Shown here: positions 1 through 64,000 of the stretch, piece after piece
Layout of the letters: each line of letters begins with the position of its first letter
How positions within the stretch are numbered: position 1 is the first letter of the stretch
Source of the DNA: a virus
IMG/VR virus record: IMGVR_UViG_3300025030_000090
Coordinates: 4,754 to 68,753 of that record
Reading direction: 5' to 3' (one strand)
DNA length: 64,000 bases
Made by a program: the position numbers and the translations under genes
The notes under the pieces: generated by a model
Databases searched by the model: none
Told to the model about the DNA's origin: nothing
What the model saw: the letters and a program-made list of their open reading frames with translations, nothing else

Positions 1-169
1 GAACTGTCTGGGAGTGTACTTCTATGCTAGGGGTTTTGGTTCCACTGTGGCCATAGCAGAGGTGGAGTTTTCTGATTCCACTCTTTGTCCATCCATAAGC
101 CAACCATCTACTATTGAGTATGGTAACATTTCCCTGGATAAGACATACATCGCAGATTTTGACGTCCAT
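1..169 (-). CDS. hypothetical protein, partial (runs off window)
   Basis: ATG at 169, open frame MDVKICDVCLIQ... to the edge; directly follows the 175..624 gene. Confidence 0.55.
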   Translation of the reverse strand, partial: MDVKICDVCLIQGNVTILNSRWLAYGWTKSGIRKLHLCYGHSGTKTPSIEVHSQTV

Positions 170-174
170 TTTGT

Positions 175-624
175 CTATATCCTCCCATCACATATTGGAC
201 CTATTCCAGTGGCTATAGACTCGGGGACAGTAAGCTTCCTACCACACCTTCCACATTTCCCTTCGTGCCAGACTTCCAAGTAGGCAGGAATTCGGTTCTG
301 GGAAATGGCAGCCCAGAATTGGTTGAATACCTTTTCCGAAGGAGCTTCCAGGGAAATCCTACTCTTTGCTCCGTGCTTGTAAACCTTGCCAGAAAAGATG
401 GTGCCCAAGTACTGGTAACTTCCTTCATTATCTGGGCCACTCATCAGAGCCACGAAGTGGGGAGATTCATCCCCAGGCTTCCTGATTCTGTAGGTCATGT
501 GAAGTCCAGAAATCTTGCTCTTGAGAGTAAAAGTGGCATTTCCTGCCAGAGCAAATTCCAGAACCTTCTCAGGGGTTTCCAGCATACCAGACATCATCTT
601 CTCTTTTCCCTTTCCTACCTTCAC
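175..624 (-). CDS. DUF6011-type Zn-binding phage protein
   Basis: C-terminal CGRCGRKLTVPESIATGIGPIC; real start probably the ATG near 597 after a purine-rich RBS. Confidence 0.75.
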   Translation of the reverse strand: MKVGKGKEKMMSGMLETPEKVLEFALAGNATFTLKSKISGLHMTYRIRKPGDESPHFVALMSGPDNEGSYQYLGTIFSGKVYKHGAKSRISLEAPSEKVFNQFWAAISQNRIPAYLEVWHEGKCGRCGRKLTVPESIATGIGPICDGRI

Positions 625-628
625 TTAT

Positions 629-738
629 ATCTTACTACTTATCTTGAGGAGAGTAAAATGTCTAAAATCGCCAAAATCAGCTGATTTACCCATGAAATCT
701 CATTAGTTCTCACTTTCTCTTTGGTTTTCTCACTTTTT
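629..738 (-). promoter_or_regulatory. early promoter P1 (TTTACT-N17-TAAGAT) with upstream 10-bp repeat array
   Basis: -35 at 652-657, -10 at 629-634; array begins at 699. Confidence 0.8.
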
Positions 739-1943
739 CACTCGAAGTCGGCAAGTTTGTATACTTTTGACTTTCTGGGAAGGTGTCGTGTTTTTCCCCC
801 TGGAAGCAAGAACCAAGACCATCGTTCTGGGTGTTTGGGGCTTATAGGATTTGCTTCTCCATCTGTGAATACCCAAACTACTTCGGGATATTTGCTCCTG
901 CTCAGCAGAGCATCTTCTATGCATGAGAAGGAAGTTCCTCCTCCGTCATATATCTTTTTCTCTTGGAGGTTGATTTCCTTGGCCCTTGTATCAAACACAT
1001 AAGCATGGATTTCAAAGTGTTTCTTTGGGATGCTTTTTGCCGCTTGCACGAATTGTGTGTTTGCATTCGAACAAGAACCAGAGATATCCAAAAATAGGTA
1101 GATTTCTACTTTTTTCTTCCCAAAATCATCACTTGAATTGTCGCTAGGAAGAAAGAAGTCACTTTGTAATCCTGAAAGTCTTCGATTCACTCTGGTCCAT
1201 TGCTCGGATTCTTCTTCATCCAGGGCCTTCTTGTTCCAGTTCTTTATTAGAGACATCCACTTCTTCTTTTCCACTACTTTGATTGAAGAAGCTTGCCATT
1301 GGATGTTGCTTTCATTGCCAGGAAGCTTTCCCGCTGTTTCTTCTATTTCTTCTTGAGTAATTTTCTCCCCAGCATCTTCTTGGCTTTTTCCTTGTAGCCA
1401 ATCTTCTATTGCCTTTCCTTCCCCAGAGGGATTGTCCATGGCCATCGGAATTCCGTCTTCACCTTTAGGAAGATTCTTCATCTGTTGAAGGTAGTAGTCA
1501 AAGGTTTGGTCTTCAAAAATCTTTGGCGTCGGGGGAAATACAGTATCAATCCAGCAAAGGCTTTCTCCGATAGAGATTTCCTCTCTTTTGAAGCCAAAGT
1601 ACTTTACCAGAAGATGGTTGATGGAAATGTCCATGGCAACATTCAAGGCTTCTGGAAAAAATTGTTCCAGAAAAGGTTCTCCTCTGGAGCCATGCCTCAA
1701 AGTAATGTGTCCCATTTCATGGCATATGACAAAGATTTTTGTGTTTTCATCCAGAGAATTCCAAAAGGCTTCGTTTATTTGGAACTCCAGGATATCATTC
1801 TCTTTGTTCAAGTGCACCGCAGCAGTTTTGATTTCGTCCGTGAAAACGGGCTTCCCTACTTCCCAAAACCTGGAGAAGAGAATTGCCTTTTCCTCAAGCT
1901 TCCTGGAGATGGAGAGATATTCATCAAGAGGGAAGGTGCTCAT
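738..1943 (-). CDS. metallopeptidase-like + VWA domain protein (DUF2201 type), MoxR partner
   Basis: CHEMGH zincin motif; DISGS MIDAS, GGGT, VFTDG. Confidence 0.85.
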   Translation of the reverse strand: MSTFPLDEYLSISRKLEEKAILFSRFWEVGKPVFTDEIKTAAVHLNKENDILEFQINEAFWNSLDENTKIFVICHEMGHITLRHGSRGEPFLEQFFPEALNVAMDISINHLLVKYFGFKREEISIGESLCWIDTVFPPTPKIFEDQTFDYYLQQMKNLPKGEDGIPMAMDNPSGEGKAIEDWLQGKSQEDAGEKITQEEIEETAGKLPGNESNIQWQASSIKVVEKKKWMSLIKNWNKKALDEEESEQWTRVNRRLSGLQSDFFLPSDNSSDDFGKKKVEIYLFLDISGSCSNANTQFVQAAKSIPKKHFEIHAYVFDTRAKEINLQEKKIYDGGGTSFSCIEDALLSRSKYPEVVWVFTDGEANPISPKHPERWSWFLLPGGKTRHLPRKSKVYKLADFE

Positions 1944-3022
1944 ATTTTTTCTACCGCCATGATATCATTTCCACTGAACTTTGTAGTTTGGTGGTGCTTG
2001 AAGAGATGGTGGGAGCATCGCATATAAGTTTTATATGTCCTCCTACATTCTGGACAGCGATATCGTTTTTCTGAAGCAGCAGCAGGAGACTTTCCCATAA
2101 AGTTTGAGTCACCTGGCTGGTACCTCTTTATGATATCCTTGATGAAGCCAGTTTCTTCTCCAAGCTTTGCGGCCACTTCCTGGGGAAACAAGGGAATGAA
2201 GAACTTGGAGAGTGGAATTGACTTGGTGATAATTGGAGTGATTTCGCTCAGATTTTCTCTGATGATGGTCTTGGCTCCTTTTATGTCTTTGGCAGCATAG
2301 AGACCTTCAAGAAGCTTTTTGAAGTCCTTCTTGCCATTCAGCAGCCCAAGCAAGGTGGTTACATTCACCTCATTGGGAAGAACATCCCTTATATCCCCTT
2401 GGGCTGTCCAAGCTTGCAGCGCATAATCCAGCCTACGGGGAGAGACAAGAATCTTTACCTTCTGCTCCAAATTCTTCCACCAGTCTATGGCATTCTTCGC
2501 CACATCTATGCCATATTTCTGTGTGAAGTATCCCAGGTTGGGAGTAAAGGGAACTGTTACCTGAATCTGGAATCTATCCTTCTGGGCAGGGTCTAGCTTT
2601 TCCACATCATATTCTGCCTCTGTGGAGTCATCTGGGTTAATGGCAGCCCATACTATGCGAAGGTTCTTGAACCTGTGGCCGTTGATGCTCTTGAACTGAA
2701 TAAGCTCCATCACGGCGTTCTTGACCTTCTTTGGAGCACGGTTGTACTCATCGAAGAAGAGAGCTTCTACGATGTCATCCCTGAATGAAAGGGGACGAAC
2801 GATATCCAGGAAAGACTTCCCTTCTGAATCCTTCTGTTCCTTGGGCACTCCGATGAAGTCCACCCAGGGGTCCATGGTGGCAGCAGAGAAGTACTTCCAT
2901 TTTAGATGATTGCGTTCAAAAGCTTCCTTCACGATAGTGGTCTTTCCGACGCCATGTTCTCCTACCAGAAGGACATTGTAGTTGTTAGCAATCCAGAAGT
3001 CCAGCTTTGCGTCAGTAATCAT
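1940..3022 (-). CDS. MoxR-like AAA+ ATPase with C-terminal C2H2-like finger
   Basis: GEHGVGKT, FFDEYNR, AAINP, LDPAQKDRF; CPEC..HLFKHH tail; stop/start overlap with VWA gene. Confidence 0.88.
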   Translation of the reverse strand: MITDAKLDFWIANNYNVLLVGEHGVGKTTIVKEAFERNHLKWKYFSAATMDPWVDFIGVPKEQKDSEGKSFLDIVRPLSFRDDIVEALFFDEYNRAPKKVKNAVMELIQFKSINGHRFKNLRIVWAAINPDDSTEAEYDVEKLDPAQKDRFQIQVTVPFTPNLGYFTQKYGIDVAKNAIDWWKNLEQKVKILVSPRRLDYALQAWTAQGDIRDVLPNEVNVTTLLGLLNGKKDFKKLLEGLYAAKDIKGAKTIIRENLSEITPIITKSIPLSKFFIPLFPQEVAAKLGEETGFIKDIIKRYQPGDSNFMGKSPAAASEKRYRCPECRRTYKTYMRCSHHLFKHHQTTKFSGNDIMAVEKI

Positions 3023-3050
3023 TTTCCCTTCCCCTTTCCCTTACACTATA

Positions 3051-3170
3051 ATCTTACTATAGATAGATTGCGGAGTAAAATGCCTAAATTGGCCTATTTC
3101 GAGTGATTTCAAGGCTGCATCTCATCCATCCTCATTAGTTCTAACTCATTCGCTTGTTTTCTCACTTTTT
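3051..3170 (-). promoter_or_regulatory. early promoter P2 (TTTACT-N17-TAAGAT) with 10-bp array
   Basis: -35 3074-3079, -10 3051-3056; array 3121-3170. Confidence 0.8.
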
Positions 3171-4436
3171 CATGACTTCCATCATTGCCTTACCAATTGC
3201 AAAGGTAAGCTCGCCTTCAAAGGCAATGTCTCCATCTTTGAATCCCTTCCCGTGAAGCCTTTCGTGAATCAGAACCGCAGTGGCGCTTCCGATGCTTCCA
3301 AGATTTTCTCTGGAGAGATAAACGATTCCCTTTTTGTAAAGTCCCACAGTGGTGAGCCCATTCTGAGCATTGTCTGCATTGCTGATGCTTTCTACTATTC
3401 TGACTTGAGAGATTTTTGCATCTGGGACTACCTTCTGGGATACTTCCCTGGCTATTTTCAAAACCTTCTTTTCCGCCTCTGTAAGAGGAGAAGCAAGTTT
3501 CAGAGGCTTGTGAACCTTTGGAGGGATTTCAGAACTTCTTTTTACCCTGCTGACATTCAAAGTGTTTGCAAGGTAGTAGGGGAAAGGAATTGGCCTCCAG
3601 CCCATTTGAATTGCTTTTGAGTCAGAAACTGGCGAATCGCTGATGCAAGCCTTCTTGCCATACAAACCGATGAAAGCGGTCTTCCAAAGCTTTTGTGTCT
3701 TGGAGGGATACATGTAGATTCCTGATTCGGCAATTGGTGATTCTTGGCCACATTTGATGAAATGGGCCAGAGTTTCTATTGAAGCAATGGAAGTGATTTT
3801 CTTGGAAATTTCCCCTTGAACGATTTGGATGTCCAAGATGCTGCGGTCTCTATTGGCAGCAACCTTGGTGGTAATATTGTATCCCCAAAGACACTTCTCC
3901 ATCTTCTGGACAAATACCCCATTGATATACAAGACACCTGATTCCTTTAGGATGCCAAGCCTCTTGGAGATGTATTCCTTGGGGGTCAATTCCAGGAACA
4001 AGTTCTTCGCAGTGAGAAAAATCTCTTTGGTGCAAGTGACGGTGATTTCTGTCCCAGCAGTTCTTCCATTGGGTGAAACATCCAGAGCAAGCACATTTGT
4101 TTCATAAGTAGTGGAGTACTGCATCCTGGGGGACACATCATATCCCACAGTAGACACAACTACGGGGACATTTTCCCTGGCAAGAACCAAAAGGGCCAAC
4201 TTCAAGCCTTCCCCGAATTGTCCTATCTCCCCATGATTTCCTTCCCCAAAAACCCAGAACGGGCGAGGAATTCCAGCAGCTTGGTCGCTGATGGTAGCTT
4301 GCCCTTGGGACTTGTGGTACTTTACGGAAATCTTGGTCTTGGTATCCAAGGCGTTGGCAAGAAGCTCCCGAAGAGCTTCTACCACAGTCCAGTTGGGGAT
4401 ATACTTGGGAGAAAGAGGATATTCGAGGGTTTGCAT
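3162..4436 (-). CDS. GHKL (HATPase_c-like) ATPase with C-terminal HExxH motif
   Basis: RELLANALD, ISDQAAGI, GQFGEGLKLA; LIHERLH near C-terminus. Confidence 0.78.
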   Translation of the reverse strand: MQTLEYPLSPKYIPNWTVVEALRELLANALDTKTKISVKYHKSQGQATISDQAAGIPRPFWVFGEGNHGEIGQFGEGLKLALLVLARENVPVVVSTVGYDVSPRMQYSTTYETNVLALDVSPNGRTAGTEITVTCTKEIFLTAKNLFLELTPKEYISKRLGILKESGVLYINGVFVQKMEKCLWGYNITTKVAANRDRSILDIQIVQGEISKKITSIASIETLAHFIKCGQESPIAESGIYMYPSKTQKLWKTAFIGLYGKKACISDSPVSDSKAIQMGWRPIPFPYYLANTLNVSRVKRSSEIPPKVHKPLKLASPLTEAEKKVLKIAREVSQKVVPDAKISQVRIVESISNADNAQNGLTTVGLYKKGIVYLSRENLGSIGSATAVLIHERLHGKGFKDGDIAFEGELTFAIGKAMMEVMKK

Positions 4437-4443
4437 TGTTTCT

Positions 4444-4677
4444 TTACTTCTTCTCTTCCATCCTGGCCGCTATGGTCTCTGGAAGGATGGCTGCTACTAC
4501 CAGGTGCCCGCTATCAAGATAAAGCACTGCTCTCGTGAGCTTTCCGCAAGTAGCGTCAATGAGAGTCCCCTTCTCTCTGGCATCTCTGATGGACTTCTTC
4601 ACTGGGGAAGATGCAGGTGAAAGAATCGAAAGCACTCTGTTGGGAGATACCAGGTTGCCGTATCCCAGAGAAATCAT
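4444..4677 (-). CDS. remA: RemA/DUF370-family DNA-binding regulator
   Basis: GYGNLVSPNRVLSILSPASSPVKK..A...G.LIDATCGKLTRAVL.LDSGHLV..AI.PETIAAR matches the family; ATG at 4677 overlaps upstream TGA. Confidence 0.85.
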   Translation of the reverse strand: MISLGYGNLVSPNRVLSILSPASSPVKKSIRDAREKGTLIDATCGKLTRAVLYLDSGHLVVAAILPETIAARMEEKK

Positions 4678-5201
4678 TCCTTCTCTCCTTCGTCTTCTAC
4701 TTCCCCTCTGAAGAATGCTTCCAGATGCTTGCAGGTGTGAACTCCAGTTCGCTTGAGGGAGAATCTCCACCCAGGACAAGAGCAGTAGTACTTGCCTTCG
4801 GTGTTGGAGAATCTTATCTCGTATATCCCGTGCTTCCCTGGGACGGTTGCCACCACAGTTGTTATAGTCATCTTGGCTATTCCCCCCAGCTTCTGAGTCA
4901 AGACCGAGGAGATTTCTTGACAGTATTTTTGGACATCCTCCATAGTGGCCCCAGGTTCAGACTTTTGGACTTTCAGGAGCATCCTGTCACCGACAAAGGG
5001 AATCAATTCGGAGAATTGGAAGGAGCGGGGAATGTAACCAACCACCTTATTTTCTCCTTGAGTGGCATTGGTGTAATGCTTCCAACCCCCATCAGCACCA
5101 GCACTTCTGGAGTTCTCCCACATTCCATCACTGATTTGACCTAGAAGCTCTTCGTTCCAGAGGTCTACCATTGCTTGCTTCCTGAAAGTAAAGGTTGCCA
5201 T
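4674..5201 (-). CDS. SWIM zinc-finger protein
   Basis: YYCSCPGWRF...CKHL. Confidence 0.75.
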   Translation of the reverse strand: MATFTFRKQAMVDLWNEELLGQISDGMWENSRSAGADGGWKHYTNATQGENKVVGYIPRSFQFSELIPFVGDRMLLKVQKSEPGATMEDVQKYCQEISSVLTQKLGGIAKMTITTVVATVPGKHGIYEIRFSNTEGKYYCSCPGWRFSLKRTGVHTCKHLEAFFRGEVEDEGEKE

Positions 5202-5235
5202 GTTTCTTTCCTCTCCTTTTCCTACCTACACTTAT

Positions 5236-5355
5236 ATCTTACTACTTGTTCAGGAAGAAGTAAAACCCCTAAATCAGCCGTTTTCGGGCGATTCTATGGG
5301 CTAATCTCACCCGTTCTCATTAGTTCTAACTCTACCTTTCGTTTTCTCATTTTCT
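5236..5355 (-). promoter_or_regulatory. early promoter P3 (TTTACT-N17-TAAGAT) with 10-bp array
   Basis: -35 5259-5264, -10 5236-5241; array 5306-5355. Confidence 0.8.
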
Positions 5356-5632
5356 CGGATATCTTGAATTCCGGAGCCAAAATAAGCCCACCATCGCCAT
5401 CTGGTTCTGGTCCTACAGGAGGGGTATCATCATTGCCCCTCTCATCATCGTCATCTTCAAAGTACTTGCGAAGCCATTCTATGTTTTCTTCTGTCTTGAG
5501 AAGTAATGCTTCCATAAAGGCTATGGTGACTTGAGAGCAAACGATACTGACAAGAATTTCTGATGCGCCGCATCTGGCTAGCTCTATTCTTGTCTTGCAA
5601 ATTCTCTCCTGAAGCTCTTTTTCATATTTCAC
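5294..5632 (-). CDS. hypothetical protein (C-terminus reads through the P3 array)
   Basis: ORF with stop/start overlap to neighbour. Confidence 0.55.
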   Translation of the reverse strand: MKYEKELQERICKTRIELARCGASEILVSIVCSQVTIAFMEALLLKTEENIEWLRKYFEDDDDERGNDDTPPVGPEPDGDGGLILAPEFKISEKMRKRKVELELMRTGEISP

Positions 5633-5820
5633 TTCTTCTTTCCCTCCACATATGCTGCTGCTTTCTCATAGACTCTAACAAAGACTTCATCGGGATTTTT
5701 CATTCCAGAAAACCATCCTTCTATGAAGCGAAAAATCAGTTCCCTCTCCTGAGGACTACCTTTTCGAGCAAGGGAAAGCGCCACATCCATTCGCTGCCGT
5801 AAGGTAAGCTTCTTTTCCAT
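5629..5820 (-). CDS. hypothetical protein
   Basis: AGGAG RBS before MEKKLTL; track ORF extends to 5877. Confidence 0.5.
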   Translation of the reverse strand: MEKKLTLRQRMDVALSLARKGSPQERELIFRFIEGWFSGMKNPDEVFVRVYEKAAAYVEGKKK

Positions 5821-6174
5821 GTTTCTCCTACAGTCGTTCAGTACTACCAGTTCTACAGAGGGATTCTCGTAAACCACAGAGACAACATCTCCTCTCGGTC
5901 CCGATTGATGAGGGTTCTGGTCAGCGCTACTCCATCAAGAATAAGAGAAGGAGGAAACTGCCTTGGCTTGAGTCCTAGCTCAGAGGCTTCCTTTACGATG
6001 ATTGCCATTACTTCTTTCCCTCCATGAACTTTCTGTAGTCTTCTTTGGTGTTGAAAACGGCGTATCCACCACGGACTCGGTGAACTAACCTTGAAGGACT
6101 GGCTGCCATTGCTTCCCACTTGCTTACCTGCACCAGGATTTTCACTTTTCCCTCCCTTTTTCCCTTCCATAGTT

Positions 6175-6294
6175 ATCATACTACTAATAGGTAGTGGAGT
6201 AAAACAGCTATATTCGCCAAAATCAACCGATTTCAAGGGCAAATCTCATTAGTTCTAACTCATTCTCATCCATTCGCTTGTTTTCTCACTTTCT
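6175..6294 (-). promoter_or_regulatory. early promoter P4 (TTTACT-N17-TATGAT) with 10-bp array
   Basis: -35 6198-6203, -10 6175-6180; array 6245-6294. Confidence 0.8.
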
Positions 6295-6315
6295 CTATTT
6301 TTGGGCTGAAAATGA

Positions 6316-6366
6316 ATATAGGGAGCAATCTAGCAGTGCTACCATCTGCTTTCATACTCCCTATAT
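6316..6366 (-). terminator. stem-loop at the 3' end of the structured-RNA/small-ORF transcript
   Basis: ATATAGGGAG/CTCCCTATAT outer stem, AGCAG/CTGCT inner stem; only a weak U tract. Confidence 0.4.
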
Positions 6367-6389
6367 CCAGAAGGGAAGGAAAAGAAGGA

Positions 6390-6614
6390 CTATGCTCTAA
6401 TAATGAGCTCTGCTACATAACCCAATTCAGTTAATTGCTCCTCAGAAAGAGAAACCCCTGCCCGAACATAGAATTCCGCAGTTTTTCTTCCTGCAAGGAC
6501 AGTTACTACAGGCTTGTTTCCCCTGATTTGGGATACTTTGTAGCTTCCATCATTGTTTCTGACCAGAGTTATCGTTGGTTTCTTTTCCATGATTCTTTTC
6601 TCCTTTTCGGCCAC
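6390..6614 (-). CDS. small hypothetical protein downstream of the structured RNA
   Basis: ORF; AAGGAG RBS favours the internal MEKKPT start. Confidence 0.6.
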   Translation of the reverse strand: MAEKEKRIMEKKPTITLVRNNDGSYKVSQIRGNKPVVTVLAGRKTAEFYVRAGVSLSEEQLTELGYVAELIIRA

Positions 6615-6816
6615 TATATTGTGGGCTTATGATTTTGAAGATCTTGAGACAACAAATGAAGGAGTTAGGAAGTAGTAGTTTTCGAAGGTTCAGCCTCCAT
6701 TGGAGACCAGTGTCAAAATTCGCGATGCAAAGTCAAGGTAAATTTAGTGGTCGGTTTGCTTTGCCCAAACCTCTGAAAATTCTACTTACTACTACTTTCT
6801 AACTCCTAATTTTTTG

Positions 6817-6873
6817 GCTTCAATTAAGATCCAAGGTTCAACACTAGTTTGAATATTGAGCCCAAACTTTGAA
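6817..6873. repeat. 57-bp direct repeat copy 1 (hairpin-forming)
   Basis: 53/57 identical to 7185-7241. Confidence 0.92.
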
Positions 6874-6907
6874 GCCAACTTTTGGACTTCCTGGTGAGAA
6901 GTTATTC

Positions 6908-6987
6908 TCTGGCTTGTCTCACTCCGCGAGATTGTTTCCTCCTCAACAATTTCATCGTTTACGAATCATCAGTCGCGTATTGCCAGA
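6908..6987 (-). ncRNA. type I hammerhead ribozyme
   Basis: CGCGA-CUGAUGA-uUCGuaaaCGAu-GAAA-UUGUU..AACAA-UC-UCGCG; stem I extended by UCUGGC/GCCAGA. Confidence 0.75.
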
Positions 6988-7184
6988 ACAGATGCCACCT
7001 GCACAGAAGTCCTCTGGTGGCCCACGATATTTAATTTTTAATATATCAGGAAAGATTTCGGGGATATGGCATCCAACTTCCGTTGAATCCGTATGACACA
7101 GTTCCTGACTTTCGCTTCTCTGCTACAGCAAGCCTCCCGACGAAATCTCCTTTGCTTGCGTTAAGTTTTCTCCTGATAATCTCA

Positions 7185-7241
7185 GCTTCAATTAAGACCC
7201 AAGATTCAATACTAGTTTGAATATTGAGCCCGAACTTTGAA
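7185..7241. repeat. 57-bp direct repeat copy 2
   Basis: see copy 1. Confidence 0.92.
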
Positions 7242-7506
7242 ACTAAAGTTATTAAATTAGGCAGCCCTAACCCCAACACTGCCTTTTCTCGACCACTTAT
7301 AAGCAGAGCTTGCTACATCCAATACAGCAAGATGCTCCTGCACTCGAGAATTCCCATATTCGAGGAGGTTGGTGGAAGATGCTTTGCAACTCCCTTACCA
7401 ACAATCCTCAAATACGGAAGGTTTAGGTTATCATCCTTGGCAGTTTTCAGGAAGGGTTGATGAGGCCTTCTCCTTCTGGCTTTGTGCCCTGCCCCTTCCA
7501 TATATA

Positions 7507-7596
7507 AATATACTACATACGAAGGTGGTAGTAAACTCTTTCTACAGGCCAAAATTGGGCAATTTCAAGGCTGTATCTCATTAGTTCTAATGATTT
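7507..7596 (-). promoter_or_regulatory. early promoter P5 (TTTACT-N17-TATATT) driving the structured RNA
   Basis: -35 7530-7535, -10 7507-7512; array starts at 7577. Confidence 0.75.
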
Positions 7597-7634
7597 TGAG
7601 TGGTTTCTTTAGTTTTTGCTTCTTCTAGTTATGA

Positions 7635-7838
7635 TTAGGCTAGTGCAAATGGGTTTCTTTTAGAGGATAATCTTCGTTCTTTCAGAAAATGTATGCGCTT
7701 TTCTAAATCTTTTTTAGAAATTGAGCCATTCAGGGAATCCAATACCTGCAAAGCGGCATGAATGTCGTATATAGCTCCTCTCCTATCCACGTGAATCCTC
7801 TGCTTCATGATTCTTCGAACCTTTTTCTCGGTAGGCAT
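7635..7838 (-). CDS. hypothetical protein
   Basis: AAGGAGG RBS, promoter upstream. Confidence 0.6.
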   Translation of the reverse strand: MPTEKKVRRIMKQRIHVDRRGAIYDIHAALQVLDSLNGSISKKDLEKRIHFLKERRLSSKRNPFALA

Positions 7839-7870
7839 TTTTGTTGCCCTCCTTTTCTTTTTCCAATTTA

Positions 7871-7899
7871 ATGGTATAACTTTTGGGGAGGGGAGTAAA
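7871..7899 (-). promoter_or_regulatory. promoter P6 (TTTACT-N17-TACCAT)
   Basis: same -35 and spacing as P1-P5. Confidence 0.6.
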
Positions 7900-8044
7900 T
7901 AGGTAAAGGTACCTAATTTTGAAGCTGAAGATTTTGAAGTTGTTAGGTATTGTTACTTATGGGTAGGAAACTATAGGCTTGTCTTCCAAGGCTCCGGTTT
8001 TGTGAAAAACTTGAAAAATCCGTATCTGTGTTTTTCGGTTTTCT

Positions 8045-8254
8045 TCAAGGATTTTGCCGCCTGGAAAAAGCTTGCTGGGAAGAATTTCCTGCCAAGTCAG
8101 AGTATCTTCCAACAATCTTCAGAGACACCTTCTCCTTGCATATAGGACAACCTTTGCTGTATTTTTCTGGCCGAAAAACATCACCCCTTTCTGCATATGC
8201 AACAAAGTGTCCATTCTCGCAGTGCCATTCAAGACCAGGAAGAGTAAACATCAA
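8045..8254 (-). CDS. small Zn-ribbon-like hypothetical protein
   Basis: CENGH...CPIC. Confidence 0.5.
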   Translation of the reverse strand: MMFTLPGLEWHCENGHFVAYAERGDVFRPEKYSKGCPICKEKVSLKIVGRYSDLAGNSSQQAFSRRQNP

Positions 8255-8415
8255 TCACCAACACCCGAATATCCCGAGTATGGTTGTGGTTGTAGTAGCA
8301 AGAACGATTCCAGCCCAGAAACAGTATTCTGTTATGCGTAGCATTTTCTTACTACGAACCTTGGTAGCAATCATCAGAGAGAGTATTGATATAGTATATC
8401 CTGTAATAAGAAATA

Positions 8416-8859
8416 TCACAGTTTGATTACCTCACAGTCATAGATTTTCGCCAGGTGAAGAATTGTCTCTTTGTATACTTCACTGGAACTATCAGGAACC
8501 CACAGGCCAGATATAATGGCTCTGTTGCTTCGGAAGCCTTCCCGATGTGTTACTACATTTCCGTAGTGGATAACAGAACCAATAGCCATATTCAAATCTA
8601 GAAACCTATTTGAGCCATCAAGATATAAATTCTGAAGAAGTCGGAGAGAATCTTCATAAGAGTAGTATCCGCAAGTGCATTGTCCCTTGTATGTATGGGT
8701 AGCACAAGCAGAAGCTCTCTCTTTCCAGCTTCCCAGGGTCTTTCGGCATATTCCCAGATTTTCTTTCTTCCACTGTGAGGAAAAAGCCTCGGAAAAAAGA
8801 GCCATATCTCTGGCTCTTGGGTCTTTCTTTATCATCCAGGCTCTGTATCCTACAAACAT
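8416..8859 (-). CDS. conserved-looking phage hypothetical protein
   Basis: GYRAW...CTCGYY...HREGFR pattern; RBS. Confidence 0.6.
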   Translation of the reverse strand: MFVGYRAWMIKKDPRARDMALFSEAFSSQWKKENLGICRKTLGSWKERASACATHTYKGQCTCGYYSYEDSLRLLQNLYLDGSNRFLDLNMAIGSVIHYGNVVTHREGFRSNRAIISGLWVPDSSSEVYKETILHLAKIYDCEVIKL

Positions 8860-9209
8860 TGTCTTCTCCTTTTCTTTCCAGGAGCATTCATTGGTCTTCC
8901 ATCATCAGGTTGAGTAGACCACCTCTCAACGATAATCCCCAGGAAAGATAACCTTCGTAGAGATAGGTTTCCTCTGGGGATTATTTCGGATGCCATTTTT
9001 ATTATAGGTCGCCTTCCTCTTTCGAGGCATTCAATATAAAAACATTTTTTTAGCATTATTCGTTGGCTTCGTCAGGTCATCGTCTCACCTCCACTTTCTC
9101 TGGGACACGCAAAGGAACTGAAGGGAGCCTTCTGGGGCTTGGGAACATTTGCATCTACTTTGGTTGGCTGCCCGATGTTCATCATCCTCTCCTTTTCCCT
9201 TACACCATA

Positions 9210-9238
9210 ATCATACTACTTATTCAGAGGCAGGTAAA
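9210..9238 (-). promoter_or_regulatory. promoter P7 (TTTACC-N17-TATGAT)
   Basis: same architecture; degenerate array starts at 9280. Confidence 0.7.
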
Positions 9239-9737
9239 ACTTGAAAAATAGCCAAAATCAGCCATTTTATCCTTGAAATCTCACTTATTCGCATTATTTC
9301 GTGTGATTTCTTTTGTTTTCTTGTACTTTCAGAGTATTCAATCTTGCTTGTATGATTATTAATGCAGTTTCCAAGCCATCTTTCTTCCCAGATTTTTTGC
9401 CTGACATATCTGGGATTCAAACCTTCGTATGTCATATCAATCTCTCATTTCCCAAGTCTCTGATTTTTGACTGTATAAGCATCATATCTTGCAGAGTAGG
9501 CTGCTCTTTGCTCAACATCGGCAGAGAATCTTCAAGAAGCTTCCGAAGTTTTTCCAGCAGTTTTCTCTGCATCTCTTTGGCTGTTTTATTAGCATCTCTT
9601 CTTGGCATCATATGTTTTTACTTTCCCTTCTTGCTTGGTATTATCTTTTGTGCATAAATAACAAGGAATTTTTACTTTTTGTTGCAAATTGAGCATTGAA
9701 TAGAACCATTTCTTTCCGTTGCACAAAATACAAGTCA

Positions 9738-10001
9738 TTATGCCACCACATACGTCACGAAAAATGCGCCTCTGGAAAAAGGTTTTGCTTGAAGAATTTC
9801 CAAGTCATAAGAAGCATACTTTACAGGAACATATCTCCACCAAGCTTGCTTTACTTTCTCTGGCGATGCTTCTATATCATATTCCTGCTTGAGTTTTTCA
9901 CAAAATGCTTTGGCGTCTTGTTCTCCTTTGGAAAAGTAGGTGTAATAATCAGTTGCTCCATCGTCTTCAGTATATTCTATCTTCAAAGGATGCTTTTTCA
10001 T
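9738..10001 (-). CDS. hypothetical protein
   Basis: stop/start-coupled ORF. Confidence 0.6.
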   Translation of the reverse strand: MKKHPLKIEYTEDDGATDYYTYFSKGEQDAKAFCEKLKQEYDIEASPEKVKQAWWRYVPVKYASYDLEILQAKPFSRGAFFVTYVVA

Positions 10002-10309
10002 TGTGACAAAATTTTCACGGGTCTAAGAACTGTGCATTCACGACAATTATCTTGTTCATCACTCCAGAAGAACAGTTTTCCATTTCGTGTAAAGTAATCG
10101 CCTTGTTTAGCTATTCTTTCTCCTGTCTCTTCAAAGACAACATTTCCAAAGGTATATCTCTCAGACACCTTTCGGAAAATTGCATAGTAGAAGATTGTAC
10201 GGTCATTCATTTGTTCTACAATGCCGTTTTCTGAAAGGAAATACTCTCTCTCATGAGGTATATCGTATTTCACAAACTCGAATTTGTCTTGTCCTTGGTT
10301 TACAATCAT
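9998..10309 (-). CDS. hypothetical protein
   Basis: stop/start-coupled ORF. Confidence 0.6.
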   Translation of the reverse strand: MIVNQGQDKFEFVKYDIPHEREYFLSENGIVEQMNDRTIFYYAIFRKVSERYTFGNVVFEETGERIAKQGDYFTRNGKLFFWSDEQDNCRECTVLRPVKILSQ

Positions 10310-10797
10310 TTCTTGTCCTTCATAATTTCCATCATCGTTTCCCAGGCTTCTACATTTCCCATTGCGTCACCTACTGGGTTGTGTGTATGCTTTGTTTTTC
10401 TGAACTTTTTCCAGCTGGAAGTATCACTTATATTTCCAGTGATTCCAGCCCAAACATCCCCAATTCTTCTAGCAGAATGTCCAAAAGGATTTTTCCCGAT
10501 TGAAGAAAAGCCATCTGCAATCCACTGCCAATCATATGCAGGATTATCGCTTATAAGAACGAGTCTTTCATCTATGCATATTCTGTTTAGCCACGAATTG
10601 AAACGCATGAATACTTCTGGAAGTTCTTCTGCCATGTTTTCTATTTCAGGAATTGCTGGATTCAGCAAAGAAGGATGTGTTACATAGATGATGCCATGGA
10701 AAGATTCCTTGGAAGGATATGCCACTGCAGCAAATTCTGTTAGAACACCATCCCTGGGGCAAGTTCCTGTGGCTTCACAATCTACGAAGATTAGCAT
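10306..10797 (-). CDS. DEDDh 3'-5' exonuclease
   Basis: VDCEATG, DNPAYDW, HTHNPVGDA. Confidence 0.82.
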   Translation of the reverse strand: MLIFVDCEATGTCPRDGVLTEFAAVAYPSKESFHGIIYVTHPSLLNPAIPEIENMAEELPEVFMRFNSWLNRICIDERLVLISDNPAYDWQWIADGFSSIGKNPFGHSARRIGDVWAGITGNISDTSSWKKFRKTKHTHNPVGDAMGNVEAWETMMEIMKDKK

Positions 10798-11111
10798 TCC
10801 AGTACTTCCTTATATTTTTCGGGAATGAAATCATTCGCCAGTAGTATTCTATCTGGATACATCAAAGTTCCTGGTTTGGATTTCTCTAGATAATCTGGTC
10901 TCCAACCAGGTTGCCAGTCTTCTACACCTATAACACGAATATGCCACTCTTCTTTAGATTTATCCCAATCAGGAGAAACTTTTTCTATTTTGATTACTTT
11001 GCCAAATTTCAAAGCAGCACATCTTCCCAGTAGGCTTCCATATGCTATGAAATCACCTACATGAACAGTGTTGCTTGCTTTATCAAGAAAACAATATTTA
11101 GTGTGTCTCAT
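10791..11111 (-). CDS. hypothetical protein
   Basis: coupled ORF. Confidence 0.6.
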   Translation of the reverse strand: MRHTKYCFLDKASNTVHVGDFIAYGSLLGRCAALKFGKVIKIEKVSPDWDKSKEEWHIRVIGVEDWQPGWRPDYLEKSKPGTLMYPDRILLANDFIPEKYKEVLEC

Positions 11112-11356
11112 TGGTAAGTTTCTGCAAATTGGGTGTCTAGTTTTTGTTCTTGGAGAAATTCCATAATTTTATCTACTTCATCTTGTTTTGCCCCTCCAAG
11201 AAAGTAATGTTTTGTTTCGCCTATATAAGTATCTCTGAGATGAGTAATTTTGAGCCAATCTCGGAAAGCTTCTTGCTGCTCTTTGGTCATGTAGGCTTTT
11301 CCAATTACGAAAGAGCAAGAAGAAGAATTTGATACAAAAGCAGTTCTGATTTTCAT
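11108..11356 (-). CDS. phage hypothetical protein with MKIRxxFVSNSSSxSF N-terminus
   Basis: N-terminal motif recurrent in large phages. Confidence 0.7.
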   Translation of the reverse strand: MKIRTAFVSNSSSCSFVIGKAYMTKEQQEAFRDWLKITHLRDTYIGETKHYFLGGAKQDEVDKIMEFLQEQKLDTQFAETYQ

Positions 11357-11601
11357 GATATCTCCTTATTTTCAATTTTCTTCGGGGAAGCAATTTTTGG
11401 TCTTGAAGAAGAACAAGGAAGTTTGAATACAATAGGGTCATAACATCCTTTCTTGCTGGCTTCTGCTAAAACGCTTTCCATATCTTCTCCAACAGCAACA
11501 ATTCCGCAGAAATCTACAGCAAGCCATTTTCCGCTGTGTTGTCTGATTTCTTCCATATGGGATTCAATCCATTTTTGAGCAGTCATATTATCTTTCCACA
11601 C
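11353..11601 (-). CDS. DUF5678-like protein
   Basis: WIESHMEEI..HSGKWLAV...IVAVGED...L.EA. Confidence 0.6.
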   Translation of the reverse strand: MWKDNMTAQKWIESHMEEIRQHSGKWLAVDFCGIVAVGEDMESVLAEASKKGCYDPIVFKLPCSSSRPKIASPKKIENKEIS

Positions 11602-11692
11602 CTCTTGCAGCTTATTGGCTTCCAGATATTTTCAGGAAAACACCAATAATGTCCCAATACAGTACATGTAAGATTGTCTACTATTTGCTTTA

Positions 11693-12088
11693 TCAGTCTA
11701 ATGATGTTTGTATTTCCCACGCAAGCACTCCGAATGAAGGATATATTTTCCCATGGAATTTTTTCAGCAACGAGGAAAGCTCTTTGTATTTCTTCTCACA
11801 ATCTGGGCGGAATTGCATCGGAGCAAGGGCAGGATTTACAATCCAGGGATGCAAGAATATCATTCTCCTGTCTATCACAGAAGATAGCCCTGCAAGTGTA
11901 GTAGCTGGCTTGCTATATGTCCCTATAGAATCAAGTTTATCTGGTAGTTTTATTGAGGTTTCTTTTTTCTTTTCATCTTCTTTCTGGATTTGTAGTGTTG
12001 CTTCAGAGGGGACAATAGTTCTTTTCCTTTTGCCCATAGTTTTTTTCCTTTTTTCTATATTGCTTCCAGCATGGTCCAAGGGAAACAA
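11693..12088 (-). CDS. hypothetical protein
   Basis: ORF; start uncertain. Confidence 0.45.
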   Translation of the reverse strand: MFPLDHAGSNIEKRKKTMGKRKRTIVPSEATLQIQKEDEKKKETSIKLPDKLDSIGTYSKPATTLAGLSSVIDRRMIFLHPWIVNPALAPMQFRPDCEKKYKELSSLLKKFHGKIYPSFGVLAWEIQTSLD

Positions 12089-12340
12089 ACTGGCTGAAAG
12101 AAATTATCTAGTTGAATAAGATAGAAACCTTCCCATATAGAGGTCTGCTTTGCATTCAGAGCAAAATCCCATGTTATCTTTTTTTACTACCCAGCCTTCT
12201 TCATATTCCCTTCTATTGAATTCTGGAACATCATCTGTGTATCCCCCGAATACATCACCACACACAGGACATTTTCTTTCATATTTTTGTATGCGAATTT
12301 TGACTCTTTGAAAGGGGTCAAAATTCAGGAATCACAAACT

Positions 12341-12865
12341 CTATTGTCTCTTGTCTTTCCAGTATTTTGCCATAGATTCTTTTTCACAAAATTGGCATCG
12401 TATTTCTTCCCAATCAGGCTCGGGTTCATCAAAGGAGACGATATCAACAATGAAGTGCATGTAACCTTGGCCTCTATTTTGGTGTGATAGAATAGTCATG
12501 CTTCTAGATTTTGGGTCTAGGATATAAATCCATTCAAGAAACAGAGGATCGCAACTAGCTCCTTCTTCCAGGGGCTTTCTTACATCTCTTGAAGGCACAT
12601 ATGGCTTCTGATGGCATTCGCAGCCATGCAAGAAAGCTTCCCCAAATTCCTCTGGGTCATTGAAACTTCCCTCGGAAATAACTTCCCAGCCTCCTGGGTG
12701 CTCTTCAATTGCGTAATGGAGGAATGCTTCTATATCGCCTTGAAATTTTCCCCTTACCAAATTCCAAATATCTTTACCTAAACCAGAAGGATATCCATCC
12801 CAGTGATGGAAAATCCCCTTCCAGCCATCGCCATCAATTCTTGCTATTGCTGCTCTTGTAGACAT
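12341..12865 (-). CDS. phage hypothetical protein (MSTRxxI..HWDGYP type)
   Basis: HHWDGYPSGLG, EWIYI motifs. Confidence 0.7.
   Translation of the reverse strand: MSTRAAIARIDGDGWKGIFHHWDGYPSGLGKDIWNLVRGKFQGDIEAFLHYAIEEHPGGWEVISEGSFNDPEEFGEAFLHGCECHQKPYVPSRDVRKPLEEGASCDPLFLEWIYILDPKSRSMTILSHQNRGQGYMHFIVDIVSFDEPEPDWEEIRCQFCEKESMAKYWKDKRQ
12351..12400. repeat. 50-bp exact duplicate of 18942-18991
   Basis: identical sequence encoding RCQFCEKESMAKYWKD in two genes. Confidence 0.92.
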
Positions 12866-12902
12866 TAACTTTTCTCCTGCTTTTCTAGTGGTAGTATTTT
12901 GA

Positions 12903-13343
12903 CTATATATATCTATCAGTGTGTTTTGAGAAAGGATTTAATCCCTTTTTTGGGCACGTATATACAGCCTTGTATACCGCACATCCTTCTGGTGTTATTC
13001 CTACTGGAATGACGGTGCTAGCTCTTTCCAAAAGTGTTCCGCACTCCTTGCAAAAAAGACCAGGCTGAGTTTCTGGGGTTATTGAATTATCCATGTTTGA
13101 TGCGTTCAATGTTGCCAGGCCAGGAATGTTTATTTTCCCCGAATCTAGTCCAGGTTCTATTAAATCTATCAAGTGGGCAAGTTCTTTTCTTATGGGTTCT
13201 GCTCTTTCTTGTTCTTGTTGTCCTGCTGAATCTACTAGATATTGCAGGATGTTGCGAACTTGTAGCATGTAGTCATCGCTCCAATGCTGGCCGTTGCTAA
13301 TATCTTTTAGAGCAACTTCTATTTTGGCTTGCATGAGACTCAT
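12903..13343 (-). CDS. hypothetical protein with Zn-ribbon tail
   Basis: CKECG...CP; promoter directly upstream. Confidence 0.6.
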   Translation of the reverse strand: MSLMQAKIEVALKDISNGQHWSDDYMLQVRNILQYLVDSAGQQEQERAEPIRKELAHLIDLIEPGLDSGKINIPGLATLNASNMDNSITPETQPGLFCKECGTLLERASTVIPVGITPEGCAVYKAVYTCPKKGLNPFSKHTDRYI

Positions 13344-13376
13344 AGATTCCTCTCAAATTCCATATTTCCTACTCTT

Positions 13377-13406
13377 ATTATACCTATAGACAGATACGAA
13401 AGTAAA
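13377..13406 (-). promoter_or_regulatory. promoter TTTACT-N18-TATAAT
   Basis: intergenic; same -35. Confidence 0.65.
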
Positions 13407-13483
13407 AGTTCAATTTGGCTCTTTTTGGAGACTTTTTCTTTAATTTTTGCCCCGAAATAAAGATTTTCTTGAGTTTTCTTTCT

Positions 13484-13666
13484 TTATCTCATGTGTCCTT
13501 CATAAGCAATGCAGCCATCACATTGGTAATTGGCAAAACACTTATTGGCCACAGAATCACTTTTAGGTTGTGGGGTTTCATAAACAGAACAAGTAGGACA
13601 CCCTCTCAGAATCATTCTGTGCTTCTTCTTGCAAGTCGGGCAGAACATTAAAAAGGATTTGCTCAT
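13484..13666 (-). CDS. small Cys-rich protein
   Basis: three CxxC pairs. Confidence 0.55.
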   Translation of the reverse strand: MSKSFLMFCPTCKKKHRMILRGCPTCSVYETPQPKSDSVANKCFANYQCDGCIAYEGHMR

Positions 13667-13926
13667 TTCAGATTCTCTTTTCTAATCAACATCGTATTCT
13701 TGAATATCCCAAGATTCTTGAATGTTCTATCAATTTTGATTCCACACTCTACACAGATTATTGCTGTATCGCCCAATGCCCCTTGATTTTGCTCTACGAT
13801 AACTCTCCATTCCATTACATGGATATGACAAATGTCTTTCTTACAAACAGAGCAAACTCTCATTTGTGTTTGTGCTTGTCCACAAACATCACAAGCAGTT
13901 TCTTCTATAGGCCTTGTTACTTTCAT
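13663..13926 (-). CDS. small Cys-rich protein
   Basis: CDVC, CSVC, CHIH, CVEC. Confidence 0.6.
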   Translation of the reverse strand: MKVTRPIEETACDVCGQAQTQMRVCSVCKKDICHIHVMEWRVIVEQNQGALGDTAIICVECGIKIDRTFKNLGIFKNTMLIRKENLK

Positions 13927-14287
13927 GTGTGAATTATTCCTGTTAACAATAGAATAAATAGAAATAAAAGCATCCCTACTATAACTATTAAGAATGGCAG
14001 CATACCCAAAAAGTCTTTCATTCTATTCACCTTTGATCCATTTCATTACTTCTTTTGGCCATATCATGCAAACAGAAAGAATTAACAATAATGGCCCCAT
14101 TGTAGCTATAAAGAATAATAACCAGGCTAATTCAAATGTCATGGACGTCTTGTGCAGGAGCAGTCATTACATGTTCTCCAGGTATCGGACAGACAACGAT
14201 TAGCCTGTCGTGGGTTGATAGGACATCTATTGGGAATATGTCTTGTGAAATAACGCCAATAGAATAAAAACTTATTCATTGTCTTGT

Positions 14288-14560
14288 CTATGTTGTTGAG
14301 TTGGCTAGTTCTAATAGCACATCACCATGACAGGGTTGTGGGTGGCACCAACAGACAAGGTCTCGACCCCGTAATTCGCTTAAATTGTAGACATGCGGGT
14401 TGTTCTGAATGTTCTGGATTATCCAGGCTCGGTATTTAGCGATGACTTCTTGGCGAGTCCCATGCCTACCAATCTTAAATGGATTGCCCCACTTCGACGG
14501 ACGGCCCACATAGACCGCCCCCACTGGGCAGTCAGCGTTGTGTTTGTTCCAGACCTTCAT
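14288..14560 (-). CDS. DUF4326 protein
   Basis: VYVGRPSKWGNPF...LRGRDLVCWCHPQPCHGDVL. Confidence 0.88.
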   Translation of the reverse strand: MKVWNKHNADCPVGAVYVGRPSKWGNPFKIGRHGTRQEVIAKYRAWIIQNIQNNPHVYNLSELRGRDLVCWCHPQPCHGDVLLELANSTT

Positions 14561-14650
14561 GGCCTCATCTTCATAATATCCACCACCACAGACATACGAT
14601 GCCAGCTATCACCCAAAGGACAACCCAACTAATGAGGAAGGCACGGAACC

Positions 14651-14878
14651 TCATTCCAGCGCCGCCTTGAGGTCGGCCCAGCACTCGGAGCACTCGGAGC
14701 GCCGGACTCTGAATATCAGATGCTGGTTGACGTGCGGACACGCCTTCTCCATTTCTGCCACCACCTTGCGGGCCTGGGCCAGTGCGGTATCCTCTGGGGA
14801 GTGGCAGGCTCGTAGTAGTTCGTGCTGGCTCAACAGCACTTGGTTCCGCAATGCTGCCTGTTCAGGTGTCATGGGCAT
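14651..14878 (-). CDS. hypothetical protein
   Basis: CPH...CSEC. Confidence 0.55.
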   Translation of the reverse strand: MPMTPEQAALRNQVLLSQHELLRACHSPEDTALAQARKVVAEMEKACPHVNQHLIFRVRRSECSECWADLKAALE

Positions 14879-14987
14879 ATCATTAAATTTAGTAGGCTGG
14901 CCCAGGATACTCCAACCAAGATGCCCATAGCCAGAGCCATCCCTGTTCCAATCAGGGCAAGCCTGAACATTCTCCGCTCGGTAGGGG

Positions 14988-15503
14988 TCATGGCTTTAGC
15001 ACCATCAGCGCCCTCCATAGGGCCTCAAGTGGATTCTCTAGATTGCAGAACCAGCGCAGCCACCACGATATGTATGACTCACGCAGCCGCCTCATGTGGG
15101 CATCAGTATTGGCGGTGTGCTCCAAGGCAAGAAATAGCTGCTGTTGGTCTGTCTGTGGCAAGTGTCTGACAGTTCCTAGCCACTTCCCCACGTCCAGGGA
15201 GACGGTGTAGCCGAGGCCCTTACACAGGTCACAGGGTATACCCGTTAAGTCTGCCATTTCTTCTTCTGTGTATGGCGCTCCGTAACGAAAAGGGTACACA
15301 ATACCATTTAGGCAGTGTTTGCATTTCTCCCGCACGCCCTGGAGCCAGAAGCCTGACCCACGGCAAGTGGGGCACGGCAATACTCCAGGCGAGATGCTTG
15401 CGATACGGGTTACTATCCCAGGGTCGAAAACTTCTTTCTCTCCCTTGCACGTTGGGCACTTCCTGGTGGCCAGTTCTAACCCAAGGTCAACTGTTTCTGT
15501 CAC
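14988..15503 (-). CDS. DnaJ-like CxxCxGxG zinc-finger protein
   Basis: four CxxCxG repeats. Confidence 0.65.
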   Translation of the reverse strand: MTETVDLGLELATRKCPTCKGEKEVFDPGIVTRIASISPGVLPCPTCRGSGFWLQGVREKCKHCLNGIVYPFRYGAPYTEEEMADLTGIPCDLCKGLGYTVSLDVGKWLGTVRHLPQTDQQQLFLALEHTANTDAHMRRLRESYISWWLRWFCNLENPLEALWRALMVLKP

Positions 15504-15969
15504 ACTCTACCTCCTTCTCCAAATACTTGTTCAGGTCTTTAAGGCTTTCTGCATCACAATCATTGTCACACAGGCAAGCCCGCAGAACGTTGTATAGTAT
15601 GCCCCAACTCCGTGCTAACCGTAGGTGTCCTACTATGGTTAGAGTCTTTGCTTCTTTCTGGGCCACCTTGATAAGTGCCCCAGTGAGAGCGCCTTCTGGC
15701 AAATTGATGTAATCGCCGCTGCCATCGCCAAGGTCAATTGGGTTGTGGCGCTTCTGGGCCAGTGCCCATCTCACTACTTTCCGCAGCCCGTCGTAGCCTG
15801 GGGCTGGAATGTAGTCAATGCCCCTGCATCTGGAACAATAAATAGTATGTGTATCTTGACAATGGGCACAGAATAACTCTCTCCGCCCGGTAGAGAGACA
15901 AGGGCACCTCACCATCAGCTTCTCCAGCAATCCTCTAGTCTCCCGAAGCAAGGGAATCAGGTCACTCAT
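15487..15969 (-). CDS. Cys-rich hypothetical protein
   Basis: CPC, CAHC, CSRCRG. Confidence 0.55.
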   Translation of the reverse strand: MSDLIPLLRETRGLLEKLMVRCPCLSTGRRELFCAHCQDTHTIYCSRCRGIDYIPAPGYDGLRKVVRWALAQKRHNPIDLGDGSGDYINLPEGALTGALIKVAQKEAKTLTIVGHLRLARSWGILYNVLRACLCDNDCDAESLKDLNKYLEKEVECDRNS

Positions 15970-16118
15970 GGCCTAATCTTCTTCATCGCCGCTTCCAGGA
16001 GCCTGACCAGATGCCGTAATTCCCTCTCCAACCTGGTCGCGGGCTGGTCGTCTCACCCTATCCTCCTTTCACCTATCCGGAAATTCCGGATAACTGGCTC
16101 CCCCACTGTTTTTTCTGA

Positions 16119-16196
16119 TTAGCCGTCGCCGGAGCCGGAGCCGTCGCCGCAGCCGCAGCCGGAGCCGTCGCCGTCTATCGTCACTTCCGTTTTCAC
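16119..16196 (-). CDS. 25-aa Gly/Asp/Ser repeat peptide
   Basis: AAGGAGG RBS, GTG start, MKTEVTIDGDGSGCGCGDGSGSGDG*. Confidence 0.45.
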   Translation of the reverse strand: MKTEVTIDGDGSGCGCGDGSGSGDG

Positions 16197-16304
16197 CCTA
16201 TCCTCCTTTTGAGATATATGCATTTTTTGCATATTGCTGGCTCCCCGTAGCCTGCCCCACGGGGAGCGCCCGCGTCTCTGCGAGCAAGGTTGCTAGTTCA
16301 TCCA

Positions 16305-16871
16305 TCATAATCTCCTAAACATGCTTGCCACTCTGAATCTGTGATTAGTGCTTCGTACTATGCCAATCAGTCCGCACAGGTGCATTTCATCTTTTCTGAA
16401 CATAGGCAATACCTGATCGAGCCAGACTAAATATCCCCCAGAAGGCAACACAAGGTAACACTCTGTTAGAACCTTGTTTCTGTTAATCATTGGTTGACCA
16501 TAATGTAGAGCATCTTCTACAGAGTATGGTGGATCCGCCAAAATCAAGTCGAATTGGTCAACTTTCACATATTGTGACAATTGCTCTGCATTGCAAATTA
16601 TATCAGCATCATGTGTGTCCAATCTGGTATATTTTGAAGAAGCTGGCAAACTACCGCTGAACAGATGTAGCACATTTTCTGCGTCTGGAAACATGCTCAT
16701 TATTCTATTCAAATAATTAGGAGGATATGCGCCATACAAGCCGCTTCCTCGATAATTGTTTCCCAATACCCACATTCCATCTAGCCATCTTTCATCCGCC
16801 CTTGGTGCTGGCCAATTGGGAAATTTCAAGCGATAGAAATCTGCTCTTGCCATCAAGCTATAGGGTTTCAT
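16305..16871 (-). CDS. small amino-methyltransferase (N6-adenine type)
   Basis: VLHLFSG (motif I), ILADPPY (motif IV). Confidence 0.75.
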   Translation of the reverse strand: MKPYSLMARADFYRLKFPNWPAPRADERWLDGMWVLGNNYRGSGLYGAYPPNYLNRIMSMFPDAENVLHLFSGSLPASSKYTRLDTHDADIICNAEQLSQYVKVDQFDLILADPPYSVEDALHYGQPMINRNKVLTECYLVLPSGGYLVWLDQVLPMFRKDEMHLCGLIGIVRSTNHRFRVASMFRRL

Positions 16872-16888
16872 TTGTCCTCTTCAAAACA

Positions 16889-16918
16889 ATTATACTTTCT
16901 ATTACACCAGGCAGTAAA
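16889..16918 (-). promoter_or_regulatory. promoter TTTACT-N18-TATAAT
   Basis: intergenic; same -35. Confidence 0.65.
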
Positions 16919-17234
16919 AGACTAAATAGGCTACTTTTTGGACTCTTTCTTTCGGTTTCTTTCTTTTCTTATTAGTTTTTTGTGTTCTATTAACTCTATA
17001 ATGAAAGCGGAAATATTTATGAGAAATAGGAAACCTGCTATTGCAATGGCTATTTCCAATGCTATTTTCATCGATTATTCAATGCCTTTCTTCGTTCATT
17101 CTTTTACCCAGTCCTTTCTGTCCCACTTTTTGTTGTATTTTCTGTGCATTACATAAGCCAACCACATCGTGCAAACAGGGTTGTATTTCTTCGGCCTTCT
17201 CGCACATCAAAACATAAGCATCTGAAAAGTCCAT

Positions 17235-17705
17235 TTAGTCTTCTCCTATAATGCTATTATCATGACCTTTGGTGCATCTTAATTGGGTAAATTTCTGGAA
17301 TTTGCTATAATCCGAAATTGCCCTTTTGTAATTCGTCTTATCTACAGTAAAAGATAAAGTGTAAATAAGCTTTTCAGTTGTGCATTTTTTGCACCTGAGC
17401 AAAACACCATGTGAAAAAGCTTTAACTGTGAAATCTTCGCCATTGCAGTTATAGCATACTATTCTTTCATATTCGGATTTTGTAGTGTCTTCTGTGAATG
17501 TAGGAAGAGTTTGTCTGTTTTCTTTATGATCATCATTTACTTTTATATCAAGACATTTCATTCCTTCTTGGAAAGCCAAATCATATAATGCCAAGCTTTC
17601 ATCATTTTCTTTGGCATCTATAAAACCTGCTGTATACGTCATTAGGTCTATGAGATCATTTTCATCTAGGGAATCAATAAGCTCAACTCTTTCCAAATAA
17701 TTCAC
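17235..17705 (-). CDS. hypothetical protein (Zn-ribbon motifs)
   Basis: CYNC, CKKC. Confidence 0.55.
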   Translation of the reverse strand: MNYLERVELIDSLDENDLIDLMTYTAGFIDAKENDESLALYDLAFQEGMKCLDIKVNDDHKENRQTLPTFTEDTTKSEYERIVCYNCNGEDFTVKAFSHGVLLRCKKCTTEKLIYTLSFTVDKTNYKRAISDYSKFQKFTQLRCTKGHDNSIIGED

Positions 17706-17975
17706 TCAATCTTCTCCTAGCTCTTCAATTTCTTTGTCTTCTATTTCCCCCAAGTCTTCTATGACCTCATCAAGAAAGGAGATTTCTGTCCATTCTACAT
17801 AGCCAGAGGGATATTCTATTTTCACTCTTTTTTGGCTTGGAGAAACTTCTTGCACCAGTATTTCATATAAAAAGCTCTTCGAGGACTTCAAGCTTCTAAC
17901 TTTGAATCCATTACTATCAAGTTCTGGTTTTGCCTTGAGAATGTATCTATGTTTCGCTTCAAGCATTTGCAGCAC
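17706..17975 (-). CDS. hypothetical protein
   Basis: coupled ORF. Confidence 0.55.
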   Translation of the reverse strand: MLQMLEAKHRYILKAKPELDSNGFKVRSLKSSKSFLYEILVQEVSPSQKRVKIEYPSGYVEWTEISFLDEVIEDLGEIEDKEIEELGED

Positions 17976-18165
17976 ACGCCTTCTGTAATGGCATTACAGT
18001 GCGAGGGTCTACTGCAGATACTTCTGTTCTGTCCAGTGTTTCATTTTCACCTGTGTCCCAATGGACCTTGATTATGTCTGTCCCTAAATCATGGCATAGA
18101 ATGGTTCCTGTTTGCAGGGGTCTACACAGATGTAGTACTCTTTGTCCTGTTTTGTACGCTGCCAT
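17959..18165 (-). CDS. hypothetical protein
   Basis: GAGGAG RBS. Confidence 0.5.
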   Translation of the reverse strand: MAAYKTGQRVLHLCRPLQTGTILCHDLGTDIIKVHWDTGENETLDRTEVSAVDPRTVMPLQKACAANA

Positions 18166-18454
18166 TTACATCTCCTCTCTTGAAGTATCCATTCTTGCGG
18201 AATCTTTTATATGTTTTTTCTAGTTCTTCTACCCAATCATCATGCGATTTTATACATGGTGGATTAACAGCTACATGAGTAAACATATAGATACTTCCTA
18301 GTTTATGTTGAAGTATTTCTGCTTCTTCTGTAGTAATTGGATCTCTATCAAATCCATGTAAAGTTCGCATTTCCAAATCCATCACCAGATCATCATACAT
18401 CAGCCATTCTATTACTTTGCATGCTTTTTCTTGTAGCGTCAGCTTTTTGCTCAT
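18122..18454 (-). CDS. hypothetical protein
   Basis: ORF. Confidence 0.55.
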   Translation of the reverse strand: MSKKLTLQEKACKVIEWLMYDDLVMDLEMRTLHGFDRDPITTEEAEILQHKLGSIYMFTHVAVNPPCIKSHDDWVEELEKTYKRFRKNGYFKRGDVNGSVQNRTKSTTSV

Positions 18455-18463
18455 AAGATTGTC

Positions 18464-18871
18464 TTATACTCCCACAATTTTTTCTATGATTGTCCTGAGT
18501 TTATGGGTTATAGTAGTATTTTCAGGAGTTGTGTTTGATACAAGCAATTCTTCGTCCTCTTCTAAAGACATATCGGAAAGCTTTTTGATAATTTTGTCCA
18601 TGTATTTCATATTGATCTCATAAATGTTTAATTCTCGATAATACAATTGAGATGTGTATGGATTAGGAGTTTCTATATATGCAGGTCTTTTTGATGGCAT
18701 AATAGAAAAGAATTCAAGAAGAGCTTCTTTTATGGCCTTTAATTGTTCTTCTTTTTCTGATGCTTCTTTATTCAATGGTTTAACTTGTGATGTAATAGCA
18801 TCAATTTGCTTGGTTATTTCGTTGTAAGAAGATACCCAGGAAGCTAGAGCTAGTATTTTTTGACTATTCAT
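18464..18871 (-). CDS. hypothetical coiled-coil protein
   Basis: ORF. Confidence 0.6.
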   Translation of the reverse strand: MNSQKILALASWVSSYNEITKQIDAITSQVKPLNKEASEKEEQLKAIKEALLEFFSIMPSKRPAYIETPNPYTSQLYYRELNIYEINMKYMDKIIKKLSDMSLEEDEELLVSNTTPENTTITHKLRTIIEKIVGV

Positions 18872-18874
18872 GTC

Positions 18875-19075
18875 TTATTCCTCATTATCTTGGGCCACTA
18901 ACCAGCTGTATTTTTTGTCACACAAAGGACAAATGGTTTGATTGTCTTTCCAGTATTTTGCCATAGATTCTTTTTCACAAAATTGGCATCGCAGAAGATA
19001 TTCAGAAGGATACTGGTTACTCATTTTTTCCGCCAAAAAATTCAAGAAATTCTTCTGCTGTGGCACGAGAAGCAA
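18875..19075 (-). CDS. small Zn-ribbon protein
   Basis: CQFC...CPLC; start likely MSNQY. Confidence 0.55.
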   Translation of the reverse strand: MLLVPQQKNFLNFLAEKMSNQYPSEYLLRCQFCEKESMAKYWKDNQTICPLCDKKYSWLVAQDNEE

Positions 19076-19250
19076 AAAGTTTCCTTATTTCATCATACAT
19101 CTTTTGGGCACCAGCCTCAAAATTTGCTTGAGCAGTTGCCTGGCCACAAGACCAATTACATATCATCCCATATGAATCTTCTTCTTTGTGGTCACAGGAA
19201 TCGCAGGGATTTTTGGGCCAATTTTTAGGACGCCAATTTTTCGCACTCAT
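19017..19250 (-). CDS. hypothetical protein (WRPKNW.NP N-terminus)
   Basis: coupled ORF; FEAGA motif. Confidence 0.55.
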   Translation of the reverse strand: MSAKNWRPKNWPKNPCDSCDHKEEDSYGMICNWSCGQATAQANFEAGAQKMYDEIRKLFASRATAEEFLEFFGGKNE

Positions 19251-19558
19251 GGTAATACTATTGCATCATACAGTTCTGATAAACTTCCCATTGGAATATC
19301 CTTTCCTTCTTTTGATGTTATCATTCCAGGCTTCCAAGCTGATCCCCATTGCAATTCACATGTAAAATATCCAATTTGTTCATCGGTGTCACCCATTGCT
19401 TCTTTCAAGATGTCTTCAATCAACGAATCTACACGACCAAGTGTAAATCCACCAAAATCTGGGTCTAATTTGCATATTGCTTCGTCTACTGCATTTATAT
19501 CTTTTTGTATCTCATGCAATTCTTCCATAAATTCGATGAACTTTTCTTTGCTTAACAT
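19247..19558 (-). CDS. hypothetical protein
   Basis: coupled ORF. Confidence 0.6.
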   Translation of the reverse strand: MLSKEKFIEFMEELHEIQKDINAVDEAICKLDPDFGGFTLGRVDSLIEDILKEAMGDTDEQIGYFTCELQWGSAWKPGMITSKEGKDIPMGSLSELYDAIVLP

Positions 19559-19963
19559 TTATTTCTGTTTTCCTTCTTTCAATCTTTCCTCGTATACCAC
19601 TAGAGCTTTTTTATGCAAGGAGCCTTCTCGGTGCTTTGCATATTTTATAGGAATTTTTGCCCAATTGAAAATATCCCAAGCCATGTTCCAGTAGTCTTCA
19701 TTGTGTGATTTTCCTGGGGCAAGAAGATGAGCAATTTCATGAAGCAAAACAAGTTTTTGGTCTATTCTTTTCTTCCCAGCAGAAATTGAAATAGAACCAA
19801 ACTCAGAATCATCTACATTGTTGTGACAATGTCCTGTAGAGTAAGTGTATTTGCTATGTCTCCAACGAAGGGAAATCTGACAAGGCATAGTTTTCCCTTG
19901 CTTAAACCACCATGCGAGAAATTCTTCCTTTAGGTCTTCAGCCCATTTAGGTGTTGTGGTCAT
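19559..19963 (-). CDS. SprT-like zincin metallopeptidase
   Basis: LLHEIAHLL....H...W. Confidence 0.68.
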   Translation of the reverse strand: MTTTPKWAEDLKEEFLAWWFKQGKTMPCQISLRWRHSKYTYSTGHCHNNVDDSEFGSISISAGKKRIDQKLVLLHEIAHLLAPGKSHNEDYWNMAWDIFNWAKIPIKYAKHREGSLHKKALVVYEERLKEGKQK

Positions 19964-19985
19964 GTCTTATTATTATCCTACCAAT

Positions 19986-20015
19986 ATTATATATCTTGTT
20001 GAATAATAAAGTAAA
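19986..20015 (-). promoter_or_regulatory. promoter TTTACT-N18-TATAAT
   Basis: intergenic; same -35. Confidence 0.6.
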
Positions 20016-20080
20016 AGGCACAAATTGCTGAAGAAACATTCCTTTTCTTTACTTTTCGGTGGTTTTTATTGATTTCTTTG

Positions 20081-20311
20081 CTAATTTACTATGGTTAGAT
20101 TCGGGTCGACAGAAATAGGTGTGGTTTTCTTGAATTCTTCTTCGCTTATCAAATTGAAGAAAAATTTAGTCCCACAATAATCACAATGGCTACCATTTCG
20201 GGCGTGCCAAACAACTCCGAATCTTTCCATAAATCTTTTGTCTTCATCTTGAACCAGAAATTTATCCAGATGGCAAACAGGACATTCTTTCATCAATGTT
20301 TCATTGCTCAT
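20081..20311 (-). CDS. small Zn-ribbon protein
   Basis: CPVC...CDYC. Confidence 0.55.
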   Translation of the reverse strand: MSNETLMKECPVCHLDKFLVQDEDKRFMERFGVVWHARNGSHCDYCGTKFFFNLISEEEFKKTTPISVDPNLTIVN

Positions 20312-20559
20312 TGTTCTAATGCTTCTCCTTGGCTTTCTATCAGAGCCTTTATTGCCTTGTCTAAAATTCTTGATCGTTTTCTGTTGTCTTCATTCATTGC
20401 CTCAAAAATGGGGTTTTGAGAAGGTTCTCCTGAAGTATTGTCTGACCACATACAATCACAATCCTGGCGATAAGCTTGAAGAATCCGTAAAGGGTATTCT
20501 TCATTCGGTGTAGCATCTATGTATTTGATTGGTTGTTGAGTTAAATCAGGTAGTTTCAT
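20308..20559 (-). CDS. hypothetical protein
   Basis: coupled ORF. Confidence 0.55.
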   Translation of the reverse strand: MKLPDLTQQPIKYIDATPNEEYPLRILQAYRQDCDCMWSDNTSGEPSQNPIFEAMNEDNRKRSRILDKAIKALIESQGEALEQ

Positions 20560-20639
20560 CGTATTTTCCTTTCCCCGCTAATAATCTAACAGTGAAGTAT
20601 CAGTCCAGATGTGTGGACCATATTCTATAAAATTTGCTA

Positions 20640-21044
20640 TCATTTGTCTTCGTATTTGATTTTAATATATGGCTTAAAATGCATCAAAAGCCTTGTCATC
20701 TTATCATGTGTTTCAGGAGTGATATCTCCTTGACTGTATTCAAGATCGAAGTAAAACATCAGTTGAATCCAAGCATTCCAATCGCCACAAGCAGAAATAC
20801 TAGAATTGTCGTCTTGTTTAGATGTTTTGTGTTCATCTTTCTTATGGTCGTCCAAAATAGACATTTCTTCAAGTTTGTCAAAAATCCTGGTTGACATGAT
20901 TTGTGCTCCCCAATGTGCACTAACAATGTCTGGCATAAGTCCTGATTTTAAGTGTTTTTCTTCTTCTGAAAGTTTATTGTATGTTTCTTCGTAGGGGTTT
21001 TCGGGCCACCAATCAGGAATATTGGTCATTTTGCGCCCCCTCAA
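20640..21044 (-). CDS. hypothetical protein
   Basis: PDWWPENPY N-terminus. Confidence 0.55.
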   Translation of the reverse strand: MRGRKMTNIPDWWPENPYEETYNKLSEEEKHLKSGLMPDIVSAHWGAQIMSTRIFDKLEEMSILDDHKKDEHKTSKQDDNSSISACGDWNAWIQLMFYFDLEYSQGDITPETHDKMTRLLMHFKPYIKIKYEDK

Positions 21045-21161
21045 TTATCGGACAGCTTTTTCCAGCATAATGTAGGGCTTCTCGTATTTTACCCCAAGTA
21101 CATTCTTGCAAATCGCCTTTATTGTGTTTTTCAAGCCATTCTTTGACTAACTTATAGTCTT

Positions 21162-21506
21162 TCATTTTTCTTCCTCTTTTTCAAATCCTTTCAAAGAAAT
21201 TGGAGAAATATACCACATTCCAGCTTTGTAATCTGCATAATCTACAGATTTTATTTGGAAGTATACCTTGATGTTGTCAGTTGTTCTAAATTCGATGTAA
21301 TAGACCATCCCATTATTCAAGCGCCATTTTTGGTCTGAAGGAATATGAAGGTCTTCTACACACATTTCTTCTGTAGAAAACTCTACATAATTTCCCCTTC
21401 CACCATGAACAATCCTGGTAAATGATGTTGCTACAAGAATGTCATTTTTTGTTCGAATATCATCATTTTCAGAATCTGGACTTTTAACAAATTTGTATTT
21501 ATTCAC
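21162..21506 (-). CDS. hypothetical phage protein
   Basis: RIVHGGRGNYVEF, VDYADYKAGMWYISP. Confidence 0.65.
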   Translation of the reverse strand: MNKYKFVKSPDSENDDIRTKNDILVATSFTRIVHGGRGNYVEFSTEEMCVEDLHIPSDQKWRLNNGMVYYIEFRTTDNIKVYFQIKSVDYADYKAGMWYISPISLKGFEKEEEK

Positions 21507-22276
21507 AATGATTTTAGCATGGTTATTTTGTCTACAGGATAGTCATTCCTGTATGAGTCTGTCGTGTAGATTTTTTCTATTCCTGGCAAATCAAATCCCT
21601 TGCTGAATATGCCGTGGCTTACATACAAAATCACTTTTGTTGCCCCTGCTTTTCGCAACTCAGAAGCTATTCCAACAAAAGTGCCTCCGCCATCACACAG
21701 ATCATCTATGATAAGACATTCTTTCCTGTTTACTTTTTCTGGGTCAAGAACTGTGAATCCAGAAAGTTTTCCTGATTGTGAATCTCTGGTTTTTTCACAT
21801 CCGACATAGTTCCCTACCAGGTGACCAACCCATTTTGCAGAACCTTTGTCTGGAGCAATGCAAACAGCATTAGGATTTTCTATTCTTGCAATCATCACTT
21901 GGCTGCTAGGCATAATATTCTGCGCCCGAAGCAAATTGGGTGCTACTTCCGAATGTGCATGGAATATTCTGATATTGCTCCACCACATAGAGTTGATTAT
22001 GTTGCACACCGTTTTTAGGGTGAATGGTTGTGTTTCATCAATGGCTCTATCCATTCTTGCACCCATTAAATAGGTTATGTCTAGAGATATCTGTTTTGGG
22101 ACATATCTGGAAACAACCTCGTGTGTTAGCGCCAGATTCAATAGCTCTTCAGAATTTCTTATTGAACAAGTGATTAAAGCGAATTCGCTTCCGATTATGT
22201 TTTCGTCAAGATAGATGTGTGGCTGTCCATCAGGAAAAACCATCTTTTTGACTTCGATTCCGTTAACCTTTAGCAT
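21503..22276 (-). CDS. prs: ribose-phosphate pyrophosphokinase-like protein (candidate NARP1 Adps)
   Basis: FPDGQ, YLMGARMDR, IAPDKGS, IIDDLCDGGGTF, VSHGIFS. Confidence 0.88.
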   Translation of the reverse strand: MLKVNGIEVKKMVFPDGQPHIYLDENIIGSEFALITCSIRNSEELLNLALTHEVVSRYVPKQISLDITYLMGARMDRAIDETQPFTLKTVCNIINSMWWSNIRIFHAHSEVAPNLLRAQNIMPSSQVMIARIENPNAVCIAPDKGSAKWVGHLVGNYVGCEKTRDSQSGKLSGFTVLDPEKVNRKECLIIDDLCDGGGTFVGIASELRKAGATKVILYVSHGIFSKGFDLPGIEKIYTTDSYRNDYPVDKITMLKSL

Positions 22277-22539
22277 TTATCTTCCTCATACTTTTCGGCA
22301 AACTCTGAAGAGTTTAGTATTTCATATCCTTCTCTAAACTTTACAACCCAATTTCCTGGGCAAACAATATGTCCACCTTCTAGTGTTATTATCCAACCAT
22401 GTTTGCACATTGACTTATAGCAATGCTGACAGGGTACTGTGTTTTCACCATATGGGTCATAGTCATGAACTTGTGGGTGGTCACCTGTCCTAAACCATTG
22501 AGATGCTTCTATGACTACTGGTTTTTTGACGAATTTCAT
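22270..22539 (-). CDS. conserved phage protein (KKPVVIEA type)
   Basis: KKPVVIEASQW...I.TLEG.H.V.PGNWV. Confidence 0.72.
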   Translation of the reverse strand: MKFVKKPVVIEASQWFRTGDHPQVHDYDPYGENTVPCQHCYKSMCKHGWIITLEGGHIVCPGNWVVKFREGYEILNSSEFAEKYEEDKC

Positions 22540-23996
22540 AGCTGACTTTCCACCAATGCTCTTATTTGGGCCAATGTCTGATTCCTAATTAGTTTGCTAT
22601 CAAGAAAGACCGTCTGCAGCAAACCGCCATGTTCTTCTTCCATTGTGCATTGTTGCTTTACAATGATTTTTCCAGAGTCATCCCTATCAAGTCTCAGTAG
22701 CCCTCTGTGTGATTTCTTTGTTCCATCATCTGTCTTTGGATTCTTGTAGATATCCATATCCCCACGAGAAGTTGTTTGTCCCCAAGTTGCTTTCATGGCA
22801 AACCCATAGGAGTCTCTGGTAACATATTCATAGGTGTAAGAACCAATTCCCAAAACTACGTTTGTGCTAGCAAATCCCTTGGCCTCAAGTCTTGACAATA
22901 TATCTTGTTGCCTGGCAAGAGTAATGGAGTCACCATATATTGTGCCGATATGAGGATTTAGCTCTTTGAATCCTAGTTTTGAGTAAGTGCCTCCAAAAAT
23001 ATCCCAAAGACATTCTACTACACCTTTTCTGACGAGTTCATTTGTGCTATTTGTATCACCACATAGTATATCCGCTGGGTCACCGCTGTCAGGACGGATA
23101 ACCAATTTGCCATTCCTATTTAGAATCATATCTTTCTTCACAGGAAGTATTTCTCCGATTACTTTCCATAAGTCCCATGTGTCAGAAACTACTGATAGAA
23201 TTCCAGATGGGTAAATTTCCGTCAGTAGTCTTTCGAATGTTCCAGATTCGTTTTCTGGGGTGCCCATAGACATCACACTATGTTCAGTCGCTGGAACACT
23301 TCCATCCACTAACTCTCTGTCAGAGTTTGCCCCATAGTATTGTTCCAAAAAATCAATGGCAGGAATAGTATCAGTTCCAGTAAATGAAAGAAGATGGGCT
23401 GCTCCTGACATGCAAGCATCTTCGACTCCACTCATTCCACGAAAGCTGAAGTCGTGTCCTTGCCACTTTACGAAATCCCTGGAGCCTCCAGTTCTTTTTG
23501 CAAAGTCTTCAAATACACGCCTGTATTGAAATGCGGTTGTAGCAGAAGTGCAAGGTTTCCAAAGAACAGCACTCATAAGGGTTTCTAGCATGTTTGTTAG
23601 AAACATTGCTTCTGGCTTTGTATTCCTGATTGTTAGAACAGGAACATTTGCAGGAACTAGTGTGCCTTCTGGAACTGCCTTGATACGAAGAGGAAGATAT
23701 CCCAGTTCCCATAGAGTTGCTATGTGGTCTATAGAAATAGGCCCAACATAATTTGAGATACGCCTCTTGTACTCTCGAAGCACAATATCTTTGGGCTGTT
23801 TGAAGAAATTCTCATTGAATTGATCTATGAGATACTCTTTGATAAAGTATTGAAGTCCAAATAGCATTGTGTAGTCAAATCCAGTTCGACTTTTTCTTGG
23901 AGTAAAATTTGAGTATACAAACTGAGTGTCATAGGGGTACTGAAAAACATGTCCAACTTTGTAGCCATCTTTTAACAGCACAGGAAGTATCTTCAT
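22536..23996 (-). CDS. nadV: nicotinamide phosphoribosyltransferase-like protein (candidate NARP1 Namat)
   Basis: DGYKVGH, HDFSFRG, VPATEHSVM, SVVSDTWD, IRPDSGDP, IYGDSIT. Confidence 0.92.
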   Translation of the reverse strand: MKILPVLLKDGYKVGHVFQYPYDTQFVYSNFTPRKSRTGFDYTMLFGLQYFIKEYLIDQFNENFFKQPKDIVLREYKRRISNYVGPISIDHIATLWELGYLPLRIKAVPEGTLVPANVPVLTIRNTKPEAMFLTNMLETLMSAVLWKPCTSATTAFQYRRVFEDFAKRTGGSRDFVKWQGHDFSFRGMSGVEDACMSGAAHLLSFTGTDTIPAIDFLEQYYGANSDRELVDGSVPATEHSVMSMGTPENESGTFERLLTEIYPSGILSVVSDTWDLWKVIGEILPVKKDMILNRNGKLVIRPDSGDPADILCGDTNSTNELVRKGVVECLWDIFGGTYSKLGFKELNPHIGTIYGDSITLARQQDILSRLEAKGFASTNVVLGIGSYTYEYVTRDSYGFAMKATWGQTTSRGDMDIYKNPKTDDGTKKSHRGLLRLDRDDSGKIIVKQQCTMEEEHGGLLQTVFLDSKLIRNQTLAQIRALVESQL

Positions 23997-24026
23997 CTGT
24001 ATCCTCCAATTAACTTTTCAATACAA

Positions 24027-24056
24027 ATTGTAATGGGTTTGAAGGGGGAAAGTAAA
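24027..24056 (-). promoter_or_regulatory. promoter TTTACT-N18-TACAAT upstream of nadV
   Basis: intergenic; GGAGG RBS follows. Confidence 0.65.
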
Positions 24057-24097
24057 AATCGGAATTGGTGATGATATGGTTGTTTTTTATAGTATTT

Positions 24098-24397
24098 CTA
24101 TTGTTTTGACTGCTTTTCTACAGTATTCAATATTGCATTTCTTTTCTTCAGAAGGTCTTGAATTGCAAATTCAAGTTCTTTCAGATCTTCGATCAATTCT
24201 ATTCCTTTTATCACAGCATCGTCTTTTTCAGGCACATCAGGAAGTTCTCTTATTGTCTGTTGCAGAAGCTGTTCTACAAATTTGATTTTGTTGATTGTGT
24301 CCATGCTTGGCGATTTGCTCAAGAAAAAACAAGAAAAGCATTCTCTTTGCATTTCTAAGAACTGTTTTTCTACAAAAGCAAAATCTATTTCACTCAC
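24098..24397 (-). CDS. hypothetical protein
   Basis: coupled ORF. Confidence 0.55.
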   Translation of the reverse strand: MSEIDFAFVEKQFLEMQRECFSCFFLSKSPSMDTINKIKFVEQLLQQTIRELPDVPEKDDAVIKGIELIEDLKELEFAIQDLLKKRNAILNTVEKQSKQ

Positions 24398-25029
24398 AAT
24401 TTTACAAAGTCTCCATTACATAGCTTTGTAAGCCAATCTGCTTTTTCAAATTCAGGGTGCTTTCGATATTCTTGTTTACAAATTTCACAAATACACTCCC
24501 CAGAAGCCCGATGCCATTCAGAATAATTCTCCTGTAAGGATTCCATTTCACTATCCCAGGATCCATCTTTTTGCATTCTTTCTTTTATTGGCTTTTGTGG
24601 CTGGTCTCCTCTGTGCTTGCATACCCATTTTATTATAGCCCATTTTTCTTGTGATTGCCAAGCTCTAAACAAAGACGGAACTTCATCATATGATACACCT
24701 TCTCCATCAGCACTCGCCCAAGCAAAAAGGTCATTGCACAAAACAGTCAGAGTTACAGTATGTTCAACCTTTTTGTCTTGATAGTAAATATCCCCTTCTC
24801 CCGCGAATAGCACTTCTTCATCTAACAAAATAGAGAGAGCTACTTCTGTATTGCAATATTCTTTGCCATCTATGTCAAGAAAAACATTCTTTATCTGTTG
24901 TTGTCTTTCTACTTGAGAGAGCCTTTCAAACAGCCATTCCATTTCATCTACACATTGTCCAGCACCAATAAGCTCTTTGAAGGCTGTATCTAATTCTTCG
25001 TCAGCTTCTAGAATTTCATTTATTTTCAT
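24394..25029 (-). CDS. hypothetical protein
   Basis: C-terminal RASGECICEIC..Y..HP...LC.G..VKL module. Confidence 0.6.
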   Translation of the reverse strand: MKINEILEADEELDTAFKELIGAGQCVDEMEWLFERLSQVERQQQIKNVFLDIDGKEYCNTEVALSILLDEEVLFAGEGDIYYQDKKVEHTVTLTVLCNDLFAWASADGEGVSYDEVPSLFRAWQSQEKWAIIKWVCKHRGDQPQKPIKERMQKDGSWDSEMESLQENYSEWHRASGECICEICKQEYRKHPEFEKADWLTKLCNGDFVKL

Positions 25030-25829
25030 TACATTCCCTTTATTTTTGTGCTATTCAAAACTTGTTCTCTAAAGTCTTGTATTTCTTCAGCAAATTGAAC
25101 ATCTTCTTTGGTGGGCTGTATTGCTTTGTATTCAATAATTGGAATGATGAAAGAATCAGCCATGATTTTCTCTCCGAACAAACTTATTAGCCTAGTGGCA
25201 TATTCATCATAGTAGTTCATGTTGGGATTGGTAAAAGTTAGATAGAAATTAACTTTTGCTGCCATCAAGTGCTCTAGATTTCTTTCTATTTCTGACATAG
25301 AAATTGGGATGCCAGTATTTCTATGGTAATCTTCTCTAGTTACACCTTTTATGTTTGCAGCATATAAGCAATTTGACTTCGCGATAGCTCTGAGATTTTC
25401 CGCAGTATATTGTGTTCCCAGCAAAAGAAAGTCGCTGTGAAAAACGGAATCAAAAGGGAGTATGCTAATGATGTCATTCCATTTGGATAGAAAAATATCT
25501 GGTGCCCCGCCCATGAGGTGAAATACTTCTTGTTTAGAATCTACAAATGCTTTTGCTAATTCTCTAGTTGTATATTCTTTGTATGTTCCCCAAATGCCTT
25601 GTTTGGTAACATAGCAATACCAGCAATTCAGAGGACATCCATAAAGTTGAACAACGAATTGTTTGTGCAGTCTTTTTCCCAGTCTTTTTTCGCAGATGGC
25701 GGGAAATTGGTCATATCCTCCGCCACCTTTGTATGTATCACACTTGCGAAAAATACCGCCATTCAAGAGATCTTCTGGAGAAACATCTCTTTTTTGGGCT
25801 TCACATATAGGAACCACTTTCCAGTTCAT
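25029..25829 (-). CDS. radical SAM protein
   Basis: GCPLNCWYC, LMGGAP. Confidence 0.8.
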   Translation of the reverse strand: MNWKVVPICEAQKRDVSPEDLLNGGIFRKCDTYKGGGGYDQFPAICEKRLGKRLHKQFVVQLYGCPLNCWYCYVTKQGIWGTYKEYTTRELAKAFVDSKQEVFHLMGGAPDIFLSKWNDIISILPFDSVFHSDFLLLGTQYTAENLRAIAKSNCLYAANIKGVTREDYHRNTGIPISMSEIERNLEHLMAAKVNFYLTFTNPNMNYYDEYATRLISLFGEKIMADSFIIPIIEYKAIQPTKEDVQFAEEIQDFREQVLNSTKIKGM

Positions 25830-26019
25830 ATTCGGTATCTTCTTCCAAATAATTCTCTGTTTGAGTAGTCACAATACCTGCATTTCCAATTTGGTGACTC
25901 TGTCCAGTGTGAGCGATTGCATTCAGGACATTTAAGATGTGAATCGTCCCATATCAAAATTGTCACAAGAACAACAAGAGAAACTAGCAGCCAACCCATT
26001 TCAGCATCCTTTCAGCACT

Positions 26020-26048
26020 ATTATATTAGGATGGGGGAGAAAAGTATA
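26020..26048 (-). promoter_or_regulatory. promoter TATACT-N17-TATAAT
   Basis: variant of the same promoter family. Confidence 0.5.
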
Positions 26049-26261
26049 GGGAGAAATTATTTGAATTTAACTTCTGGCATCCAGAATCTTTGTGCGGTTT
26101 TTGTGCTTTTGTTTTTCGGCTCAATTTCTACAGGAGGAAGCAAAAATGGGTTCACGGGGAAAACCATACCATTAATTACTTTGTATTGAAGAGTAGGAAA
26201 ATAGTTAATGGAGCAAATATCACAAGCAGAAGTTCCAGAACAAGAGCAATTACAAAACATT

Positions 26262-26477
26262 TTATTTTTCCCCTATCTTTTTCATGTGCAGTAGAACCTT
26301 TTTTCTTATACTGGCCAATACAGCATCAATTTCATTTGACAAATCTCTGATTGGAATATTCGTTTTTGTAGAATTTTCTGGGTTGTCTTTGTCTTCAACT
26401 TCTATGGATAGGGCAACAAAATCTGGCTTTGAAAAACGAGAGAAGGATATGTTTACTACTTTTCCTTCATAAATCAT
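26262..26477 (-). CDS. hypothetical protein
   Basis: coupled ORF. Confidence 0.5.
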   Translation of the reverse strand: MIYEGKVVNISFSRFSKPDFVALSIEVEDKDNPENSTKTNIPIRDLSNEIDAVLASIRKKVLLHMKKIGEK

Positions 26478-26743
26478 TAAGCTGACATTTCCTTGATGAT
26501 GACATTCAAAGCATCTGTCATTTCATTTTTGTATACTGTCAGTGTCTCCAAATTCATACCTTGCATGAAAGAAATCATCTGGGCAACTTTGTCAGAGACA
26601 AAATCTGTCTGATAAACAATACCATTCACCAACTTGGTTGTCATTTTTCCGTTTGTAAAAGTAGATTCTATTGTCCTTACATCATCTTTTGTTACAATTG
26701 CTTCAACTGCCATATTTTTATCCTCCCACCCAATCATATTCAC
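26477..26743 (-). CDS. hypothetical protein
   Basis: GGAGG RBS favours the MAVEA start. Confidence 0.55.
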   Translation of the reverse strand: MNMIGWEDKNMAVEAIVTKDDVRTIESTFTNGKMTTKLVNGIVYQTDFVSDKVAQMISFMQGMNLETLTVYKNEMTDALNVIIKEMSA

Positions 26744-27119
26744 CGTAGGCTTCTGAAAGAATTATTGGTTTTATTTGCGGCATATCTTTCATCACATCTA
26801 GGATTCTTTCCACCAAACATGCTTTTTGTTCCCAGGTTAGATTCTCATTAAATCGTGGGCCTTGTTTGAAGTGCTTGTCTCTGTATGTTTCTTTGTCCCA
26901 TTCTTTGTCTATTTTTTGTAAAATAGATTCTACAGCTTCTTTGCACATAGGCTTGGAAGGAAACCAATATTGAATTCTTCCAGATGCCATTGCTCCGATG
27001 CAATCTTGATAAATTTGTCTGATTTTGAACAGAAATTCTCCATCATTATGGCCATTGAATTGGTGTTGATAGTATTTTGATGCAACAGATTCAAAAGGAC
27101 TTCCCAGGATGTAGGACAT
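26718..27119 (-). CDS. hypothetical protein
   Basis: ORF. Confidence 0.55.
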   Translation of the reverse strand: MSYILGSPFESVASKYYQHQFNGHNDGEFLFKIRQIYQDCIGAMASGRIQYWFPSKPMCKEAVESILQKIDKEWDKETYRDKHFKQGPRFNENLTWEQKACLVERILDVMKDMPQIKPIILSEAYGEYDWVGG

Positions 27120-27120
27120 C

Positions 27121-27243
27121 TTATGGCAAGCCTCTGCGAACTTGATCTGGACAAATAGGCTGTGAAGGCATAGGATTTATCACAGGACGAGGCGCAATCT
27201 TGGGCCGAATCGAAGGTTTTGTAGGAGCTTTGACTGGAGGCAT
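27121..27243 (-). CDS. 40-aa proline-rich peptide
   Basis: MPPVKAPTKPSIRPKIAPRPVINPMPSQPICPDQVRRGLP*; AAGGA RBS. Confidence 0.5.
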   Translation of the reverse strand: MPPVKAPTKPSIRPKIAPRPVINPMPSQPICPDQVRRGLP

Positions 27244-27249
27244 TTTTTA

Positions 27250-27648
27250 TTATCCTTCTTGCTCTGGGGCAATTTTTAGAAGCGATCGGTACAATTTCTG
27301 CTTCAAAGAAAGTCCTATGTCGTCAATTCCAATTTGGTAACTATTTGGTACCACTACAATAAGTTCTAGAAGTTCTGTTTTCAAAATTTCTACGGGGTGC
27401 AGAACATTGTTCAGAATCTTGGTTTCTTCCTCATCTTTGCCTGAATTATAAGCAAGGAAAGCACTGCCAATTCTTTGTCTGAGATTTATTTTTTCTTTGC
27501 TACGCAGACGTTCAAATAGGTCATAGTCCCATGAGTGAACAGTCTATAAGAAGAGCTTCTTTCGGAGTAAGATGCAAAACAAAAGATTCATAATCATTTG
27601 TTTTCTGTGACAAAAGTCTTTTGAATTCTCTATCCATGTCATCCATCA
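27250..27648 (-). pseudogene. frameshifted hypothetical gene directly downstream of the prohead protease
   Basis: MMDDMDREF..IDCSL continues in another frame as SWDYDLFERLR..EQEG*. Confidence 0.5.
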
Positions 27649-27650
27649 TC

Positions 27651-29354
27651 TCAATACTCCTTTATCATGCTCTTGAATCTCTCCAAAGCGGTTTGGGTCT
27701 GTTCTCCTTCTTGGATGTTTTTTGTAGTGGCAAGATTCAAATTATTCTTGCTGGAGATAATCTTCAAATCTGGCATTTGTTGTCTGAAAATATCCCCCTC
27801 TACAGTAATTATATATACCCCATCATCATTTTTAATGGTCAAATCACCATCATCATGTTCTCTGAGAATTTTATGTCCTTTGAAAGATCTCAAAGCAACT
27901 TGTTGTTTTATTGTGGGATCTTTCTTCAGTCCCTTTTTGTCATCTTCAGAAAGCTCTATTGCGCCAGCGTCAATCGGCTCCAAAGAAAGAGAAAATAGTG
28001 GAATAAAGTTTTCTTTCGGCCCGAAAGGATCATATATGAATTTCGCTTTCTTCAGCAATTTTGGATTCTCTAAAAGAAGCTTTTGTGTTATTCTAGTTTT
28101 TATTGCCTTTCCAAGGAAGGAATTTTTTGAGGCTCTAATAATGATACTGGGATAATCTCCAGTTCTCACTAATGAAACAGTGTAATCAGAAATTCGCATT
28201 GGGTTATCAAGAACATGTTGAATTTGTTCTAATTGATAGGACTCCAATTCTTTTTCGTCGGAGTAAGGTTTTTCATCAAAATGAATTTCTGTGTTTACTT
28301 GAGTATCTTCTCCAGTTATTACGGGACTTCTTTTAGGCGCTATAGGATCGTCTTCGGATTTAATAATGAAGAAGTTGGATTTTTGATTGACTGGTGACTC
28401 GCAGTATGTCGCTTCGCACAAATCTAGTCCATTCACTACCATCACTTGTCTACCCTGCATGTTTTTGTATTCTTTCTTGGTAGCAGTTCCTGCGATAGAA
28501 TAAGATTTTATGGTTCCTTTTTCTATTTCTTTTCGCATTCTTTTCGCAATTTCTATGTCTGGTCGTACTTCACTAATCATAAAGAGTCCCTTTTCATCTA
28601 CCCCAGACTTGAATGTTTCTCCATCTTTGTTGATATATGATCTTAATAACCAACCACATTGGATGCTAGAATGACTCAATTGGTTATTGCGTGTTCTGAA
28701 TGATTTCACAAACCTTCCGAAAGCATCTTCGAGAGCTTCTGTGGTGATAAGATGATTTTCTTTGTCAACCATTTCAACACTGGCATAGCCCGCAACTACG
28801 AGAGGTTCTTGTTCTCTTCCTCGTTTTTTCCAATAGTTTTGATATTTTTTGTCTTTTGTATAACGATACAGAGTCAAAAGTTCTGCATCCGAAACTAATT
28901 CTGCACCGCCAGCTTTCTGCTCGGCATCATATAGAGCTTTGTATTCTTGTATTGCATCACCAATATCTGATGCTTTGGTAATTCCCACCATTTTGCTGAT
29001 TATGGTAAATTCTGGGTCTGAAAGAATTGGTGTGAAAAAATTCCTGTTGACCTTTCTTACTTCATTGATTGCTTCCATTCCGGAAAATTCGTCAAGTTTC
29101 TTTTTAATGTCTGCATAATTGGCAAGAGGATATAACTTTTTAGCAAAGTTTTCATCAATGTGCATCTGATGAGCACAGTTATCAATAGCTATAGCTTTCT
29201 CAAGCTGAGAAGAAACATCACAAACAGCCTTTGCGATATGTGTATTTTGTACACGAGGAATTAAATCCATATGCAAAGAGTCTATTTCTTCCGAAGAAGC
29301 CTCTTGTTTTACCAGACGTTCATATACAGACAAAAAGTGATTTATGTTCATCAT
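27651..29354 (-). CDS. HK97-type prohead protease with N- and C-terminal extensions
   Basis: VVAGYASVEMVDKENHLI, QLSHS (His), DEKGLF, KSYSIAG (Ser), EATYCESPVN. Confidence 0.82.
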   Translation of the reverse strand: MMNINHFLSVYERLVKQEASSEEIDSLHMDLIPRVQNTHIAKAVCDVSSQLEKAIAIDNCAHQMHIDENFAKKLYPLANYADIKKKLDEFSGMEAINEVRKVNRNFFTPILSDPEFTIISKMVGITKASDIGDAIQEYKALYDAEQKAGGAELVSDAELLTLYRYTKDKKYQNYWKKRGREQEPLVVAGYASVEMVDKENHLITTEALEDAFGRFVKSFRTRNNQLSHSSIQCGWLLRSYINKDGETFKSGVDEKGLFMISEVRPDIEIAKRMRKEIEKGTIKSYSIAGTATKKEYKNMQGRQVMVVNGLDLCEATYCESPVNQKSNFFIIKSEDDPIAPKRSPVITGEDTQVNTEIHFDEKPYSDEKELESYQLEQIQHVLDNPMRISDYTVSLVRTGDYPSIIIRASKNSFLGKAIKTRITQKLLLENPKLLKKAKFIYDPFGPKENFIPLFSLSLEPIDAGAIELSEDDKKGLKKDPTIKQQVALRSFKGHKILREHDDGDLTIKNDDGVYIITVEGDIFRQQMPDLKIISSKNNLNLATTKNIQEGEQTQTALERFKSMIKEY

Positions 29355-29626
29355 TCACCTAGTAATATTTTGCCTAGATCTTTAGCATCTTCTGGCCTCA
29401 AGATGAATTCTAATTTGCAATCTCTTTTTCCCATTATCAAATTGAGACAAGCTTTGAATCTAGACCAAAAAGGAAGTGGCTCTCTGTAGAAAGAGAATTC
29501 CAACAAATCCATATCTTTGTCTATGAATAGGTCCAAAGTATGTTCTACATCTAGACAATCACAAGAGAATCTATACATGCAAGTATTATCCTTGGGGCGT
29601 GTGGTGTATATTGTATCCATTTTCAA
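29351..29626 (-). CDS. hypothetical protein
   Basis: CDC...H motif; coupled ORF. Confidence 0.55.
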   Translation of the reverse strand: MKMDTIYTTRPKDNTCMYRFSCDCLDVEHTLDLFIDKDMDLLEFSFYREPLPFWSRFKACLNLIMGKRDCKLEFILRPEDAKDLGKILLGE

Positions 29627-29829
29627 ACCTTCAATTGATTCGCTATTGTAGACAACAATCTTCCCTTTATGGCTTCTGGATGGAATGGAGGATATTGCGC
29701 TCTTTTTTCCGCTTCCGAAGTTAATTCCTTGAGGTACTTTCGCATATTGGTTCTGAATTGGTTGTGAGTAGATTTTTCAGCAATTTCTTTGAGCTTGTAT
29801 CCTACTTCTGAAAGAGTTTTTCCAGTCAT
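29623..29829 (-). CDS. hypothetical protein
   Basis: coupled ORF. Confidence 0.5.
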   Translation of the reverse strand: MTGKTLSEVGYKLKEIAEKSTHNQFRTNMRKYLKELTSEAEKRAQYPPFHPEAIKGRLLSTIANQLKV

Positions 29830-30188
29830 TCTTTTGTTTTGGTCTTTCGCATTGTGGTATAAATCAAAACCTTGTCTTGATAGGCTATCAGCAATTCCTG
29901 TTACAGTATCTCTTCTGATTTCAAAAACTCCATGGTCTGCACTAACCCACCTATGAGTGCTTTCTTTCCATCTTAAATTGGGTCTCGGAGGAGGGCCAGG
30001 CGGCTGTCAAGGAGCTTCTGGAACTCCCATTGTTTTTGCAAACTCTTGTATTTTAGTCATCTCTCAAACTCATACTCTGCGCCACAATTTGGACAGAGAT
30101 ATACTTTTCTTAAATTGTCATTGTATCTGAATTCCCAAGTAGATATGTGAGATTTCTTGCTGCATTTTGGACAAATAAGATACATGTT

Positions 30189-30446
30189 TTATCGTCCTAT
30201 CAATAATAATTTCCATCCTTTGAAAAACAAAACATTAAGATCTATCAGATACCATCTATTATGCTTTTTGATGTTTTGCAAATGCTGTTTCAAATTGAAA
30301 GTTAGAGATCGTCCTCTGAATTTCCACTCTACTTTTAGGTAATATTTTTGTCCAAAAGAAATCGCGAATTTTCTTTTTGGTTCTTTCATCCACTTATAAG
30401 GATAAAGCTTTCTTCTTCTTTGGTATTCAAAGAATTTTCTTAACAT
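30189..30446 (-). CDS. basic hypothetical protein
   Basis: ORF. Confidence 0.45.
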   Translation of the reverse strand: MLRKFFEYQRRRKLYPYKWMKEPKRKFAISFGQKYYLKVEWKFRGRSLTFNLKQHLQNIKKHNRWYLIDLNVLFFKGWKLLLIGR

Positions 30447-30449
30447 TTT

Positions 30450-30632
30450 TTATCCTTTATTTGCCATATCTACTAGTTCTTCAAAGCTAATTCTGGAATC
30501 GTCGCAATTGCAATGCTCTGTACAGTTTTTACATCTTCTGCATATTTGAATATTGCAAGAGCACGGAAGAAATTTTTTGTATTCTACAGTCTCTTCATAT
30601 TCTTCCCCACAGCAAATACAGATGGAAGACAT
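30450..30632 (-). CDS. small Cys-rich protein
   Basis: multiple Cys pairs. Confidence 0.5.
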   Translation of the reverse strand: MSSICICCGEEYEETVEYKKFLPCSCNIQICRRCKNCTEHCNCDDSRISFEELVDMANKG

Positions 30633-30637
30633 GATGA

Positions 30638-31099
30638 TTATCTTTCAAGACCAATGCTGTAGAAATTCATTCCTTGCTGTATTTTGATGGCGGGATCTTT
30701 CACCCTTTCATTCCAGTCACTTGCCAGTTTATTGGCTTCTTTTTCAGAATCACAAAGCCTTGCCACTCTTCTGTATTCCTTGTCACAGACAGAGCAAAAG
30801 GTATGTACCCCATTTTTTCCAGCGGATTCACAAAGAGGTCTTATGGCATATCTATTTACTTCAATATGACCAACCCATCTGGTGTCCACGTGGATGACGT
30901 CCACTCGATGTGCCACTGGCCATGCTGGTATCTTTGGGGGTTTTTCAGAAACATAAAGGGGCGCAGGAGTAGCAGATTCTTCTTTTACTTCTGAAACTTC
31001 TTGCTTCTGTGTAGTGAATACGTCTGCATTGACTTGCATGATAGATTCAGAAGAGCTTTTTTGGCTCTTTTCCTTTTGTGTTTTCTTTGCAGGACTCAT
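30638..31099 (-). CDS. hypothetical protein
   Basis: AAGGAG RBS, coupled. Confidence 0.6.
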   Translation of the reverse strand: MSPAKKTQKEKSQKSSSESIMQVNADVFTTQKQEVSEVKEESATPAPLYVSEKPPKIPAWPVAHRVDVIHVDTRWVGHIEVNRYAIRPLCESAGKNGVHTFCSVCDKEYRRVARLCDSEKEANKLASDWNERVKDPAIKIQQGMNFYSIGLER

Positions 31100-31353
31100 T
31101 TTATGGTTTCTCCTTTGTTTTTCTTAACAGGCATTTTGATAACTACTTCGCCATATTCCAATTTAGACGGCATAACTCTAGACCATTTTTTGGCTACGAA
31201 ATCGGATCCTTTTCCGCGAATTGCTATCAGAAAATTTGCACCTGTGCCTTTTGGAAGAGCTTGTATATTCCTTATGTCTAATTTGTTGTTATATTCAATA
31301 ATTCTTTGTCCTTTCGGGACTTGTTTGACGTCCTCTTCTTTTTCTCGTATCAT
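31096..31353 (-). CDS. hypothetical protein
   Basis: coupled ORF. Confidence 0.5.
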   Translation of the reverse strand: MIREKEEDVKQVPKGQRIIEYNNKLDIRNIQALPKGTGANFLIAIRGKGSDFVAKKWSRVMPSKLEYGEVVIKMPVKKNKGETIK

Positions 31354-31394
31354 TCTAGTTAGTTGTTGAATATTTTTTCCTTTTGATGGAATTC

Positions 31395-31631
31395 CTAATT
31401 TTTCTGTTTTTTTTCTGCAAGTTTTTTATGCTCTTTTTCAGCTTCTGCTAGAACTTTGTCTTGCTTTTTGTTGTATTCTCCCCAATCAATATCACCGAAT
31501 CTTTTAGGCAAATCTTTGCCTTCAGAAAAGTATTTTTGGTGATTTTTTACAGCTACTGGGTGCTCTGAAAAACCATCATGAAAATGAAATCCTACTTTCA
31601 TTTTTTCTAGAAAATCTTTTATGCAATTCAT
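31395..31631 (-). CDS. small protein consisting mostly of the His-rich tag B
   Basis: IKDFLEKMKVGFHFHDGFSEHPVAVKNHQKYF. Confidence 0.7.
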   Translation of the reverse strand: MNCIKDFLEKMKVGFHFHDGFSEHPVAVKNHQKYFSEGKDLPKRFGDIDWGEYNKKQDKVLAEAEKEHKKLAEKKQKN

Positions 31632-31634
31632 ATT

Positions 31635-33872
31635 TTACACATTTAATGCATCATCAAATTCTGGCATAGATTTTATTGGTGGCTTGTTTTCCTTATCAAA
31701 TTCTTGTGCAAGTCGTAAGATTTCGTCTTTAGAAATGTCTCCAAGTTCTCCAGCATCTCTATCAGCCCTATTGTTTACTATTATATATTCTCTAAACTCG
31801 TTAGAATCATATTTAGGGTTTTGGCGAATGAATTTGTGGTAGAATCCATTGCTGAAGCCTGTGTGTTTTTCATGCAGCGATTTTTGAAACAATTCCAAAG
31901 CGCTTTTCTCTTCATTTTCTTCGGAATCATCTTCTTCTATTTCTTCCCAATCTTCTGGTTCTTCATCATATTGAATAGAATCAAGCCATTGGTTAAATGG
32001 AGTGTTGGATTTTACTAAAGAAGCAAACTGCGGAAACTTTGATGTGAAGATTTCTGGAGAGATATAGCTTGAAAGTGCGACAGAACGAGTGTTACCTAGC
32101 TCTTTTGAAACAATGTCCCCTATTTGGAATCTGAATTTTTTGAATTCTTTCTCGTTTGTAGGGGGTGGTAATTGTTGGATCACCTCATGGGCAATTCTCG
32201 TGCCTAGATGTGTGCGAAAATCTTTAGGAGAAAATTTGTGTCCTGAAATTCCACCCAGGTACTTTCTTACTTCATAGTCATTCACTTTGAACAATGGTTT
32301 TTCTTCATTTTTCTTTTTACGTGCAAGCAAAGCAGCTATTTTTGGGTCTTTGATTTGTTTCTGTATATGAACACCCTTTTTGCCGATGAAATCAAATGAA
32401 ATACTATCACCATTTATTTGAACATGTTTTCCTAATAAAGTAGAAACTCCATACGCTTTTACTTTGGCTAGGGTTTCATCATTGCTACCTATTCTAAACC
32501 CTGTTTTTGAGATAATATACAACACTAGCGCTTCTTCTGATTTTGATACATCTTTGGAAATTCTCTGTTCAATACGAGGAAGAACTTGGGCAAAGGCTTT
32601 CACCCTTTTGAATTTTGCGGCTGTATGCTTCTTAGAATGTTCAGCAGAATACAGATATTGCAATCTTCCTTTTGAGTCTTGTCCAATTGCTTGCAATGGG
32701 GAATTTTTGCTTTTTGCTACAAGAACATTCTGCCAGTTTGGGGGAATTCTAGAACCAGAAGGAGAAATATTTTCACCTCTCTTCTTTTGTCGCATTTCGG
32801 GATAACGATCTTGATACGGATTCACATACACAGTTCTTGTTCTTGGGAAGGTTTTTCCTTCTCTATGGACAGTTTCTTGTATTTGTTTGGGAACTAGGTT
32901 TGTATTATTTGCTTTTTTAATTTCACTAGTTTTTACTTCAATGTTTTCTATCCAGTTAGGGGGGACTCTTCTTGTCATGGCTACGTATGTCCCAAGTAAG
33001 TTATTGGTTGGATGTTTAAGCAAAATGATTTGTTCAACACTTAACTTATCGGACCAACCATATGTCATAGAATCAGGCACAAGTTGATTGATATATTGTT
33101 TAGGAACTCTGAATTTAACGATAGTTTTTATCTTAGTATTTACAAAATTGCTTGGTTCTCCTATTGAGGCAAAATTACTTTCTTCAATAAGTCCTCTAGT
33201 TTGTACTGATTCTTTTACATTTCCAGGAGATTCGTGATATAATATTATCCCATTATTAACTTCTGATATACGCCTTAATCGCCCCAAAAATGTTTTTTCA
33301 GCTGCTTCCGGTGTTCTAATATTTTCTGGAAGGCTGTTTATGAAGTTCTGGTCTATTTCATCATCAAATTCTGGTATTTTATAGGTTGTTTTTGAAGGGT
33401 CTTGATTTTTAGATCCCAAAGGTTGTCGGATATTATGTGTAGTAAAATATTTTTGGTGATCTATTACTCGTACTGGGTGTTCTGGAAAGTTATCATGTTT
33501 GTGTTTCCAGGATTCTTTTTTAATTTCTTCATTATTGCGTTGTTGTAAACTTCCAGAGTCTTTCTCCCCGCTATTTTCATCCTCAGCTTTTTCTTCTTCT
33601 CCCTTTTCTCCCATTTTGAATTCTGGTAGTAGTTCTCTGTATCTATCTGTTCCTTCATCATCTTGATCCCATAGTCCTTCTACTCGTATTTGTTGGATAT
33701 TGTCTTCGATAACCTTTTTTGCATCATTGAGTTGCATTTCTTCAGAGACAGAAATTTCGGGTGAAGAAAGTTTCTCATTTATCTCATCATCCATTGCAAT
33801 AAGCTCTTTCAGATATCGTTTTATTGCAATATCAATAGAATGGTAGTTGGCATCAATTTCGGATATAGACAT
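31635..33872 (-). CDS. polyprotein: tag B + putative ART/KptA-like domain + tag A + DNA topoisomerase IB
   Basis: TopIB catalytic set TGFRIG, FIGKKG, KDFRT, LGNT..V...SYI; upstream LYHES..GL..VPPNWI domain. Confidence 0.85.
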   Translation of the reverse strand: MSISEIDANYHSIDIAIKRYLKELIAMDDEINEKLSSPEISVSEEMQLNDAKKVIEDNIQQIRVEGLWDQDDEGTDRYRELLPEFKMGEKGEEEKAEDENSGEKDSGSLQQRNNEEIKKESWKHKHDNFPEHPVRVIDHQKYFTTHNIRQPLGSKNQDPSKTTYKIPEFDDEIDQNFINSLPENIRTPEAAEKTFLGRLRRISEVNNGIILYHESPGNVKESVQTRGLIEESNFASIGEPSNFVNTKIKTIVKFRVPKQYINQLVPDSMTYGWSDKLSVEQIILLKHPTNNLLGTYVAMTRRVPPNWIENIEVKTSEIKKANNTNLVPKQIQETVHREGKTFPRTRTVYVNPYQDRYPEMRQKKRGENISPSGSRIPPNWQNVLVAKSKNSPLQAIGQDSKGRLQYLYSAEHSKKHTAAKFKRVKAFAQVLPRIEQRISKDVSKSEEALVLYIISKTGFRIGSNDETLAKVKAYGVSTLLGKHVQINGDSISFDFIGKKGVHIQKQIKDPKIAALLARKKKNEEKPLFKVNDYEVRKYLGGISGHKFSPKDFRTHLGTRIAHEVIQQLPPPTNEKEFKKFRFQIGDIVSKELGNTRSVALSSYISPEIFTSKFPQFASLVKSNTPFNQWLDSIQYDEEPEDWEEIEEDDSEENEEKSALELFQKSLHEKHTGFSNGFYHKFIRQNPKYDSNEFREYIIVNNRADRDAGELGDISKDEILRLAQEFDKENKPPIKSMPEFDDALNV

Positions 33873-36800
33873 TATTTCTCACCCACAAATAACCCAGGAC
33901 TGCTTGCTCGCAACATTTTCATTTGTGCCATAATATCAAGAAATTTTGCTTGTTCTGTAGGGTTGTCTTCGTACATATATGTATTTACAGTCACATCACC
34001 AGTTCTTGGGGAGCGAGCAATTCTTCCTTGGGCCTGGAGAAGGACACTCGCATCTTGAGGGTTTCCTAAAATATGCAAATGGTCTCCTGTTTGCAAATTG
34101 TAGCCGCTACTAGATTTATTATCTATAAAGATAACCCTCACATCTTTGTTTCTTCTGAATTCTTCTGCTCTTGCAGCCATTTCTTCCCCAGTCATGCTGG
34201 TAGTAGAAGCGGCAAGATTTTTTACTTGACTTTGTTTCAGGCCAAGCTCTTTGATGATGTCATTCACAGAATTTCTTTGAGTCCGACTATCTATAAAAAC
34301 CACATGTTTTTTGTTTGAATCTCTTTGCAAAGCAGTTTTTAGGGCTGTAAGTTTCGAATTGGTAGCGATTGGTCCATCATCAAGATTTTCAGTATGCTCT
34401 TGTTCTATTTCTGTTCTCGCAACTTTAGTAGCATTTTGTCCTAGATTTCTTTCCCAATTTTCAGAACGATGTAGCGGGTGATTAGGATTGCTTCTTACTT
34501 CATTTATGATTTCTTGTCTTCTGGTGGCGATTTTCTCAGCACTTTCTAATTCAATTTCTTTCTGATTTTGGACCTGATAATCTGTTTTTCTAACATTAAC
34601 ATTGTTATGGTTTACTTTCCAAGGAGGGGTAGAAAGTTTATCACCACTAATAAAAGGCCTGATGGTATGAAAGAACATGGAGCTCAATCCCGTGTCTTGC
34701 GCATTTGTCCCGCTGCCAAATCCTGAGTATACTCTTTGGAATGATGCTTTGCTACCAAGAGATTTTGTTTGAGTTGCCCATTTTATCAAATCATGCGCTT
34801 CAAGGGGGATTCTTCTCGCAGGAGTGGCTGTAAGCCCGATTCTATGGTTCACAGGAAGTCGCATTATTCTTTTGCCGTATTCTCCGATGTTTCCTGATTG
34901 TCCTCTTGCTTGAAGCTCTTGTGGCTCATCAACTACAAACCCATGAAATTTTTTGTTCCCCAATTGTTCATTTGTCTGCATCTGGGTGAGCATTTCAGAA
35001 GAACGTGCAGCTTCTCTGTGGGCAATTACATATACAGTTCCTGGTTTGCTATCAAGAAGAATATCATCTACTTTGTCTCTTGCAGTCCCATCTGGGATGT
35101 ATTCTATTTTCAAATTTGTGAACTTTTCTGCCTCTGATTTCCATTGCTCTCCTCTGCCTTTAGGAACAACCACAAGCCCTTTGTAATTAGGATCATCATT
35201 CATTTTATGAGCAAAAAACCCCAAAGCAGTGTTTGTCTTTCCAGCACCCGTGACTCTGGTAATCAACCCACCTCCATTTCCTAGAGGATTTTCTGTTGAA
35301 GGTTTTGTAGTTTCCAGAAGCCAATTTATATCATTTCTTTGTTCAAGACGCCATTTGTATGGTTGAGTTACTCCTGATTCGTCAGTAAATTCTTTCTTCC
35401 ACAAAGGAACGTCAAAATTTGATACAACAAGATTTCCCTTATCATCATATTCTGAACCAGAGGTATCAGTCTTTAGTTTTTCATATTTGTCAGAGATTTC
35501 TTTGTCTTGTTGAGTTTCAGTAATTAATTTTCTAAGAGAATCAAGTCCTACTTTCACAGAAATATTATCTGGGTCAGAGTTGTCTATGGTGTGATGTTTA
35601 TCTGAAAGTTTTAATCTTTCAGCAATTGCTTCTGCATCTTTTTGGTTATTTCCGGCATAAATGTGTATTATGTCATTCTTTGCCGTTTTTAGTTTTTCCA
35701 TTTGGTCGTAAAGTGTAGCAGATGCTTGTAAAGAGCCAATTGCAGCACCTATGTTTCTTTTTTGTTCCAAGAGATTTTTCATTTCCAATGAAGAAATTTT
35801 TATCTTGTCTAGAAGTTCGCCACTTCCTTTTTGTTTTTGGATTTCATTCCATTGATCTTTGAGCATTTTGTGTCTATCAAGGGCTTTTTTTTCAGTTGAT
35901 TGCTGATTTGTAGCATTGAAGTCCCTTAATTGTTCTACTGCTCTGGCATATCCTTCAGTAGATTTTGAATTTTCATGTATTTCATAGGCAACCATAGCCG
36001 TAGCAACTTCAATATTGGAAGCATCAATAAGTCTTTTGACATCTACTGTTTTCCCTAAAAATTGCTGTGCAAGAGAGGCAAGAGCAATAGAAGCTCCGGC
36101 ATTCAAATGGAATTTTAGAGTAGTATCTATTTTCTTGTCATCTCCTATGGCATCCATCAGGCTCTTTTTGTTGTTCCAGTGTTCCGCAGCAACCTCATAA
36201 AGAGCTATAGCAGTATTGTTTCTCAACCACTGGTCATAAGATTGCGTAGTTTTTTCTTCTAATTCCTCTATAGACATATCAGATTCTATAGATACCAGGT
36301 CTTGTCTCAATTGGGCAATAGTAGAAGGGGCAGCATCTACCATAGGAACTTTCTTAATAGCTCCTTTCTTTAATTCTGCTTCTTTTCTTTTGTCCCAATA
36401 TGATTTGACAGAATTGATAGCCTTCTTCAAATCTTCTTCGGATTTCAATTCAAGTTTTTCTATAGGAGCGATTTTTATCTCTGGAGCTTTTTCATCAGGA
36501 TTAGTTGGATTTTCGCCATCTTCAAGGATATTGTCTATTTGTCTGTCCATGTGATTGGCGACAGCACTATCCAATTGATTTTGATTCAAGTCTTTCAGTT
36601 CTTCAATATTCGGCATGGAAAGTTGAACGTCGCCAATTTCTTGAAGATCTTTTGATTCTTCTTGAATTATTTGCTCTGTATTTGCTTCGGAGCCAAGTTG
36701 TGAAAGCCGCTTGCCGATTTTTGCTACTACAAGTTGTCTTTCTCTTTGGACTTTTTCGCCAACTTTTCTATTGGCTGCTACAATTTGTCTTGTGATGGTA

Positions 36801-37351
36801 TCGGTAATTCTTTTTGCTTGCTCTTTGTCTTCTACAATCTTTTCTACGTAGTTCTGAATATCATCTTTTTGTTCTAGAAGCTGCTTTTTATCTACTTTTT
36901 TGATTCCAAGTGCTTCTTTCATTTCTTCTGCAGCTTTTCTGACTTCTACTCTGGACTCTTCTTCTAGTTCTTTTTTGGCTACAATGATAGGTTCATTATA
37001 TTTTTCAGCTTCTTTTGCTGTTTCTTCTAGTTCTACATCTCGCTCTGTTTTCTTTGGAGCACCGCCAAGAACTTGATGCCGACGAGCTTCAACCTCGGGA
37101 TCGAAATGTTGCCCGCCCCCAACTATAGCTAGGAGGTTGTCAGGCCTCTTTTGAATTAAAAGTTTTCTGTGGTGGAGCGGCGACTCAGGATCAGATACTG
37201 TAATCCAAGCTGAATCACCGACAGCAAGCGATTCGGCGTCAAACTTCCCGTCCTTCATAGGTGTGGGAACTGTAGCCTTGTTAAAAGATACAAATTCTTT
37301 AGAATGCTTTTTGCTGCCTAACATTTTCAATAGTTCTAAAAGCTTACTCAT
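33872..37351 (-). CDS. large coiled-coil protein with SF2 (SNF2-like) helicase/ATPase
   Basis: VTGAGKT, VVDEPQE, LTATP, SSGYNLQ, QAQGRIAR. Confidence 0.8.
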   Translation of the reverse strand: MSKLLELLKMLGSKKHSKEFVSFNKATVPTPMKDGKFDAESLAVGDSAWITVSDPESPLHHRKLLIQKRPDNLLAIVGGGQHFDPEVEARRHQVLGGAPKKTERDVELEETAKEAEKYNEPIIVAKKELEEESRVEVRKAAEEMKEALGIKKVDKKQLLEQKDDIQNYVEKIVEDKEQAKRITDTITRQIVAANRKVGEKVQRERQLVVAKIGKRLSQLGSEANTEQIIQEESKDLQEIGDVQLSMPNIEELKDLNQNQLDSAVANHMDRQIDNILEDGENPTNPDEKAPEIKIAPIEKLELKSEEDLKKAINSVKSYWDKRKEAELKKGAIKKVPMVDAAPSTIAQLRQDLVSIESDMSIEELEEKTTQSYDQWLRNNTAIALYEVAAEHWNNKKSLMDAIGDDKKIDTTLKFHLNAGASIALASLAQQFLGKTVDVKRLIDASNIEVATAMVAYEIHENSKSTEGYARAVEQLRDFNATNQQSTEKKALDRHKMLKDQWNEIQKQKGSGELLDKIKISSLEMKNLLEQKRNIGAAIGSLQASATLYDQMEKLKTAKNDIIHIYAGNNQKDAEAIAERLKLSDKHHTIDNSDPDNISVKVGLDSLRKLITETQQDKEISDKYEKLKTDTSGSEYDDKGNLVVSNFDVPLWKKEFTDESGVTQPYKWRLEQRNDINWLLETTKPSTENPLGNGGGLITRVTGAGKTNTALGFFAHKMNDDPNYKGLVVVPKGRGEQWKSEAEKFTNLKIEYIPDGTARDKVDDILLDSKPGTVYVIAHREAARSSEMLTQMQTNEQLGNKKFHGFVVDEPQELQARGQSGNIGEYGKRIMRLPVNHRIGLTATPARRIPLEAHDLIKWATQTKSLGSKASFQRVYSGFGSGTNAQDTGLSSMFFHTIRPFISGDKLSTPPWKVNHNNVNVRKTDYQVQNQKEIELESAEKIATRRQEIINEVRSNPNHPLHRSENWERNLGQNATKVARTEIEQEHTENLDDGPIATNSKLTALKTALQRDSNKKHVVFIDSRTQRNSVNDIIKELGLKQSQVKNLAASTTSMTGEEMAARAEEFRRNKDVRVIFIDNKSSSGYNLQTGDHLHILGNPQDASVLLQAQGRIARSPRTGDVTVNTYMYEDNPTEQAKFLDIMAQMKMLRASSPGLFVGEK

Positions 37352-37818
37352 TAGCGAAATCCGATATCATTTTTCGTATTAGCTCTTCGTTTTTCAAATC
37401 ATGTTCCCAAATAATCAGAGTCCCATATCCACTTTGTTTGAATAAAGAAATTCTTTCCAGGTCTTGATTGATTTCGTCTGCTGATTTCGGAAAACAAGTT
37501 TTGCAATTGTGGAAGTAACAACCATTGAATTCAATTAGTTTCTTCTCACTTTCATTCAAAAAGTCAGGATTCTTTCTATGAATCCAAAACGATCCATCAC
37601 CTACATATTTCCATCCCGAAGTAGAATTCTTAATGATTTCTAACAACTTAATTTCTGCGGAATTTGGATGTATAGAAGCGTTTTTGAGAGCTTTCTCGCA
37701 GCGTATATTTCTTTCTGAATCGCTCAATCTATCCCAACTCTTTTATTTTTCGTTTAGATCTTGGAAATATCGTTTCTCCACACCCACAAGCACAATATTT
37801 TATTTCCATGTTACTCAT
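37344..37818 (-). pseudogene. degenerate Vsr/DUF559-type homing endonuclease
   Basis: PDF..IEFNGCYFH..C..C, LIIWEHDL at 37344-37727; N-terminal CACGCG part (ATG 37818) is out of frame. Confidence 0.65.
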
Positions 37819-37885
37819 ATTCAAATCCTAGGAACCCAATTGTCTGGTTCGGGAAGTTTTGGGTCTTGAAAAAAATTCTTTTAGT

Positions 37886-38185
37886 TTATTCATCCTCTAT
37901 TTTCTCTGGATAATCTGCTTTTACATAAGTTCCATAAAGACAAAAATGAAGATTTTCTACAAGTTCTCTTCCGTCTTTCAAGGAAAGTCTCTTTCCTCTA
38001 GATCCATCTTTTTCTATTTTTACCAGCCCACGTTTTAGCATTTCTTCCAACGTTTCTGTGTATTCACCAACAATAGATATCTTATCTGTTTTGCTATCCC
38101 ACTCTACATTAGCGATTTCGCTATCATGGACATTGTATACTTTGGAAATGATTTTCATTGTTGTACCCTGTATCCTATATTCCAA
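37886..38185 (-). CDS. hypothetical protein overlapping the kinase 3' end (possible inhibitor)
   Basis: likely start MKIISKV overlaps the kinase stop. Confidence 0.55.
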   Translation of the reverse strand: MEYRIQGTTMKIISKVYNVHDSEIANVEWDSKTDKISIVGEYTETLEEMLKRGLVKIEKDGSRGKRLSLKDGRELVENLHFCLYGTYVKADYPEKIEDE

Positions 38186-39426
38186 TTAGGCTGTTGTTGG
38201 AGGAGGATGTCTGCCCGATACCGCATAGCTTCTGCTTGCATGCTGGAGATATAATTTCCTAATTTTTTTGCCATCACATCATCACTAATGTTAGAAATAT
38301 CTGACAATTTCTTTCTCCATTTATCTGGTATGCGTAATTTTCTTGCTCTCGCCTTATCATGTATAATTTGATATGAGGCAGTTACATATGGATATTTTGA
38401 GAAACTTCCCCCATTGTCTATTGCTATTATTCTGCCATTTTTTCCTAACAACCAATTTCCATCATGGCGATCGGGATTGTCTATAAGATAATCAAAAAGG
38501 ATAGTATCTATAAGATCTTCATCAGATAATTTGTTTGCTTTTGATGAACTGCCAATATCAGCATCTACAAATTGTTGTATGCTCCCATGTTTTTCGCCTA
38601 TGCTTCGCATAGATGTTGTAGGAACTATATCTAAATTAAGCATCTCTGACAAAAGAAAAGCAGACACTTCATACTTTGGTTCTCCATAAGCTGATTTGTA
38701 TTTGAAAACAGCTTTTCCATCATCTTCCAATTCAACAATTTCTGGGTTGTTAACACCCTTGCCAATTTTTTGTGATTTGGTTACGTTTCTTAAAAGAATC
38801 TCAACTGGGACATAATGTGTTTTTGGAGATTCTTTTGGTTTTTCTTTTTGGGGTTCTGAAGATGATTGCTGAACTGCATGTGTAGCAAAATATTTTATAT
38901 GGTCTATAACTCTAACTGGATGTTTTGGAAAATTATCATGTTTATGTTTCCAGTTCCCTTTTTCTATCAGAGGATTTTCCCCCACAAGTTCAGAAAGAAC
39001 ATCTCCTTCCAGGAGCATCTCTTCTTCTTCGCTTTTTATCATTCTAGAAAGTTCCCAAAAAGTGGAAATTTTCGCAGGAGTAGAAAAAAGGACTTCTGGT
39101 TTTATTAACCAAATGCTATTTCCATCTGTAATTGCTTTTTTGACTTCTATTCTAATTGTATCACCAGCTTCTGCTTTTATATCTGTAGGAGCAGTATACC
39201 CAGCATTCAAAACATGATGCCCATGAATTGCTCCTGATTGCTGCTTTTGAGAAACAATAGAAGTTTTTCCATCACCTAGTTTTTTAGGTCTTGAAGAAGT
39301 TACCCCAGCTTGTTGTCGAACCATTTCTTTTCTATAAAAGGGTCGTCCCATTTTAGGATGAACTAAAACAAGTTTTTGTGTCAAATTAGGATTAGCTTTT
39401 TTCAGGAATTCTTGAAGTTTGCTCAC
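38155..39426 (-). CDS. tag A + tag B + PI3/PI4-kinase-like (HipA/CtkA superfamily) kinase
   Basis: AVFK, EVSAFLLS..L.L..VP.T, GSIQQFV, FDYLIDNPDRHDGNWL, IAIDNG. Confidence 0.85.
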   Translation of the reverse strand: MSKLQEFLKKANPNLTQKLVLVHPKMGRPFYRKEMVRQQAGVTSSRPKKLGDGKTSIVSQKQQSGAIHGHHVLNAGYTAPTDIKAEAGDTIRIEVKKAITDGNSIWLIKPEVLFSTPAKISTFWELSRMIKSEEEEMLLEGDVLSELVGENPLIEKGNWKHKHDNFPKHPVRVIDHIKYFATHAVQQSSSEPQKEKPKESPKTHYVPVEILLRNVTKSQKIGKGVNNPEIVELEDDGKAVFKYKSAYGEPKYEVSAFLLSEMLNLDIVPTTSMRSIGEKHGSIQQFVDADIGSSSKANKLSDEDLIDTILFDYLIDNPDRHDGNWLLGKNGRIIAIDNGGSFSKYPYVTASYQIIHDKARARKLRIPDKWRKKLSDISNISDDVMAKKLGNYISSMQAEAMRYRADILLQQQPNWNIGYRVQQ

Positions 39427-39686
39427 TATCGCTTCAACCCGATTTTATACACGAATTGCCCATCTGGGAGTTCTTTCTTTTCTAGAATCTGAACATTGAT
39501 TCTTTCATCAATATTGACAGTTCTCCAATTTGAATCTTCTTTAGGGGCTTCTTTTTCGAGATTTTCTGGCTGTGAAATATCTTCCATACTTCTATTGTAA
39601 ACCTTTTCTATAGGGGTGCTATCATTTTTGTTTTCTTTTTGCTCCCATTGTATATCTGTTTCTTCCCAAACGAATCTATTTTTCAT
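39426..39686 (-). CDS. small acidic protein after ART (NxFxWExxDI N-terminus)
   Basis: overlaps the ART stop. Confidence 0.6.
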   Translation of the reverse strand: MKNRFVWEETDIQWEQKENKNDSTPIEKVYNRSMEDISQPENLEKEAPKEDSNWRTVNIDERINVQILEKKELPDGQFVYKIGLKR

Positions 39687-40398
39687 TTATCAAAAGCTCC
39701 AATACTATTTGGTCATTTTCTTTAGATACTTTGAATCTACTATTGCGAGGAAGGAGTATTTCTTCTTCTTTCTGTGAAGATGTTCCAGCTGCAAAATCTA
39801 AAGGAATTACTTTTGTTCCTTTTGGTATTTTTATTAATATCAGTTTTCCAAATTTTTGGGCAATATTTGCATTTGATGTGGTTGATAAAAACCCATTATC
39901 CGTAAAAATCCGTCCTATGTTAGCATCAAGATGTTCATATATTTTTGTGTCACTTCTTATCCCTCTGAACAAAAACATATTTTCTGAAGTTAGAGGGACT
40001 TTTTGGAATGCTTTGTCCATTGTTAAGATTTGTTGTTTTAATTCTTCTTCACTTGTAGGACTTCCAGAGATCAGAATACCATTTCTAAGTAGCAAATTGA
40101 TTGGTCTGCTGCCAAATTCTTTATAATTTTGTAGTACTTGTTTTTCATTTGGGCTCAGTAGTTTTTCTATGTCCTCAAAACCTTTTCTTGGCCGAACCCA
40201 TCTAATAGACCAATATGGCTTTTTCTCCCAAGTGCTGGGAATGATTTGTACTTTTTTGGGTACTAATCCTTCTCTTGCTTTTTCTAGAAAATCTTCAAGT
40301 TTTGAAGAGGGGGTAGTTATATACCTCTTTTGTTCCAAACCCCTCTGTTTTGAAGAAAAAGTGATTTTTTCAGATAGGGATTTTTTGATTTTTAGCAA
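39676..40398 (-). CDS. tag A + VIP2/C3-like (R-S-E) ADP-ribosyltransferase
   Basis: IN.LLR, LFRG, FLSTT, KEEEILLPRNSRF. Confidence 0.88.
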   Translation of the reverse strand: MLKIKKSLSEKITFSSKQRGLEQKRYITTPSSKLEDFLEKAREGLVPKKVQIIPSTWEKKPYWSIRWVRPRKGFEDIEKLLSPNEKQVLQNYKEFGSRPINLLLRNGILISGSPTSEEELKQQILTMDKAFQKVPLTSENMFLFRGIRSDTKIYEHLDANIGRIFTDNGFLSTTSNANIAQKFGKLILIKIPKGTKVIPLDFAAGTSSQKEEEILLPRNSRFKVSKENDQIVLELLINEK

Positions 40399-40423
40399 AG
40401 TATCCGTCCTCTAAAACTTTGAA

Positions 40424-43400
40424 TCAATCGTCCATTTGTACCCATTTTGCAGGCTTTGATTCTTTTGCCATAACAAGAAATTCTCTTTCATTTTCGTTAT
40501 ATGAATGTGCGTAATAGAAAGACCAAATATCTTCCCTTTTTGTTTTTATTTGCAACGTTATATTCCCAAAATTTTTTGCCTTATAATAAGAATGAGACCA
40601 GGAAGATAAAGCATCTTGATTTAGAAGCACTGGGACATAAGAGTGAGTTCCGCTGTACCCAACAAGCTTCGGTTTTCTCTTTACTTCATTAAGACTTGTT
40701 CCTCTATATAAAGTGATGAATTCGTCTTCTTCATTCTTTTTCGGAAATGCTTCTGCCAGAATTCTTTGCGTTAAATCATAATGAATTCTAACATATTCAT
40801 CTATCTCTTTTCCGCCTAGTCTGAATCGCATTTCTTTTACTTGTCCTTCCATCTTATCTGTGAATCTTGGATGGGCATATGTTTGTTTTTGAATTATTCT
40901 AGAAACTGCTTCTTTTATAGTATACGCATCCATAGAAGTAGAAGATACTGCCCAACCCTCTTTCAACGTTTCATGTATGAATTCATATGGCGTCCCTTTA
41001 TAGAGTTCATCTACAATTTGCACCATCGTTTGCGAAGGACCTTTATTAGAAGTTAGTTGTCCGATGTATTCTTTGAATTTGTCAGATAGTTTTTCAGGCA
41101 ATTTCCAGGTTCTATGGAATTCATCTATGAATTTTTCCCCAAGAATATTATCTCTGATTAGGCTTCTAATTTCTATTTTTCCTCGTTCACCTGTGCTCCA
41201 ATTTGAAATATTGTGGTTTTTCATGTGTTTCCCAATAAGTTTTCTGACAAACAAATATTGAGCATCTTCATCGCTTGAATGTTTCTCATAAAATTCTTGA
41301 AAAACATTTCCATTACTTCTTGATACAGAATCAAGAAAAGTTTTAGGAGATACTTCTTTTATGTTTTCTAGTATCTCAAGAGTTATCTCTTTGTTTGGTA
41401 TTCTTTTTGAAACTGTTTCTTTTACGAATATATCTCTATCTTTTGTTAATTTTTTCAGGATTCGTATATTTCTTATTTTACCAGCTACAAGTTCTCTGAT
41501 TCTCGCAGAGCTATCATCTGCTAACATTTCCAGAATAGGTTGTAAATCTCTTTCATAAGCCGCCGAAGCTGCCAAAAAACGTTCTGTTTCATTTGGCGAT
41601 TCTACCCATTTGATAAATGTGTCTATAGCTTTGTGTTCTTCTGGGTTAACATATATAGTTCTAGTTCTTCTGAATGGTGGGCCGTCTTTGGGGTGAACTA
41701 TCTCATGTATCTGTTTAGGAATTTTTCCTCTGGTTTCTCTTTTTTCCAGTTCATTGTCAAAGAACTTTCTAATAACTTCCTCAAAATCACCTAAAAACAA
41801 ATCATCAAGTTCTTCTTCTGAAACCCATTTGTAGCTAGAATGCTCCTTGTTTAACTTGATCTCTCCAGAAATTTCCACTTTGTAGAAAAGAACTGGATGT
41901 TCGTCCTTTCCTATCTCTGTTTCCCCAGAAATGTCAAATTCTTCTATGTCTTCTACTTTGCAGTTTATCTCTTCCTGAAGTTCTCTTCGCAGCGCTTCCT
42001 TTGCGTCCTCTTTTTGGTCGATGTGGCCTCCTGGGAGGTCGTATGGAAATTTAGAATTGGTAGGATTATGAAGTAAAAGCAATCTTCCTTCTTCATCCAG
42101 TATCAATGCTTTTGCAGAAATAGGAAGGTTTGCTTTTTCTATTTTGTCCTTTGTTTCTATCTTTCTTGTTTCGGGATTAAAAGTTGCAGCAGAATCCAGT
42201 TGCCAACCTCCGGAACCATCTGGAACTATAAGATTCTTTGGAATTCTGAAAGAATAAACTTGGCTATCTTCTGGGTAATCTACATCCCTGCCTTGAGCAT
42301 AACTTCTATCAGTAGCAAAGAATTTTCCTTTAGGAATTTCTTCTCCAGAAACCCATTTTTCATATTCTTTAGCACTCATGTCTCTATAAACACGAATAAG
42401 TTTTGGTTCTTTTCCTTGGTGTAGAGAAATAAAACTAGGAAAATATCCCACATTGGATTTCCATTTCGAATAATCTGGTTTCCCATAAAGCATTTCATAT
42501 ATTGTTTTGACTTGTCCAAACATGCTTTCTTGAATGTCTTTTCCATTTTCTTCAGCTTCTTCGAATGAGGACAGGTCATCTCCATCCCAAAAATCTACTT
42601 CCCCGTCATCACCTATAGAAATTTGGGCCGAAGAAGTATATTTGGAATTTGGCATCTTTTGATGAATAACCATTCTGATGTCAAAATTATCTTCCATTTT
42701 ATCATAGTCAGGAAAGTCAGAATACATAGGCGGAAGAAGTTCAATCTTCGTCATCAAAAAATCTTCCATTCTGTGAATGTGGGCTTTTAGTTTTTCGAAT
42801 GTTTCTTTTCCGAATTGGTGAAAAAGAACATAATCAATAGCATTTTGTCTGTCTTCTTTTTCCCAAAACTCCCCTATGTCTTTGTTCTTTCTATAGCTGG
42901 CCCAGTCGTTGGTATCATGTCTTTCCATCCCTAGAGAGAACCAGACTTGTCCAGGGGAATAATTTGTAATTGGCTTTCCAAAAATTAGAGTTTCTTCCCA
43001 TTCTGGTTTGTTTTCTATATGGGATTCTTCCGCTTCTTCTTTTGCTTCTTCAGGAGAAACCCATCGAATACCCCAAAATGTTTTTCCTTGCTGATGGATC
43101 TGCACCTTTTTAGGAATAAGGTTTGGATTTGAATCAGATTTTTGAATTTCTTCTTTCTCTTGTATTGCTTTTTCGGGGTGGAAAACTACAAATTCAGCAC
43201 CTCTTTGTATTCCGAATTGTGTTTTTCTGGGTTCATTTGTTAGAATAATTCCATCATATCCTTGATTCTCTAGCTTCTGTCTTATAAGCTTGCTTTTTTG
43301 CTCTAATTTTTCGGTCAAAGAACCTTTGAAATTCGCCAAATCTTTGGAAACTAGCTCATCTATATCTCCAGGAGTTCTTGGGACATAGGGTTTTTGCAGA

Positions 43401-45505
43401 TGCAAATGATGCTGTTGGACATCACCATATCCTTCAGCAATTTGCTTATGGGAAGAAAAATAAGTTCCTTTTCCCCACATTCCTTCATCTACAGGTGTAT
43501 GTTTTCCAGTTCCTCTCCATACAATGCCTTGAAATGGTTTTCCATGTTCGATTCCCTTTGCTTCATGAACATCTACATTATAGGGATTGTCTTGCTTCGG
43601 GAGATTGGAAAAATATTCTTGATGGTGTTCTACGGCAACAGGGTGTTCTTGCCAGCCATCATGCTGATGATATGCAACCCTAGCCTTCTCAAAATCATCC
43701 CCGAAGTATTCTTCTGCTTCTTTCTTTGTAGGTGGCCCTTCAGACCATTTTTTAGAAGCAAGGCCATACTTTAGTTCTCTTTCGGAAACAATGTCATCAT
43801 CAGCTTCTTTTTCTTTTCTAAAGGCATTTCCGTGGGGAGTACAAAAATGGGCTGTGGCCATCGCTTCGGCCCAAAGAAATTCTACTGTGGGTGACATGCT
43901 GCATTTCATGCATTTGCTTCTGCTGTAGGCTTTTGTTAAATCTGACTTTGAAAGATACTCAGAATAGTTATCTTTTACATATTGCAATGCTTGGTCTGGA
44001 GTAGAAAATTCTCCTTCCTCTTGCTTTTCTCTAATCTCTTTTATGACTTTGCCCATCATTTTGCTCGGAGGAAGTCCTATAGAAATAAGATCGTCACCTG
44101 TAACAAGCGGAGGAATTTTGCCTTCAGAAGTCATTACTCCAATCTTGCCTTTAACTTCTTGAAGCTTATCTCTAAACCATGAGCTTTCATTTCTTGAAGC
44201 AGGTTCTGGCTCCCCATCTTCTTTTCGATGTAATCTTCCAGTAGTATCTGCTTCAGAAAAGTCAGCAAGAAGGTTGAGTTTGTCTATTCCATGTTTGTTG
44301 ATTAGTCTTTTGAAGGCAGATTCTGGAACTTTTTGTCTCCAAAAGGCAGTCGGAATGCCATGATTTGCTACTAGGAAAAGAACCCTTTCAACTATTTCTT
44401 CATTATTTGTAAGTCTTGATAGGAATTTTTTAGTTGGATCTATTCCTAATTCTTCATGACCATGTTGAGTGATTTTTCCATCTTCTTCTTTTGTAGCATC
44501 AGGTTTTCCGAAATCGTGTGCAATAGAAGCAAGCATTAAAGCAAGCTTGTCTTTCTCATTATCATATTTTTTGATGATTTCAGCAGACTTGTCCATAACC
44601 ATACGAATATGGTTGTATACAGAACCTTCAAAATGAAAGTCTCCCCGTTGTTTTGTAGTTTTCAGCACGAAAATTTCTGGCCAATATCTCTTCAGCACAT
44701 CCATATCATCAAGAGCTTCTAATCCAATAGACGGCTTTTTTGAACGAAGAAGAAGCTTTTTGAATTCCTCAAAGATTCTTTCAGACGGAAGATGTGACAA
44801 ATCTATTGTAGAAGCTAAATCTACTGTTTCTGGAGCAATAGAAAAACCAAAGCGGGCAGCAAATTGTGCTGCACAATACACCCTCAGTGAATCTTCCTGA
44901 AATGTTTTATCATTTACGTGACGAATAACACCATTTTTTAGATCTTTTATCCCGCCAAAATGATCCAGGATCTTCTTTTTTTCTAGATCGTAATAAATTG
45001 AGTTTATGGAAAAATCACGTCTTTTTGCAGCCGTTTCTGTGTCCAAATAAGGATCTGACTCTACTTCGAAATCGGTGTGTTTCTCCCCTATCTTCTTTTC
45101 TTTTCGAGGCAAGGAAATATCAAAATCGGTTCCTATTTTGAATACACCAAATTGCTTTCCTACTTGTTCACTTTTTCCACCCAGTTCTTCTACTATTTCT
45201 CCAAGTCTTTCTTTTGGAATATCATAAACTTCGATATCAAAATCTTTTACTGCTTTTCCTAGAAGAGCATCCCGCACACTACCACCGACAAGATATGGTG
45301 TTCCATATTTTGTAAGTGTGGATGTTATTCTTTCAAAATCTGGATGTTGAAAAAATAAGGGAGAGGTTTCTTCTTCTGAAGAGACCATGATAACACGATC
45401 TCTCTCAAAAGTAGTTCCTCCTCTGTGAACTACCTCATGTATTTTCTTGGGAACTAAATTGGGGTTAGTCATCTTCTTGTGAAAAATTTCCCTTGTATAA
45501 GACAA
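40424..45505 (-). CDS. polyprotein: CCA-adding/HD tRNA nucleotidyltransferase, two ART-like domains, NUDIX hydrolase and C-terminal R-S-E ART, separated by tags
   Basis: LVGGSVRD/DFDIE/RRDFSIN/EDSLR, IAHDFGK; VWRGTG..GTYFS..YDGI; GGHIDQKEDAKEALRRELQEE; LYRG/LSSWS/NEREFLV; true start likely ATG 45472. Confidence 0.88.
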   Translation of the reverse strand: MSYTREIFHKKMTNPNLVPKKIHEVVHRGGTTFERDRVIMVSSEEETSPLFFQHPDFERITSTLTKYGTPYLVGGSVRDALLGKAVKDFDIEVYDIPKERLGEIVEELGGKSEQVGKQFGVFKIGTDFDISLPRKEKKIGEKHTDFEVESDPYLDTETAAKRRDFSINSIYYDLEKKKILDHFGGIKDLKNGVIRHVNDKTFQEDSLRVYCAAQFAARFGFSIAPETVDLASTIDLSHLPSERIFEEFKKLLLRSKKPSIGLEALDDMDVLKRYWPEIFVLKTTKQRGDFHFEGSVYNHIRMVMDKSAEIIKKYDNEKDKLALMLASIAHDFGKPDATKEEDGKITQHGHEELGIDPTKKFLSRLTNNEEIVERVLFLVANHGIPTAFWRQKVPESAFKRLINKHGIDKLNLLADFSEADTTGRLHRKEDGEPEPASRNESSWFRDKLQEVKGKIGVMTSEGKIPPLVTGDDLISIGLPPSKMMGKVIKEIREKQEEGEFSTPDQALQYVKDNYSEYLSKSDLTKAYSRSKCMKCSMSPTVEFLWAEAMATAHFCTPHGNAFRKEKEADDDIVSERELKYGLASKKWSEGPPTKKEAEEYFGDDFEKARVAYHQHDGWQEHPVAVEHHQEYFSNLPKQDNPYNVDVHEAKGIEHGKPFQGIVWRGTGKHTPVDEGMWGKGTYFSSHKQIAEGYGDVQQHHLHLQKPYVPRTPGDIDELVSKDLANFKGSLTEKLEQKSKLIRQKLENQGYDGIILTNEPRKTQFGIQRGAEFVVFHPEKAIQEKEEIQKSDSNPNLIPKKVQIHQQGKTFWGIRWVSPEEAKEEAEESHIENKPEWEETLIFGKPITNYSPGQVWFSLGMERHDTNDWASYRKNKDIGEFWEKEDRQNAIDYVLFHQFGKETFEKLKAHIHRMEDFLMTKIELLPPMYSDFPDYDKMEDNFDIRMVIHQKMPNSKYTSSAQISIGDDGEVDFWDGDDLSSFEEAEENGKDIQESMFGQVKTIYEMLYGKPDYSKWKSNVGYFPSFISLHQGKEPKLIRVYRDMSAKEYEKWVSGEEIPKGKFFATDRSYAQGRDVDYPEDSQVYSFRIPKNLIVPDGSGGWQLDSAATFNPETRKIETKDKIEKANLPISAKALILDEEGRLLLLHNPTNSKFPYDLPGGHIDQKEDAKEALRRELQEEINCKVEDIEEFDISGETEIGKDEHPVLFYKVEISGEIKLNKEHSSYKWVSEEELDDLFLGDFEEVIRKFFDNELEKRETRGKIPKQIHEIVHPKDGPPFRRTRTIYVNPEEHKAIDTFIKWVESPNETERFLAASAAYERDLQPILEMLADDSSARIRELVAGKIRNIRILKKLTKDRDIFVKETVSKRIPNKEITLEILENIKEVSPKTFLDSVSRSNGNVFQEFYEKHSSDEDAQYLFVRKLIGKHMKNHNISNWSTGERGKIEIRSLIRDNILGEKFIDEFHRTWKLPEKLSDKFKEYIGQLTSNKGPSQTMVQIVDELYKGTPYEFIHETLKEGWAVSSTSMDAYTIKEAVSRIIQKQTYAHPRFTDKMEGQVKEMRFRLGGKEIDEYVRIHYDLTQRILAEAFPKKNEEDEFITLYRGTSLNEVKRKPKLVGYSGTHSYVPVLLNQDALSSWSHSYYKAKNFGNITLQIKTKREDIWSFYYAHSYNENEREFLVMAKESKPAKWVQMDD

Positions 45506-45884
45506 TCATATCATTATCAGGAAACTTCTCACAAACAAAATCAGGATAACTTTTTTTTATATCTTCTATTGTTTGGTTTTCTTTCAATGGGAAAATATGG
45601 GCAACAAATTGTTTTGCTATTCTACAACTATCTCTGATGATTTTCTCTTGGTTGTCCATATTTCGAAGAACATTGTACGAAAACACAGAATCAAATTCAT
45701 CATCCTCATACGGAAGCTTGTTTCCTAATTCTATATCACAAATAGAAGAAGTAGATTTTTGAAGCACTTCCAATGAGTCTGATTGTTTTATTTCTAAAAT
45801 AGAGCTTCCTGGAATAGAAAGAAGAAATTTTTCTAATCCGCCTAAAAAATAAATATCCTCTTTCTCCCAAGCAAATTTATTCAT
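45465..45884 (-). CDS. NxFxWExxDI peptide fused to a degenerate class I SAM methyltransferase fold
   Basis: SILEI (no GxG), LPYEDDEFDSVFS..VL. Confidence 0.6.
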   Translation of the reverse strand: MNKFAWEKEDIYFLGGLEKFLLSIPGSSILEIKQSDSLEVLQKSTSSICDIELGNKLPYEDDEFDSVFSYNVLRNMDNQEKIIRDSCRIAKQFVAHIFPLKENQTIEDIKKSYPDFVCEKFPDNDMIVLYKGNFSQEDD

Positions 45885-46584
45885 TCATTATCCCTGTCCA
45901 CTGATATACAGGCACCCCATTTTGATCTGCTACCCACTTAAAAATCGAATTTCTTGGTATGATCACCTCTTCTTCGTCTGATTCGGTTACAGTATCAGGT
46001 ACATGAAGTGCTGAGGCTCCTTTTGGTATTTTTATTGCAATAGTTTTATAATCGTCAAATTCCAATTCCTGTATCCGACTATTTAGGGATGTAGAAACAA
46101 ATCCTCTGTCTACAAAAGTTCCTTTTGGAAAGCTAACATTTATAGCTCTAAAGCATGTGATACTGAATGGTAGAATACTTTTTGAAATTGCTTTGTCCAT
46201 CACATCAATTTTGTACGCCAATGATCCTATTGTATATGGTGCGGCAGTTAATTTTATATTTTTGTTTCTCAAAGATCTATTTATTTCTTTATACCCGTTT
46301 ATCTGATAGTCATTAATAACAACCTTTTCTTTTTCAAGCAAAGCATTATATGCAATTATCAATTCTTTTTCAATTTGCTTTCTTGTAGATCTTGAATATG
46401 GTAAGGAAAATTTTTCTTTTTCTTCTGGGTTCACCATCACAGTTCTTTCACGAGGAAATACTTTTCCTCCACGATGTACTTCTTCGTGAATCTTTTTGGG
46501 AATGAGATTAGATTTGTTTAATTCCAGAAATTCTTGTAATTTTCCCAATTGGAAATTATCCCCAAATTGTTTTTTGCCAGTCAC
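45877..46584 (-). CDS. tag A + VIP2-like (R-S-E) ADP-ribosyltransferase
   Basis: Y..IN.SLR, CFRA, FVSTS, DEEEVIIPRNS. Confidence 0.86.
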   Translation of the reverse strand: MTGKKQFGDNFQLGKLQEFLELNKSNLIPKKIHEEVHRGGKVFPRERTVMVNPEEKEKFSLPYSRSTRKQIEKELIIAYNALLEKEKVVINDYQINGYKEINRSLRNKNIKLTAAPYTIGSLAYKIDVMDKAISKSILPFSITCFRAINVSFPKGTFVDRGFVSTSLNSRIQELEFDDYKTIAIKIPKGASALHVPDTVTESDEEEVIIPRNSIFKWVADQNGVPVYQWTGIMNE

Positions 46585-47179
46585 TCTCTACAATTTGGTC
46601 TACAATACCATAATCTACTGCTTCTTTCGGAGAAAGCCAAAATTCTCTATCAATGTCTTTGTCAAGCTGTTTTCTATCTCTAGTGATCCCATTATTCATC
46701 AAAATGCCTATATATCTTTCCTCAAGGCGCTCTATTTCTTTTTGCTGTTTCTTGAGCTCTTTTACATCACCTTCTGTTCCGCCAGAGATTAAATGCATCA
46801 TCACCCTGCCATTCGGAATGATAAATCTCTTTCCTTTTTGTCCTGCTGATAGAATGGCCACAGCAGCAGAGCAAGCAAAAAGCCCAACAGTATAAACAGG
46901 AGAGCGAAGCATCTTTATGGTATCGTGGAGAGCAAAGCAGTCATCTAGCTCTCCCCCACCACTGTCTATTATAAGAGTAATAGGCTCATCAGAAATAGTG
47001 TCCAAAGCAAGCATATGGTCTCTGGCAACCCAACTTGCAAACTGATCTTGTCGCATAGGGAAGCCCGTCATTACAGAGTAAAAGAAAATAGTTCTTTTTT
47101 GTTCCAAGAAATATTCATAAATAGAAGCATAGTACTTGTTGTCTTGAGTTCCCTTTGGCCGCTGAATCATCTTCATCAT
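46556..47179 (-). CDS. clpP: ClpP-family protease subunit
   Basis: IDSGGG, ACSAA (Ser), MMH (His), DREFWLSPKEAVDYGIVDQI. Confidence 0.9.
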   Translation of the reverse strand: MMKMIQRPKGTQDNKYYASIYEYFLEQKRTIFFYSVMTGFPMRQDQFASWVARDHMLALDTISDEPITLIIDSGGGELDDCFALHDTIKMLRSPVYTVGLFACSAAVAILSAGQKGKRFIIPNGRVMMHLISGGTEGDVKELKKQQKEIERLEERYIGILMNNGITRDRKQLDKDIDREFWLSPKEAVDYGIVDQIVESDWQKTIWG

Positions 47180-47180
47180 C

Positions 47181-47513
47181 TTACTTTACTCCTAGATTCA
47201 ATTCTTTCTTCAGGTCATCTGCAAACATCGAAACAGCATTCGAAAATGCCGTTAAATCTTGTTGATTCGTGAGTGGAATAGAAGAAATTGTGTTGATTCT
47301 TGTCGCCAAATCATCTACAATGCTTGCATTTCTACCATCCATCATTTCATTTCTGGAAGCATATATTGTTTTTTCCATCAGTCTTTTCCATTTCACCAAT
47401 CTCTCATCATCCACAGGAGAACTTTCCGCAAGAGTCAAAATACTACCAACGAAATGAGAGAATGCCTTCATTGTTTCAGTTGCTTGTATAGCCTGAGCAT
47501 TGTCTTCTACCAT
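47181..47513 (-). CDS. hypothetical protein
   Basis: ORF. Confidence 0.6.
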   Translation of the reverse strand: MVEDNAQAIQATETMKAFSHFVGSILTLAESSPVDDERLVKWKRLMEKTIYASRNEMMDGRNASIVDDLATRINTISSIPLTNQQDLTAFSNAVSMFADDLKKELNLGVK

Positions 47514-47514
47514 T

Positions 47515-47916
47515 CTATCTTCCTCCCAAATTCCTTTTCAATATGCTAAAAAAACTTCCAAAAGCTGATACCGTTGCACTGGTAAGAAAAAATTTCCCTG
47601 GTCTGGCCTTGATTTTGTCAATTACTCTGAATCCTACTCCTGGAATGAAAATTAGCCTTTTATTTACGTATTTCCTCCCATTCTTTGTTGTCTGAGTTCC
47701 TGTTATAGGAATGTCTTTTTCGACGCCGAATTCTTGAGTTGCGCTATATGGTTCTTCAAATCCAGTCTCAGAATATCCAAGATGATGTTTTGTGTAAGCA
47801 CTTTCTCTCAATGCTCCAGTTTTTATGGGTGCGAGAAGCTGCGCTTGTTGATATGTTTCTTCAACAACATCTCTGATACTTTTTTCGATTCCTTGGAGAA
47901 TTTCTTTTCGAATCAT
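47515..47916 (-). CDS. HK97 gp10-like tail/head-completion protein
   Basis: APIKTGALRES, PYSATQEFG, FFLTSA. Confidence 0.65.
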   Translation of the reverse strand: MIRKEILQGIEKSIRDVVEETYQQAQLLAPIKTGALRESAYTKHHLGYSETGFEEPYSATQEFGVEKDIPITGTQTTKNGRKYVNKRLIFIPGVGFRVIDKIKARPGKFFLTSATVSAFGSFFSILKRNLGGR

Positions 47917-47996
47917 ATTTCTCTAGGATACCACTTATTTACCTCTTCTTCAGAGCATTTTCTACCTTTGTTCCAAGGAATATGTATTTCTTTCAT
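47913..47996 (-). pseudogene. NUMOD3-like homing endonuclease remnant
   Basis: MKEIHIPWNKGRKCSEEE resembles HIPWNKGRPWSSEER in the RNR intein. Confidence 0.5.
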
Positions 47997-48005
47997 AACT
48001 ACATT

Positions 48006-49196
48006 TTATTCCAAATAAATTAAATCCATAGATGTAAGTCTGTCTTTGTGAACAGAAAATGACCACTGCTCAGCAGGACAAGCAAAACCCATTTTTTTGT
48101 GGGAATACTCATCGCCTGTAAGAAAAGAACCATTCATGAATATGTTGACATCATTGAACGTTAAATATGTAGGAGTGTGGAAGTGTCCCATACACACATA
48201 AGAAAATGGGTTGGAAAATAATTTGGCAACAATATCTTCCTTTCTTACTTTTCCTTCTTGAAAATTTCCTAACATTTCACAAATATCGTTCTTTGATAAT
48301 CCTATGGAATTCTTCCAACGCAAACTTCTAGTTGTTACCCCATAGAAGGGCAAAGAATTTGTACAAGGAATACTGTCTCCATGTGTGAGTAAGAAATTAT
48401 GCCCCATAACATCAACTATTTTGTAAAAACTATCTCTTTGGCAGTCAAATTCTATATTTTTGTAATTTGACAACCAAGCTTGGGTCAGTTGATATGCGAA
48501 TAAATCCCAATTCGTCCCGTACGAAGACTCTTTCCCTGCGGGCCAACCATGGTTCCCTTCAATCCCATGAACGATGATTTTTTCATAATGTGGACTTAAA
48601 TTCAAAAGAGCTTCGCAAAATTCTGGTACAAAAACTTCAGAAATTTGCCAATGGGCAGGCCCCTCGAACTCCTCTAAATTGATTTGTTTTGCTATACGTT
48701 CTCCGTGAACCATGTCTCCTAGACAAAAAACATGTAATGTTTTTATTTCATGGAAGTTACGTCGTAAGTCTCCTATTCTGATAACTTTATTTGTCATTTG
48801 ATTCATTCTATTTTTGAATACCAAACTATTGTAAGAGCTTGTCTTTATTCCAACCTGAGTATCTGAGAAAAGCAAAACTTGGGCTTCTTCGCTATTATGC
48901 GATTCTTGTTTGATCGGATGAATGTTTAGGTTAGGAATCGCATTGATCTTTTCACTCAATATTCTTTCTAGTATTTTTTCTTCATTTTTTATATCAGACA
49001 GAGTATTGAGGAAATTGGATCCGCTTTTTGCTGTAAACCCCCTAAAATTTCGCCCTAGATATTCGGGCTTTGAGTATCCCAGTCTACAAGCCATCTCTTT
49101 TCGTTCTTCTAAAGAACCATTTAGCCATTCTTTTGCCAAGATGTTCCATTCATCAGTACCACGTTCAGGGATTAATCTACTACCCAATTTGTACAT
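48006..49196 (-). CDS. calcineurin-like metallophosphoesterase
   Basis: FSDTQVG, LGDMVHG, EGNHG, THGD, MGHFH. Confidence 0.85.
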   Translation of the reverse strand: MYKLGSRLIPERGTDEWNILAKEWLNGSLEERKEMACRLGYSKPEYLGRNFRGFTAKSGSNFLNTLSDIKNEEKILERILSEKINAIPNLNIHPIKQESHNSEEAQVLLFSDTQVGIKTSSYNSLVFKNRMNQMTNKVIRIGDLRRNFHEIKTLHVFCLGDMVHGERIAKQINLEEFEGPAHWQISEVFVPEFCEALLNLSPHYEKIIVHGIEGNHGWPAGKESSYGTNWDLFAYQLTQAWLSNYKNIEFDCQRDSFYKIVDVMGHNFLLTHGDSIPCTNSLPFYGVTTRSLRWKNSIGLSKNDICEMLGNFQEGKVRKEDIVAKLFSNPFSYVCMGHFHTPTYLTFNDVNIFMNGSFLTGDEYSHKKMGFACPAEQWSFSVHKDRLTSMDLIYLE

Positions 49197-49204
49197 TACT
49201 CCTT

Positions 49205-50095
49205 TTATTCATCTTCTATGCCCAAATCCATTGTCTTAAAAAATCCAGGAACTCCTTTCCATCTATTTGTTTTGTTTTCGACCTCATTCATAGAATTACT
49301 TCTAGAGATCCCGCACTTTTGATTGTAAAAATCATGTTGAATTCCTACTGGTTTTCCGAAGTCTTGAGATTGGTGTTGCCACATAAATAGAATTTCGGGC
49401 CACGCCATCGGGTTTTGGTTGTTTCTCCATATTGAGATGTATTTGGAAGTAGGAGAAGGAAAATTGTTCCAAAAATAATCATATTTGTATCTATCTGGAT
49501 CCAAAGACCAAGCAATCAATTTTCCAGCGGTCGAAAAAGATCCTACTTCTGTTCTTGTTATAAGCTGCAATCTATTTCGCACTTTCTCCAAATAGTCAAC
49601 AATTTCATTCTCAAGTTGCTCTTTATTCAGTGTATTATTGATATTATATGAGTTTGCAATGATTTTTTGTATCCTATTGAGTACTTCTTTTCGTAGTTCT
49701 TGGAATTTTGGCTCCATTCTATTGGGATCATTCACCATTATTTCTAATCTTTGTTCAAAATCTTCCATATTTGGCTTTGCATTTGATTCTGCCAGCCCAG
49801 CATAAAATCCCCTACGAAGAAGCTCTTTATCTGTTTCTTCCACGCCTTCATACATTCTTCTTCGCCAAGCATCAATGGCATTTTCCAGCTTCTGGGAAAC
49901 TTCATATTGAAACTGGCTTTCATCTACTTCCTTCAGAGCATTCCACAATCTTTTTTGCAGTCCAGAATACAGCCTCTGCTCTATTTGTTTTCCAAGGACT
50001 TTTGTGCCTTTAGGAAATTGTCCCGTCAGGATCAAACCAGATTTTTGGATAGAAGAATCAATAGCATCATAGAAACTGTCAGAAGAAAAATCCAT
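49205..50095 (-). CDS. MuF/gp7-like head morphogenesis protein
   Basis: position after portal; RLQLITRTEV motif. Confidence 0.55.
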   Translation of the reverse strand: MDFSSDSFYDAIDSSIQKSGLILTGQFPKGTKVLGKQIEQRLYSGLQKRLWNALKEVDESQFQYEVSQKLENAIDAWRRRMYEGVEETDKELLRRGFYAGLAESNAKPNMEDFEQRLEIMVNDPNRMEPKFQELRKEVLNRIQKIIANSYNINNTLNKEQLENEIVDYLEKVRNRLQLITRTEVGSFSTAGKLIAWSLDPDRYKYDYFWNNFPSPTSKYISIWRNNQNPMAWPEILFMWQHQSQDFGKPVGIQHDFYNQKCGISRSNSMNEVENKTNRWKGVPGFFKTMDLGIEDE

Positions 50096-50098
50096 TTT

Positions 50099-50323
50099 TT
50101 AGGACTCTTTTTCTGTTTTCTTTCTAGATGAATGTAACCAATTGGCGTTTTTGTCATCTCCGTCCACATCAATTACAATAGGCTTTTGCAACCTTTCTTT
50201 TAGCAATTGATTAAGTTGGCTAATTTTGCTTTTCTTTTTCTTTTCTTTTGTGCTTTCTGGTCCAAAAGTTGGAGAAAAAGTTGAAGCTCCTGTTCCTAAA
50301 GATTCTTTCTTAATGTTTTTCAT
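50099..50323 (-). CDS. hypothetical protein
   Basis: FSPTFG, DDKNANWL. Confidence 0.55.
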   Translation of the reverse strand: MKNIKKESLGTGASTFSPTFGPESTKEKKKKSKISQLNQLLKERLQKPIVIDVDGDDKNANWLHSSRKKTEKES

Positions 50324-50324
50324 G

Positions 50325-50573
50325 TTATGTATTCACATAAATTATATCTGTTACGTCTGGAGAATATGTAGTAGTAGTTATAGAGACCAGAGAGTCCAAA
50401 AGAAATCGTTTGTCAATAACTTTGTTGCAAAACAAACAAACCAATACTTCCCCGTTATAATGTCCTGGGGCCCATTCGCTTATCATCCAACTAGATTTTT
50501 CATGTTTGCAGTGTTTTTGCAGCCAAGAAACTCTCTTATCAAATTCATCTTTCAATTCATTAAAGCTCTTCAT
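50325..50573 (-). CDS. hypothetical protein
   Basis: CKH...CLFC. Confidence 0.5.
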   Translation of the reverse strand: MKSFNELKDEFDKRVSWLQKHCKHEKSSWMISEWAPGHYNGEVLVCLFCNKVIDKRFLLDSLVSITTTTYSPDVTDIIYVNT

Positions 50574-50736
50574 CGTCTTCTCCTAATTGTGATGGAAACC
50601 ATAGGTAGTTAGCAAAGAAAGGGGCTGTTCATTCAAAATTTCACCACAATCTTTGCAAATTTGTACTTGAAATATTACAACCTTGTCTTGTTTAAGACCC
50701 ATTGCACTAAAAAGTTTTTTGTGGTTGCATTCATTT

Positions 50737-53184
50737 TCAAGCTTCATCTTCATCATCTTCTCCTATTGGTGCGGAAACAAAAGTGTCGCTATCTTGCGCA
50801 ATTTTCTGAGCAACATGTCCTTTTTTGTCTGGGTTCTTTAGTGGTTTTTGGTCTACTCGCAACAGTTTTCCATCTGGAGGAGTAAATTTTGCCAAGTATC
50901 TTTCTCCATTGCTCATGAATTCAAAATTTACCATTCCCCTTTCTGTGATTTCAAATCTACCCATTTGTTCCACGCAATACCCAGCTTTGTGTAGCTGGCC
51001 TATCCACATTTTATCTTGTGCAGCTGCAAAAGGGTTTTCTTCTTGTGTGCCACCAAATGCTTCATTTCCTGCTTCTGAAGGTGGTTCTCCTTGATTGGGG
51101 ATTCCTCCATCTCCTTCTTCAGAAGCTCCCCCTTCATCACCACCAGGTTCTTGTCCTGGTATTCCGCCACCTAATCCTCCACTAGGAGGAAATCCGCCCA
51201 TTCCACCAAATGCTTGTGGCTTATTGGGCTTTCCAGAAACTTTGAACTGAACATCATCTATTACATCAGAATCACTCATCAGAACAACATCAAATCCCAT
51301 TTGGTTTAGCATATTTGCAGCAGAAATTCTTTGCTGCATAAATGTAAGTCTAGTTTGCTCTGCTTTTTCTTCTGGTTGCTTCATAACAAGCTTCCAGTCT
51401 GTTATGCCAAATGCTTTGCAGATAAAGGGAAATAGTTTTTCGTTGAGAATTCTTTGGTCTTTTTCTACGACACGAGAGGTAACTACTAACTGTTGAGTCT
51501 GTGTAGAAAGTCCACCAGAGGATTCTAGAGAACCTTGCCATAATGGGGAAACTCCCCACATGGCGGCAATTCTTTCTCTGATGTCTGTTTTTTGCTGTGT
51601 AAATTCATATTCTGCAAGAGTAGGAAACAACTTTACAAACTCTGTTCTTCCTCTTGTTCCTTGTCTTGCAGAAACTCCTACCCAAGGAATATCATCAGGG
51701 TTTTCTTTTGCCATTCTTTGGGCATTCAATTTTTCTCTGCGAAGACCTTCTACATCATCTGTATGAACCATCAAGATAGCAGGAGGAGTTTTACGCTCAA
51801 AAAAGTGACGAAAAAGCGTGTTTCCAGACCATACAGTTTTCCCATTTCTTCTTACACACAGAAGAGTGTTCGGTACTTCTACACAATATACAATGCCGTT
51901 GTAGTTTTCCCATCTATCTTCCGGATATTCTTTGTTTGCGTTAGAAAGTCTCTTTAATGGTCTTCCTTTTGAACTGGCCCGCAAATACTTAACTGGCTTT
52001 CCTATGATATTTTGTGCTTCTTCGATATGAAATGTTTTTCCCCCGTCATCACTGATATACATTCTGTGGTGCGGGGTAACTAATAAATCTACATTTTTAG
52101 TTTCTATGTGATACATTTTTCCGATATGAAAAAATTTCTGAACATTTGTTGGTTTTTGATACTCTACAATATGCTGCTTGTTTAATGTGGCATACTCGTC
52201 ATCTGAATTTGTATCTTTGAAAAATTTCCATCCATTTTTAGTTAAAACTTCTGTTTGGCCATCATAACATTTGTCCATCCCAGTTAAAGCTAGAGTCTTC
52301 TCAAATACAGTAAGTATAGGGCTGAAACCGTAAAGTTCACCTGGATAAAACTTGCTAACTTTGCAAACTTCTGCACCAGAAAGATATAGAATGCTTCCTC
52401 TGTTGTCAAACTTAAACATTGCAGGTTCTAGTTCAAGTCCGCAAGGTTGTCCTTCTACATCAACGGTGCATTTTCCTGGACTTGAGAGAACTAATTGTTG
52501 TCCAGAATCACTCATTCTGTGAATATAACAGAACCAATGATTTGCTTTAGGAATTCCTTCTCCATTCAAGTCCCACTCAATAGAAGCAGGATGAATTCTT
52601 CTGATTTCTAGAGGTTTAGAAACAATAGCATCTTCATTGTTTTTGTATCTTTTGATGACATAAAGGAAGCCATCATCTACCATATTGATGTCTACAAATA
52701 TTTGTCGCAGTACTTCCTCTAGAGATTGGTCAAATGCATTTGCGTCATTTTGGAATGTTTTGATTTGCTTTAGCTGTGATTCATCTGGTTCTTTCAAATC
52801 TTCTGAATCACATTCTGGGCACTTGTCTGATTTCCTTTCTAATTCTTGGCCGCATTGATTGCATTTTTGTGCAAATGCAGGAAGAATCTCAAAACCCTTT
52901 CGAAACACTTCATTTACAAGGACATTTATTGGCCCTGCAAGTTCAGCAACATTGCTTGCCAATTGTATAAGGTCAAGAATCATCCTCTTTCGGTATGCGG
53001 ATTGCTGCCGAACCCAGGAATTGACAACATAATCCATCCCGAAAGATGGCGAAGATGCAGTTTGTCCTGTAACACCAGAACCTACTGCCTTTGATAGATA
53101 ATCAAATTGTTGGAGTTTCTGGGACATATCCCAATTTTGCTTTATTGCATTATGTGCTTCAGGAATATACTTGGAAAGTTTCAT
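50737..53184 (-). CDS. portal protein (intein-containing)
   Basis: after terminase; YGFSPI, PPAIL, RERIAAMWGVSP; Gly/Glu-rich tail. Confidence 0.85.
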   Translation of the reverse strand: MKLSKYIPEAHNAIKQNWDMSQKLQQFDYLSKAVGSGVTGQTASSPSFGMDYVVNSWVRQQSAYRKRMILDLIQLASNVAELAGPINVLVNEVFRKGFEILPAFAQKCNQCGQELERKSDKCPECDSEDLKEPDESQLKQIKTFQNDANAFDQSLEEVLRQIFVDINMVDDGFLYVIKRYKNNEDAIVSKPLEIRRIHPASIEWDLNGEGIPKANHWFCYIHRMSDSGQQLVLSSPGKCTVDVEGQPCGLELEPAMFKFDNRGSILYLSGAEVCKVSKFYPGELYGFSPILTVFEKTLALTGMDKCYDGQTEVLTKNGWKFFKDTNSDDEYATLNKQHIVEYQKPTNVQKFFHIGKMYHIETKNVDLLVTPHHRMYISDDGGKTFHIEEAQNIIGKPVKYLRASSKGRPLKRLSNANKEYPEDRWENYNGIVYCVEVPNTLLCVRRNGKTVWSGNTLFRHFFERKTPPAILMVHTDDVEGLRREKLNAQRMAKENPDDIPWVGVSARQGTRGRTEFVKLFPTLAEYEFTQQKTDIRERIAAMWGVSPLWQGSLESSGGLSTQTQQLVVTSRVVEKDQRILNEKLFPFICKAFGITDWKLVMKQPEEKAEQTRLTFMQQRISAANMLNQMGFDVVLMSDSDVIDDVQFKVSGKPNKPQAFGGMGGFPPSGGLGGGIPGQEPGGDEGGASEEGDGGIPNQGEPPSEAGNEAFGGTQEENPFAAAQDKMWIGQLHKAGYCVEQMGRFEITERGMVNFEFMSNGERYLAKFTPPDGKLLRVDQKPLKNPDKKGHVAQKIAQDSDTFVSAPIGEDDEDEA
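51820..52269 (-). mobile_element. 150-aa mini-intein in portal
   Basis: CYDGQTEVLT, LLVTPHH (block B), VYCVEVPN...SGN|T; no endonuclease. Confidence 0.9.
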
Positions 53185-53192
53185 TGTTTGTC

Positions 53193-53414
53193 TTATTGTT
53201 CTTTGCTAAAGTTTGCATTAGAAGTTGAATCCCAACTAAAAATAGGTGGAATGACCCATATGTTTGGAGGATCTGGAATCCATGGAGTTTCACGAATAGG
53301 ATTTGGGAAATATGAAGGTGGATTCCAAACAGGATCATTAACTTCCTTCATTCTGTCATGTTTTATCAATTCTTCTCTGATGATTTCTCTCAGACGTTCT
53401 TCTGATATTTCCAT
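53193..53414 (-). CDS. Pro/Trp-rich hypothetical protein
   Basis: AGGAGG RBS. Confidence 0.55.
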   Translation of the reverse strand: MEISEERLREIIREELIKHDRMKEVNDPVWNPPSYFPNPIRETPWIPDPPNIWVIPPIFSWDSTSNANFSKEQ

Positions 53415-53438
53415 CTTTTCCTCCTGGGGATTATAAAG

Positions 53439-53885
53439 TTACTTGTTGACTTCTGCCATCCCTGCAAGTTTCAAAACAGTTTCCATCGCTTGTTTTCTGG
53501 TGTGATATTGCTCTGTAAAAATAGGAGTAGATTCTTTTTCTCTTAACTGCTGCTCTAATTCTGCAATTCTTTTTTCCATTAACATGATTTTTCCTGTTGC
53601 AGCTGCTTCTGCTTCCCCATTTTTCGGATCAGGAATAGATGCTATATACCTTTGTGCAATGCCAATTCTTTTTGCTTCGTTTATCAAAGCAGTAAAAGCC
53701 ATATCTGGAATTAGAGTTATCGCAGGAGAGGAATCGGGAATTTCATCGTTTTCTATGTCCCCGTATTTAAGCAGATCTTCATGCCATCTGTCGCATATTC
53801 TCCACAGCCCTGTTTCTTGTGTATATACAGCAGCATATCTTTCTAGCTTATCCTTGAATAATCCTGTTATTGAGCTTTCAGGCAC
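53439..53885 (-). CDS. hypothetical protein between terminase and portal
   Basis: GGAGG RBS, GTG start. Confidence 0.65.
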   Translation of the reverse strand: MPESSITGLFKDKLERYAAVYTQETGLWRICDRWHEDLLKYGDIENDEIPDSSPAITLIPDMAFTALINEAKRIGIAQRYIASIPDPKNGEAEAAATGKIMLMEKRIAELEQQLREKESTPIFTEQYHTRKQAMETVLKLAGMAEVNK

Positions 53886-54040
53886 TTGTTACCTCCGTTA
53901 CTATTTCATATCTGTTTCTATCTTGAATCAATTCTTTCCAAGATTTTATATCTTGTGAAAAGGCATAAAAAATTCTTTTCTTACTGTCTTCTTCCGTAAA
54001 ATTTATTCTGGGAAAAATCAAATATTTCACTTTTTCCAAT

Positions 54041-55699
54041 CTATCTCCTCCATCTTTCTATCCTGTTTAATGCATCAGCCAAAGAACTTTTCAGCCTAAT
54101 TGGTTGTCCTTCTTTATCATAATCTGTCCCACAGTTAAAGCACCTAAAGATTTCATTTTCCATTATTAAACAAGACTTTAAGCCACATCTGGGACAATTT
54201 GTATATACTTCTTTTCTATCAAATCCTGTAAGTCTACCTTCTATTATAGGGTCTCTAGCGTCATTATTTTCAAAAAGTGAGCCTACTGTGCCAATTGTTT
54301 CGGTAGAAGAAACGGGATCCATAAAGCATAAAGCAAGAGAGTCCGCTCTGTCTGGGCTTCTGCCTATTCTTTCTTTGATCTCTTCCTTACTTTCTATCTG
54401 TATTTTCCCAGAAGAATTAAACTTGTATTTGATTTTAGAAAGCTCATCTGCTAATATTGTATCATCTGGGATTGAAATTTGACCATTTCTGAAAAGTTCT
54501 CGCAAATGCCAATACATTTCTGCTCGGATATTGATAAAAGTATCTGATCTATTGGCTCTCTCTCCAAAATTTATTCCTTTGACGTTGTATCCTTGTTCTT
54601 TCAGTCTGTCTACAGAACCTGCCCCCATTGCCCCTTCATCAATATTGGAAACTCCGATATTCAAATCTTTCATCATCAATCCCAGTCTTCTTGCGGCATA
54701 CATGGTATCCTGTTTACTCCAAGCAATAATTCCTTCCGTTTTTCCACCATCTCTTACAGTAGCAATAGTTTCATCACTCCCGAATCTAGAAATATCGAGC
54801 CCAATGACTCTGTCACCATTTGGTTCTATGTCTCTATTGATGGCATTTTCTATCCATGTAAGCGAAATAAGAGAGTCCTCAGCTTGATCTGGAAAATTTC
54901 CTAAAATTCTAACTTGATACAATGGGCTATCTTCGCCCCATTCTTTCTTTTTGTCTTCAACCCATTGTTTTGAAACAAGATAAGGAAGAACAACTTTCCC
55001 TGTCTTTAGATTTGGAGTATCAAAAGCAGAAATGTGTATTTTGTTATACGGAGAAGCAGATTTGAAAGAATCTCCAAAAACAGAGGCTTTGTCTATTGGG
55101 TTTCCGATAAGGAGAAGTTTTGCATTTCCAGAAGATAAAAGACCTTCAATTCCTTCAAAGATATTTTTAGAAATACCAGAAGCCTCGTCAGCAATGATTA
55201 GAATATTTTCATTGTGGAAACCCTGGAATCTATCTGAAGAGTATTCTCTTGCGGTAAAACCCATTGCGAACCATTTTTCAGTGTTGCTCATAGTTAAGTT
55301 TTGTGTAAGCAATCTTCCGCCAATAGGTTCTTTGGAATTATGGTATATGGAGGCTATTTCCTGCCACAAAACCCCTTTAACCTGTCTATCAGTAGGTGCT
55401 GTTGTAATTACAGTCGAAGGACGAAATGATTTCAAAAACCACAATACAGTGCAAGCAGCAATGAAAGATTTGCCTATTGAGTGACAACTTCTTACTGTGG
55501 TTCTGCTATTGTCTTTGACGCTGTTCATAATTTCTTTTTGCTTGTCCCAGATTGTTACACCTAGAACTTCTTCGCAAAAAAGAACAGGATTTTCTCTGTA
55601 TTTCTCCATTAGTTTTTCTGATAGTGTTTCTTTCGAATCTTCTTCTATCATTCTAGCCAATTGAGAAATTGCTTCTGGTATAGAAAAATCTTTAGGCAT
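54041..55699 (-). CDS. terL: terminase large subunit
   Basis: SCHSIGKS, IADEASG, IGNP, GLDISRFGSDET, SPDRADSLAL. Confidence 0.93.
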   Translation of the reverse strand: MPKDFSIPEAISQLARMIEEDSKETLSEKLMEKYRENPVLFCEEVLGVTIWDKQKEIMNSVKDNSRTTVRSCHSIGKSFIAACTVLWFLKSFRPSTVITTAPTDRQVKGVLWQEIASIYHNSKEPIGGRLLTQNLTMSNTEKWFAMGFTAREYSSDRFQGFHNENILIIADEASGISKNIFEGIEGLLSSGNAKLLLIGNPIDKASVFGDSFKSASPYNKIHISAFDTPNLKTGKVVLPYLVSKQWVEDKKKEWGEDSPLYQVRILGNFPDQAEDSLISLTWIENAINRDIEPNGDRVIGLDISRFGSDETIATVRDGGKTEGIIAWSKQDTMYAARRLGLMMKDLNIGVSNIDEGAMGAGSVDRLKEQGYNVKGINFGERANRSDTFINIRAEMYWHLRELFRNGQISIPDDTILADELSKIKYKFNSSGKIQIESKEEIKERIGRSPDRADSLALCFMDPVSSTETIGTVGSLFENNDARDPIIEGRLTGFDRKEVYTNCPRCGLKSCLIMENEIFRCFNCGTDYDKEGQPIRLKSSLADALNRIERWRR

Positions 55700-55701
55700 A
55701 A

Positions 55702-55953
55702 TTATTTAGCCTTGAATCCATTTGTTTCTTTATCAAATACTATTACTTTGCAGGGAGGCCTTTTAGCAAATTCTTGTTTGAAAAATAGTCTGACTTCTGG
55801 AGAAACATCATCTAAATTTTCCTCTTCTCTTTTTCCTGTGGTTTTTATCCTGTGATAGTGATTTCCCTTGCTGCAATATAAGTACATCCAATCTTTATGA
55901 ACACCAAATGTCCAGTCCCAAATACATTTGTGTTTCTTTAATTTTTTAGACAT
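55702..55953 (-). CDS. hypothetical protein
   Basis: ORF. Confidence 0.5.
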   Translation of the reverse strand: MSKKLKKHKCIWDWTFGVHKDWMYLYCSKGNHYHRIKTTGKREEENLDDVSPEVRLFFKQEFAKRPPCKVIVFDKETNGFKAK

Positions 55954-55975
55954 ACTTTCCTATTTCAACTTATTT

Positions 55976-56194
55976 TTAGCCTTGATACAATTTATCTTCA
56001 CAATCACACCCTAAATACTCATCTATCATCTTTTCAAATTTATCATCTTCAACATAGAAAATGTCCATGCTTTTTGCTATGTCAAACCCAACATTAGAAG
56101 TAAGTTGACAAAACCTTAAATCTGGATGTTGAATCCAGAACGCCTCAAATTTTTTTATTATCCTAGAAATTCTATTAGGATCTCTCATTGACAT
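55976..56194 (-). CDS. conserved phage protein (MRDPxRI..W..PDLRxxQ)
   Basis: motif plus DIFYVED. Confidence 0.7.
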   Translation of the reverse strand: MSMRDPNRISRIIKKFEAFWIQHPDLRFCQLTSNVGFDIAKSMDIFYVEDDKFEKMIDEYLGCDCEDKLYQG

Positions 56195-56468
56195 CCGTTA
56201 TTGAAAGAATGCAATACCCATCAGGAAGTCCGAAATAAGGACTTTCAAGAATGTATGTTACCCTTTTTGCTATCATTCCTCCAGTATATTTTTCTGTTTT
56301 CGGGTCAAATTCTTGTAGAATTAAAACATCGCCTACTTTGAAATCCCTATCATTCTTTCGGTACTCAAATTTTTTGGTTCCGTCACAAACTGCCTTGAAA
56401 TATTCTGGCCAAGTCTTAAGATCAATTATTTTGTTCAACTTTTTCCTCCGAAGGCTTTTCAAGGCCAT
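56175..56468 (-). CDS. DUF3850/ASCH-like protein
   Basis: LKTWPEYF.AV..G.KKFEYRKNDRDFKVGD.L.L.E. Confidence 0.85.
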   Translation of the reverse strand: MALKSLRRKKLNKIIDLKTWPEYFKAVCDGTKKFEYRKNDRDFKVGDVLILQEFDPKTEKYTGGMIAKRVTYILESPYFGLPDGYCILSITDVNERS

Positions 56469-56853
56469 TAAGAAAATACCAATCTCTCATTACCACATCT
56501 CCGCATTCTTGGCATGTTTCTATTGACACTTTCATAAAAACTCCAGAAGAAGTTTCTTGTAATTCTTCAGATTGAATTTTTGTAGTTGTCTTCATGCATT
56601 TTGAGCATAATGTATTTGTTGTTTCTTCTTGCTGACAATATTCTGGACATCCTGCGCAATCAGTACAATATTGTTGCCATAATTTCTCTGAACATTCTTC
56701 ACTACAAAGATAGCATTCAAAGTTTATTTCAACAAAATTTGTAAATTCCTTACAGATAAAGCAAGATCCTTCATCTGGAGAAACCATTATGTTGTTCTCT
56801 ACCATTCCCAAAGGGGGAACTTTTGAATAGTAATGTTTTTCTCTGTATTTCAT
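56422..56853 (-). CDS. Cys-rich hypothetical protein
   Basis: multiple CxxC. Confidence 0.55.
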   Translation of the reverse strand: MKYREKHYYSKVPPLGMVENNIMVSPDEGSCFICKEFTNFVEINFECYLCSEECSEKLWQQYCTDCAGCPEYCQQEETTNTLCSKCMKTTTKIQSEELQETSSGVFMKVSIETCQECGDVVMRDWYFLNGLEKPSEEKVEQNN

Positions 56854-57431
56854 TGTGCTGAAATTCCCATTTGCTCTGCTACGTATGATTTTAATCTAAT
56901 TGCCACCTTTGAAAGCACCGAAGGATCCCCAATTTCTTCCTTCAAAACACGAAAAACCATCTCAAGGAATTTGAATTGCACTACTCCACTATCTATTGCT
57001 CGCAATCCTTTTATTGCTCTGTCAATCATTTCAGAAGCACCTTCCATACTTCTAGAAGAGGCTCCTTGTTTAACCAATTCTTGAAGTCCCATTACAAGAA
57101 CTTGCTTGTATGCAGTTACTTGTTCATTTATGTCCTTGGAAATGACACCAAGATTTTGATTATCATTAGCCAGAACTGCCCTTCCAATTGCTTCTATTTT
57201 TGCATTTTGCCAATCATATTCTTTTGCCCATTTGGAGATTAAAGGAATTGAGGGTTTTCTTCCAATTGTGTCATTTATCTTTTGAGAAATATCCTCATAT
57301 CTTTCTCCTTGAATAAACATGTCTCTAGCGATCATAATTGCTACAGGAGGATAAGCTACACCTTTCCCTGTGGTCTTTTTTAGGCCGCTTTTTAGAGTGC
57401 CTTTTTTCCTACCCACTATGCATTTTTCCAA
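56850..57431 (-). CDS. putative terminase small subunit (HTH)
   Basis: HTH-like I...I..WAKEYDW followed by helices; upstream of terL. Confidence 0.55.
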   Translation of the reverse strand: MEKCIVGRKKGTLKSGLKKTTGKGVAYPPVAIMIARDMFIQGERYEDISQKINDTIGRKPSIPLISKWAKEYDWQNAKIEAIGRAVLANDNQNLGVISKDINEQVTAYKQVLVMGLQELVKQGASSRSMEGASEMIDRAIKGLRAIDSGVVQFKFLEMVFRVLKEEIGDPSVLSKVAIRLKSYVAEQMGISAQ

Positions 57432-57735
57432 ATAAAGATAGCCAAGAATATTTAATCCCCAGAAGAAAATATCCCATAGATGTATTCAATCTCCAAAGAA
57501 AAAGAACAGGATATTTATACCATCCATTCCTAACCATCCAATAGCACAAACGATTTGGGTCATCATCAAGAGTTTTCCAATTTTCTACCAAGGATGGATA
57601 GCTTTTAATTGTCATATAAGATATTGGCTGAACTATAGATCCTTTGGTAACAAAATATGCATTATTCCTTTCTGCTAGTCCAACTCTAGCGTATTTTGCA
57701 TTGTTTTCGAACCATCTTCTCATTGGATGAAACAT
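57409..57735 (-). CDS. hypothetical protein
   Basis: ORF. Confidence 0.5.
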   Translation of the reverse strand: MFHPMRRWFENNAKYARVGLAERNNAYFVTKGSIVQPISYMTIKSYPSLVENWKTLDDDPNRLCYWMVRNGWYKYPVLFLWRLNTSMGYFLLGIKYSWLSLFGKMHSG

Positions 57736-57751
57736 TTCACTTTTCCCTTTT

Positions 57752-58114
57752 TCACCACTTTGGAAAATTAGCCATGTTCACATTAGGGCTAGTTTTTTGG
57801 GTCGCAAAGGGACATTCTGCAAGAGAATAATCCGCTAAATTTGTTCTAATCTCTCTGCTGTTAATGGCAATTTCGTTCCTAGAGCAAACCCCATTATACT
57901 TACCAGAATCTTCAAAAAACCTTTTTCCTTGGCCAGCAGTCCTAACTTCTGTTTCAAAAGGAACTTCTTTCCGCCAAAGACATTCTTCTTTGCTGCAATA
58001 AACAATTTTTGCGAACTTCAAAAAGAACCTCCCACATTCTCTACATTCACTTTCTAACTCTGTGCAATCTATTTGGTCTATCCAACAAGGCTTCCTATAG
58101 GTTGAACTACTCAT
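57752..58114 (-). CDS. Cys-rich hypothetical protein
   Basis: AGGAGG RBS. Confidence 0.6.
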   Translation of the reverse strand: MSSSTYRKPCWIDQIDCTELESECRECGRFFLKFAKIVYCSKEECLWRKEVPFETEVRTAGQGKRFFEDSGKYNGVCSRNEIAINSREIRTNLADYSLAECPFATQKTSPNVNMANFPKW

Positions 58115-58168
58115 TCTGCCTCCTTATTCAATCTCTCTCTAGCGATGATACTGTAATCTTTGGAGATT

Positions 58169-58633
58169 TCAATCCCATAAAGCAAAAAAGTATTCTTTGA
58201 ACAAATCCATTGCTTCATCAAATATTTTCTTGTCTTCTTTGATTTTTTCCTCCCAGGAGGAATCATATGTCTCTCTGTAATCCAAATCTATGATTCTTCT
58301 TCCTGCTTCCATGCCTTCAACCATTTTGTCCAGTGCTTCATCAAATTTTCTTTCACATTGACAATCTCTATTATTGTCCCAAGGCTTTTCACAGTCGCAT
58401 GGGTAGCCATGTTTTATTCTTTTTAGTTCTTTCATTCCATTGTGAAGGACTTGCAGCAAATATGCGTCAAAAGACCATAAATCTCTGTGAGAATATCCTT
58501 TTGTCCCTCTTTTTATGACTTCTTTTGGATAGTACCAAAAAAGCTCTTTGAGGTTGTGAACGGTGTTTGCTACTGAATACCAATTAAAATTGAAGTACCA
58601 ATCATATAAATGTGGGCCAAAAAATTTATTCAT
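58169..58633 (-). CDS. conserved phage hypothetical protein
   Basis: RG..GYS..DLWSFD..HGYP..LF.EYF.ALWD. Confidence 0.7.
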   Translation of the reverse strand: MNKFFGPHLYDWYFNFNWYSVANTVHNLKELFWYYPKEVIKRGTKGYSHRDLWSFDAYLLQVLHNGMKELKRIKHGYPCDCEKPWDNNRDCQCERKFDEALDKMVEGMEAGRRIIDLDYRETYDSSWEEKIKEDKKIFDEAMDLFKEYFFALWD

Positions 58634-58636
58634 CGT

Positions 58637-59266
58637 TTACTCTCCAAAACAATTAACTTCACAGACATTTTTTCCGTTCCTCAAAGCAGAGCAAGAAAAC
58701 TCTTTTCCTTCCCAGGACACTGTTATTTTATCATCTTTAGCACATCTGTTTTCTCCAGTCCAAGAAACCAACTTTGAATCTTCACAATTGATTCCTCTTC
58801 CTTGTTTTTGAAGCTTCAAAATATGAACTGGTGTATTTGTCCTAATAGAGAATAAAATAGCATCATGAACTCTTTGTTCATTTCCTTTAGCATTGACTAC
58901 ATGTAAACTAACTTTATGACTATCACTCAAATACATGTTAGCGGCTTGTATAGAACTGAAATTCAAAACCGATACAATTATCTCATCTATTTGTCCTGAA
59001 TCACGTATTATATCATATTGCCCGTTTGTCATCAATACAACTCTGTATCCCAAATTTCGAGCTTCTGATAGGATGCTACCTAAATCTGGGTGAAGAGTTG
59101 GCTCTCCTCCGGAAATTCTCGCCACACCACATTGTTTTCTATGCTTCCTCAAAGCAACTAAACAATCTTTAAGTGGCATATGTTCACCATTTTCAGTAGC
59201 AGAAACACTACACCATTTGCAGTTTGAATAACATTTGTTAGTTATTTCTAGTGTAAGCTCTTTCAT
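58637..59266 (-). CDS. radical SAM protein
   Basis: ITNKCYSNCKWC, SGGEPTLHPD, MTNG. Confidence 0.85.
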   Translation of the reverse strand: MKELTLEITNKCYSNCKWCSVSATENGEHMPLKDCLVALRKHRKQCGVARISGGEPTLHPDLGSILSEARNLGYRVVLMTNGQYDIIRDSGQIDEIIVSVLNFSSIQAANMYLSDSHKVSLHVVNAKGNEQRVHDAILFSIRTNTPVHILKLQKQGRGINCEDSKLVSWTGENRCAKDDKITVSWEGKEFSCSALRNGKNVCEVNCFGE

Positions 59267-59727
59267 ATCTTTTCCCCAACTAGGGCCACCTTGGTGACAG
59301 TTTCTTGAGGCTTTCTTTCAAACTTGATTCCTAGTTTATCAAGGGTAGAAAACACGTTGACTCCCATTGCTTCTGGCAAAAGTGTAAAGAAAACATCCTT
59401 TCCAAAGTTATTATATACTGATTCTTTTAGATTTTTCCTAACACCATTTTGCCAATACAGAACGCATCTTGCTTGTGAATCACTCCAATTAGGATGTAAA
59501 GATTTCATTTTCTTTATATGCGATCCTAAATCAAATGTGGAAACTACAAAATAGTGTGGTTTTTGCAAATCGAAACATTCTTCAACTCTTGGGACTATCG
59601 GAGGACAATTTTTAGACATCCCATAATTGGGACACCCTTTGGAATGTCCAGGATATGGAATTTTGCACCATTCCCTGGATTTATAGTTTATCACCAGAGA
59701 ACCAGAAACATCATAAATAGAAATCAT
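59263..59727 (-). CDS. DUF2284-like metal-binding protein
   Basis: C...GCPNYG...CPP, PEAMGVNVF.T; start at MISIYD. Confidence 0.6.
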   Translation of the reverse strand: MISIYDVSGSLVINYKSREWCKIPYPGHSKGCPNYGMSKNCPPIVPRVEECFDLQKPHYFVVSTFDLGSHIKKMKSLHPNWSDSQARCVLYWQNGVRKNLKESVYNNFGKDVFFTLLPEAMGVNVFSTLDKLGIKFERKPQETVTKVALVGEKI

Positions 59728-59729
59728 TT

Positions 59730-62696
59730 TTACTCTTTTTCTGGTAGGGGGCAAATACCGTCTTCGCATTCTATACATTTCGTGTCCAAAACTTGCTTTG
59801 AACGACTTCCATCACGAAACACAGTAAATCCCTTCAGTCCTAAATCATACGCTAGAAAAATAGCATTCTTCACATCCTCTACAATAGCTTCATTTGGCAT
59901 ATTGATTGTTTTTGAACATGCATTATCGATGTTTCTTTGAAATGCAGCTTGCATCTTTATATGCCATTCCGGAGAAATATCCAATGCTGTTGCAAATACT
60001 TTTTGCCACTTCTCTGGTATTCCTGATAGATTTTTCACACTACCATTATTTTGAATAATTCTACTCACCAATCCCTTATCGTGCCAGCCTTCTCTTTTCG
60101 CGATACTTTCGAATACAGGATTTACTTCAAAAAGAGTTTGGTTGTTCAAAATATTCGTCCTCTGGAAAACAATTCCATAATTAGGCTCAATGCCTCCAGA
60201 GCAATTATGAACAAAAACATTGTTAGCCACAAAGTTGTGTGTTTCTGGGATCTCCATATCATATACATCTATTATATCATAATTAAAAATGATTTCTTTT
60301 ACTCTGTGATTAGACAATCGCACTTTTCCATTACGCCAAGCAGTTCCGTAACACTTGTGAGAGCAGAAACGATTAGCATATCTCCCCAATTCAGAACCAC
60401 AAATCTCACAAAATTTAGGTATTCTGCGTCTATTTGCCATTCCAATTTCAAATTTCTGTCTTGCTTTGGGTTGCGCCATTCCTATTTTTGTTCTTTCAGA
60501 GATTTTTTCTCTCTCTTCGCTTGACCAGGGCCTTCCCTTGTTCCAAGGAATGTGTTTCATACTGGATTTAATTTCAGATGCTCTTTCTTTTCCAAAAAGT
60601 TCATCAAAGGTTTTTCCTGTGATATGCTCTTTGGCCCAAATAGCCCCATTTCTGCCTTGAATTTTTGCATGTTCGCTATTAGTCAGCACTTGAATGTTGT
60701 TAGGGTTATTATTTAATTTGTTACCATCGATATGATGGGCACATTCATTTTTATTCATTTTTCTACCAATGTTGTATTCAGCTACTATACGCTGTTCAGA
60801 ACAAAATCCTTTGTTTGTGATGCCTATTCCTATGCGACCCAAACTGTTCATATGTTTGTAAAATGCCATTACAGACTCACCTATCTTCATTTCAGTAGCC
60901 TTCTTGTATGACCCATCAGGTTTCATAATTAGGTGATCTGGAGTGCAAACTATGGAAGTGTCATCATCAAACACTATTTTGATAACTGGCACATTGGGTT
61001 TTGACATCCAAACTTTTGCAGCTTTTGCTATAGTAGGTTTTCCATCCTTGAAAGAATAAACAAAAGGATTGGTCCCGACCAAATCTTTGATTTTGAAACG
61101 ACCATTCAAAGTATTGATTTCGGTGTCTCCTGCAAGACATTCGCTTATTATAGATATGCTTCCAGTAGGTGCCAGTGTGCATAATGCTGCATTACGTCGA
61201 GGGGATTTTATTGTAGACATTTCTATATCAGGAAAACTTCCTCTTTCCTCCGCAAGTTTAGCAGAAGCTTTTTGGGACTCAGAATAAATAAATGACATAA
61301 TTTCTTCGGCTACTTTGATCGCTTCATCCGAAGCATAAGGAATCTCCATCAAAAATAAGGCATCTGCGAAACCCATAATCCCAAGGCCAATTCTTCTGTC
61401 TGCGAGACAGTTTTTCTTGATTTCCTCAAGAGGATAGTATGAAACATCTAGCACATTGTCCAAAAATCTAACAGCACTATGTACAACTTTTCTCAAAGAT
61501 GGATACACAATTCTCTTATTTTCTACAAATTTGGAAAGATTTATTGACCCCAAGTCACATGCGGAGGAAGGTAGAAGCGGCTGTTCGCCACATAAGTTGA
61601 GAATGAGATTTCCTTTTGTTGGGGTGGAATTATCCTTTTGAACTCTATCCCAGAAAACAATTCCTGGTTCTCCATTTCGGTATGCTGATTCAACCAATAT
61701 GCTGAACAGCATGTTTGCGTCTATTTCCCTGGCTTTTCGGCCATTTCTAGGATTGATTAGACTGAAATTTTCTTTTCTGTGGACTGCTTCCATAAAATCG
61801 TCTGTTATTGCTACAGAAATATTGAAATTATTTAGTCTATTTTCATCAGTTTTGCAGCGAATGAATTCTAAAATATCGGGATGTGAGATCTTTAGAAGAC
61901 CTAAATTTCCACCACGCCTTAATCCGCCTTGCAAAGTAACAGAGGTTATGGTATCAAAAATTTGCATGAATGAGATAGGGCCACTTGCAACTCCTTCTGT
62001 GCTGGCTACAGAATCTCCTGCTGGTCGAATGTTAGACAGATGCAAGCCAACCCCACCACCAGCTTTTTGAACCATTCCGGAATCTTTTGCTATTTGCAAA
62101 ACACTTTCCATGGAGTCCTGTATTTCAAATGCAAAACATGCGAAGCTGCTTAATTCTTGATTCAATCCTGCATTTGCCAAAACAGGAGTAGAAGGCATAA
62201 ACATCTGGGTAGTCATCAAATTCTGAAAAGCTTTTCCCCAATGGTTAACATCGCCACCATATTTTCTTTCAGCTTCTGCTACAGCAAAAGCCACTCTATG
62301 AAAAAGCTGCGAAGGAGTTTCTTTTTTACCATCCCTGGTTTTCAAATATCTTTTGTCCAGAAGAGATAAAGAATTCATTCCGAAGTGCAAATCATCAGAA
62401 ATCCCCAACTTGTCTTTGAATGTTCTCAACTCAGATCGTTTTGCTCTATACAAAATGTATGATTTTGCCAAAATTGGATTTCCTAGTTCAATTAGTGCAT
62501 CTTCTACTTTATCATGTATGTCCTCAACTGAAACTTCTGATGCAGTTAATTTCTTCTCTACCTTATCTGCGATTTCTTGAGCAATTTTCTCATCAACATT
62601 TCCAGAAGCTTGCATAGCTTTGGAAACAGCTATTACAATTTTGCTCTTATCAAATCGAACAATACGCCCATCTCGTTTGATAACCTTTTGTACCAT
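59730..62696 (-). CDS. nrdJ: class II (AdoCbl-dependent) ribonucleotide reductase with ATP cone and intein
   Basis: VIKRDG ATP cone, PSTPVLANAG, RRGGN, GEPG, NLCGEQPL, RRIGLGIMG, APTGSIS, SKTINMP, C-terminal Cys. Confidence 0.92.
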   Translation of the reverse strand: MVQKVIKRDGRIVRFDKSKIVIAVSKAMQASGNVDEKIAQEIADKVEKKLTASEVSVEDIHDKVEDALIELGNPILAKSYILYRAKRSELRTFKDKLGISDDLHFGMNSLSLLDKRYLKTRDGKKETPSQLFHRVAFAVAEAERKYGGDVNHWGKAFQNLMTTQMFMPSTPVLANAGLNQELSSFACFAFEIQDSMESVLQIAKDSGMVQKAGGGVGLHLSNIRPAGDSVASTEGVASGPISFMQIFDTITSVTLQGGLRRGGNLGLLKISHPDILEFIRCKTDENRLNNFNISVAITDDFMEAVHRKENFSLINPRNGRKAREIDANMLFSILVESAYRNGEPGIVFWDRVQKDNSTPTKGNLILNLCGEQPLLPSSACDLGSINLSKFVENKRIVYPSLRKVVHSAVRFLDNVLDVSYYPLEEIKKNCLADRRIGLGIMGFADALFLMEIPYASDEAIKVAEEIMSFIYSESQKASAKLAEERGSFPDIEMSTIKSPRRNAALCTLAPTGSISIISECLAGDTEINTLNGRFKIKDLVGTNPFVYSFKDGKPTIAKAAKVWMSKPNVPVIKIVFDDDTSIVCTPDHLIMKPDGSYKKATEMKIGESVMAFYKHMNSLGRIGIGITNKGFCSEQRIVAEYNIGRKMNKNECAHHIDGNKLNNNPNNIQVLTNSEHAKIQGRNGAIWAKEHITGKTFDELFGKERASEIKSSMKHIPWNKGRPWSSEEREKISERTKIGMAQPKARQKFEIGMANRRRIPKFCEICGSELGRYANRFCSHKCYGTAWRNGKVRLSNHRVKEIIFNYDIIDVYDMEIPETHNFVANNVFVHNCSGGIEPNYGIVFQRTNILNNQTLFEVNPVFESIAKREGWHDKGLVSRIIQNNGSVKNLSGIPEKWQKVFATALDISPEWHIKMQAAFQRNIDNACSKTINMPNEAIVEDVKNAIFLAYDLGLKGFTVFRDGSRSKQVLDTKCIECEDGICPLPEKE
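60204..61139 (-). mobile_element. 312-aa intein with HNH endonuclease, NUMOD3-like motif and Zn finger
   Basis: CLAGDT, CTPDH, HHIDGNKLNN.P.N....N.EH, PWNKG, VYDMEI..HNFVAN.VFVHN|C. Confidence 0.92.
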
Positions 62697-62710
62697 AAAT
62701 TTCTCCCTTA

Positions 62711-63568
62711 CTATAAATTAGTTAAAATGATTTCTTGATAGTCTTTTGCAGAAAACTTCCAGGGTGTGACCTTGTATTTCTTGTTGATTTTGATTGTCTT
62801 GAAGTTTGCTAAATTCTGCTGAAAAAAGGAATCTTCAATAGTAGAAAGAATAATTCCTTGTCTTGCTCTATTGCTTATTCGGATTAGACCCAATAAATCT
62901 TCATCTTCGTTTTGCGACCAGCTGTATATTCCTTTTTGTCCTCCCATAGCACCAGTCCCAGAATATGGGGGATCAAAGTAGATTACATCGGCTCTTGAAT
63001 AATCAACATGTCTGAAGTCCTGAATAGAAAAGAAAGAATTTGGCCTAACGTAATTATATGAAGAAATGAATTCTTGTTTGCTAATACATCTTCCTCCGTA
63101 TGATTGGTTAAATCCATTTGGGCCAAATCGCAGCATTCCATTTATGCAAGAATTTGCCAAAACAATAAATGCTAAATCTTTTTCGAACGAATCTTCTGGC
63201 TTCTTGTTCCACCATTCTCTGAAAGAATAATAATCACCTTTATTGTTTGTGATATCATATTTTTCCTGTATTTTATCATAGCACTCTGATAGAACTTCAG
63301 GAGGATACTTATGTTGCAAAAATGAAACTACATACGGAAATATGTCAGAACAATGATACTCTTTGAATGTTTTTGGAAGGTTGCAATATGCACCGCCACT
63401 TCCGAAAAATGGCTCCATGTATATTAGATCAGAGCAATCTTCTGGAAGCACCGAAAATACTTCGTCCGCAATTGCTTTCTTGTTTCCTGTCATACTTATG
63501 AAAGACATCTTTTTCATATTTTGTAGTTCAGAAAATACAGAAGGCTGGCACCGCCACCAGCCCTCCAT
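62711..63568 (-). CDS. Dam/D12-class DNA adenine methyltransferase
   Basis: G.KK, YMEPFFGSGG, NGMLRF...GFNQSYG, YFDPPY. Confidence 0.88.
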   Translation of the reverse strand: MEGWWRCQPSVFSELQNMKKMSFISMTGNKKAIADEVFSVLPEDCSDLIYMEPFFGSGGAYCNLPKTFKEYHCSDIFPYVVSFLQHKYPPEVLSECYDKIQEKYDITNNKGDYYSFREWWNKKPEDSFEKDLAFIVLANSCINGMLRFGPNGFNQSYGGRCISKQEFISSYNYVRPNSFFSIQDFRHVDYSRADVIYFDPPYSGTGAMGGQKGIYSWSQNEDEDLLGLIRISNRARQGIILSTIEDSFFQQNLANFKTIKINKKYKVTPWKFSAKDYQEIILTNL

Positions 63569-63583
63569 ATTTCTTTCTTTCGC

Positions 63584-63844
63584 TTACTCGGAGTCTTGGT
63601 CTTTGGCTAGAACAACCCTTTGTGTTTCCTTGCGAGGACGAACAAACTCAGCTACCTTTTCGGCATATACATCAGCCTGGTCATAGTCAAGTCCTGCACT
63701 GGCAATTACCTTGCCAACACCAACCTTTTCCCTGGCTTCTGCTTCTGTTGCGGCCACAACAGAAATACCATCAAGTAGCACAGTTCCACTACCCTTTGGA
63801 TTTACGACGTATACTTTCCATAGACTTCTATTAGGATTTGGCAT
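63584..63844 (-). CDS. hypothetical protein
   Basis: start MPNPNR overlapping the upstream stop. Confidence 0.55.
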   Translation of the reverse strand: MPNPNRSLWKVYVVNPKGSGTVLLDGISVVAATEAEAREKVGVGKVIASAGLDYDQADVYAEKVAEFVRPRKETQRVVLAKDQDSE

Positions 63845-64000
63845 CTCTAGGTTTCTTTTCCTTTTCCAGCACATTGGCTGTGAATTTAGCAACCGACTTG
63901 TCAAGATCTTCCTCCCTGGCGGTGAAAGAAAGAGTATCTTTTTCACTGTATGCAGCATCATCAGTATTCACACCACTAGATGCCATTGCGGAATAAAACG
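63831..64000 (-). CDS. hypothetical protein, partial (3' end only)
   Basis: open frame ...FTAREEDLDKSVAKF..RDAKS* from the window edge. Confidence 0.45.
   Translation of the reverse strand, partial: FYSAMASSGVNTDDAAYSEKDTLSFTAREEDLDKSVAKFTANVLEKEKKPRDAKS

Follow-up and report, generated by a model that had tools for sequence, protein, structure and literature searches.

The locus at positions 4444–4677 of this phage DNA raises the question of whether a virus can use a bacterial transcription activator to run its own early genes. The gene there encodes a homologue of RemA, and the promoters around it carry short motifs that recur once per helical turn. In Bacillus, RemA is a ring-forming activator of biofilm matrix genes that binds multiple phased AGNAAA-like sites. 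An initial annotation, made from the letters of the DNA, had proposed that the phage uses host RemA and then its own to control early transcription, or that it rewires or sponges the host protein. Our analysis supports this interpretation in part: the anatomy of the arrays fits, whereas a required DNA-contact residue is missing from the phage protein.

The source record is a 68,753-bp IMG/VR virus (IMGVR_UViG_3300025030_000090; CheckV completeness 78%), and the window analysed here is a stretch of 64,000 nucleotides that corresponds to its bases 4754–68753. Coordinates below are those of the window unless they are given as genome positions. The record represents a genuine tailed phage, for which a terminase (large subunit at 54041–55699), portal (50737–53184), head protease, helicase, exonuclease, ribonucleotide reductase (RNR) and NAMPT are annotated, and nearly all of its genes lie on the minus strand. 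No match was found by megablast of 12 kb against GenBank phages, no tRNA genes were found in the phage, and relatives of the terminase are at most 37% identical and have mixed hosts. The nearest named RemA proteins come from Clostridia and Veillonellaceae and so hint, weakly, at a host within the Bacillota.

The window DNA is present in 18 listed sequencing runs from 9 studies, which are groundwater and soil metagenomes; no RNA run is among these listed holders of the stretch. Contigs from four of the runs, compared over window positions 2900–6400, derive from the same phage with a single C>T difference and no array variants, and the loose contig ends seen in this comparison are cross-matches among the promoter cassettes described below. 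Elsewhere in the window, a 1693-aa ORF (40424–45505) has a tRNA nucleotidyltransferase-like N-terminus, as in a CCA-adding enzyme fusion, and a Nudix domain near residues 1130–1250. An exact 50-nt direct repeat occurs at 12351–12400 and again at 18942–18991, the copies being 6.6 kb apart.

The gene at 4444–4677 on the minus strand is an intact 77-aa member of the RemA/DUF370 family, as the initial annotation had recognized. The Pfam profile for RemA-like proteins (PF04025) matches residues 1–73 over profile positions 1–73 of 73, with 84.1 bits against a cut-off of 26 and an E value of 7.1e-24. Alignment to the structure of Geobacillus RemA (7BM2) is ungapped, pairs residues 2–73 with 6–77 and yields roughly 50% identity (E 1.1e-22). 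The phage protein thus covers the full-length family represented by RemA (YlzA) of B. subtilis and G. thermodenitrificans, although it lacks the N-terminal residues and C-terminal tail of those proteins. A genome-wide search for PF04025 returned the same single match, and Pfam comparison of 27 window ORFs revealed no other domain of the transcription-factor type; most small early ORFs in the window have no detectable family.

The RemA start codon overlaps the stop codon (ATGA) of a 175-aa ORF (4674–5201, minus strand), and a 424-aa gene (3162–4436, minus strand) begins after 8 bases, so the operon comprises three genes, of which RemA is the second. The 175-aa product has no assigned function; it carries a C-terminal CxC...CxH motif, gave no match in Pfam and matches phrog_24869 weakly. 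The 424-aa product has a GHKL/HATPase-like N-terminus (phrog_6077). The operon lies below a promoter cassette at 5236–5360, and the earlier placement of RemA under the third promoter (P3) therefore holds with the correction that RemA is not the first gene there but follows the ORF at 4674–5201. This early-operon setting differs from that of the cellular gene: the chromosomal position of remA beside gmk named in the initial annotation was seen in both genomes examined, a Bacillus and a Clostridia metagenome-assembled genome (L100 and L084), as yicC-remA-gmk-rpoZ, and this context is absent for the window remA.

Residues with established roles in RemA can be located directly, since phage numbering plus 4 gives the numbering of G. 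thermodenitrificans RemA (GtRemA). The structural study of Hoffmann et al. (2021) describes R18 and D59 as ring-stabilizing residues, P29 as a helix start and R32 as a back-to-back contact in the 16-mer, with R32A inactive in B. subtilis (PMC8481266). The first three are kept in the phage protein as R14, P25 and D55, and D36, E39 and R53 are kept as D32, E35 and R49. At the 16-mer contact positions R32, D36 and E/D39 the phage protein has K28, D32 and E35. Besides the R32-to-Lys change, the near-invariant Q35 is replaced by Arg, R50 by K46 and R51 by L47.

The last two of these changes fall in the DNA-contact loop, which reads G-K46-L47-T-R49 in the phage protein, with L47 specified by a CTC codon at 4537–4539. 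Neither of the contact arginines R50 and R51 is present, whereas R53 is retained. Among 295 aligned RemA domains from two database searches, the R51 column holds Arg or Lys in 278, Ser in 8, Pro in 3, Gln in 2 and Val, Ala and Thr in one each; Leu appears in a single domain, which is the window RemA itself. By alignment, the equivalent of Arg51, which is needed for DNA binding in both GtRemA and BsRemA, is absent from the phage RemA. Because R51A alone is described as abolishing gel shift, PepsA activation and biofilm formation, as R50A alone also does (PMC8481266), Leu47 counts against DNA binding by the phage protein. Judged on the aligned residues, the absence fits the proposal of rewiring better than that of simple use as an activator.

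The changed residue is not an error or a sign of decay, because a second phage copy of RemA (P0390) keeps G-K-L-T-R although the neighbouring gene is only 78% identical. This copy, on an 11.4-kb contig that carries the homologue of the 424-aa neighbour, matches the window RemA at 73 of 76 positions (96%), and the RemA protein is under purifying selection. A further contig of 142 kb has a neighbour gene identical to that of the window.

Structure prediction with four copies of the phage RemA gave an association score of 0.48, against 0.22 for the best control; 20 of 30 solved pairs and 1 of 23 single chains attain the mark applied to this score. Partner pLDDT did not fall below 84 and the runs had at least 93% of contacts in common, with ring size outside the scope of the prediction. 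The predicted interface takes in residues 14 and 55, the equivalents of the ring-stabilizing pair, and leaves residues 46–49 exposed. The score may reflect memorization and not evidence of association, because a like complex, 7BM2, is already solved. From the prediction together with the conserved ring contacts, we infer that the phage RemA forms rings.

A repeat search, MAFFT alignment and an nhmmer profile delineated seven cassettes that are paralogues of one another and share the minus strand; six lie in the window and the seventh at genome positions 2998–3146. The five cassettes (P1–P5) of the initial annotation do exist, and the count is to be raised accordingly. The first T of the −35 element lies at 657, 3079, 5264, 6203, 7535 and 9238 in the six window cassettes. 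Each core consists of TTTAC(T/C), a 17-bp spacer and TA(A/T)GAT (TATATT in the cassette at 7535), and is followed by a short conserved leader, a strong Shine–Dalgarno sequence and a start codon. Upstream of each core are six 10-bp blocks, followed by three more turns of phased A/T tracts that extend to the −35 element. From their conservation and position the cassettes are probably promoters; a generic sigma-70 promoter scan gave no excess (15 matches against 14.6 expected), and a terminator scan was likewise uninformative.

The cassette above the RemA operon (5236–5360) has its blocks at 5301–5360, TTTACT from 5264 and a TAAGAT that ends at 5236. Alignment and sequence logo place another at 3051–3175, above genes for an AAA-ATPase and a VWA-DUF2201 protein (1940–3022 and 738–1943), and one at 629–753, above a DUF6011 gene (175–624), which is one 10-bp block shorter than the others. 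The strongest phasing, with nine in-phase AGA pairs, is found at 6175–6299, and this is the cassette whose AGAAAA, AGAATG and AGAACT words at 10-bp steps on the minus strand had been picked out at the start. The most degenerate array is at 7507–7631, and the cassette furthest upstream in the window is at 9210–9334. Downstream of the cassette at 7507–7631, a 62-nt direct repeat (6817–6878 and 7185–7246; 90% identical, 368 bp apart) occupies a region with no convincing ORF start and no match in Rfam, and a search of Rfam with window positions 1–12000 gave no match.

The blocks have the consensus RTGAGAA plus three low-information bases, repeated at exact 10-bp steps. A logo built from 42 blocks, in a single register anchored on a TGAGAT block that is invariant in all seven cassettes, reads R-T-G-A-G-A-A-n-n-(A/C). 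Position 5 is G in 39 of the 42 blocks and position 6 is A in 40; positions 1–7 are informative, and positions 8 and 9 are nearly free (0.08–0.24 bits). When the array is cut at a period of 10 it yields 5.43 bits, compared with 1.65–3.69 bits at periods of 8, 9, 11 and 12. Relative to the first T of the −35 element the blocks span −37 to −96, which puts them at about −72 to −131 relative to the inferred start; the RTGAGAA units extend over about −78 to −131.

Counts of recurring AGA trinucleotides lead to the same period. Across the seven 100-nt upstream stretches, AGA pairs occur 11, 10, 7 and 6 times at lags of 10, 20, 30 and 40, respectively, and 0–4 times at the other lags from 1 to 44. 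For the individual cassettes, the in-phase count is equalled or exceeded in 0, 2, 4, 13, 42, 93 and 122 of 2,000 dinucleotide shuffles; as paralogues the cassettes are not independent trials, so that the common phasing may be largely inherited. A strict three-unit pattern is weak and not significant (4 matches against 1.16 expected, with 5 of 100 shuffles reaching 4), and generic lag-10 self-similarity does not separate the arrays from background. One cassette is 10 bp shorter than the rest and another is 10 bp longer; because these differences are exactly 10 bp, helical phase is kept.

Between the array and the −35 element, at −31 to −17 from the latter, five of the seven cassettes contain the palindrome AAATCnnnnGATTT (window 694–753, 6240–6299, 7572–7631 and 9275–9334; genome 2998–3146), which in the cassette at 7507–7631 is altered on both arms (AAATTGCCCAATTT). 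A direct repeat replaces the palindrome in the cassette at 5236–5360, which is the RemA operon's own, and in the next one downstream, at 3051–3175. The presence of the palindrome in five cassettes suggests a second, dimeric factor, and the two forms may represent two regulatory classes of cassette. A further promoter class in the phage, TTTACT-17/18-TATAAT on the minus strand, has its first −35 T at 13406, 16918 and 20015; these promoters have in common an upstream block GTC(T)CCAAAAAG.GCC.A.TT and looser A-rich phased DNA.

The architecture of the arrays can be compared with what is known of RemA targets. PMC8481266, summarizing Winkelman 2013, describes a RemA footprint of at least six periodic 7-bp protected direct repeats at 3-bp intervals that are AT-rich and poorly conserved, and states that activation depends on 107–159 bp of DNA upstream of the PepsA start. 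The phage arrays have the same pattern, with seven informative and three free positions, six units and a period of 10 in 7 of 7 cassettes, and they extend beyond about −107, to about −131 from the inferred start site. The arrays noted in the initial annotation are real and have the anatomy of RemA sites. A possible difference concerns the degree of conservation: RemA sites are loosely AT-rich with modest conservation, whereas the candidate phage units, A-rich as they are, have two conserved G residues (RTGAGAA) and a near-invariant GA; units upstream of Bacillus epsA likewise start with AG.

Known target promoters of a Bacillus genome provide a second comparison. The intergenic region between epsA and slrR of Bacillus rugosus contains AGGGAAG, AGTAAAT and AGGAAAA (AGNRAA) at exact 10-bp steps, reading toward epsA, at about −108 to −88 from the start inferred from TATAAT; orientation is as in the phage and distance is similar. 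Upstream of B. rugosus tapA are three CAAAAA(T) units, followed by GAGCAAT and GAGTAAG 10 bp apart. These units appear to fit the AGNAAA motif and to resemble the phage (T)GAGAA, although the motifs are short and published footprint positions may differ. On sequence grounds, then, the anatomy of the arrays fits RemA well. According to PMC8481266, footprints come from tagged protein only, there is no structure of a RemA–DNA complex, and the RemA ring has a size of 72 Å. A large tag prevents assembly of the 16-mer. DNA on the rim of such a ring would run to about 85 bp per turn, or about 10.6 bp per subunit, which would amount to one unit per subunit.

The phylogeny that had been proposed as a check and as a host clue gives a partial answer. 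A tree built from 109 RemA sequences nests the window RemA among cellular Bacillota, in a polytomy that is rich in Clostridia and has no starred clade. The terminal branch leading to it measures 2.32 (median, 0.23), and its best cellular match is 58% identical; a metagenome scan for relatives gave matches of at most 49% identity. Because the other phage RemAs form clades outside the cellular set, the tree marks the window RemA as a capture separate from theirs.

Two further forms of the family were seen. Polypeptides with two to six tandem RemA domains (P0121–P0128, P0176, P0183 and P0240), for example six stretches in 531 aa and three in 261 aa, could represent covalently linked partial rings. 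A long-stemmed metagenomic RemA clade (L022:9980–11680 and L025:6253–10258) is 47–49% identical to the window RemA, and its genes adjoin a tyrosine integrase and a HerA/DUF87-like ATPase, indicating that RemA also rides integrative elements.

RemA-like proteins are encoded by at least 20 other IMG/VR phage contigs (L002–L021), and those with annotation prove to be real phages in which a terminase or primase gene lies close by. All but one of these proteins fall in the clades outside the cellular set, and the R51 column is basic in 18 of the 20 and Pro in the remaining two. Among 50,697 GenBank/INPHARED records, eight match RemA, all of them faecal metagenome entries named 'Bacteriophage sp.', and no isolate phage in this set has the gene. 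PHROGs holds no family that matches the window RemA, neither the window RemA nor the 424-aa neighbour gave a match when used as a single query (the former against IMG/VR), and search listings returned no paper on phage-encoded RemA. Like the window protein, the other phage RemAs (L002–L021 and the eight faecal records) are small single-domain proteins among early or replication genes; unlike it, they belong to clades of their own, mostly have a basic residue at the R51 column and are found without the window-type cassette.

Whether remA and the arrays travel together across phages was another suggested check. Homologues of the 424-aa neighbour occur at 37 IMG/VR loci (at most 41% identity, more than a partial match), and 0 of the 37 have RemA and 0 of the 37 have the cassette; relatives that lack RemA thus also lack the cassette, but they are too distant for a real test. 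The cassette pattern gave 0 matches in IMG/VR, and the loci of RemA-encoding phages contain no window-type cassette (best nhmmer E 0.032, core promoter only). AGA-phased regions number 9 in 590 kb at the 37 loci, 8 in 68.7 kb in the phage's own genome and 7 in 220 kb at RemA-phage loci, and are about 7.6-fold fewer per base in the 37 distant relatives than in the phage.

The locus L018, whose RemA is 37% identical to that of the window, has GAGAAAG, TGAGATAGAG, TAAGAAAACG and TGAGAAATTT at 10-bp steps beside TTTAC. This TGAGAA-like four-unit array lies inside a 1.1-kb intergenic region (L018:2445–3524) with about ten AAAATCGG repeats in both orientations and an AT-rich stretch of about 100 bp, which looks like a replication origin, and remA itself is in the replication module beside the primase. 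L018 is thus one suggestive instance of RemA together with phased units. AAATCGG words common to L018 and the window were considered as a motif and rejected, since only one of the seven cassettes has AAATCGG. In another RemA-phage lineage (L015:3009–3110 and L016:2651–2750), four (C/G)AAAA(A)T tracts at 11-bp steps precede a CTTTAC ... TATAAT promoter.

Our preferred reading, to which we give slightly less than an even chance, is that the arrays constitute wrapping sites of the RemA type and that the phage RemA, by acting on them, exerts feedback on early transcription. Under this model, a working, fast-evolved ring protein of the RemA family would be made from the early operon, and the six helically phased RTGAGAA units of each of the seven cassettes would serve as its wrapping sites. 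The phage ring would bind these units, perhaps following their occupation by host RemA when infection begins, and its binding would alter early transcription, most probably through a feedback by which the early cassettes are tuned or shut. The exchange of Arg for Leu in the DNA-contact loop would give the phage protein a preference of its own. Both the binding of the phage RemA to the arrays and the sign of its effect on transcription are what we infer from this arrangement.

A competing account, which we consider rather unlikely, holds that the arrays are unrelated to RemA and represent curved or UP-like DNA or the sites of another phage or host factor, with RemA acting elsewhere. Phased A-rich upstream DNA is common at AT-rich phage promoters, and in this phage and in L015 and L016 it also occurs, in looser versions, at other promoters (13406, 16918 and 20015 in the window); the units carry little information (5.4–6.6 bits), but most have only A2 tracts, which are poor sources of intrinsic curvature, and a near-invariant GA every 10 bp for six turns reaches −131, beyond the usual range of an UP element. 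If a protein other than RemA reads the arrays, the candidates, with a similarly low likelihood, would be a factor that recognizes the palindrome of five of the seven cassettes or an unannotated small early protein, and any product of a small early ORF without a family could be the real binder, although Pfam detected no other regulator domain in the 27 window ORFs. Leu47 speaks against canonical DNA binding, and the placement of remA in the replication module of L018, beside the primase and near the origin-like region, agrees with a target elsewhere, which might be host matrix, osmoprotection or nitrogen genes or a phage origin, again with rather less than an even prospect. The 7 + 3 anatomy, orientation and distance of the arrays, by contrast, match those of RemA targets. 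That the gene is a mere passenger, a recently captured host remA with no phage role, is highly improbable. RemA is absent from the 37 distant relatives of the neighbouring gene and from PHROGs families, as a passenger might be, but the ORF is intact and translationally coupled in an early operon, and RemA is 96% conserved where its neighbour is 78%. With just 58% identity to the closest cellular protein and a very long branch, the gene was not captured recently.

The Leu47 change also permits a model in which the phage exploits host RemA and then poisons it. Here, host RemA would activate the early cassettes, and phage RemA would co-assemble with it into rings that bind DNA poorly; we regard this as unlikely. 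Early promoters have to be active when no phage protein has yet been made, which such a scheme accommodates, and the protein has exchanged R51 for Leu and R50 for Lys while R18, P29 and D59 are kept, with loop residues 46–49 outside the predicted subunit interface. Descent from a cellular RemA of the Bacillota type along a branch of 2.32, compared with a median of 0.23, fits a new function, and the variant is stably kept, as the P0390 copy attests. The scheme nevertheless needs a host with RemA; the phage is known from groundwater and soil metagenomes; mixed phage–host rings are hypothetical; and Lys plus Leu could just as well signify that binding is changed and not lost. At the R51 column, Pro is present in two other phage RemA lineages and 18 of 20 phage RemAs keep a basic residue, so phages do not in general dispense with this residue. 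The consequence, equally unlikely, would be that the early cassettes and the host RemA regulon are both shut, a timing switch plus host takeover. In its full form, in which host RemA wraps the arrays and fires all seven early cassettes until phage RemA disables the host rings, the model seems to us more doubtful still, and so does its corollary that phage RemA turns off early transcription together with the host regulon of matrix, osmoprotection and nitrogen genes.

The feedback reading has a working analogy in p6 of phi29 and TF1 of SPO1, which are small abundant early proteins that wrap or bend phage DNA periodically and switch early promoters. These proteins have folds unrelated to RemA and are not known to derive from a host activator or to have discrete 10-bp unit arrays at each promoter: p6 contacts DNA at 24-bp intervals, and TF1, an HU-like protein, favours hmU-DNA. 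Targets of LytTR regulators consist of 9-bp repeats with a 12-bp spacing, not of 10-bp unit arrays. Among bacterial regulators, PMC8481266 likens the wrapping of DNA around an octamer to Lrp/AsnC and the RemA dimer to a single LytTR domain (AgrA). RemA has no HTH domain. The closest likeness remains RemA (YlzA) itself, to which the phage system corresponds in its kept ring residues and predicted self-association and in candidate 7 + 3, 10-bp multi-unit sites far upstream of sigma-A-type promoters.

How RemA recognizes and wraps DNA is still unsolved, and this phage offers natural material for the problem. Its seven cassettes are compact, naturally occurring versions of a candidate site whose consensus, RTGAGAA at 10-bp steps, is sharp, and its RemA is a natural allele altered at a key DNA-contact residue; together they form a ready-made set on which specificity, ring size and wrapping could be tested. 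Genes of the RemA family occur repeatedly in phages, on at least 20 IMG/VR contigs besides the separate capture described here. Should the poisoning model hold, a virus would for the first time be seen to make a dominant-negative mimic of a ring-forming bacterial transcription factor, and the protein would provide a natural separation-of-function allele for the unsolved RemA–DNA complex. If instead the link between RemA and the arrays that we prefer is true, the phage may have borrowed the RemA switch to time its own genes, and the arrangement would constitute a new type of early-gene timing device in phages.

What the first reader, a model, noticed from the sequence alone, without database searches (positions are those of the whole stretch)
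6908..6987. Type I hammerhead ribozyme embedded in the large RNA
Seen on the minus strand: stem I CGCGA/UCGCG, core CUGAUGA, stem II UCG/CGA with a UAAA loop, GAAA, stem III UUGUU/AACAA, triplet AUC. Predicted cut between 6930 and 6929. Stem I continues past an internal loop into UCUGGC/GCCAGA, as in natural hammerheads with loop-bulge contacts. The atypical feature is a U-U at the 10.1-11.1 position (normally G-C), which could reduce or regulate activity.
Basis: partly seen in the sequence, partly recalled or inferred. Interest (0 to 1): 0.8.

Follow-up and report, generated by a model that had tools for sequence, protein, structure and literature searches.

The report
Probable variant hammerhead ribozyme in phage
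The flagged stretch has every core base and all three stems of a self-cutting hammerhead RNA, one known weak-pair variant aside. A second, much clearer hammerhead lies 2 kb upstream in the same phage, so this is probably an ordinary phage message-cutting element, though cutting is untested.

Summary

**For a real hammerhead**
- About 0.001 such motifs are expected per window at the thresholds found, and 0.02 at looser ones.
- My scan found an unreported type II hammerhead at 8990-8892 on the same strand, with 6-, 3- and 11-bp stems and a 6-bp loop I/tail pseudoknot. About 6e-6 are expected per window, and its lowest-energy fold is the hammerhead fold.
- Clustered hammerheads between phage genes, and active natural U10.1-U11.1 variants, are both in print (PMC3088659).

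**Against**
- Rfam gives only 17.9 bits against a threshold of 48.5, and the type I model finds no match. Rfam also misses the strong type II site.
- The hammerhead fold is not the predicted lowest-energy fold (-16.1 against -18.8 kcal/mol).
- No relatives and no RNA runs were found, so covariation and cleavage are untested.

**Verdict:** probably (about 0.6) a weakened type I hammerhead in the structured leader behind early promoter P5. It is a new member of a known kind. This scan has already noted hammerhead arrays in other phages.

The parts
6908..6987 (-). Candidate type I hammerhead (HH-I), whole motif including the outer extension of stem I
6982..6987 (-). UCUGGC, 5' strand of the outer helix. 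It pairs with GCCAGA at 6908-6913 across the internal loop AAUA / GAGUGAGACAA.
   Evidence: Present in the lowest-energy folds. Pair probability is 0.16-0.18 in the 891-nt fold.
6973..6977 (-). CGCGA, 5' strand of stem I. It pairs with UCGCG at 6925-6929.
   Evidence: Pair probability is 0.81-0.86 in the 891-nt fold.
6966..6972 (-). Core CUGAUGA (C3 to A9)
6954..6965 (-). U10.1 (6965) opposite U11.1 (6954), enclosing stem II UCG/CGA and the UAAA loop
   Evidence: Pair probability is only 0.03-0.04.
6950..6953 (-). GAAA (G12, A13, A14, A15.1)
6931..6950 (-). Stem III, AUUGUU with AACAAU (6 bp, including A15.1-U16.1), with the Shine-Dalgarno-like loop GAGGAGGA (6937-6944)
   Evidence: Present in the local lowest-energy folds. 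Pair probability is 0.06-0.10 in the 891-nt fold.
6929..6930 (-). C17 (6930) and the predicted scissile bond between 6930 and 6929
   Evidence: Follows from the hammerhead numbering applied. Cleavage itself is not tested.
8892..8990 (-). Newly noticed type II hammerhead (HH-II):
- UCC 8990-8988.
- GAAA 8987-8984.
- Stem III 8984-8974 with 8942-8932 (11 bp, 31-nt loop).
- C17 = 8931, cut between 8931 and 8930.
- Stem I GUUGAG 8930-8925 with CUCAAC 8914-8909.
- CUGAUGA 8908-8902.
- Bulged U8901.
- GGA 8900-8898, giving G10.1-C11.1.
- AGACCA 8897-8892 can pair with loop I UGGUCU 8921-8916.
   Evidence: The lowest-energy fold is the hammerhead fold, z = -2.08. About 6e-6 are expected per window.
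7507..7535 (-). Early promoter P5 (TTTACT, 17 nt, TATATT). It drives the ORF-poor structured RNA that holds HH-I; the start is near 7500.
   Evidence: It belongs to a six-member promoter family.
9210..9238 (-). Early promoter P7 (TTTACC, 17 nt, TATGAT), upstream of the 37-aa ORF (9185-9072) and HH-II
6620..7500 (-). Structured, ORF-poor RNA behind P5 in which HH-I lies
   Evidence: Lowest-energy fold -286.1 kcal/mol against -241.6 +/- 9.1 in 20 shuffles, z = -4.88. The plus strand gives z = -3.16. Stops occur in all frames.
7185..7246 (-). 62-nt hairpin repeat, copy 1, upstream of HH-I
   Evidence: 90% identical to copy 2. Fold z = -4.93.
6817..6878 (-). 62-nt hairpin repeat, copy 2, downstream of HH-I
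   Evidence: Fold z = -3.74.
6390..6614 (-). 74-aa ORF with a strong Shine-Dalgarno sequence. It is the first credible gene downstream of HH-I and would sit on the 3' cleavage product.
8416..8859 (-). 147-aa ORF. Its ribosome-binding site (GGAG, 8869-8866) lies about 25 nt behind HH-II.

Best explanation
6987-6908 (minus strand) is a type I hammerhead self-cleaving ribozyme with the known U10.1-U11.1 variant of stem II.

It is one of two hammerheads in the early region of an uncultured phage from groundwater and soil. The record is 68.8 kb, and a longer contig of 142 kb holds the same gene.

Proposed mechanism:
- Transcripts starting at early promoter P5 (about 7500), and any read-through from P7, fold stems II and III as local hairpins.
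- When the 3' strand of stem I (6929-6925) and the outer helix (6913-6908) are made, the three-way junction closes.
- The 2'-OH of C6930 then attacks its own 3' phosphate.
- This gives a 5' product of about 570 nt ending in a 2',3'-cyclic phosphate.
- It also gives a 5'-OH product carrying hairpin repeat 2, a long hairpin and the 74-aa gene.
- The upstream type II hammerhead cuts in the same way at 8931|8930, just ahead of the ribosome-binding site of the 147-aa gene.
- Together they would process the early transcripts into separate RNAs, as proposed for clustered prophage hammerheads.

Shown here: the motif, its statistical rarity, its strand and non-coding setting, and the second hammerhead.

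Inferred: transcription from P5, the fold, cleavage, and its rate. The U-U pair and the 3-bp stem II probably make it slower than a consensus hammerhead.
For: 1. All invariant core positions and all three helices are present at the stated coordinates.

2. Chance expectation is about 0.001 per window at the thresholds found and 0.02 at looser ones (10 and 223 of 200,000 simulated contexts, times 19 heptamers). An analytic estimate gives 0.0008.

3. The site lies on the transcribed strand in a non-coding stretch:
- Stops occur in all frames.
- The only ORFs over the wider stretch have no credible homologues. The 79-aa ORF finds only itself. The 77-aa ORF finds a 99% copy of itself and one repeat-rich 1043-aa protein at 27% identity, whose score is summed over 6 stretches.
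- The stretch lies behind a promoter that belongs to a six-member family.

4. A second hammerhead, type II, lies at 8990-8892 on the same strand:
- Stems of 6, 3 and 11 bp, a canonical core and G10.1-C11.1 after a bulged U.
- A 6-bp Watson-Crick pairing between loop I and the 3' tail.
- About 6e-6 expected per window, or 6e-8 with the pseudoknot.
- Its lowest-energy fold is the hammerhead fold.
- It was the only hit on that strand in the stricter scans.

5. Perreault et al. 2011 (PMC3088659; passages, section 8) state four relevant points:
- Multiple hammerheads often flank genes in prophages.
- Type II hammerheads commonly have the loop I/3'-tail pseudoknot.
- Stem II is often only 2 bp.

6. 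[quoted passage not shown]

7. Stem I has pair probability 0.81-0.86 in the fold of the whole 891-nt RNA. The outer helix and stem III appear in the local lowest-energy folds.
Against: 1. Rfam finds no hammerhead at gathering score in the window. The best score is 17.9 bits against 48.5, with the type III model, E = 0.47 on 501 nt. That alignment uses only the core and stem II. The type I model RF00163 gives no match at E <= 10, with 15 of 15 candidates scored.

2. The most conserved pair, G10.1-C11.1, is replaced by U-U. My stricter scan, which requires a standard pair there, does not find the site. By Perreault's own screening rule such a hit is rejected at first.

3. Thermodynamics do not favour the fold:
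- The hammerhead fold is -16.1 kcal/mol against a lowest-energy fold of -18.8, an ensemble share of 0.0007.
- In the 891-nt fold, stems II and III have probabilities of 0.03-0.10, because the rival hairpin AACGAU/AUUGUU wins.
- The nearest-neighbour model ignores the tertiary core.

4. Local folding z-scores are unremarkable: -0.66 and -0.39.

5. No homologue was found, so there is no covariation evidence. The four Logan DNA runs laid on the stretch show no letter differences there, and none covers the whole motif.

6. Across about 250,000 windows, a motif of this quality will sometimes arise by chance.

7. Unlike HH-II, it is not directly in front of a strong ribosome-binding site. The 74-aa gene starts about 315 nt downstream.
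Confidence: 0.6

Rival explanations
1. Chance motif. The CUGAUGA...GAAA...UC arrangement arose by chance inside an A- and G-rich, helix-rich leader RNA. The real structure there is the one the nearest-neighbour model prefers: stem I closing a domain with the AACGAU/AUUGUU hairpin. No cleavage occurs.
For: - Rfam models fail.
- The hammerhead fold is 2.7 kcal/mol above the lowest-energy fold, with an ensemble share of 0.0007.
- Stems II and III have low pair probability.
- Positions 10.1-11.1 are U-U.
- Local z-scores are ordinary.
- At loose thresholds, about 0.02 type I motifs are expected per window, and about 0.06 if all three topologies are counted (the factor of 3 is my inference). The scan reads very many windows.
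Against: - At the thresholds found, only about 0.001 are expected per window. Non-coding sequence on the transcribed strand is a small share of the window, which lowers that further (inference).
- A statistically compelling hammerhead lies 2 kb away on the same strand.
- Rfam also misses that one, so Rfam's silence is weak evidence here.
- The mismatch is exactly the one reported in active natural variants.
Confidence: 0.27
2. Decayed relic. A hammerhead once worked here but has lost activity: G10.1-C11.1 has been lost and stem II weakened. It now survives only as part of the leader's structure.
For: - The core is intact, but the most conserved pair is gone and stem II has 3 bp.
Against: - All 13 invariant positions are intact. 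Decay would be expected to hit them as often as 10.1-11.1 (inference).
- U-U is the best-tolerated mispair.
Confidence: 0.13

Closest known systems
Type I hammerhead ribozymes of bacteria and phages (Rfam RF00163, clan CL00010; Perreault et al. 2011, PMC3088659)
   Same: - Core C3-A9, G12-A14, A15.1-U16.1 and C17.
- An open stem I, with hairpin stems II and III.
- A long helix III, as in the bacterial-like type I variants.
- A phage, non-coding setting.
   Different: - U-U at 10.1-11.1.
- Stem II of 3 bp.
- No Rfam match for RF00163 at E <= 10.
- Stem I continues through a 4/11-nt internal loop into a 6-bp helix.
- The whole motif lies about 570 nt inside a structured leader of about 880 nt, rather than in a short intergenic spacer.
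Natural hammerhead variants with a U10.1-U11.1 mismatch (Perreault et al. 2011, section 8 and Figure 5)
   Same: The same mismatch at the first pair of stem II. The paper reports it as occurring in nature, and as supporting more activity than any other mispair.
   Different: No sequence-level comparison was possible.
Clustered type II hammerheads with a loop I/3'-tail pseudoknot that flank genes in prophages (Rfam RF02276; Perreault et al. 2011)
   Same: - HH-II at 8990-8892 has this architecture and sits just ahead of a ribosome-binding site.
- With HH-I it brackets a block of four small genes (8859-7635).
- The proposed role, cutting long phage transcripts into gene-length RNAs, is the published one.
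   Different: - There are only two ribozymes, of two different topologies.
- HH-II has an unusually long stem III (11 bp, 31-nt loop) and a bulged U after A9.
- It is not picked up by RF02276.

Membership tests
Hammerhead ribozyme (HH-I, 6987-6908) | Invariant core: C3 U4 G5 A6 N7 G8 A9, G12 A13 A14, A15.1-U16.1, H17 (not G) | tested here: met
   CUGAUGA 6972-6966, GAAA 6953-6950, A6950-U6931 and C6930. The consensus is as recalled and as described in PMC3088659.
Hammerhead ribozyme (HH-I, 6987-6908) | Three helices radiating from the core, in one of the three circular permutations | tested here: met
   Stem I has 5 bp plus a 6-bp extension. Stem II has 3 bp. Stem III has 6 bp. The topology is type I.
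Hammerhead ribozyme (HH-I, 6987-6908) | Standard pair at 10.1-11.1 (nearly always G-C) | tested here: not met
   U6965 lies opposite U6954. This is highly conserved but not strictly defining: natural U-U variants are reported.
Hammerhead ribozyme (HH-I, 6987-6908) | Score at or above the gathering score of an Rfam hammerhead covariance model | tested here: not met
   There were 0 matches at gathering score. The best was RF00008, 17.9 bits against 48.5. RF00163 gave none at E <= 10. This is an operational criterion, and the same models miss HH-II.
Hammerhead ribozyme (HH-I, 6987-6908) | Tertiary contact between stem I (loop or bulge) and loop II, or a pseudoknot | tested here: inconclusive
   An internal loop lies 5 bp from the core in stem I, and a 4-nt loop caps a stem II of four layers. 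That geometry is compatible (recalled). I saw no specific contact or pseudoknot by eye.
Hammerhead ribozyme (HH-I, 6987-6908) | Covariation that supports the stems in homologues | not testable with these tools
Hammerhead ribozyme (HH-I, 6987-6908) | Site-specific self-cleavage 3' of position 17 | not testable with these tools
   No RNA run was listed. In vitro work is needed.
Type II hammerhead (HH-II, 8990-8892) | Invariant core, stems I and III closed by loops, stem II open | tested here: met
   The lowest-energy fold of 112 nt is this fold.
Type II hammerhead (HH-II, 8990-8892) | Pseudoknot between loop I and the 3' tail after stem II (common in type II; PMC3088659) | tested here: met
   UGGUCU 8921-8916 can pair with AGACCA 8897-8892, 6 Watson-Crick pairs (read by eye). 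The same tail can alternatively extend stem II.
Type II hammerhead (HH-II, 8990-8892) | Rfam RF02276 gathering score | tested here: not met
   No match at E <= 10, with 7 of 7 candidates scored. No hammerhead was among the 5 weak matches.

The most novel reading that the evidence does not exclude
HH-I is a deliberately weakened hammerhead (U-U, 3-bp stem II) whose active fold competes with the AACGAU/AUUGUU hairpin. The surrounding structured RNA of about 880 nt, with its two 62-nt hairpin repeats, would gate that competition. A phage or host factor, or a ligand, bound to the large RNA would then decide when the structured 5' RNA of about 570 nt is released from the message of the 74-aa gene. 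That would make it a natural switchable hammerhead inside a new class of large phage non-coding RNA.
Probability: 0.1. Interest if true: 0.65.

Novelty: new member of a known kind. Interest (0 to 1): 0.35.

Why it matters
If HH-I cleaves, this phage would use two hammerheads of different topology to cut its early transcripts. One of them would sit deep inside a long, strongly folded leader rather than in a short spacer. It would be a further natural case of the U10.1-U11.1 variant, useful for asking how that pair tunes rate or metal use.

In practice, both sites escape the Rfam hammerhead models. This shows that covariance-model scans undercount phage hammerheads that have long inserts or a weak stem II.

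The general phenomenon, hammerheads between phage genes, has been known since 2011. The scan has also already met it many times in other phages.

Tried and rejected
**Relatives.** None of these searches gave a usable locus:
- blastn against the phage collection.
- Exact or gapped DNA patterns in viral contigs.
- A 21-mer from the hairpin repeat in metagenome contigs.
- The search for related loci with the 147-aa protein, the 424-aa protein or alignment A1, in viral contigs, metagenome contigs and genome contigs.
- A 17-mer from HH-II in viral contigs gave 21 loci. I inspected 21 of 21; all are unrelated and none has the hammerhead context.

Protein searches found only near-identical copies, plus one relative of the 147-aa protein at 72% identity on a 1.6-kb contig.

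**RNA evidence.** No RNA holder was listed among the 18 runs. The four DNA runs laid on the stretch (X7, X11, X12, X16) gave short contigs identical to the window where they cover it. None spans the whole motif. I draw no conclusion from this.

**Readings rejected**
- Type III reading, from the Rfam alignment and one hit. Rejected because stem I would have no loop.
- Recoded or hidden gene. Rejected because stops of all three kinds occur in every frame.
- The 77-aa ORF's match to P0006 (E = 9e-7). Rejected as homology, because P0006 is a highly repetitive 1043-aa protein and the score is summed over 6 weak stretches.
- A protective 5' hairpin on the 3' product of HH-I. Not supported: z = +0.36.
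- Further hammerheads with one core mismatch. None was found beyond decoy level: 1 hit per strand against 1 per reversed strand.
- A known large RNA, intron or tRNA. Rfam gave 0 matches at gathering score and only weak chance-level matches in E-value mode. There are 0 tRNAs.

**Closed material.** Supplementary figures S6 and S7 of PMC3088659, with the structures and activities of the U-U and other variants, were closed and may bear on the comparison.

Full report
**Setting.** The window is bases 4754-68753 of a linear IMG/VR virus record of 68,753 bases, estimated 78% complete.
- Near-identical DNA is held by 18 listed groundwater and soil metagenome runs from 9 studies. All are DNA, and 4 may be the source sample.
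- Nearly all long ORFs lie on the minus strand.
- The closest isolated phage by one 424-aa protein is Moorella phage MTATph1, at 29.6% identity. This is a distant, uncultured large phage.
- Six copies of one promoter-plus-upstream-array module lie on the minus strand between 590 and 9310.
- The consensus scan calls three of them as TTTAC[TC], 17 nt, TAT[GA][AT]T. These are P7 at 9238-9210, P5 at 7535-7507 and P4 at 6203-6175.

**The observation.**
- Outer helix UCUGGC/GCCAGA (6987-6982 with 6913-6908).
- Stem I CGCGA/UCGCG (6977-6973 with 6929-6925).
- CUGAUGA (6972-6966).
- U6965 opposite U6954.
- Stem II UCG/CGA with a UAAA loop.
- GAAA (6953-6950).
- Stem III AUUGUU/AACAAU with loop GAGGAGGA.
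- C17 at 6930, so the bond between 6930 and 6929 would be cut.

**Is it more than chance?** I planted the heptamer in 200,000 Markov contexts of the window's minus-strand composition.
- 10 completed a type I motif with stems at least as long as found, and 223 did so with looser stems (4, 3, 4).
- With the window's 19 heptamers, that is about 0.001 and 0.02 expected. An analytic estimate agrees, at 0.0008.
- The thresholds 'as found' are post hoc. The fair figure lies between the two, and should be tripled to allow for the three topologies.
- The motif lies in sequence with stops in all frames under any stop reassignment, on the transcribed strand, about 570 nt behind P5.

**What argues against.**
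- Rfam 15 finds nothing at gathering score in the whole window.
- In E-value mode the only hammerhead match is to the type III model: 17.9 bits against a threshold of 48.5, E = 0.47 on 501 bases. It aligns just the core and stem II.
- The type I model RF00163 gives no match at E <= 10 in the record.
- The hammerhead secondary structure costs -16.1 kcal/mol against a lowest-energy fold of -18.8, an ensemble share of 0.0007.
- In the fold of the 891-nt RNA, stem I is likely (0.81-0.86). Stems II and III (0.03-0.10) lose to the hairpin AACGAU/AUUGUU.
- Local z-scores are ordinary: -0.66 and -0.39.
- The nearest-neighbour model does not see the hammerhead's tertiary core, so this is weak evidence. 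It is still not support.

**A second hammerhead.** I scanned the whole record for all three topologies. It lies on the minus strand at 8990-8892 (sequence):
- UCC, then GAAA.
- An 11-bp stem III (8984-8974 with 8942-8932) with a 31-nt loop.
- C17 = 8931.
- Stem I GUUGAG/CUCAAC with a 10-nt loop.
- CUGAUGA, then a bulged U, then GGA.

Its properties:
- With the U bulged, stem II is G-C, G-C, A-U, so G10.1-C11.1 is canonical. [quoted passage not shown]
- Loop I UGGUCU can form six Watson-Crick pairs with AGACCA directly after stem II. This is the pseudoknot that Perreault et al. describe for most type II hammerheads.
- The lowest-energy fold of the 112-nt stretch is the hammerhead fold, z = -2.08, with 8 of 200 shuffles as stable.
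- I estimate 6e-6 such motifs per window, or 6e-8 with the pseudoknot.
- It is the only minus-strand hit in the stricter scans. The reversed-sequence decoys gave 0 hits, or 1 each with a relaxed core.
- It lies in the 212-nt gap between a 37-aa ORF behind P7 and the 147-aa ORF, about 25 nt ahead of that gene's GGAG.
- Rfam's type II model finds nothing there at E <= 10, probably because of the long stem III insert (inference).

So Rfam's silence on HH-I carries little weight in this genome.

**What is known.** From Perreault et al. 2011 (PMC3088659) I saw passages and the whole of section 8. They report:
- Hundreds of bacterial hammerheads, many near prophage genes.
- Multiple hammerheads flanking genes or short gene blocks. 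The authors suggest that long phage transcripts are processed into gene-length mRNAs.
- Stem II is often only two pairs.
- Their screen rejected hits with a mispair next to the core, but tested those in prophage contexts as likely functional variants.

HH-I is exactly such a case. The details of the published U-U variants are in supplementary figures that I could not open.

**Weighing.**
- Two hammerhead-shaped motifs lie in non-coding gaps of one phage's early region, on the transcribed strand. They bracket the genes at 8859-7635.
- One of the two is statistically compelling.
- Given that, and the published habit of phage hammerheads to come in groups, I put the odds that HH-I is a true hammerhead that still cuts at about 0.6.
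- A chance motif gets about 0.27, and an inactive relic about 0.13.
- These odds are inference. Nothing here tests cleavage or covariation.

**Likely working.**
- P5 transcripts start near 7500, and P7 transcripts may read through. No minus-strand terminator-like site was found between 9120 and 7500.
- These transcripts would be cut at 8931|8930 and 6930|6929.
- The HH-I cut would free a structured 5' RNA of about 570 nt holding hairpin repeat 1. The other product holds hairpin repeat 2, the long 6823-6644 hairpin and the 74-aa gene.
- That gene is followed by a hairpin with a U-rich tail at 6369-6313.
- The U-U pair, the short stem II and the competing hairpin suggest slow or conditional cleavage.

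**The surrounding RNA.**
- The stretch 7510-6620 folds far better than shuffles on the minus strand (z = -4.88, 20 shuffles), and better than the plus strand does (z = -3.16).
- It matches no Rfam family.
- It holds two 62-nt direct repeats, 90% alike. Each folds into a long hairpin, with z = -3.74 and -4.93.
- Its ORFs have no credible homologues.
- What the large RNA does is open. It is the subject of other notes of this scan.

**Novelty.** This is a new member of a known kind. The scan has already recorded hammerhead arrays in the early operons of other uncultured phages, and one type I hammerhead inserted in a larger phage RNA. These are AI notes listed, and I did not check them.

Noticed in passing
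window 8892-8990 (minus strand): An unreported type II hammerhead. It has an 11-bp stem III, a 6-bp stem I, a bulged U after A9 and a 6-bp loop I/3'-tail pseudoknot. It sits just ahead of the ribosome-binding site of the 147-aa gene, and the Rfam models miss it.
   Followed up: yes
window 6817-6878 and 7185-7246: Two 62-nt direct repeats, 90% alike, each fold into a long hairpin (z = -3.7 and -4.9) and bracket HH-I.
- All six differences are transitions. By eye, four keep pairing, including one A-U to G-C change.
- Both copies also read the same peptide frame (SKFGLNIQTS...), so coding is not fully excluded.
- They may be nuclease or protein-binding sites.
   Followed up: partly
window 590-9310 (minus strand): Six copies of one early promoter module with a conserved upstream array. 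Positions: ...TGAGAT..TTGAAATC..TTTTGGC..TTTTACT, 17 nt, TAnnAT. Five are followed within about 30 nt by a ribosome-binding site and a start codon. P5 is not.
   Followed up: partly
window 7046-7552 (minus strand, one frame): A run of 168 codons is broken by a single TAG, giving ORFs of 79 and 77 aa. That is long for this composition. Neither ORF has a credible homologue, and one 99% variant of the 77-aa ORF exists elsewhere (P0005).
   Followed up: partly
window 6937-6944 (minus strand): Loop III of HH-I is GAGGAGGA, a perfect Shine-Dalgarno-like sequence with no start codon at the right distance. I do not know whether it binds the ribosome or a CCUCC stretch elsewhere in the RNA.
   Followed up: no
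window 8866-8884 (minus strand): In the predicted 3' product of HH-II, the ribosome-binding site AGGAG of the 147-aa gene pairs with CUCCU 10 nt upstream. This could gate translation.
   Followed up: no
window 6313-6369 (minus strand): A 24-bp imperfect hairpin followed by AUUUUC lies behind the 74-aa gene. It is the likely end of the P5 transcript.
   Followed up: no
window 6644-6823 (minus strand): A long-range hairpin with 36-nt arms (78% complementary) encloses about 108 nt, between hairpin repeat 2 and the 74-aa gene.
   Followed up: no
whole record: The 74-aa protein is on record on a contig of 141,984 bases. The complete phage genome may therefore be about twice the length of this record.
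   Followed up: no

What the first reader, a model, noticed from the sequence alone, without database searches (positions are those of the whole stretch)
31395..46584. Candidate protease-matured, tag-addressed virion cargo system: unrelated enzymes built as cassettes of leader, K-[AS] junction, tag and effector
Seen: between portal/MuF and the prohead protease lie ~15 kb of genes whose catalytic domains are unrelated (up to six ART or ART-like domains, CCA/HD, NUDIX, kinase, TopIB, SF2 helicase) but which share one grammar. Domain boundaries repeatedly read hydrophobic-x-K-[A/S/G]: FLKKA, FLEKA, LNKS, IKKA, IEKG, LTKA, FEKA, IQKS, IEKA, FNKA, LVKS, FQKS. The portal (LSKA) and protease (LEKA, ITKA, IIKS) carry the same junction. 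Recalled knowledge: the Listeria phage A511 capsid protein is matured at a K|S bond, and T4 packages the ART Alt and internal proteins and trims them with its head protease. Inference: these polyproteins are loaded into the prohead, cut into separate effectors and injected as a host-takeover or anti-defence arsenal.
Basis: partly seen in the sequence, partly recalled or inferred. Interest (0 to 1): 0.92.

Follow-up and report, generated by a model that had tools for sequence, protein, structure and literature searches.

The report
Tagged enzyme cargo in phage head locus
An uncultured phage keeps about 15 kb of unrelated enzyme genes among its head genes, each enzyme unit headed by the same short leader and tag, which most likely mark them for loading into the capsid and perhaps for cutting by the head protease, though no cut has been measured.

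Summary
The gene content and the shared grammar are real. Between portal/MuF and an HK97-family (S78) head protease lie CCA/HD, NUDIX, kinase-like, SF2 helicase, TopIB and three solid plus three tentative ART domains. They share Tag A (7 copies), Tag B (4 copies) and a short leader ending hydrophobic-x-K.

As a loose motif the K-[AS] junction is weak. It is 1.6-fold enriched over shuffles, and a crude boundary-versus-interior test is negative (p=0.46). As a positioned element it is strong:
- 55 of 82 Tag A copies in other proteins have hydrophobic-x-K-[A/Q/S] just upstream, against 1-8% in control windows.
- The same leader precedes Tag B and the MuF module.
- It recurs near the portal N-terminus in 8 of 8 relatives.
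- It flanks the catalytic domain of the protease family.

Tag A genes sit directly after the portal gene in 10 of 12 related contigs.

Best reading: polyvalent-type cargo loaded into the head. Cutting after the lysine is plausible (about 45%) but unproven. This is a new variant of a known kind. This scan has noted the same theme on other DNA.

The parts
50737..53184 (-). Portal protein (815 aa, with an intein-like insert from about aa 303). N-terminal leader-like site YLSK|A at aa 29-33, followed by a Gly/Ser-rich stretch.
   Evidence: phrog_18178 E 8e-34. About 38% identity to portals of 11 related loci. Hydrophobic-x-K-[AS] within two alignment columns in 8 of 8 portals.
49205..50095 (-). 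MuF-like head morphogenesis protein (296 aa), stand-alone. It starts with the leader FYDAIDSSIQK|S.
   Evidence: Aligns over aa 2-291 to the C-terminal MuF module of P0196 (E 2e-45) and P0194 (E 2e-34; PF04233 precomputed for P0194). The alignment begins at the leader. Weak phrog_2468 'head morphogenesis' hit.
46556..47179 (-). ClpP-like serine protease (207 aa), a second candidate head or cargo protease. Overlaps the first ART gene by 29 nt.
   Evidence: Pfam CLP_protease E 8e-39. phrog_94 'head maturation protease' E 1.5e-30. Ser and His motifs are visible in the sequence.
45877..46584 (-). ART (ADPrib_exo_Tox) with N-terminal leader (..KLQEFLELNK|S) and Tag A.
   Evidence: AlphaFold model of aa 1-80: helix 10-24 ending at K24, beta-hairpin 28-51 at pLDDT about 93.
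46399..46554 (-). Tag A copy 1 (in ART 45877..46584).
   Evidence: HMM i-E 6e-26; alignment A1.
45465..45884 (-). 139-aa ORF overlapping the ART gene's end. Weak methyltransferase-like hit. Role unknown; possibly an ART partner.
   Evidence: Pfam Methyltransf_11 E 3e-5. Its N-terminus resembles that of 39426..39686 only weakly (E 0.23).
40424..45505 (-). 1693-aa polyvalent protein. Order of parts: Tag A, CCA/HD, linker, leader+Tag B, ART-PolyVal, IQK|S+Tag A, unknown/TreTu_C-like, NUDIX, Tag A, DRAT-like C-terminus.
45350..45502 (-). Tag A copy 2 (N-terminus of the 1693-aa protein).
   Evidence: HMM i-E 2e-22.
43556..43723 (-). Tag B copy (aa 595-650 of the 1693-aa protein), preceded by DFEK|A.
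   Evidence: HMM i-E 6e-24; alignment A6.
43016..43183 (-). Tag A copy 3 (aa 775-830), preceded by IQK|S. Found by the HMM and not used to build it.
   Evidence: HMM i-E 7e-9.
41618..41788 (-). Tag A copy 4 (aa 1240-1296), preceded by ELEK|R.
   Evidence: HMM i-E 1e-25.
39676..40398 (-). ART (ADPrib_exo_Tox) with leader SKLEDFLEK|A and Tag A (copy 5, DNA 40147..40317).
   Evidence: Highest leader-PSSM score in the window (18.1).
39426..39686 (-). 86-aa ORF after the second ART. Function unknown.
   Evidence: No Pfam hit.
38155..39426 (-). Kinase-like protein (423 aa): leader MSKLQEFLKK|A + Tag A (copy 6, DNA 39274..39423), then IEK|G + Tag B (DNA 38812..38994), then a PI3/PI4-kinase-like domain.
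   Evidence: The kinase part is homologous to Tag A-headed proteins next to the portal in L004/L007.
37344..38185 (-). Two small ORFs (37886..38185 and 37344..37727), function unknown.
   Evidence: No significant family.
33872..37351 (-). 1159-aa SF2 helicase (ResIII/Helicase_C at aa 666-1113) with 660 unannotated N-terminal residues. N-terminus is MSKLLELLKML...FNK|A. No HMM-level Tag A; a degenerate copy is seen by eye only.
31635..33872 (-). 745-aa protein: Tag B (DNA 33378..33560), ART-like region, IKK|A + Tag A (copy 7, DNA 32787..32960), TopIB, acidic tail.
   Evidence: Tag A followed by TopIB recurs in P0015/P0019 and in the L012 protein.
31395..31631 (-). 78-aa protein consisting of leader + Tag B and a charged helix.
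   Evidence: AlphaFold model is of low confidence.
27651..29354 (-). HK97-family (S78) prohead protease, 567 aa. N-terminal extension, IISK|M and ITK|A before the catalytic domain, invariant IIK|S at its end, then a divergent C-terminal part.
   Evidence: phrog_23555 E 1e-14. 16 of 22 homologues carry PF04586. Invariant H228, S286 and K332 in 20 sequences. Orthologue sits in the capsid module of G001.

Best explanation
The locus encodes a set of head-associated cargo enzymes of the 'polyvalent protein' kind: tRNA CCA-adding/HD enzyme, NUDIX, several ADP-ribosyltransferases, a kinase-like protein, an SF2 helicase and a type IB topoisomerase.

Each unit is built from portable parts:
- a short amphipathic leader helix that ends hydrophobic-x-K;
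- then Tag A (a basic beta-hairpin of about 25 residues, LVPKKVxVHRxGKTFxRTxWVxPEE), or Tag B (HxHDxFxEHPVxVxxHxKYF), or the MuF domain;
- then the enzyme.

Shown:
- The parts exist and recur in unrelated enzymes of many uncultured phages.
- Their genes sit with portal, MuF and head-protease genes in one tightly packed, co-directional array.
- The same leader-type motif is conserved in the portal N-terminus and on both sides of the catalytic domain of this phage's S78 protease family.

Inferred:
- The proteins are made late with the head genes and are recruited into the prohead through the leader and/or tags, as MuF and the T4 CTS proteins are.
- The S78 prohead protease cuts after the lysine. 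This would remove N-terminal leaders and separate the units of the 1693-aa and 745-aa polyproteins, and it would process the protease itself and the portal.
- The freed enzymes, still carrying Tag A, leave with the DNA and act on host nucleic-acid and NAD-linked defences (tRNA 3'-end repair, ADP-ribosylation, decapping, topology).

My estimates: packaging about 0.7; cleavage at the lysine about 0.45.
For: Shared modules in the window.
- All-against-all BLAST and HMMs find 7 Tag A and 4 Tag B copies. All lie in the cargo genes. No other hit at E below 0.05 appears in the six-frame ORFs of the window.

Tag A outside the window.
- The profile finds 73 proteins at E<=1e-3 in 1.84e9 representatives.
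- Of 70 scanned, the commonest families are PolyA_pol 6, ADPrib_exo_Tox 4, TopIB 3, ATLF 3, M90 3 and MuF 3. No single family is shared by all 70.

Synteny.
- In 10 of 12 related IMG/VR loci the Tag A gene starts at the end of the portal gene. In one locus it lies 3.2 kb downstream, and in one the contig is cut.
- CCA, TopIB and kinase cargo recur there.

The leader is positioned and portable.
- Hydrophobic-x-K-[AQS] occurs in the 12 residues before 55 of 82 external Tag A cores, against 4/53, 1/41, 4/82 and 6/78 in control windows.
- The spacing is 4-5 residues in 48 of 64.
- The same leader stands before 6 of 8 external Tag B copies.
- It also stands before the MuF module. There the stand-alone window gene begins exactly where the fused forms have the leader.

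Structure.
- AlphaFold puts K24|S25 at the end of a moderately confident helix, before a confident hairpin (pLDDT about 93).

Other head proteins.
- All 8 portal N-termini have hydrophobic-x-K-[AS] followed by a Gly/Ser-rich stretch.
- 18 of 20 protease homologues have a [FLIVM][LI]xK motif, mostly FLEK[QA], where the variable N-terminal part meets the conserved core.
- All 20 have an invariant [IL][IL]K at the point where conservation ends.

Gene packing.
- Overlaps or gaps of 0-163 nt run from terminase to 31395 (coordinates).

Precedents.
- T4 CTS proteins and Alt are trimmed by gp21 (PMC9958956, passages).
- SPN3US portal and ejection proteins are cut by gp245 (PMC10052503, passages).
- Polyvalent proteins are predicted to be packaged and processed (PMC5512222, passages).
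Against: - There are no virion proteomics and no cleavage data. The phage is uncultured.
- The crude domain-boundary test is not significant (10/1841 against 20/2654, p=0.46).
- A leader PSSM trained on other proteins separates the head locus from the rest of the window only weakly (7 against 3.7+-1.8 there; 5 against 3.4+-1.7 elsewhere). In relative G001 it also hits replication-type proteins.
- The residue after K varies (A, S, G, K, R, M, E in the window; Q most often elsewhere). 21 of 85 external Tag A copies lack hydrophobic-x-K, and some proteins start directly with the tag.
- Conservation of a helix end can be structural.
- No capsid or scaffold gene is on the 68.7-kb contig, so the classical substrate could not be examined. 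The capsid N-terminus of relative G001 (YLQK|Q) comes from one lineage of at least 77% identity only.
- Which protease would act is open: S78, ClpP-like, or in relatives L004/L007 a trypsin-like one.
- No zincin peptidase, the hub domain of polyvalent proteins, was found in the window.
Confidence: 0.55

Rival explanations
1. The proteins are packaged cargo, but the leader and tags are docking or structural modules only. The leader helix and Tag A hairpin bind the portal, MuF, scaffold or DNA. The polyproteins stay whole, or are cut elsewhere or by another enzyme. The conserved lysine is a contact or helix-capping residue.
For: - Some characterised polyvalent proteins are packaged or transferred unprocessed, for example N4 vRNAP, ArdC and TraC1 (PMC5512222, passages).
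- The residue after K varies, and 21 of 85 Tag A copies lack the motif.
- The Tag A hairpin is the confidently folded and best conserved part.
- The proteome-wide motif tests are weak.
Against: - The same leader precedes three unrelated downstream modules (Tag A, Tag B, MuF), so it does not merely cap one fold.
- The motif sits at the edges of the protease's own catalytic domain, where autoprocessing sites are expected.
- It also sits about 30 residues into the portal, before a flexible stretch.
Confidence: 0.25
2. The proteins are not packaged at all. They are cytoplasmic enzymes that happen to lie in the head gene array. Tag A and Tag B would then be nucleic-acid-, metal- or target-binding modules that direct the enzymes to a common substrate such as tRNA, RNA polymerase or phage DNA.
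For: - All the enzymes act on nucleic acids or NAD.
- Tag A is a basic hairpin and Tag B is histidine-rich.
- Other non-structural genes also sit in this array, for example an exonuclease.
- In this window the protease is followed by metabolic genes rather than a capsid gene.
Against: - The Tag A gene directly follows the portal in 10 of 12 related loci, which is the classical MuF position.
- Tag A or Tag B is fused to MuF in the same polypeptide (3 of 70 Tag A proteins; P0194 and P0196).
- The leader is shared with portal, MuF and protease.
Confidence: 0.15
3. The K-[AS] junction is a chance pattern in a lysine-rich proteome, and the 'grammar' is over-reading.
For: - Shuffles already give 21.8 hits in the region.
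- The K[AS] dipeptide is not enriched.
- Boundary against interior is not significant.
- 5 of the 12 listed strings have no tag context.
Against: - Positional conservation in front of the tags is far above matched control windows (55/82 against 1-8%).
- It holds in proteins clustered at 50% identity from many sources.
- There is no enrichment outside the locus (53 against 52.0).
Confidence: 0.05

Closest known systems
Phage-type polyvalent proteins (Iyer, Burroughs, Anand, de Souza, Aravind 2017, PMC5512222; passages read)
   Same: - Large multi-enzyme proteins plus solo versions, encoded with portal/terminase/MuF genes.
- Shared domains: ART-PolyVal, helicase, NTase-type and NUDIX-type enzymes.
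- Predicted to be packaged, released by proteolysis and injected to counter host defence.
   Different: - No zincin metallopeptidase, their hub domain, is present here.
- The units are headed by a recurring leader plus Tag A/Tag B. I did not find these in Pfam: none of 70 Tag A proteins shares a family, and LPD1 hits 1 of 70.
- CCA-adding enzyme does not occur in that paper's text, and 'topoisomerase' occurs once.
- Processing is proposed here by the head protease, not by an embedded peptidase. The paper does note assemblin-like peptidases at the C-termini of some polyvalent proteins.
- I could not see the paper's supplementary domain alignments, which may bear on whether the tags were noticed.
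Phage T4 capsid-targeting sequence, internal proteins/Alt and prohead protease gp21 (PMC9958956; passages read)
   Same: - A short N-terminal peptide targets non-essential proteins, including an ART, into the prohead core.
- The head protease removes the peptide, processes itself at its N-terminus, and the proteins are injected.
   Different: - The protease family differs (HK97/S78 here).
- The proposed site is after Lys rather than after Glu.
- The signal also occurs internally between domains of polyproteins.
- An extra conserved tag stays on the product.
Giant-phage ejection proteins cut by prohead protease (SPN3US gp245, phiKZ; PMC10052503; passages read)
   Same: One head protease cuts the portal, itself and many internal or ejected proteins at one short motif. 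Propeptides are mostly N-terminal.
   Different: - There the motif ends in Glu (A-x-E as I recall it; the passage shown was cut before the letters) and is proven by mass spectrometry.
- The genome there is 240 kb, and the cargo is not modular enzymes with a shared tag.
MuF (SPP1 gp7 / Mu gp30) head proteins fused to effector domains (described in PMC5512222; passages)
   Same: The MuF gene lies next to the portal, and effectors are fused to MuF in relatives (P0005, P0194, P0196).
   Different: - In the window MuF is a separate 296-aa gene.
- Most cargo genes carry Tag A or Tag B instead of MuF.
- In related phages a Tag A-headed protein occupies the position directly after the portal.
Phage P1 Dar anti-restriction head proteins (mentioned in PMC5512222, passages; PMC9024508 and PMC12810830 seen in search listings only)
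   Same: Several large anti-defence proteins are incorporated in the head. One of them, DdrB, is processed before packaging.
   Different: No sequence relation was tested or seen, and a different set of enzymes is involved.

Membership tests
Phage-type polyvalent proteins (Iyer et al. 2017) | Two to fifteen unrelated effector domains in one polypeptide | tested here: met
   40424..45505 has CCA/HD, ART-PolyVal and NUDIX plus two weak ART-like regions. 31635..33872 has an ART-like region plus TopIB.
Phage-type polyvalent proteins (Iyer et al. 2017) | Signature domains of the class (ART-PolyVal, LPDs, zincin MPTase hub, SNF2/SF2 helicase) | tested here: inconclusive
   ART-PolyVal scores 31.2 bits, exactly at cut-off, and an SF2 helicase is present. 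No MPTase and no LPD family was found in the window. Among Tag A relatives, ATLF 3, M90 3 and LPD1 1 of 70.
Phage-type polyvalent proteins (Iyer et al. 2017) | Encoded with portal/terminase/MuF virion genes | tested here: met
   Terminase, portal, MuF-like, cargo and S78 protease lie in one co-directional array. The Tag A gene directly follows the portal in 10 of 12 related loci.
Phage-type polyvalent proteins (Iyer et al. 2017) | Physically packaged in the virion and delivered to the host | not testable with these tools
   Uncultured phage; no proteome available.
T4-type CTS / prohead-protease cargo system | N-terminal peptide sufficient for capsid targeting | not testable with these tools
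   Only a conserved N-terminal leader helix is shown. 34 of 85 external Tag A cores start within the first 40 residues.
T4-type CTS / prohead-protease cargo system | Homology to T4 gp21 and its Glu-specific site | tested here: not met
   The protease is of the HK97/S78 family (PF04586 in 16 of 22 homologues). The conserved residue is Lys. The system may work like T4's but is not a member.
HK97-family prohead protease (Peptidase_S78, PF04586/PF14550) for 27651..29354 | Profile match and conserved catalytic His and Ser | tested here: met
   The window protein's own Pfam hit is below cut-off (S78_2, 20.8 against 24 bits). It matches phrog_23555 at 1e-14. 16 of 22 homologues carry PF04586. H228 and S286 are invariant in 20 sequences. 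Assigning these two as the catalytic pair is my inference.
HK97-family prohead protease for 27651..29354 | Placed in the capsid gene module | tested here: inconclusive
   In relative G001 the orthologue (44% identity, E 2e-54) lies two genes after the major head protein. In the window no capsid gene is nearby or on the contig.
MuF / SPP1 gp7 head morphogenesis family for 49205..50095 | Homology to the PF04233 domain, and position next to the portal | tested here: met
   No direct Pfam hit. End-to-end BLASTP to the MuF module of P0194 (E 2e-34, PF04233 precomputed) and of P0196 (E 2e-45). It lies two small ORFs downstream of the portal.

The most novel reading that the evidence does not exclude
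A portable 'address-and-cut' signal: an amphipathic leader ending hydrophobic-x-K, with consensus [WFY][LI][EQ]K followed by Q, A or S. It would be recognised by a lysine-specific branch of HK97-family prohead proteases. Uncultured phages would use it to load almost any enzyme into the capsid, cut polyproteins into units and trim portal, MuF and the protease itself. Tag A, a basic beta-hairpin that stays on the product, would keep the enzymes with the DNA for ejection. If so, the leader plus tags would be a sequence-level predictor of injected phage effectors and a handle for loading foreign proteins into phage heads.
Probability: 0.4. Interest if true: 0.8.

Novelty: new variant of a known kind. 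Interest (0 to 1): 0.6.

Why it matters
Which phage proteins travel inside the capsid and act before any phage gene is expressed is mostly unknown outside T4, P1, N4 and the giant phages. A recognisable leader and tag shared by many unrelated enzymes would allow three things:
- predicting injected effectors directly from metagenomes;
- pointing to first-minute counter-defence activities (tRNA CCA repair, ADP-ribosylation, NUDIX, TopIB, kinase);
- giving a concrete bench test: head protease plus leader-tagged substrate.

It also suggests a lysine-specific branch of HK97-family head proteases whose own pro-regions carry the same site.

Tried and rejected
Searches and tests that led nowhere:
- Close relatives of the 567-aa protease in IMG/VR: none.
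- tblastn of one Tag A protein (P0012) against 50,697 deposited phage records: no match. This was a single query, so it is weak evidence that the tag is absent from cultured phages.
- A broad Tag A alignment (A3) was too diverse for the search for related loci. A narrower one (A4) worked.
- Pfam Phage_capsid (PF05065) in five related records: 0 of 5. The capsid of G001 turned out to be SU10-type, PF17236.
- Capsid N-terminus test. All 120 listed homologues read YL[QM]KQ at about residue 25-30, but they are at least 77% identical to each other. This counts as one observation only.
- Leader PSSM scans of the window and of G001: only about 2 SD above shuffles, with hits also in non-head proteins.
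- Foldseek of the Tag A model against PDB: nothing at E<=0.001.
- AlphaFold of Tag B: pLDDT about 52-55 in the tag, not interpretable.
- Promoter and terminator scans: counts equal to shuffles.
The searches gave no passage, and PMC2519532 is not held.
- SU10 paper (PMC9509320, passages): five ejection proteins, and no occurrence of the stem 'cleav' in the text.
- Print searches for a description of such a tag found none. A word search cannot find a sequence motif, and I did not see the supplementary alignments of PMC5512222, so this is weak.

Readings considered and rejected:
- Tag A as part of the ART fold. Rejected because it also precedes CCA, TopIB, kinase, peptidase and ligase-type domains.
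- The leader as a mere cap of the Tag A hairpin. Rejected because it also precedes Tag B and MuF.

Full report
WHAT THE WINDOW IS. The window is bases 4754-68753 of a 68,753-nt IMG/VR virus record with a CheckV completeness estimate of 78%. GC is about 36% and no tRNA gene was found. All long ORFs are on the minus strand.

Reading down that strand, the genes are:
- a ribonucleotide reductase with an HNH/intein-like insert (59730..62696);
- large terminase (54041..55699; phrog_2, 2e-41);
- portal (50737..53184; phrog_18178, 8e-34);
- two small ORFs;
- a 296-aa protein (49205..50095);
- a Metallophos exonuclease (48006..49196);
- two small ORFs;
- a ClpP-like protease (46556..47179);
- the 15-kb stretch of the finding (46584 down to 31395);
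- four small ORFs;
- a 567-aa protease (27651..29354).

Gaps or overlaps between successive genes from terminase to 31395 are 0-163 nt (coordinates). Crude promoter and terminator scans show nothing above shuffles. No capsid, scaffold or tail gene was recognised in the window or in the remaining 4.7 kb of the contig.

THE OBSERVATION: DOMAINS.
- PolyA_pol/CCA with HD, ART-PolyVal (31.2 bits, exactly at cut-off) and NUDIX in the 1693-aa protein;
- ResIII/Helicase_C in the 1159-aa protein;
- Topoisom_I in the 745-aa protein;
- a PI3/PI4-kinase-like hit in the 423-aa protein;
- ADPrib_exo_Tox in two proteins of about 240 aa.

Three further ART-like regions are tentative: DRAT-like (E 2e-4), TreTu_C-like (E 0.09), and similarity of 31635..33872 aa 124-385 to the ART-PolyVal region (E 3e-5).

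The flanking head genes also check out:
- The 567-aa protein is a head protease. Its own Pfam S78_2 hit is below cut-off (20.8 against 24 bits), but it matches phrog_23555 at 1e-14. 16 of its 22 database homologues carry PF04586, and one is named 'HK97 family phage prohead protease' by its source.
- The 296-aa protein is MuF-like. It aligns over residues 2-291 with the C-terminal MuF module of two polyvalent proteins (E 2e-45 and 2e-34; PF04233 is precomputed for P0194).
It overlaps the first ART gene by 29 nt.

THE OBSERVATION: JUNCTION MOTIF. All 12 cargo strings and the four portal/protease strings exist.

As a loose pattern the motif is only modestly special:
- [ILFV]xK[ASG] occurs 34 times in the 5,024 residues of the region, against 21.8+-4.6 in shuffles. 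It occurs 53 times against 52.0+-6.7 in the other 13,762 residues.
- The K[AS] dipeptide alone is not enriched (58 against 62.2).
The motif occurs 10 times in 1,841 residues inside Pfam- or homology-defined catalytic domains and 20 times in 2,654 residues outside (Fisher p=0.46). 'Outside' includes large unannotated regions that are probably domains, so this test is blunt.

SHARED MODULES. An all-against-all BLAST of the locus proteins showed two short shared segments.

Tag A has the consensus NLVPKKIxExVHRxGKxFxRxRTVxVxPEE.
- It occurs at the N-terminus of both small ARTs, of the kinase-like protein and of the 1693-aa protein.
- It occurs twice more inside the 1693-aa protein, and directly before the TopIB domain.
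- An HMM built from six copies found the seventh (aa 785-826, i-E 7e-9). It found nothing else in the six-frame ORFs of the window at E below 0.05.

Tag B has the consensus HxHDxFxEHPVxVxxHxKYF.
- It occurs four times, once as an almost stand-alone 78-aa protein (31395..31631).

Every one of the 7 Tag A copies, the 4 Tag B copies and the MuF start is preceded by hydrophobic-x-K. The following residue is A, S or G in 8 of these 12. This positional feature accounts for most of the regional excess. The copies are paralogous, so within the window this counts as one conserved feature, not twelve independent events.

TAG A ELSEWHERE. The Tag A profile found 73 proteins at E<=1e-3 (7 at <=1e-10) among 1.84 billion representatives clustered at 50% identity. 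Four of these are the window's own proteins or near-identical ones.
- Lengths run from 89 to 2,249 residues, with up to six matched stretches in one protein.
- Pfam on 70 of them gives the mixed bag typical of polyvalent proteins: PolyA_pol 6, ADPrib_exo_Tox 4, Topoisom_I 3, ATLF 3, Peptidase_M90 3, HD 3, Phage_Mu_F 3. Single cases include InPase, Zeta_toxin, a Strawberry-notch-type helicase C-terminal domain (Helicase_C_4), NUDIX, RadC, DNA ligase, 2H, LPD1, ART-PolyVal and PI3_PI4_kinase.
- No family is common to all, so the tag itself is not a Pfam family at E<=1e-3.

Of 89 Tag A copies in the non-window proteins, 85 could be anchored on the LVPKK core.
- 64 have hydrophobic-x-K within the 12 residues upstream.
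- The next residue is Q in 26, A in 23, S in 6, G in 2 and other in 7.
- The spacing from K to the core is 4-5 residues in 48.
- With matched controls, hydrophobic-x-K-[AQS] is present in 55 of 82 upstream windows. Windows 25-36 and 49-60 residues upstream give 4 of 53 and 1 of 41. Windows 45-56 and 80-91 residues downstream give 4 of 82 and 6 of 78.
- 34 of 85 cores start within the first 40 residues of their protein.

So the junction is a real, conserved element. Its constant parts are the lysine and the hydrophobic residue two places before it. The following residue is Q as often as A.

THE LEADER IS A MODULE OF ITS OWN. A Tag B profile search found five further proteins (seven hits, two of them the window's own).
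- In those five, 6 of 8 Tag B copies are preceded by the same leader, for example ..DFLEKQ..WLEKA..DLEKS.
- Two of them (P0194: CCA plus MuF; P0196: TopIB, ATLF-type peptidase and a C-terminal MuF module) have ..LQK[SA] directly before their C-terminal MuF module.
- The window's stand-alone MuF-like gene begins with FYDAIDSSIQKS, exactly where the alignment to those fused forms begins.

One leader thus precedes three unrelated downstream sequences. A gene fission/fusion point coincides with it. This argues that the leader is not simply a cap for one fold.

AlphaFold on residues 1-80 of the ART 45877..46584, with a 42-row alignment, gives:
- a helix at 10-24 (pLDDT about 66-74) ending at K24;
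- a three-residue loop;
- a long two-stranded hairpin at 28-51 (pLDDT about 93).

Foldseek finds no PDB match at E<=0.001. The Tag B model is too uncertain to use.

LINK TO THE HEAD. Scanning IMG/VR with a Tag A alignment gave 12 loci, about five distinct lineages, several of them near-duplicates.
- Their portals are about 38% identical to the window's portal, and 56% over a shorter stretch in one locus. Two were also confirmed as phrog_18178.
- In 10 of 12 loci the Tag A gene starts at or within a few bases of the portal stop. In L003 it lies 3.2 kb downstream. In L011 the contig starts 269 nt upstream, so nothing can be said.
- The proteins there are Tag A-CCA/HD-TopIB fusions (L008-L014; L006 is cut within the CCA/HD part) and Tag A-kinase-like proteins (L004, L005, L007). 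These are homologous to the window's cargo.

Record G001 (49 kb) shows this order: terminase, RNR, portal, Tag A cargo, exonuclease, and about 18 kb later a scaffold-like gene. Then come a major head protein (phrog_24667, 3e-19; PF17236 SU10_MCP) and, two genes on, a 462-aa protease. That protease is the orthologue of the window's protease (44% identity over 243 residues, E 2e-54).

THE SAME MOTIF IN HEAD PROTEINS. Three head proteins carry it.
- Portal. The portal N-termini of the window and seven relatives all have hydrophobic-x-K-[AS] within two alignment columns at about residue 30 (YLSKA, LSKA, LMKS x3, LMKA, FVKS, FIKS). A Gly/Ser-rich stretch follows.
- Protease. In an alignment of 20 protease homologues (28-46% identity to the window protein), H228, S286 and K332 are among the invariant columns. 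K332 is the last conserved residue ([IL][IL]K), and after it the sequences cannot be aligned. It is present in 20 of 20. On the N-terminal side, 18 of 20 have [ILVMF][ILVMF]xK within 75 residues of the catalytic domain. This is mostly FLEK[QA], LLEKQ or IIEKQ, the consensus of the cargo leader. It sits where a variable or absent N-terminal extension meets the conserved core. The other two read LLKA and IVKS.
- Capsid. The G001 capsid protein and its 119 listed close relatives read YL[QM]KQ at about residue 25-30. They are at least 77% identical to each other, so this is a single observation.

This pattern is what one expects if this branch of S78 proteases cuts after hydrophobic-x-K and processes itself, the portal and the cargo. 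It is not proof. Conserved domain edges can have structural reasons.

WEAKNESSES.
- A leader PSSM trained only on non-window proteins gives 7 hits at threshold 8 in the head locus against 3.7+-1.8 in shuffles, and 5 against 3.4+-1.7 elsewhere.
- In G001 a six-residue version gives 7 against 2.7+-1.6. It also hits replication-type proteins and a conserved interior motif of the protease.
- 21 of 85 external Tag A copies lack hydrophobic-x-K. Some proteins begin directly with the tag (MPRSHAGLVPKR...).
- Relatives L004/L007 carry a trypsin-like peptidase in the head locus, and the window has a ClpP-like one. So which enzyme would cut is open.

COMPARISON WITH WHAT IS KNOWN.
- The general reading matches the polyvalent proteins of Iyer et al. 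2017 (PMC5512222; passages read). That paper describes multi-enzyme proteins in portal/terminase/MuF neighbourhoods, predicted to be packaged, released by peptidases and injected. It notes assemblin-like peptidases at the C-termini of some of them.
- The mechanism resembles T4. There a capsid-targeting sequence of about 10 residues loads internal proteins. gp21 trims IPI-III and Alt and activates itself by removing nine N-terminal residues (PMC9958956; passages).
- It also resembles SPN3US. There gp245 cuts the portal, itself and ejection proteins at one motif (PMC10052503; passages).
- What differs here: a leader ending in lysine that also occurs internally, the two tags, the CCA/TopIB/kinase cargo set, and the match between cargo leader and protease pro-regions.
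- Text searches found no description of such a tag. That is weak evidence of absence, and I did not see the 2017 paper's supplementary alignments.
- Notes from this scan report the same theme, tag-headed head cargo with a likely protease site, in other genomes. 119 notes hold the search words, and several were followed up. None shares detectable sequence with this locus.

VERDICT.
Head-associated, tag-addressed polyvalent cargo is likely (about 0.7). Cleavage after the junction lysine by the S78 head protease is plausible and now testable (about 0.45).
- This is a new variant of a known kind.

Noticed in passing
window 21503-23996 (minus strand): A nicotinamide phosphoribosyltransferase-family gene (NAPRTase/NAMPT_N; 22536..23996) and a ribose-phosphate pyrophosphokinase-like gene (21503..22276) lie a few kb downstream of a locus rich in NAD-consuming ARTs and a NUDIX domain. 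They may form an NAD salvage or reconstitution module.
   Followed up: no
window 50737-53184 and 59730-62696; L007:4817-7468: The portal is 815 aa against 553-584 aa in relatives. Its middle part (aa 303-456) matches families that contain inteins. The RNR is 988 aa against 640-672 aa in relatives and carries HNH-type hits. A relative's terminase also carries an HNH/intein-like insert. Head and nucleotide-metabolism genes of this phage group seem prone to intein invasion.
   Followed up: partly
window 46556-47179: A ClpP-like protease gene is translationally coupled to the first ART gene (29-nt overlap), in addition to the S78 head protease. No counterpart appears in the related loci held. Two head-protease-like genes in one phage is unusual.
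   Followed up: partly
window 45465-45884 and 39426-39686: Both small ART genes are followed by an overlapping small ORF whose first residues are alike (NxFxWExxDI). The similarity is weak (10 residues, E 0.23). They could be ART partners or inhibitors. Another first-reader note makes the same point.
   Followed up: partly
window 27120-27650: A 530-nt stretch directly downstream of the protease gene has no ORF of 100 aa or more in any frame. Its nature was not examined.
   Followed up: no
L007:14381-15226 (and the L004 equivalent): Related phages whose Tag A-kinase genes follow the portal carry a trypsin-like peptidase (Trypsin_2, E 9e-15) in the same gene array. This is another possible processing enzyme.
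   Followed up: no
L015:1239-2606 (record G001): The major head protein of the related phage is of the SU10 type (PF17236). It belongs to a very abundant metagenomic family, with 1,373 hits at E<=1e-5 among the 8,000 candidates scored. Its N-terminus reads YLQK|Q at residues 26-30, matching the cargo leader consensus.
   Followed up: partly
protein cluster P0006 (= window 38155-39426): The cluster's record lists a longest contig of 141,984 nt, about twice the length of this record. The phage may therefore be much larger than CheckV's estimate implies, or that contig may be a concatemer.
   Followed up: no
window 14001-16000: A local GC of 0.51 against about 0.36-0.40 around it. ORFs there include a DnaJ-type CXXCXGXG zinc-finger protein (14988..15503).
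   Followed up: no
proteins P0011, P0014: Some Tag A carriers have, upstream of the tag, a segment that looks by eye like the C-terminal OB part of ATP-dependent DNA ligases. Pfam found DNA_ligase_A_M in 1 of 70.
   Followed up: no
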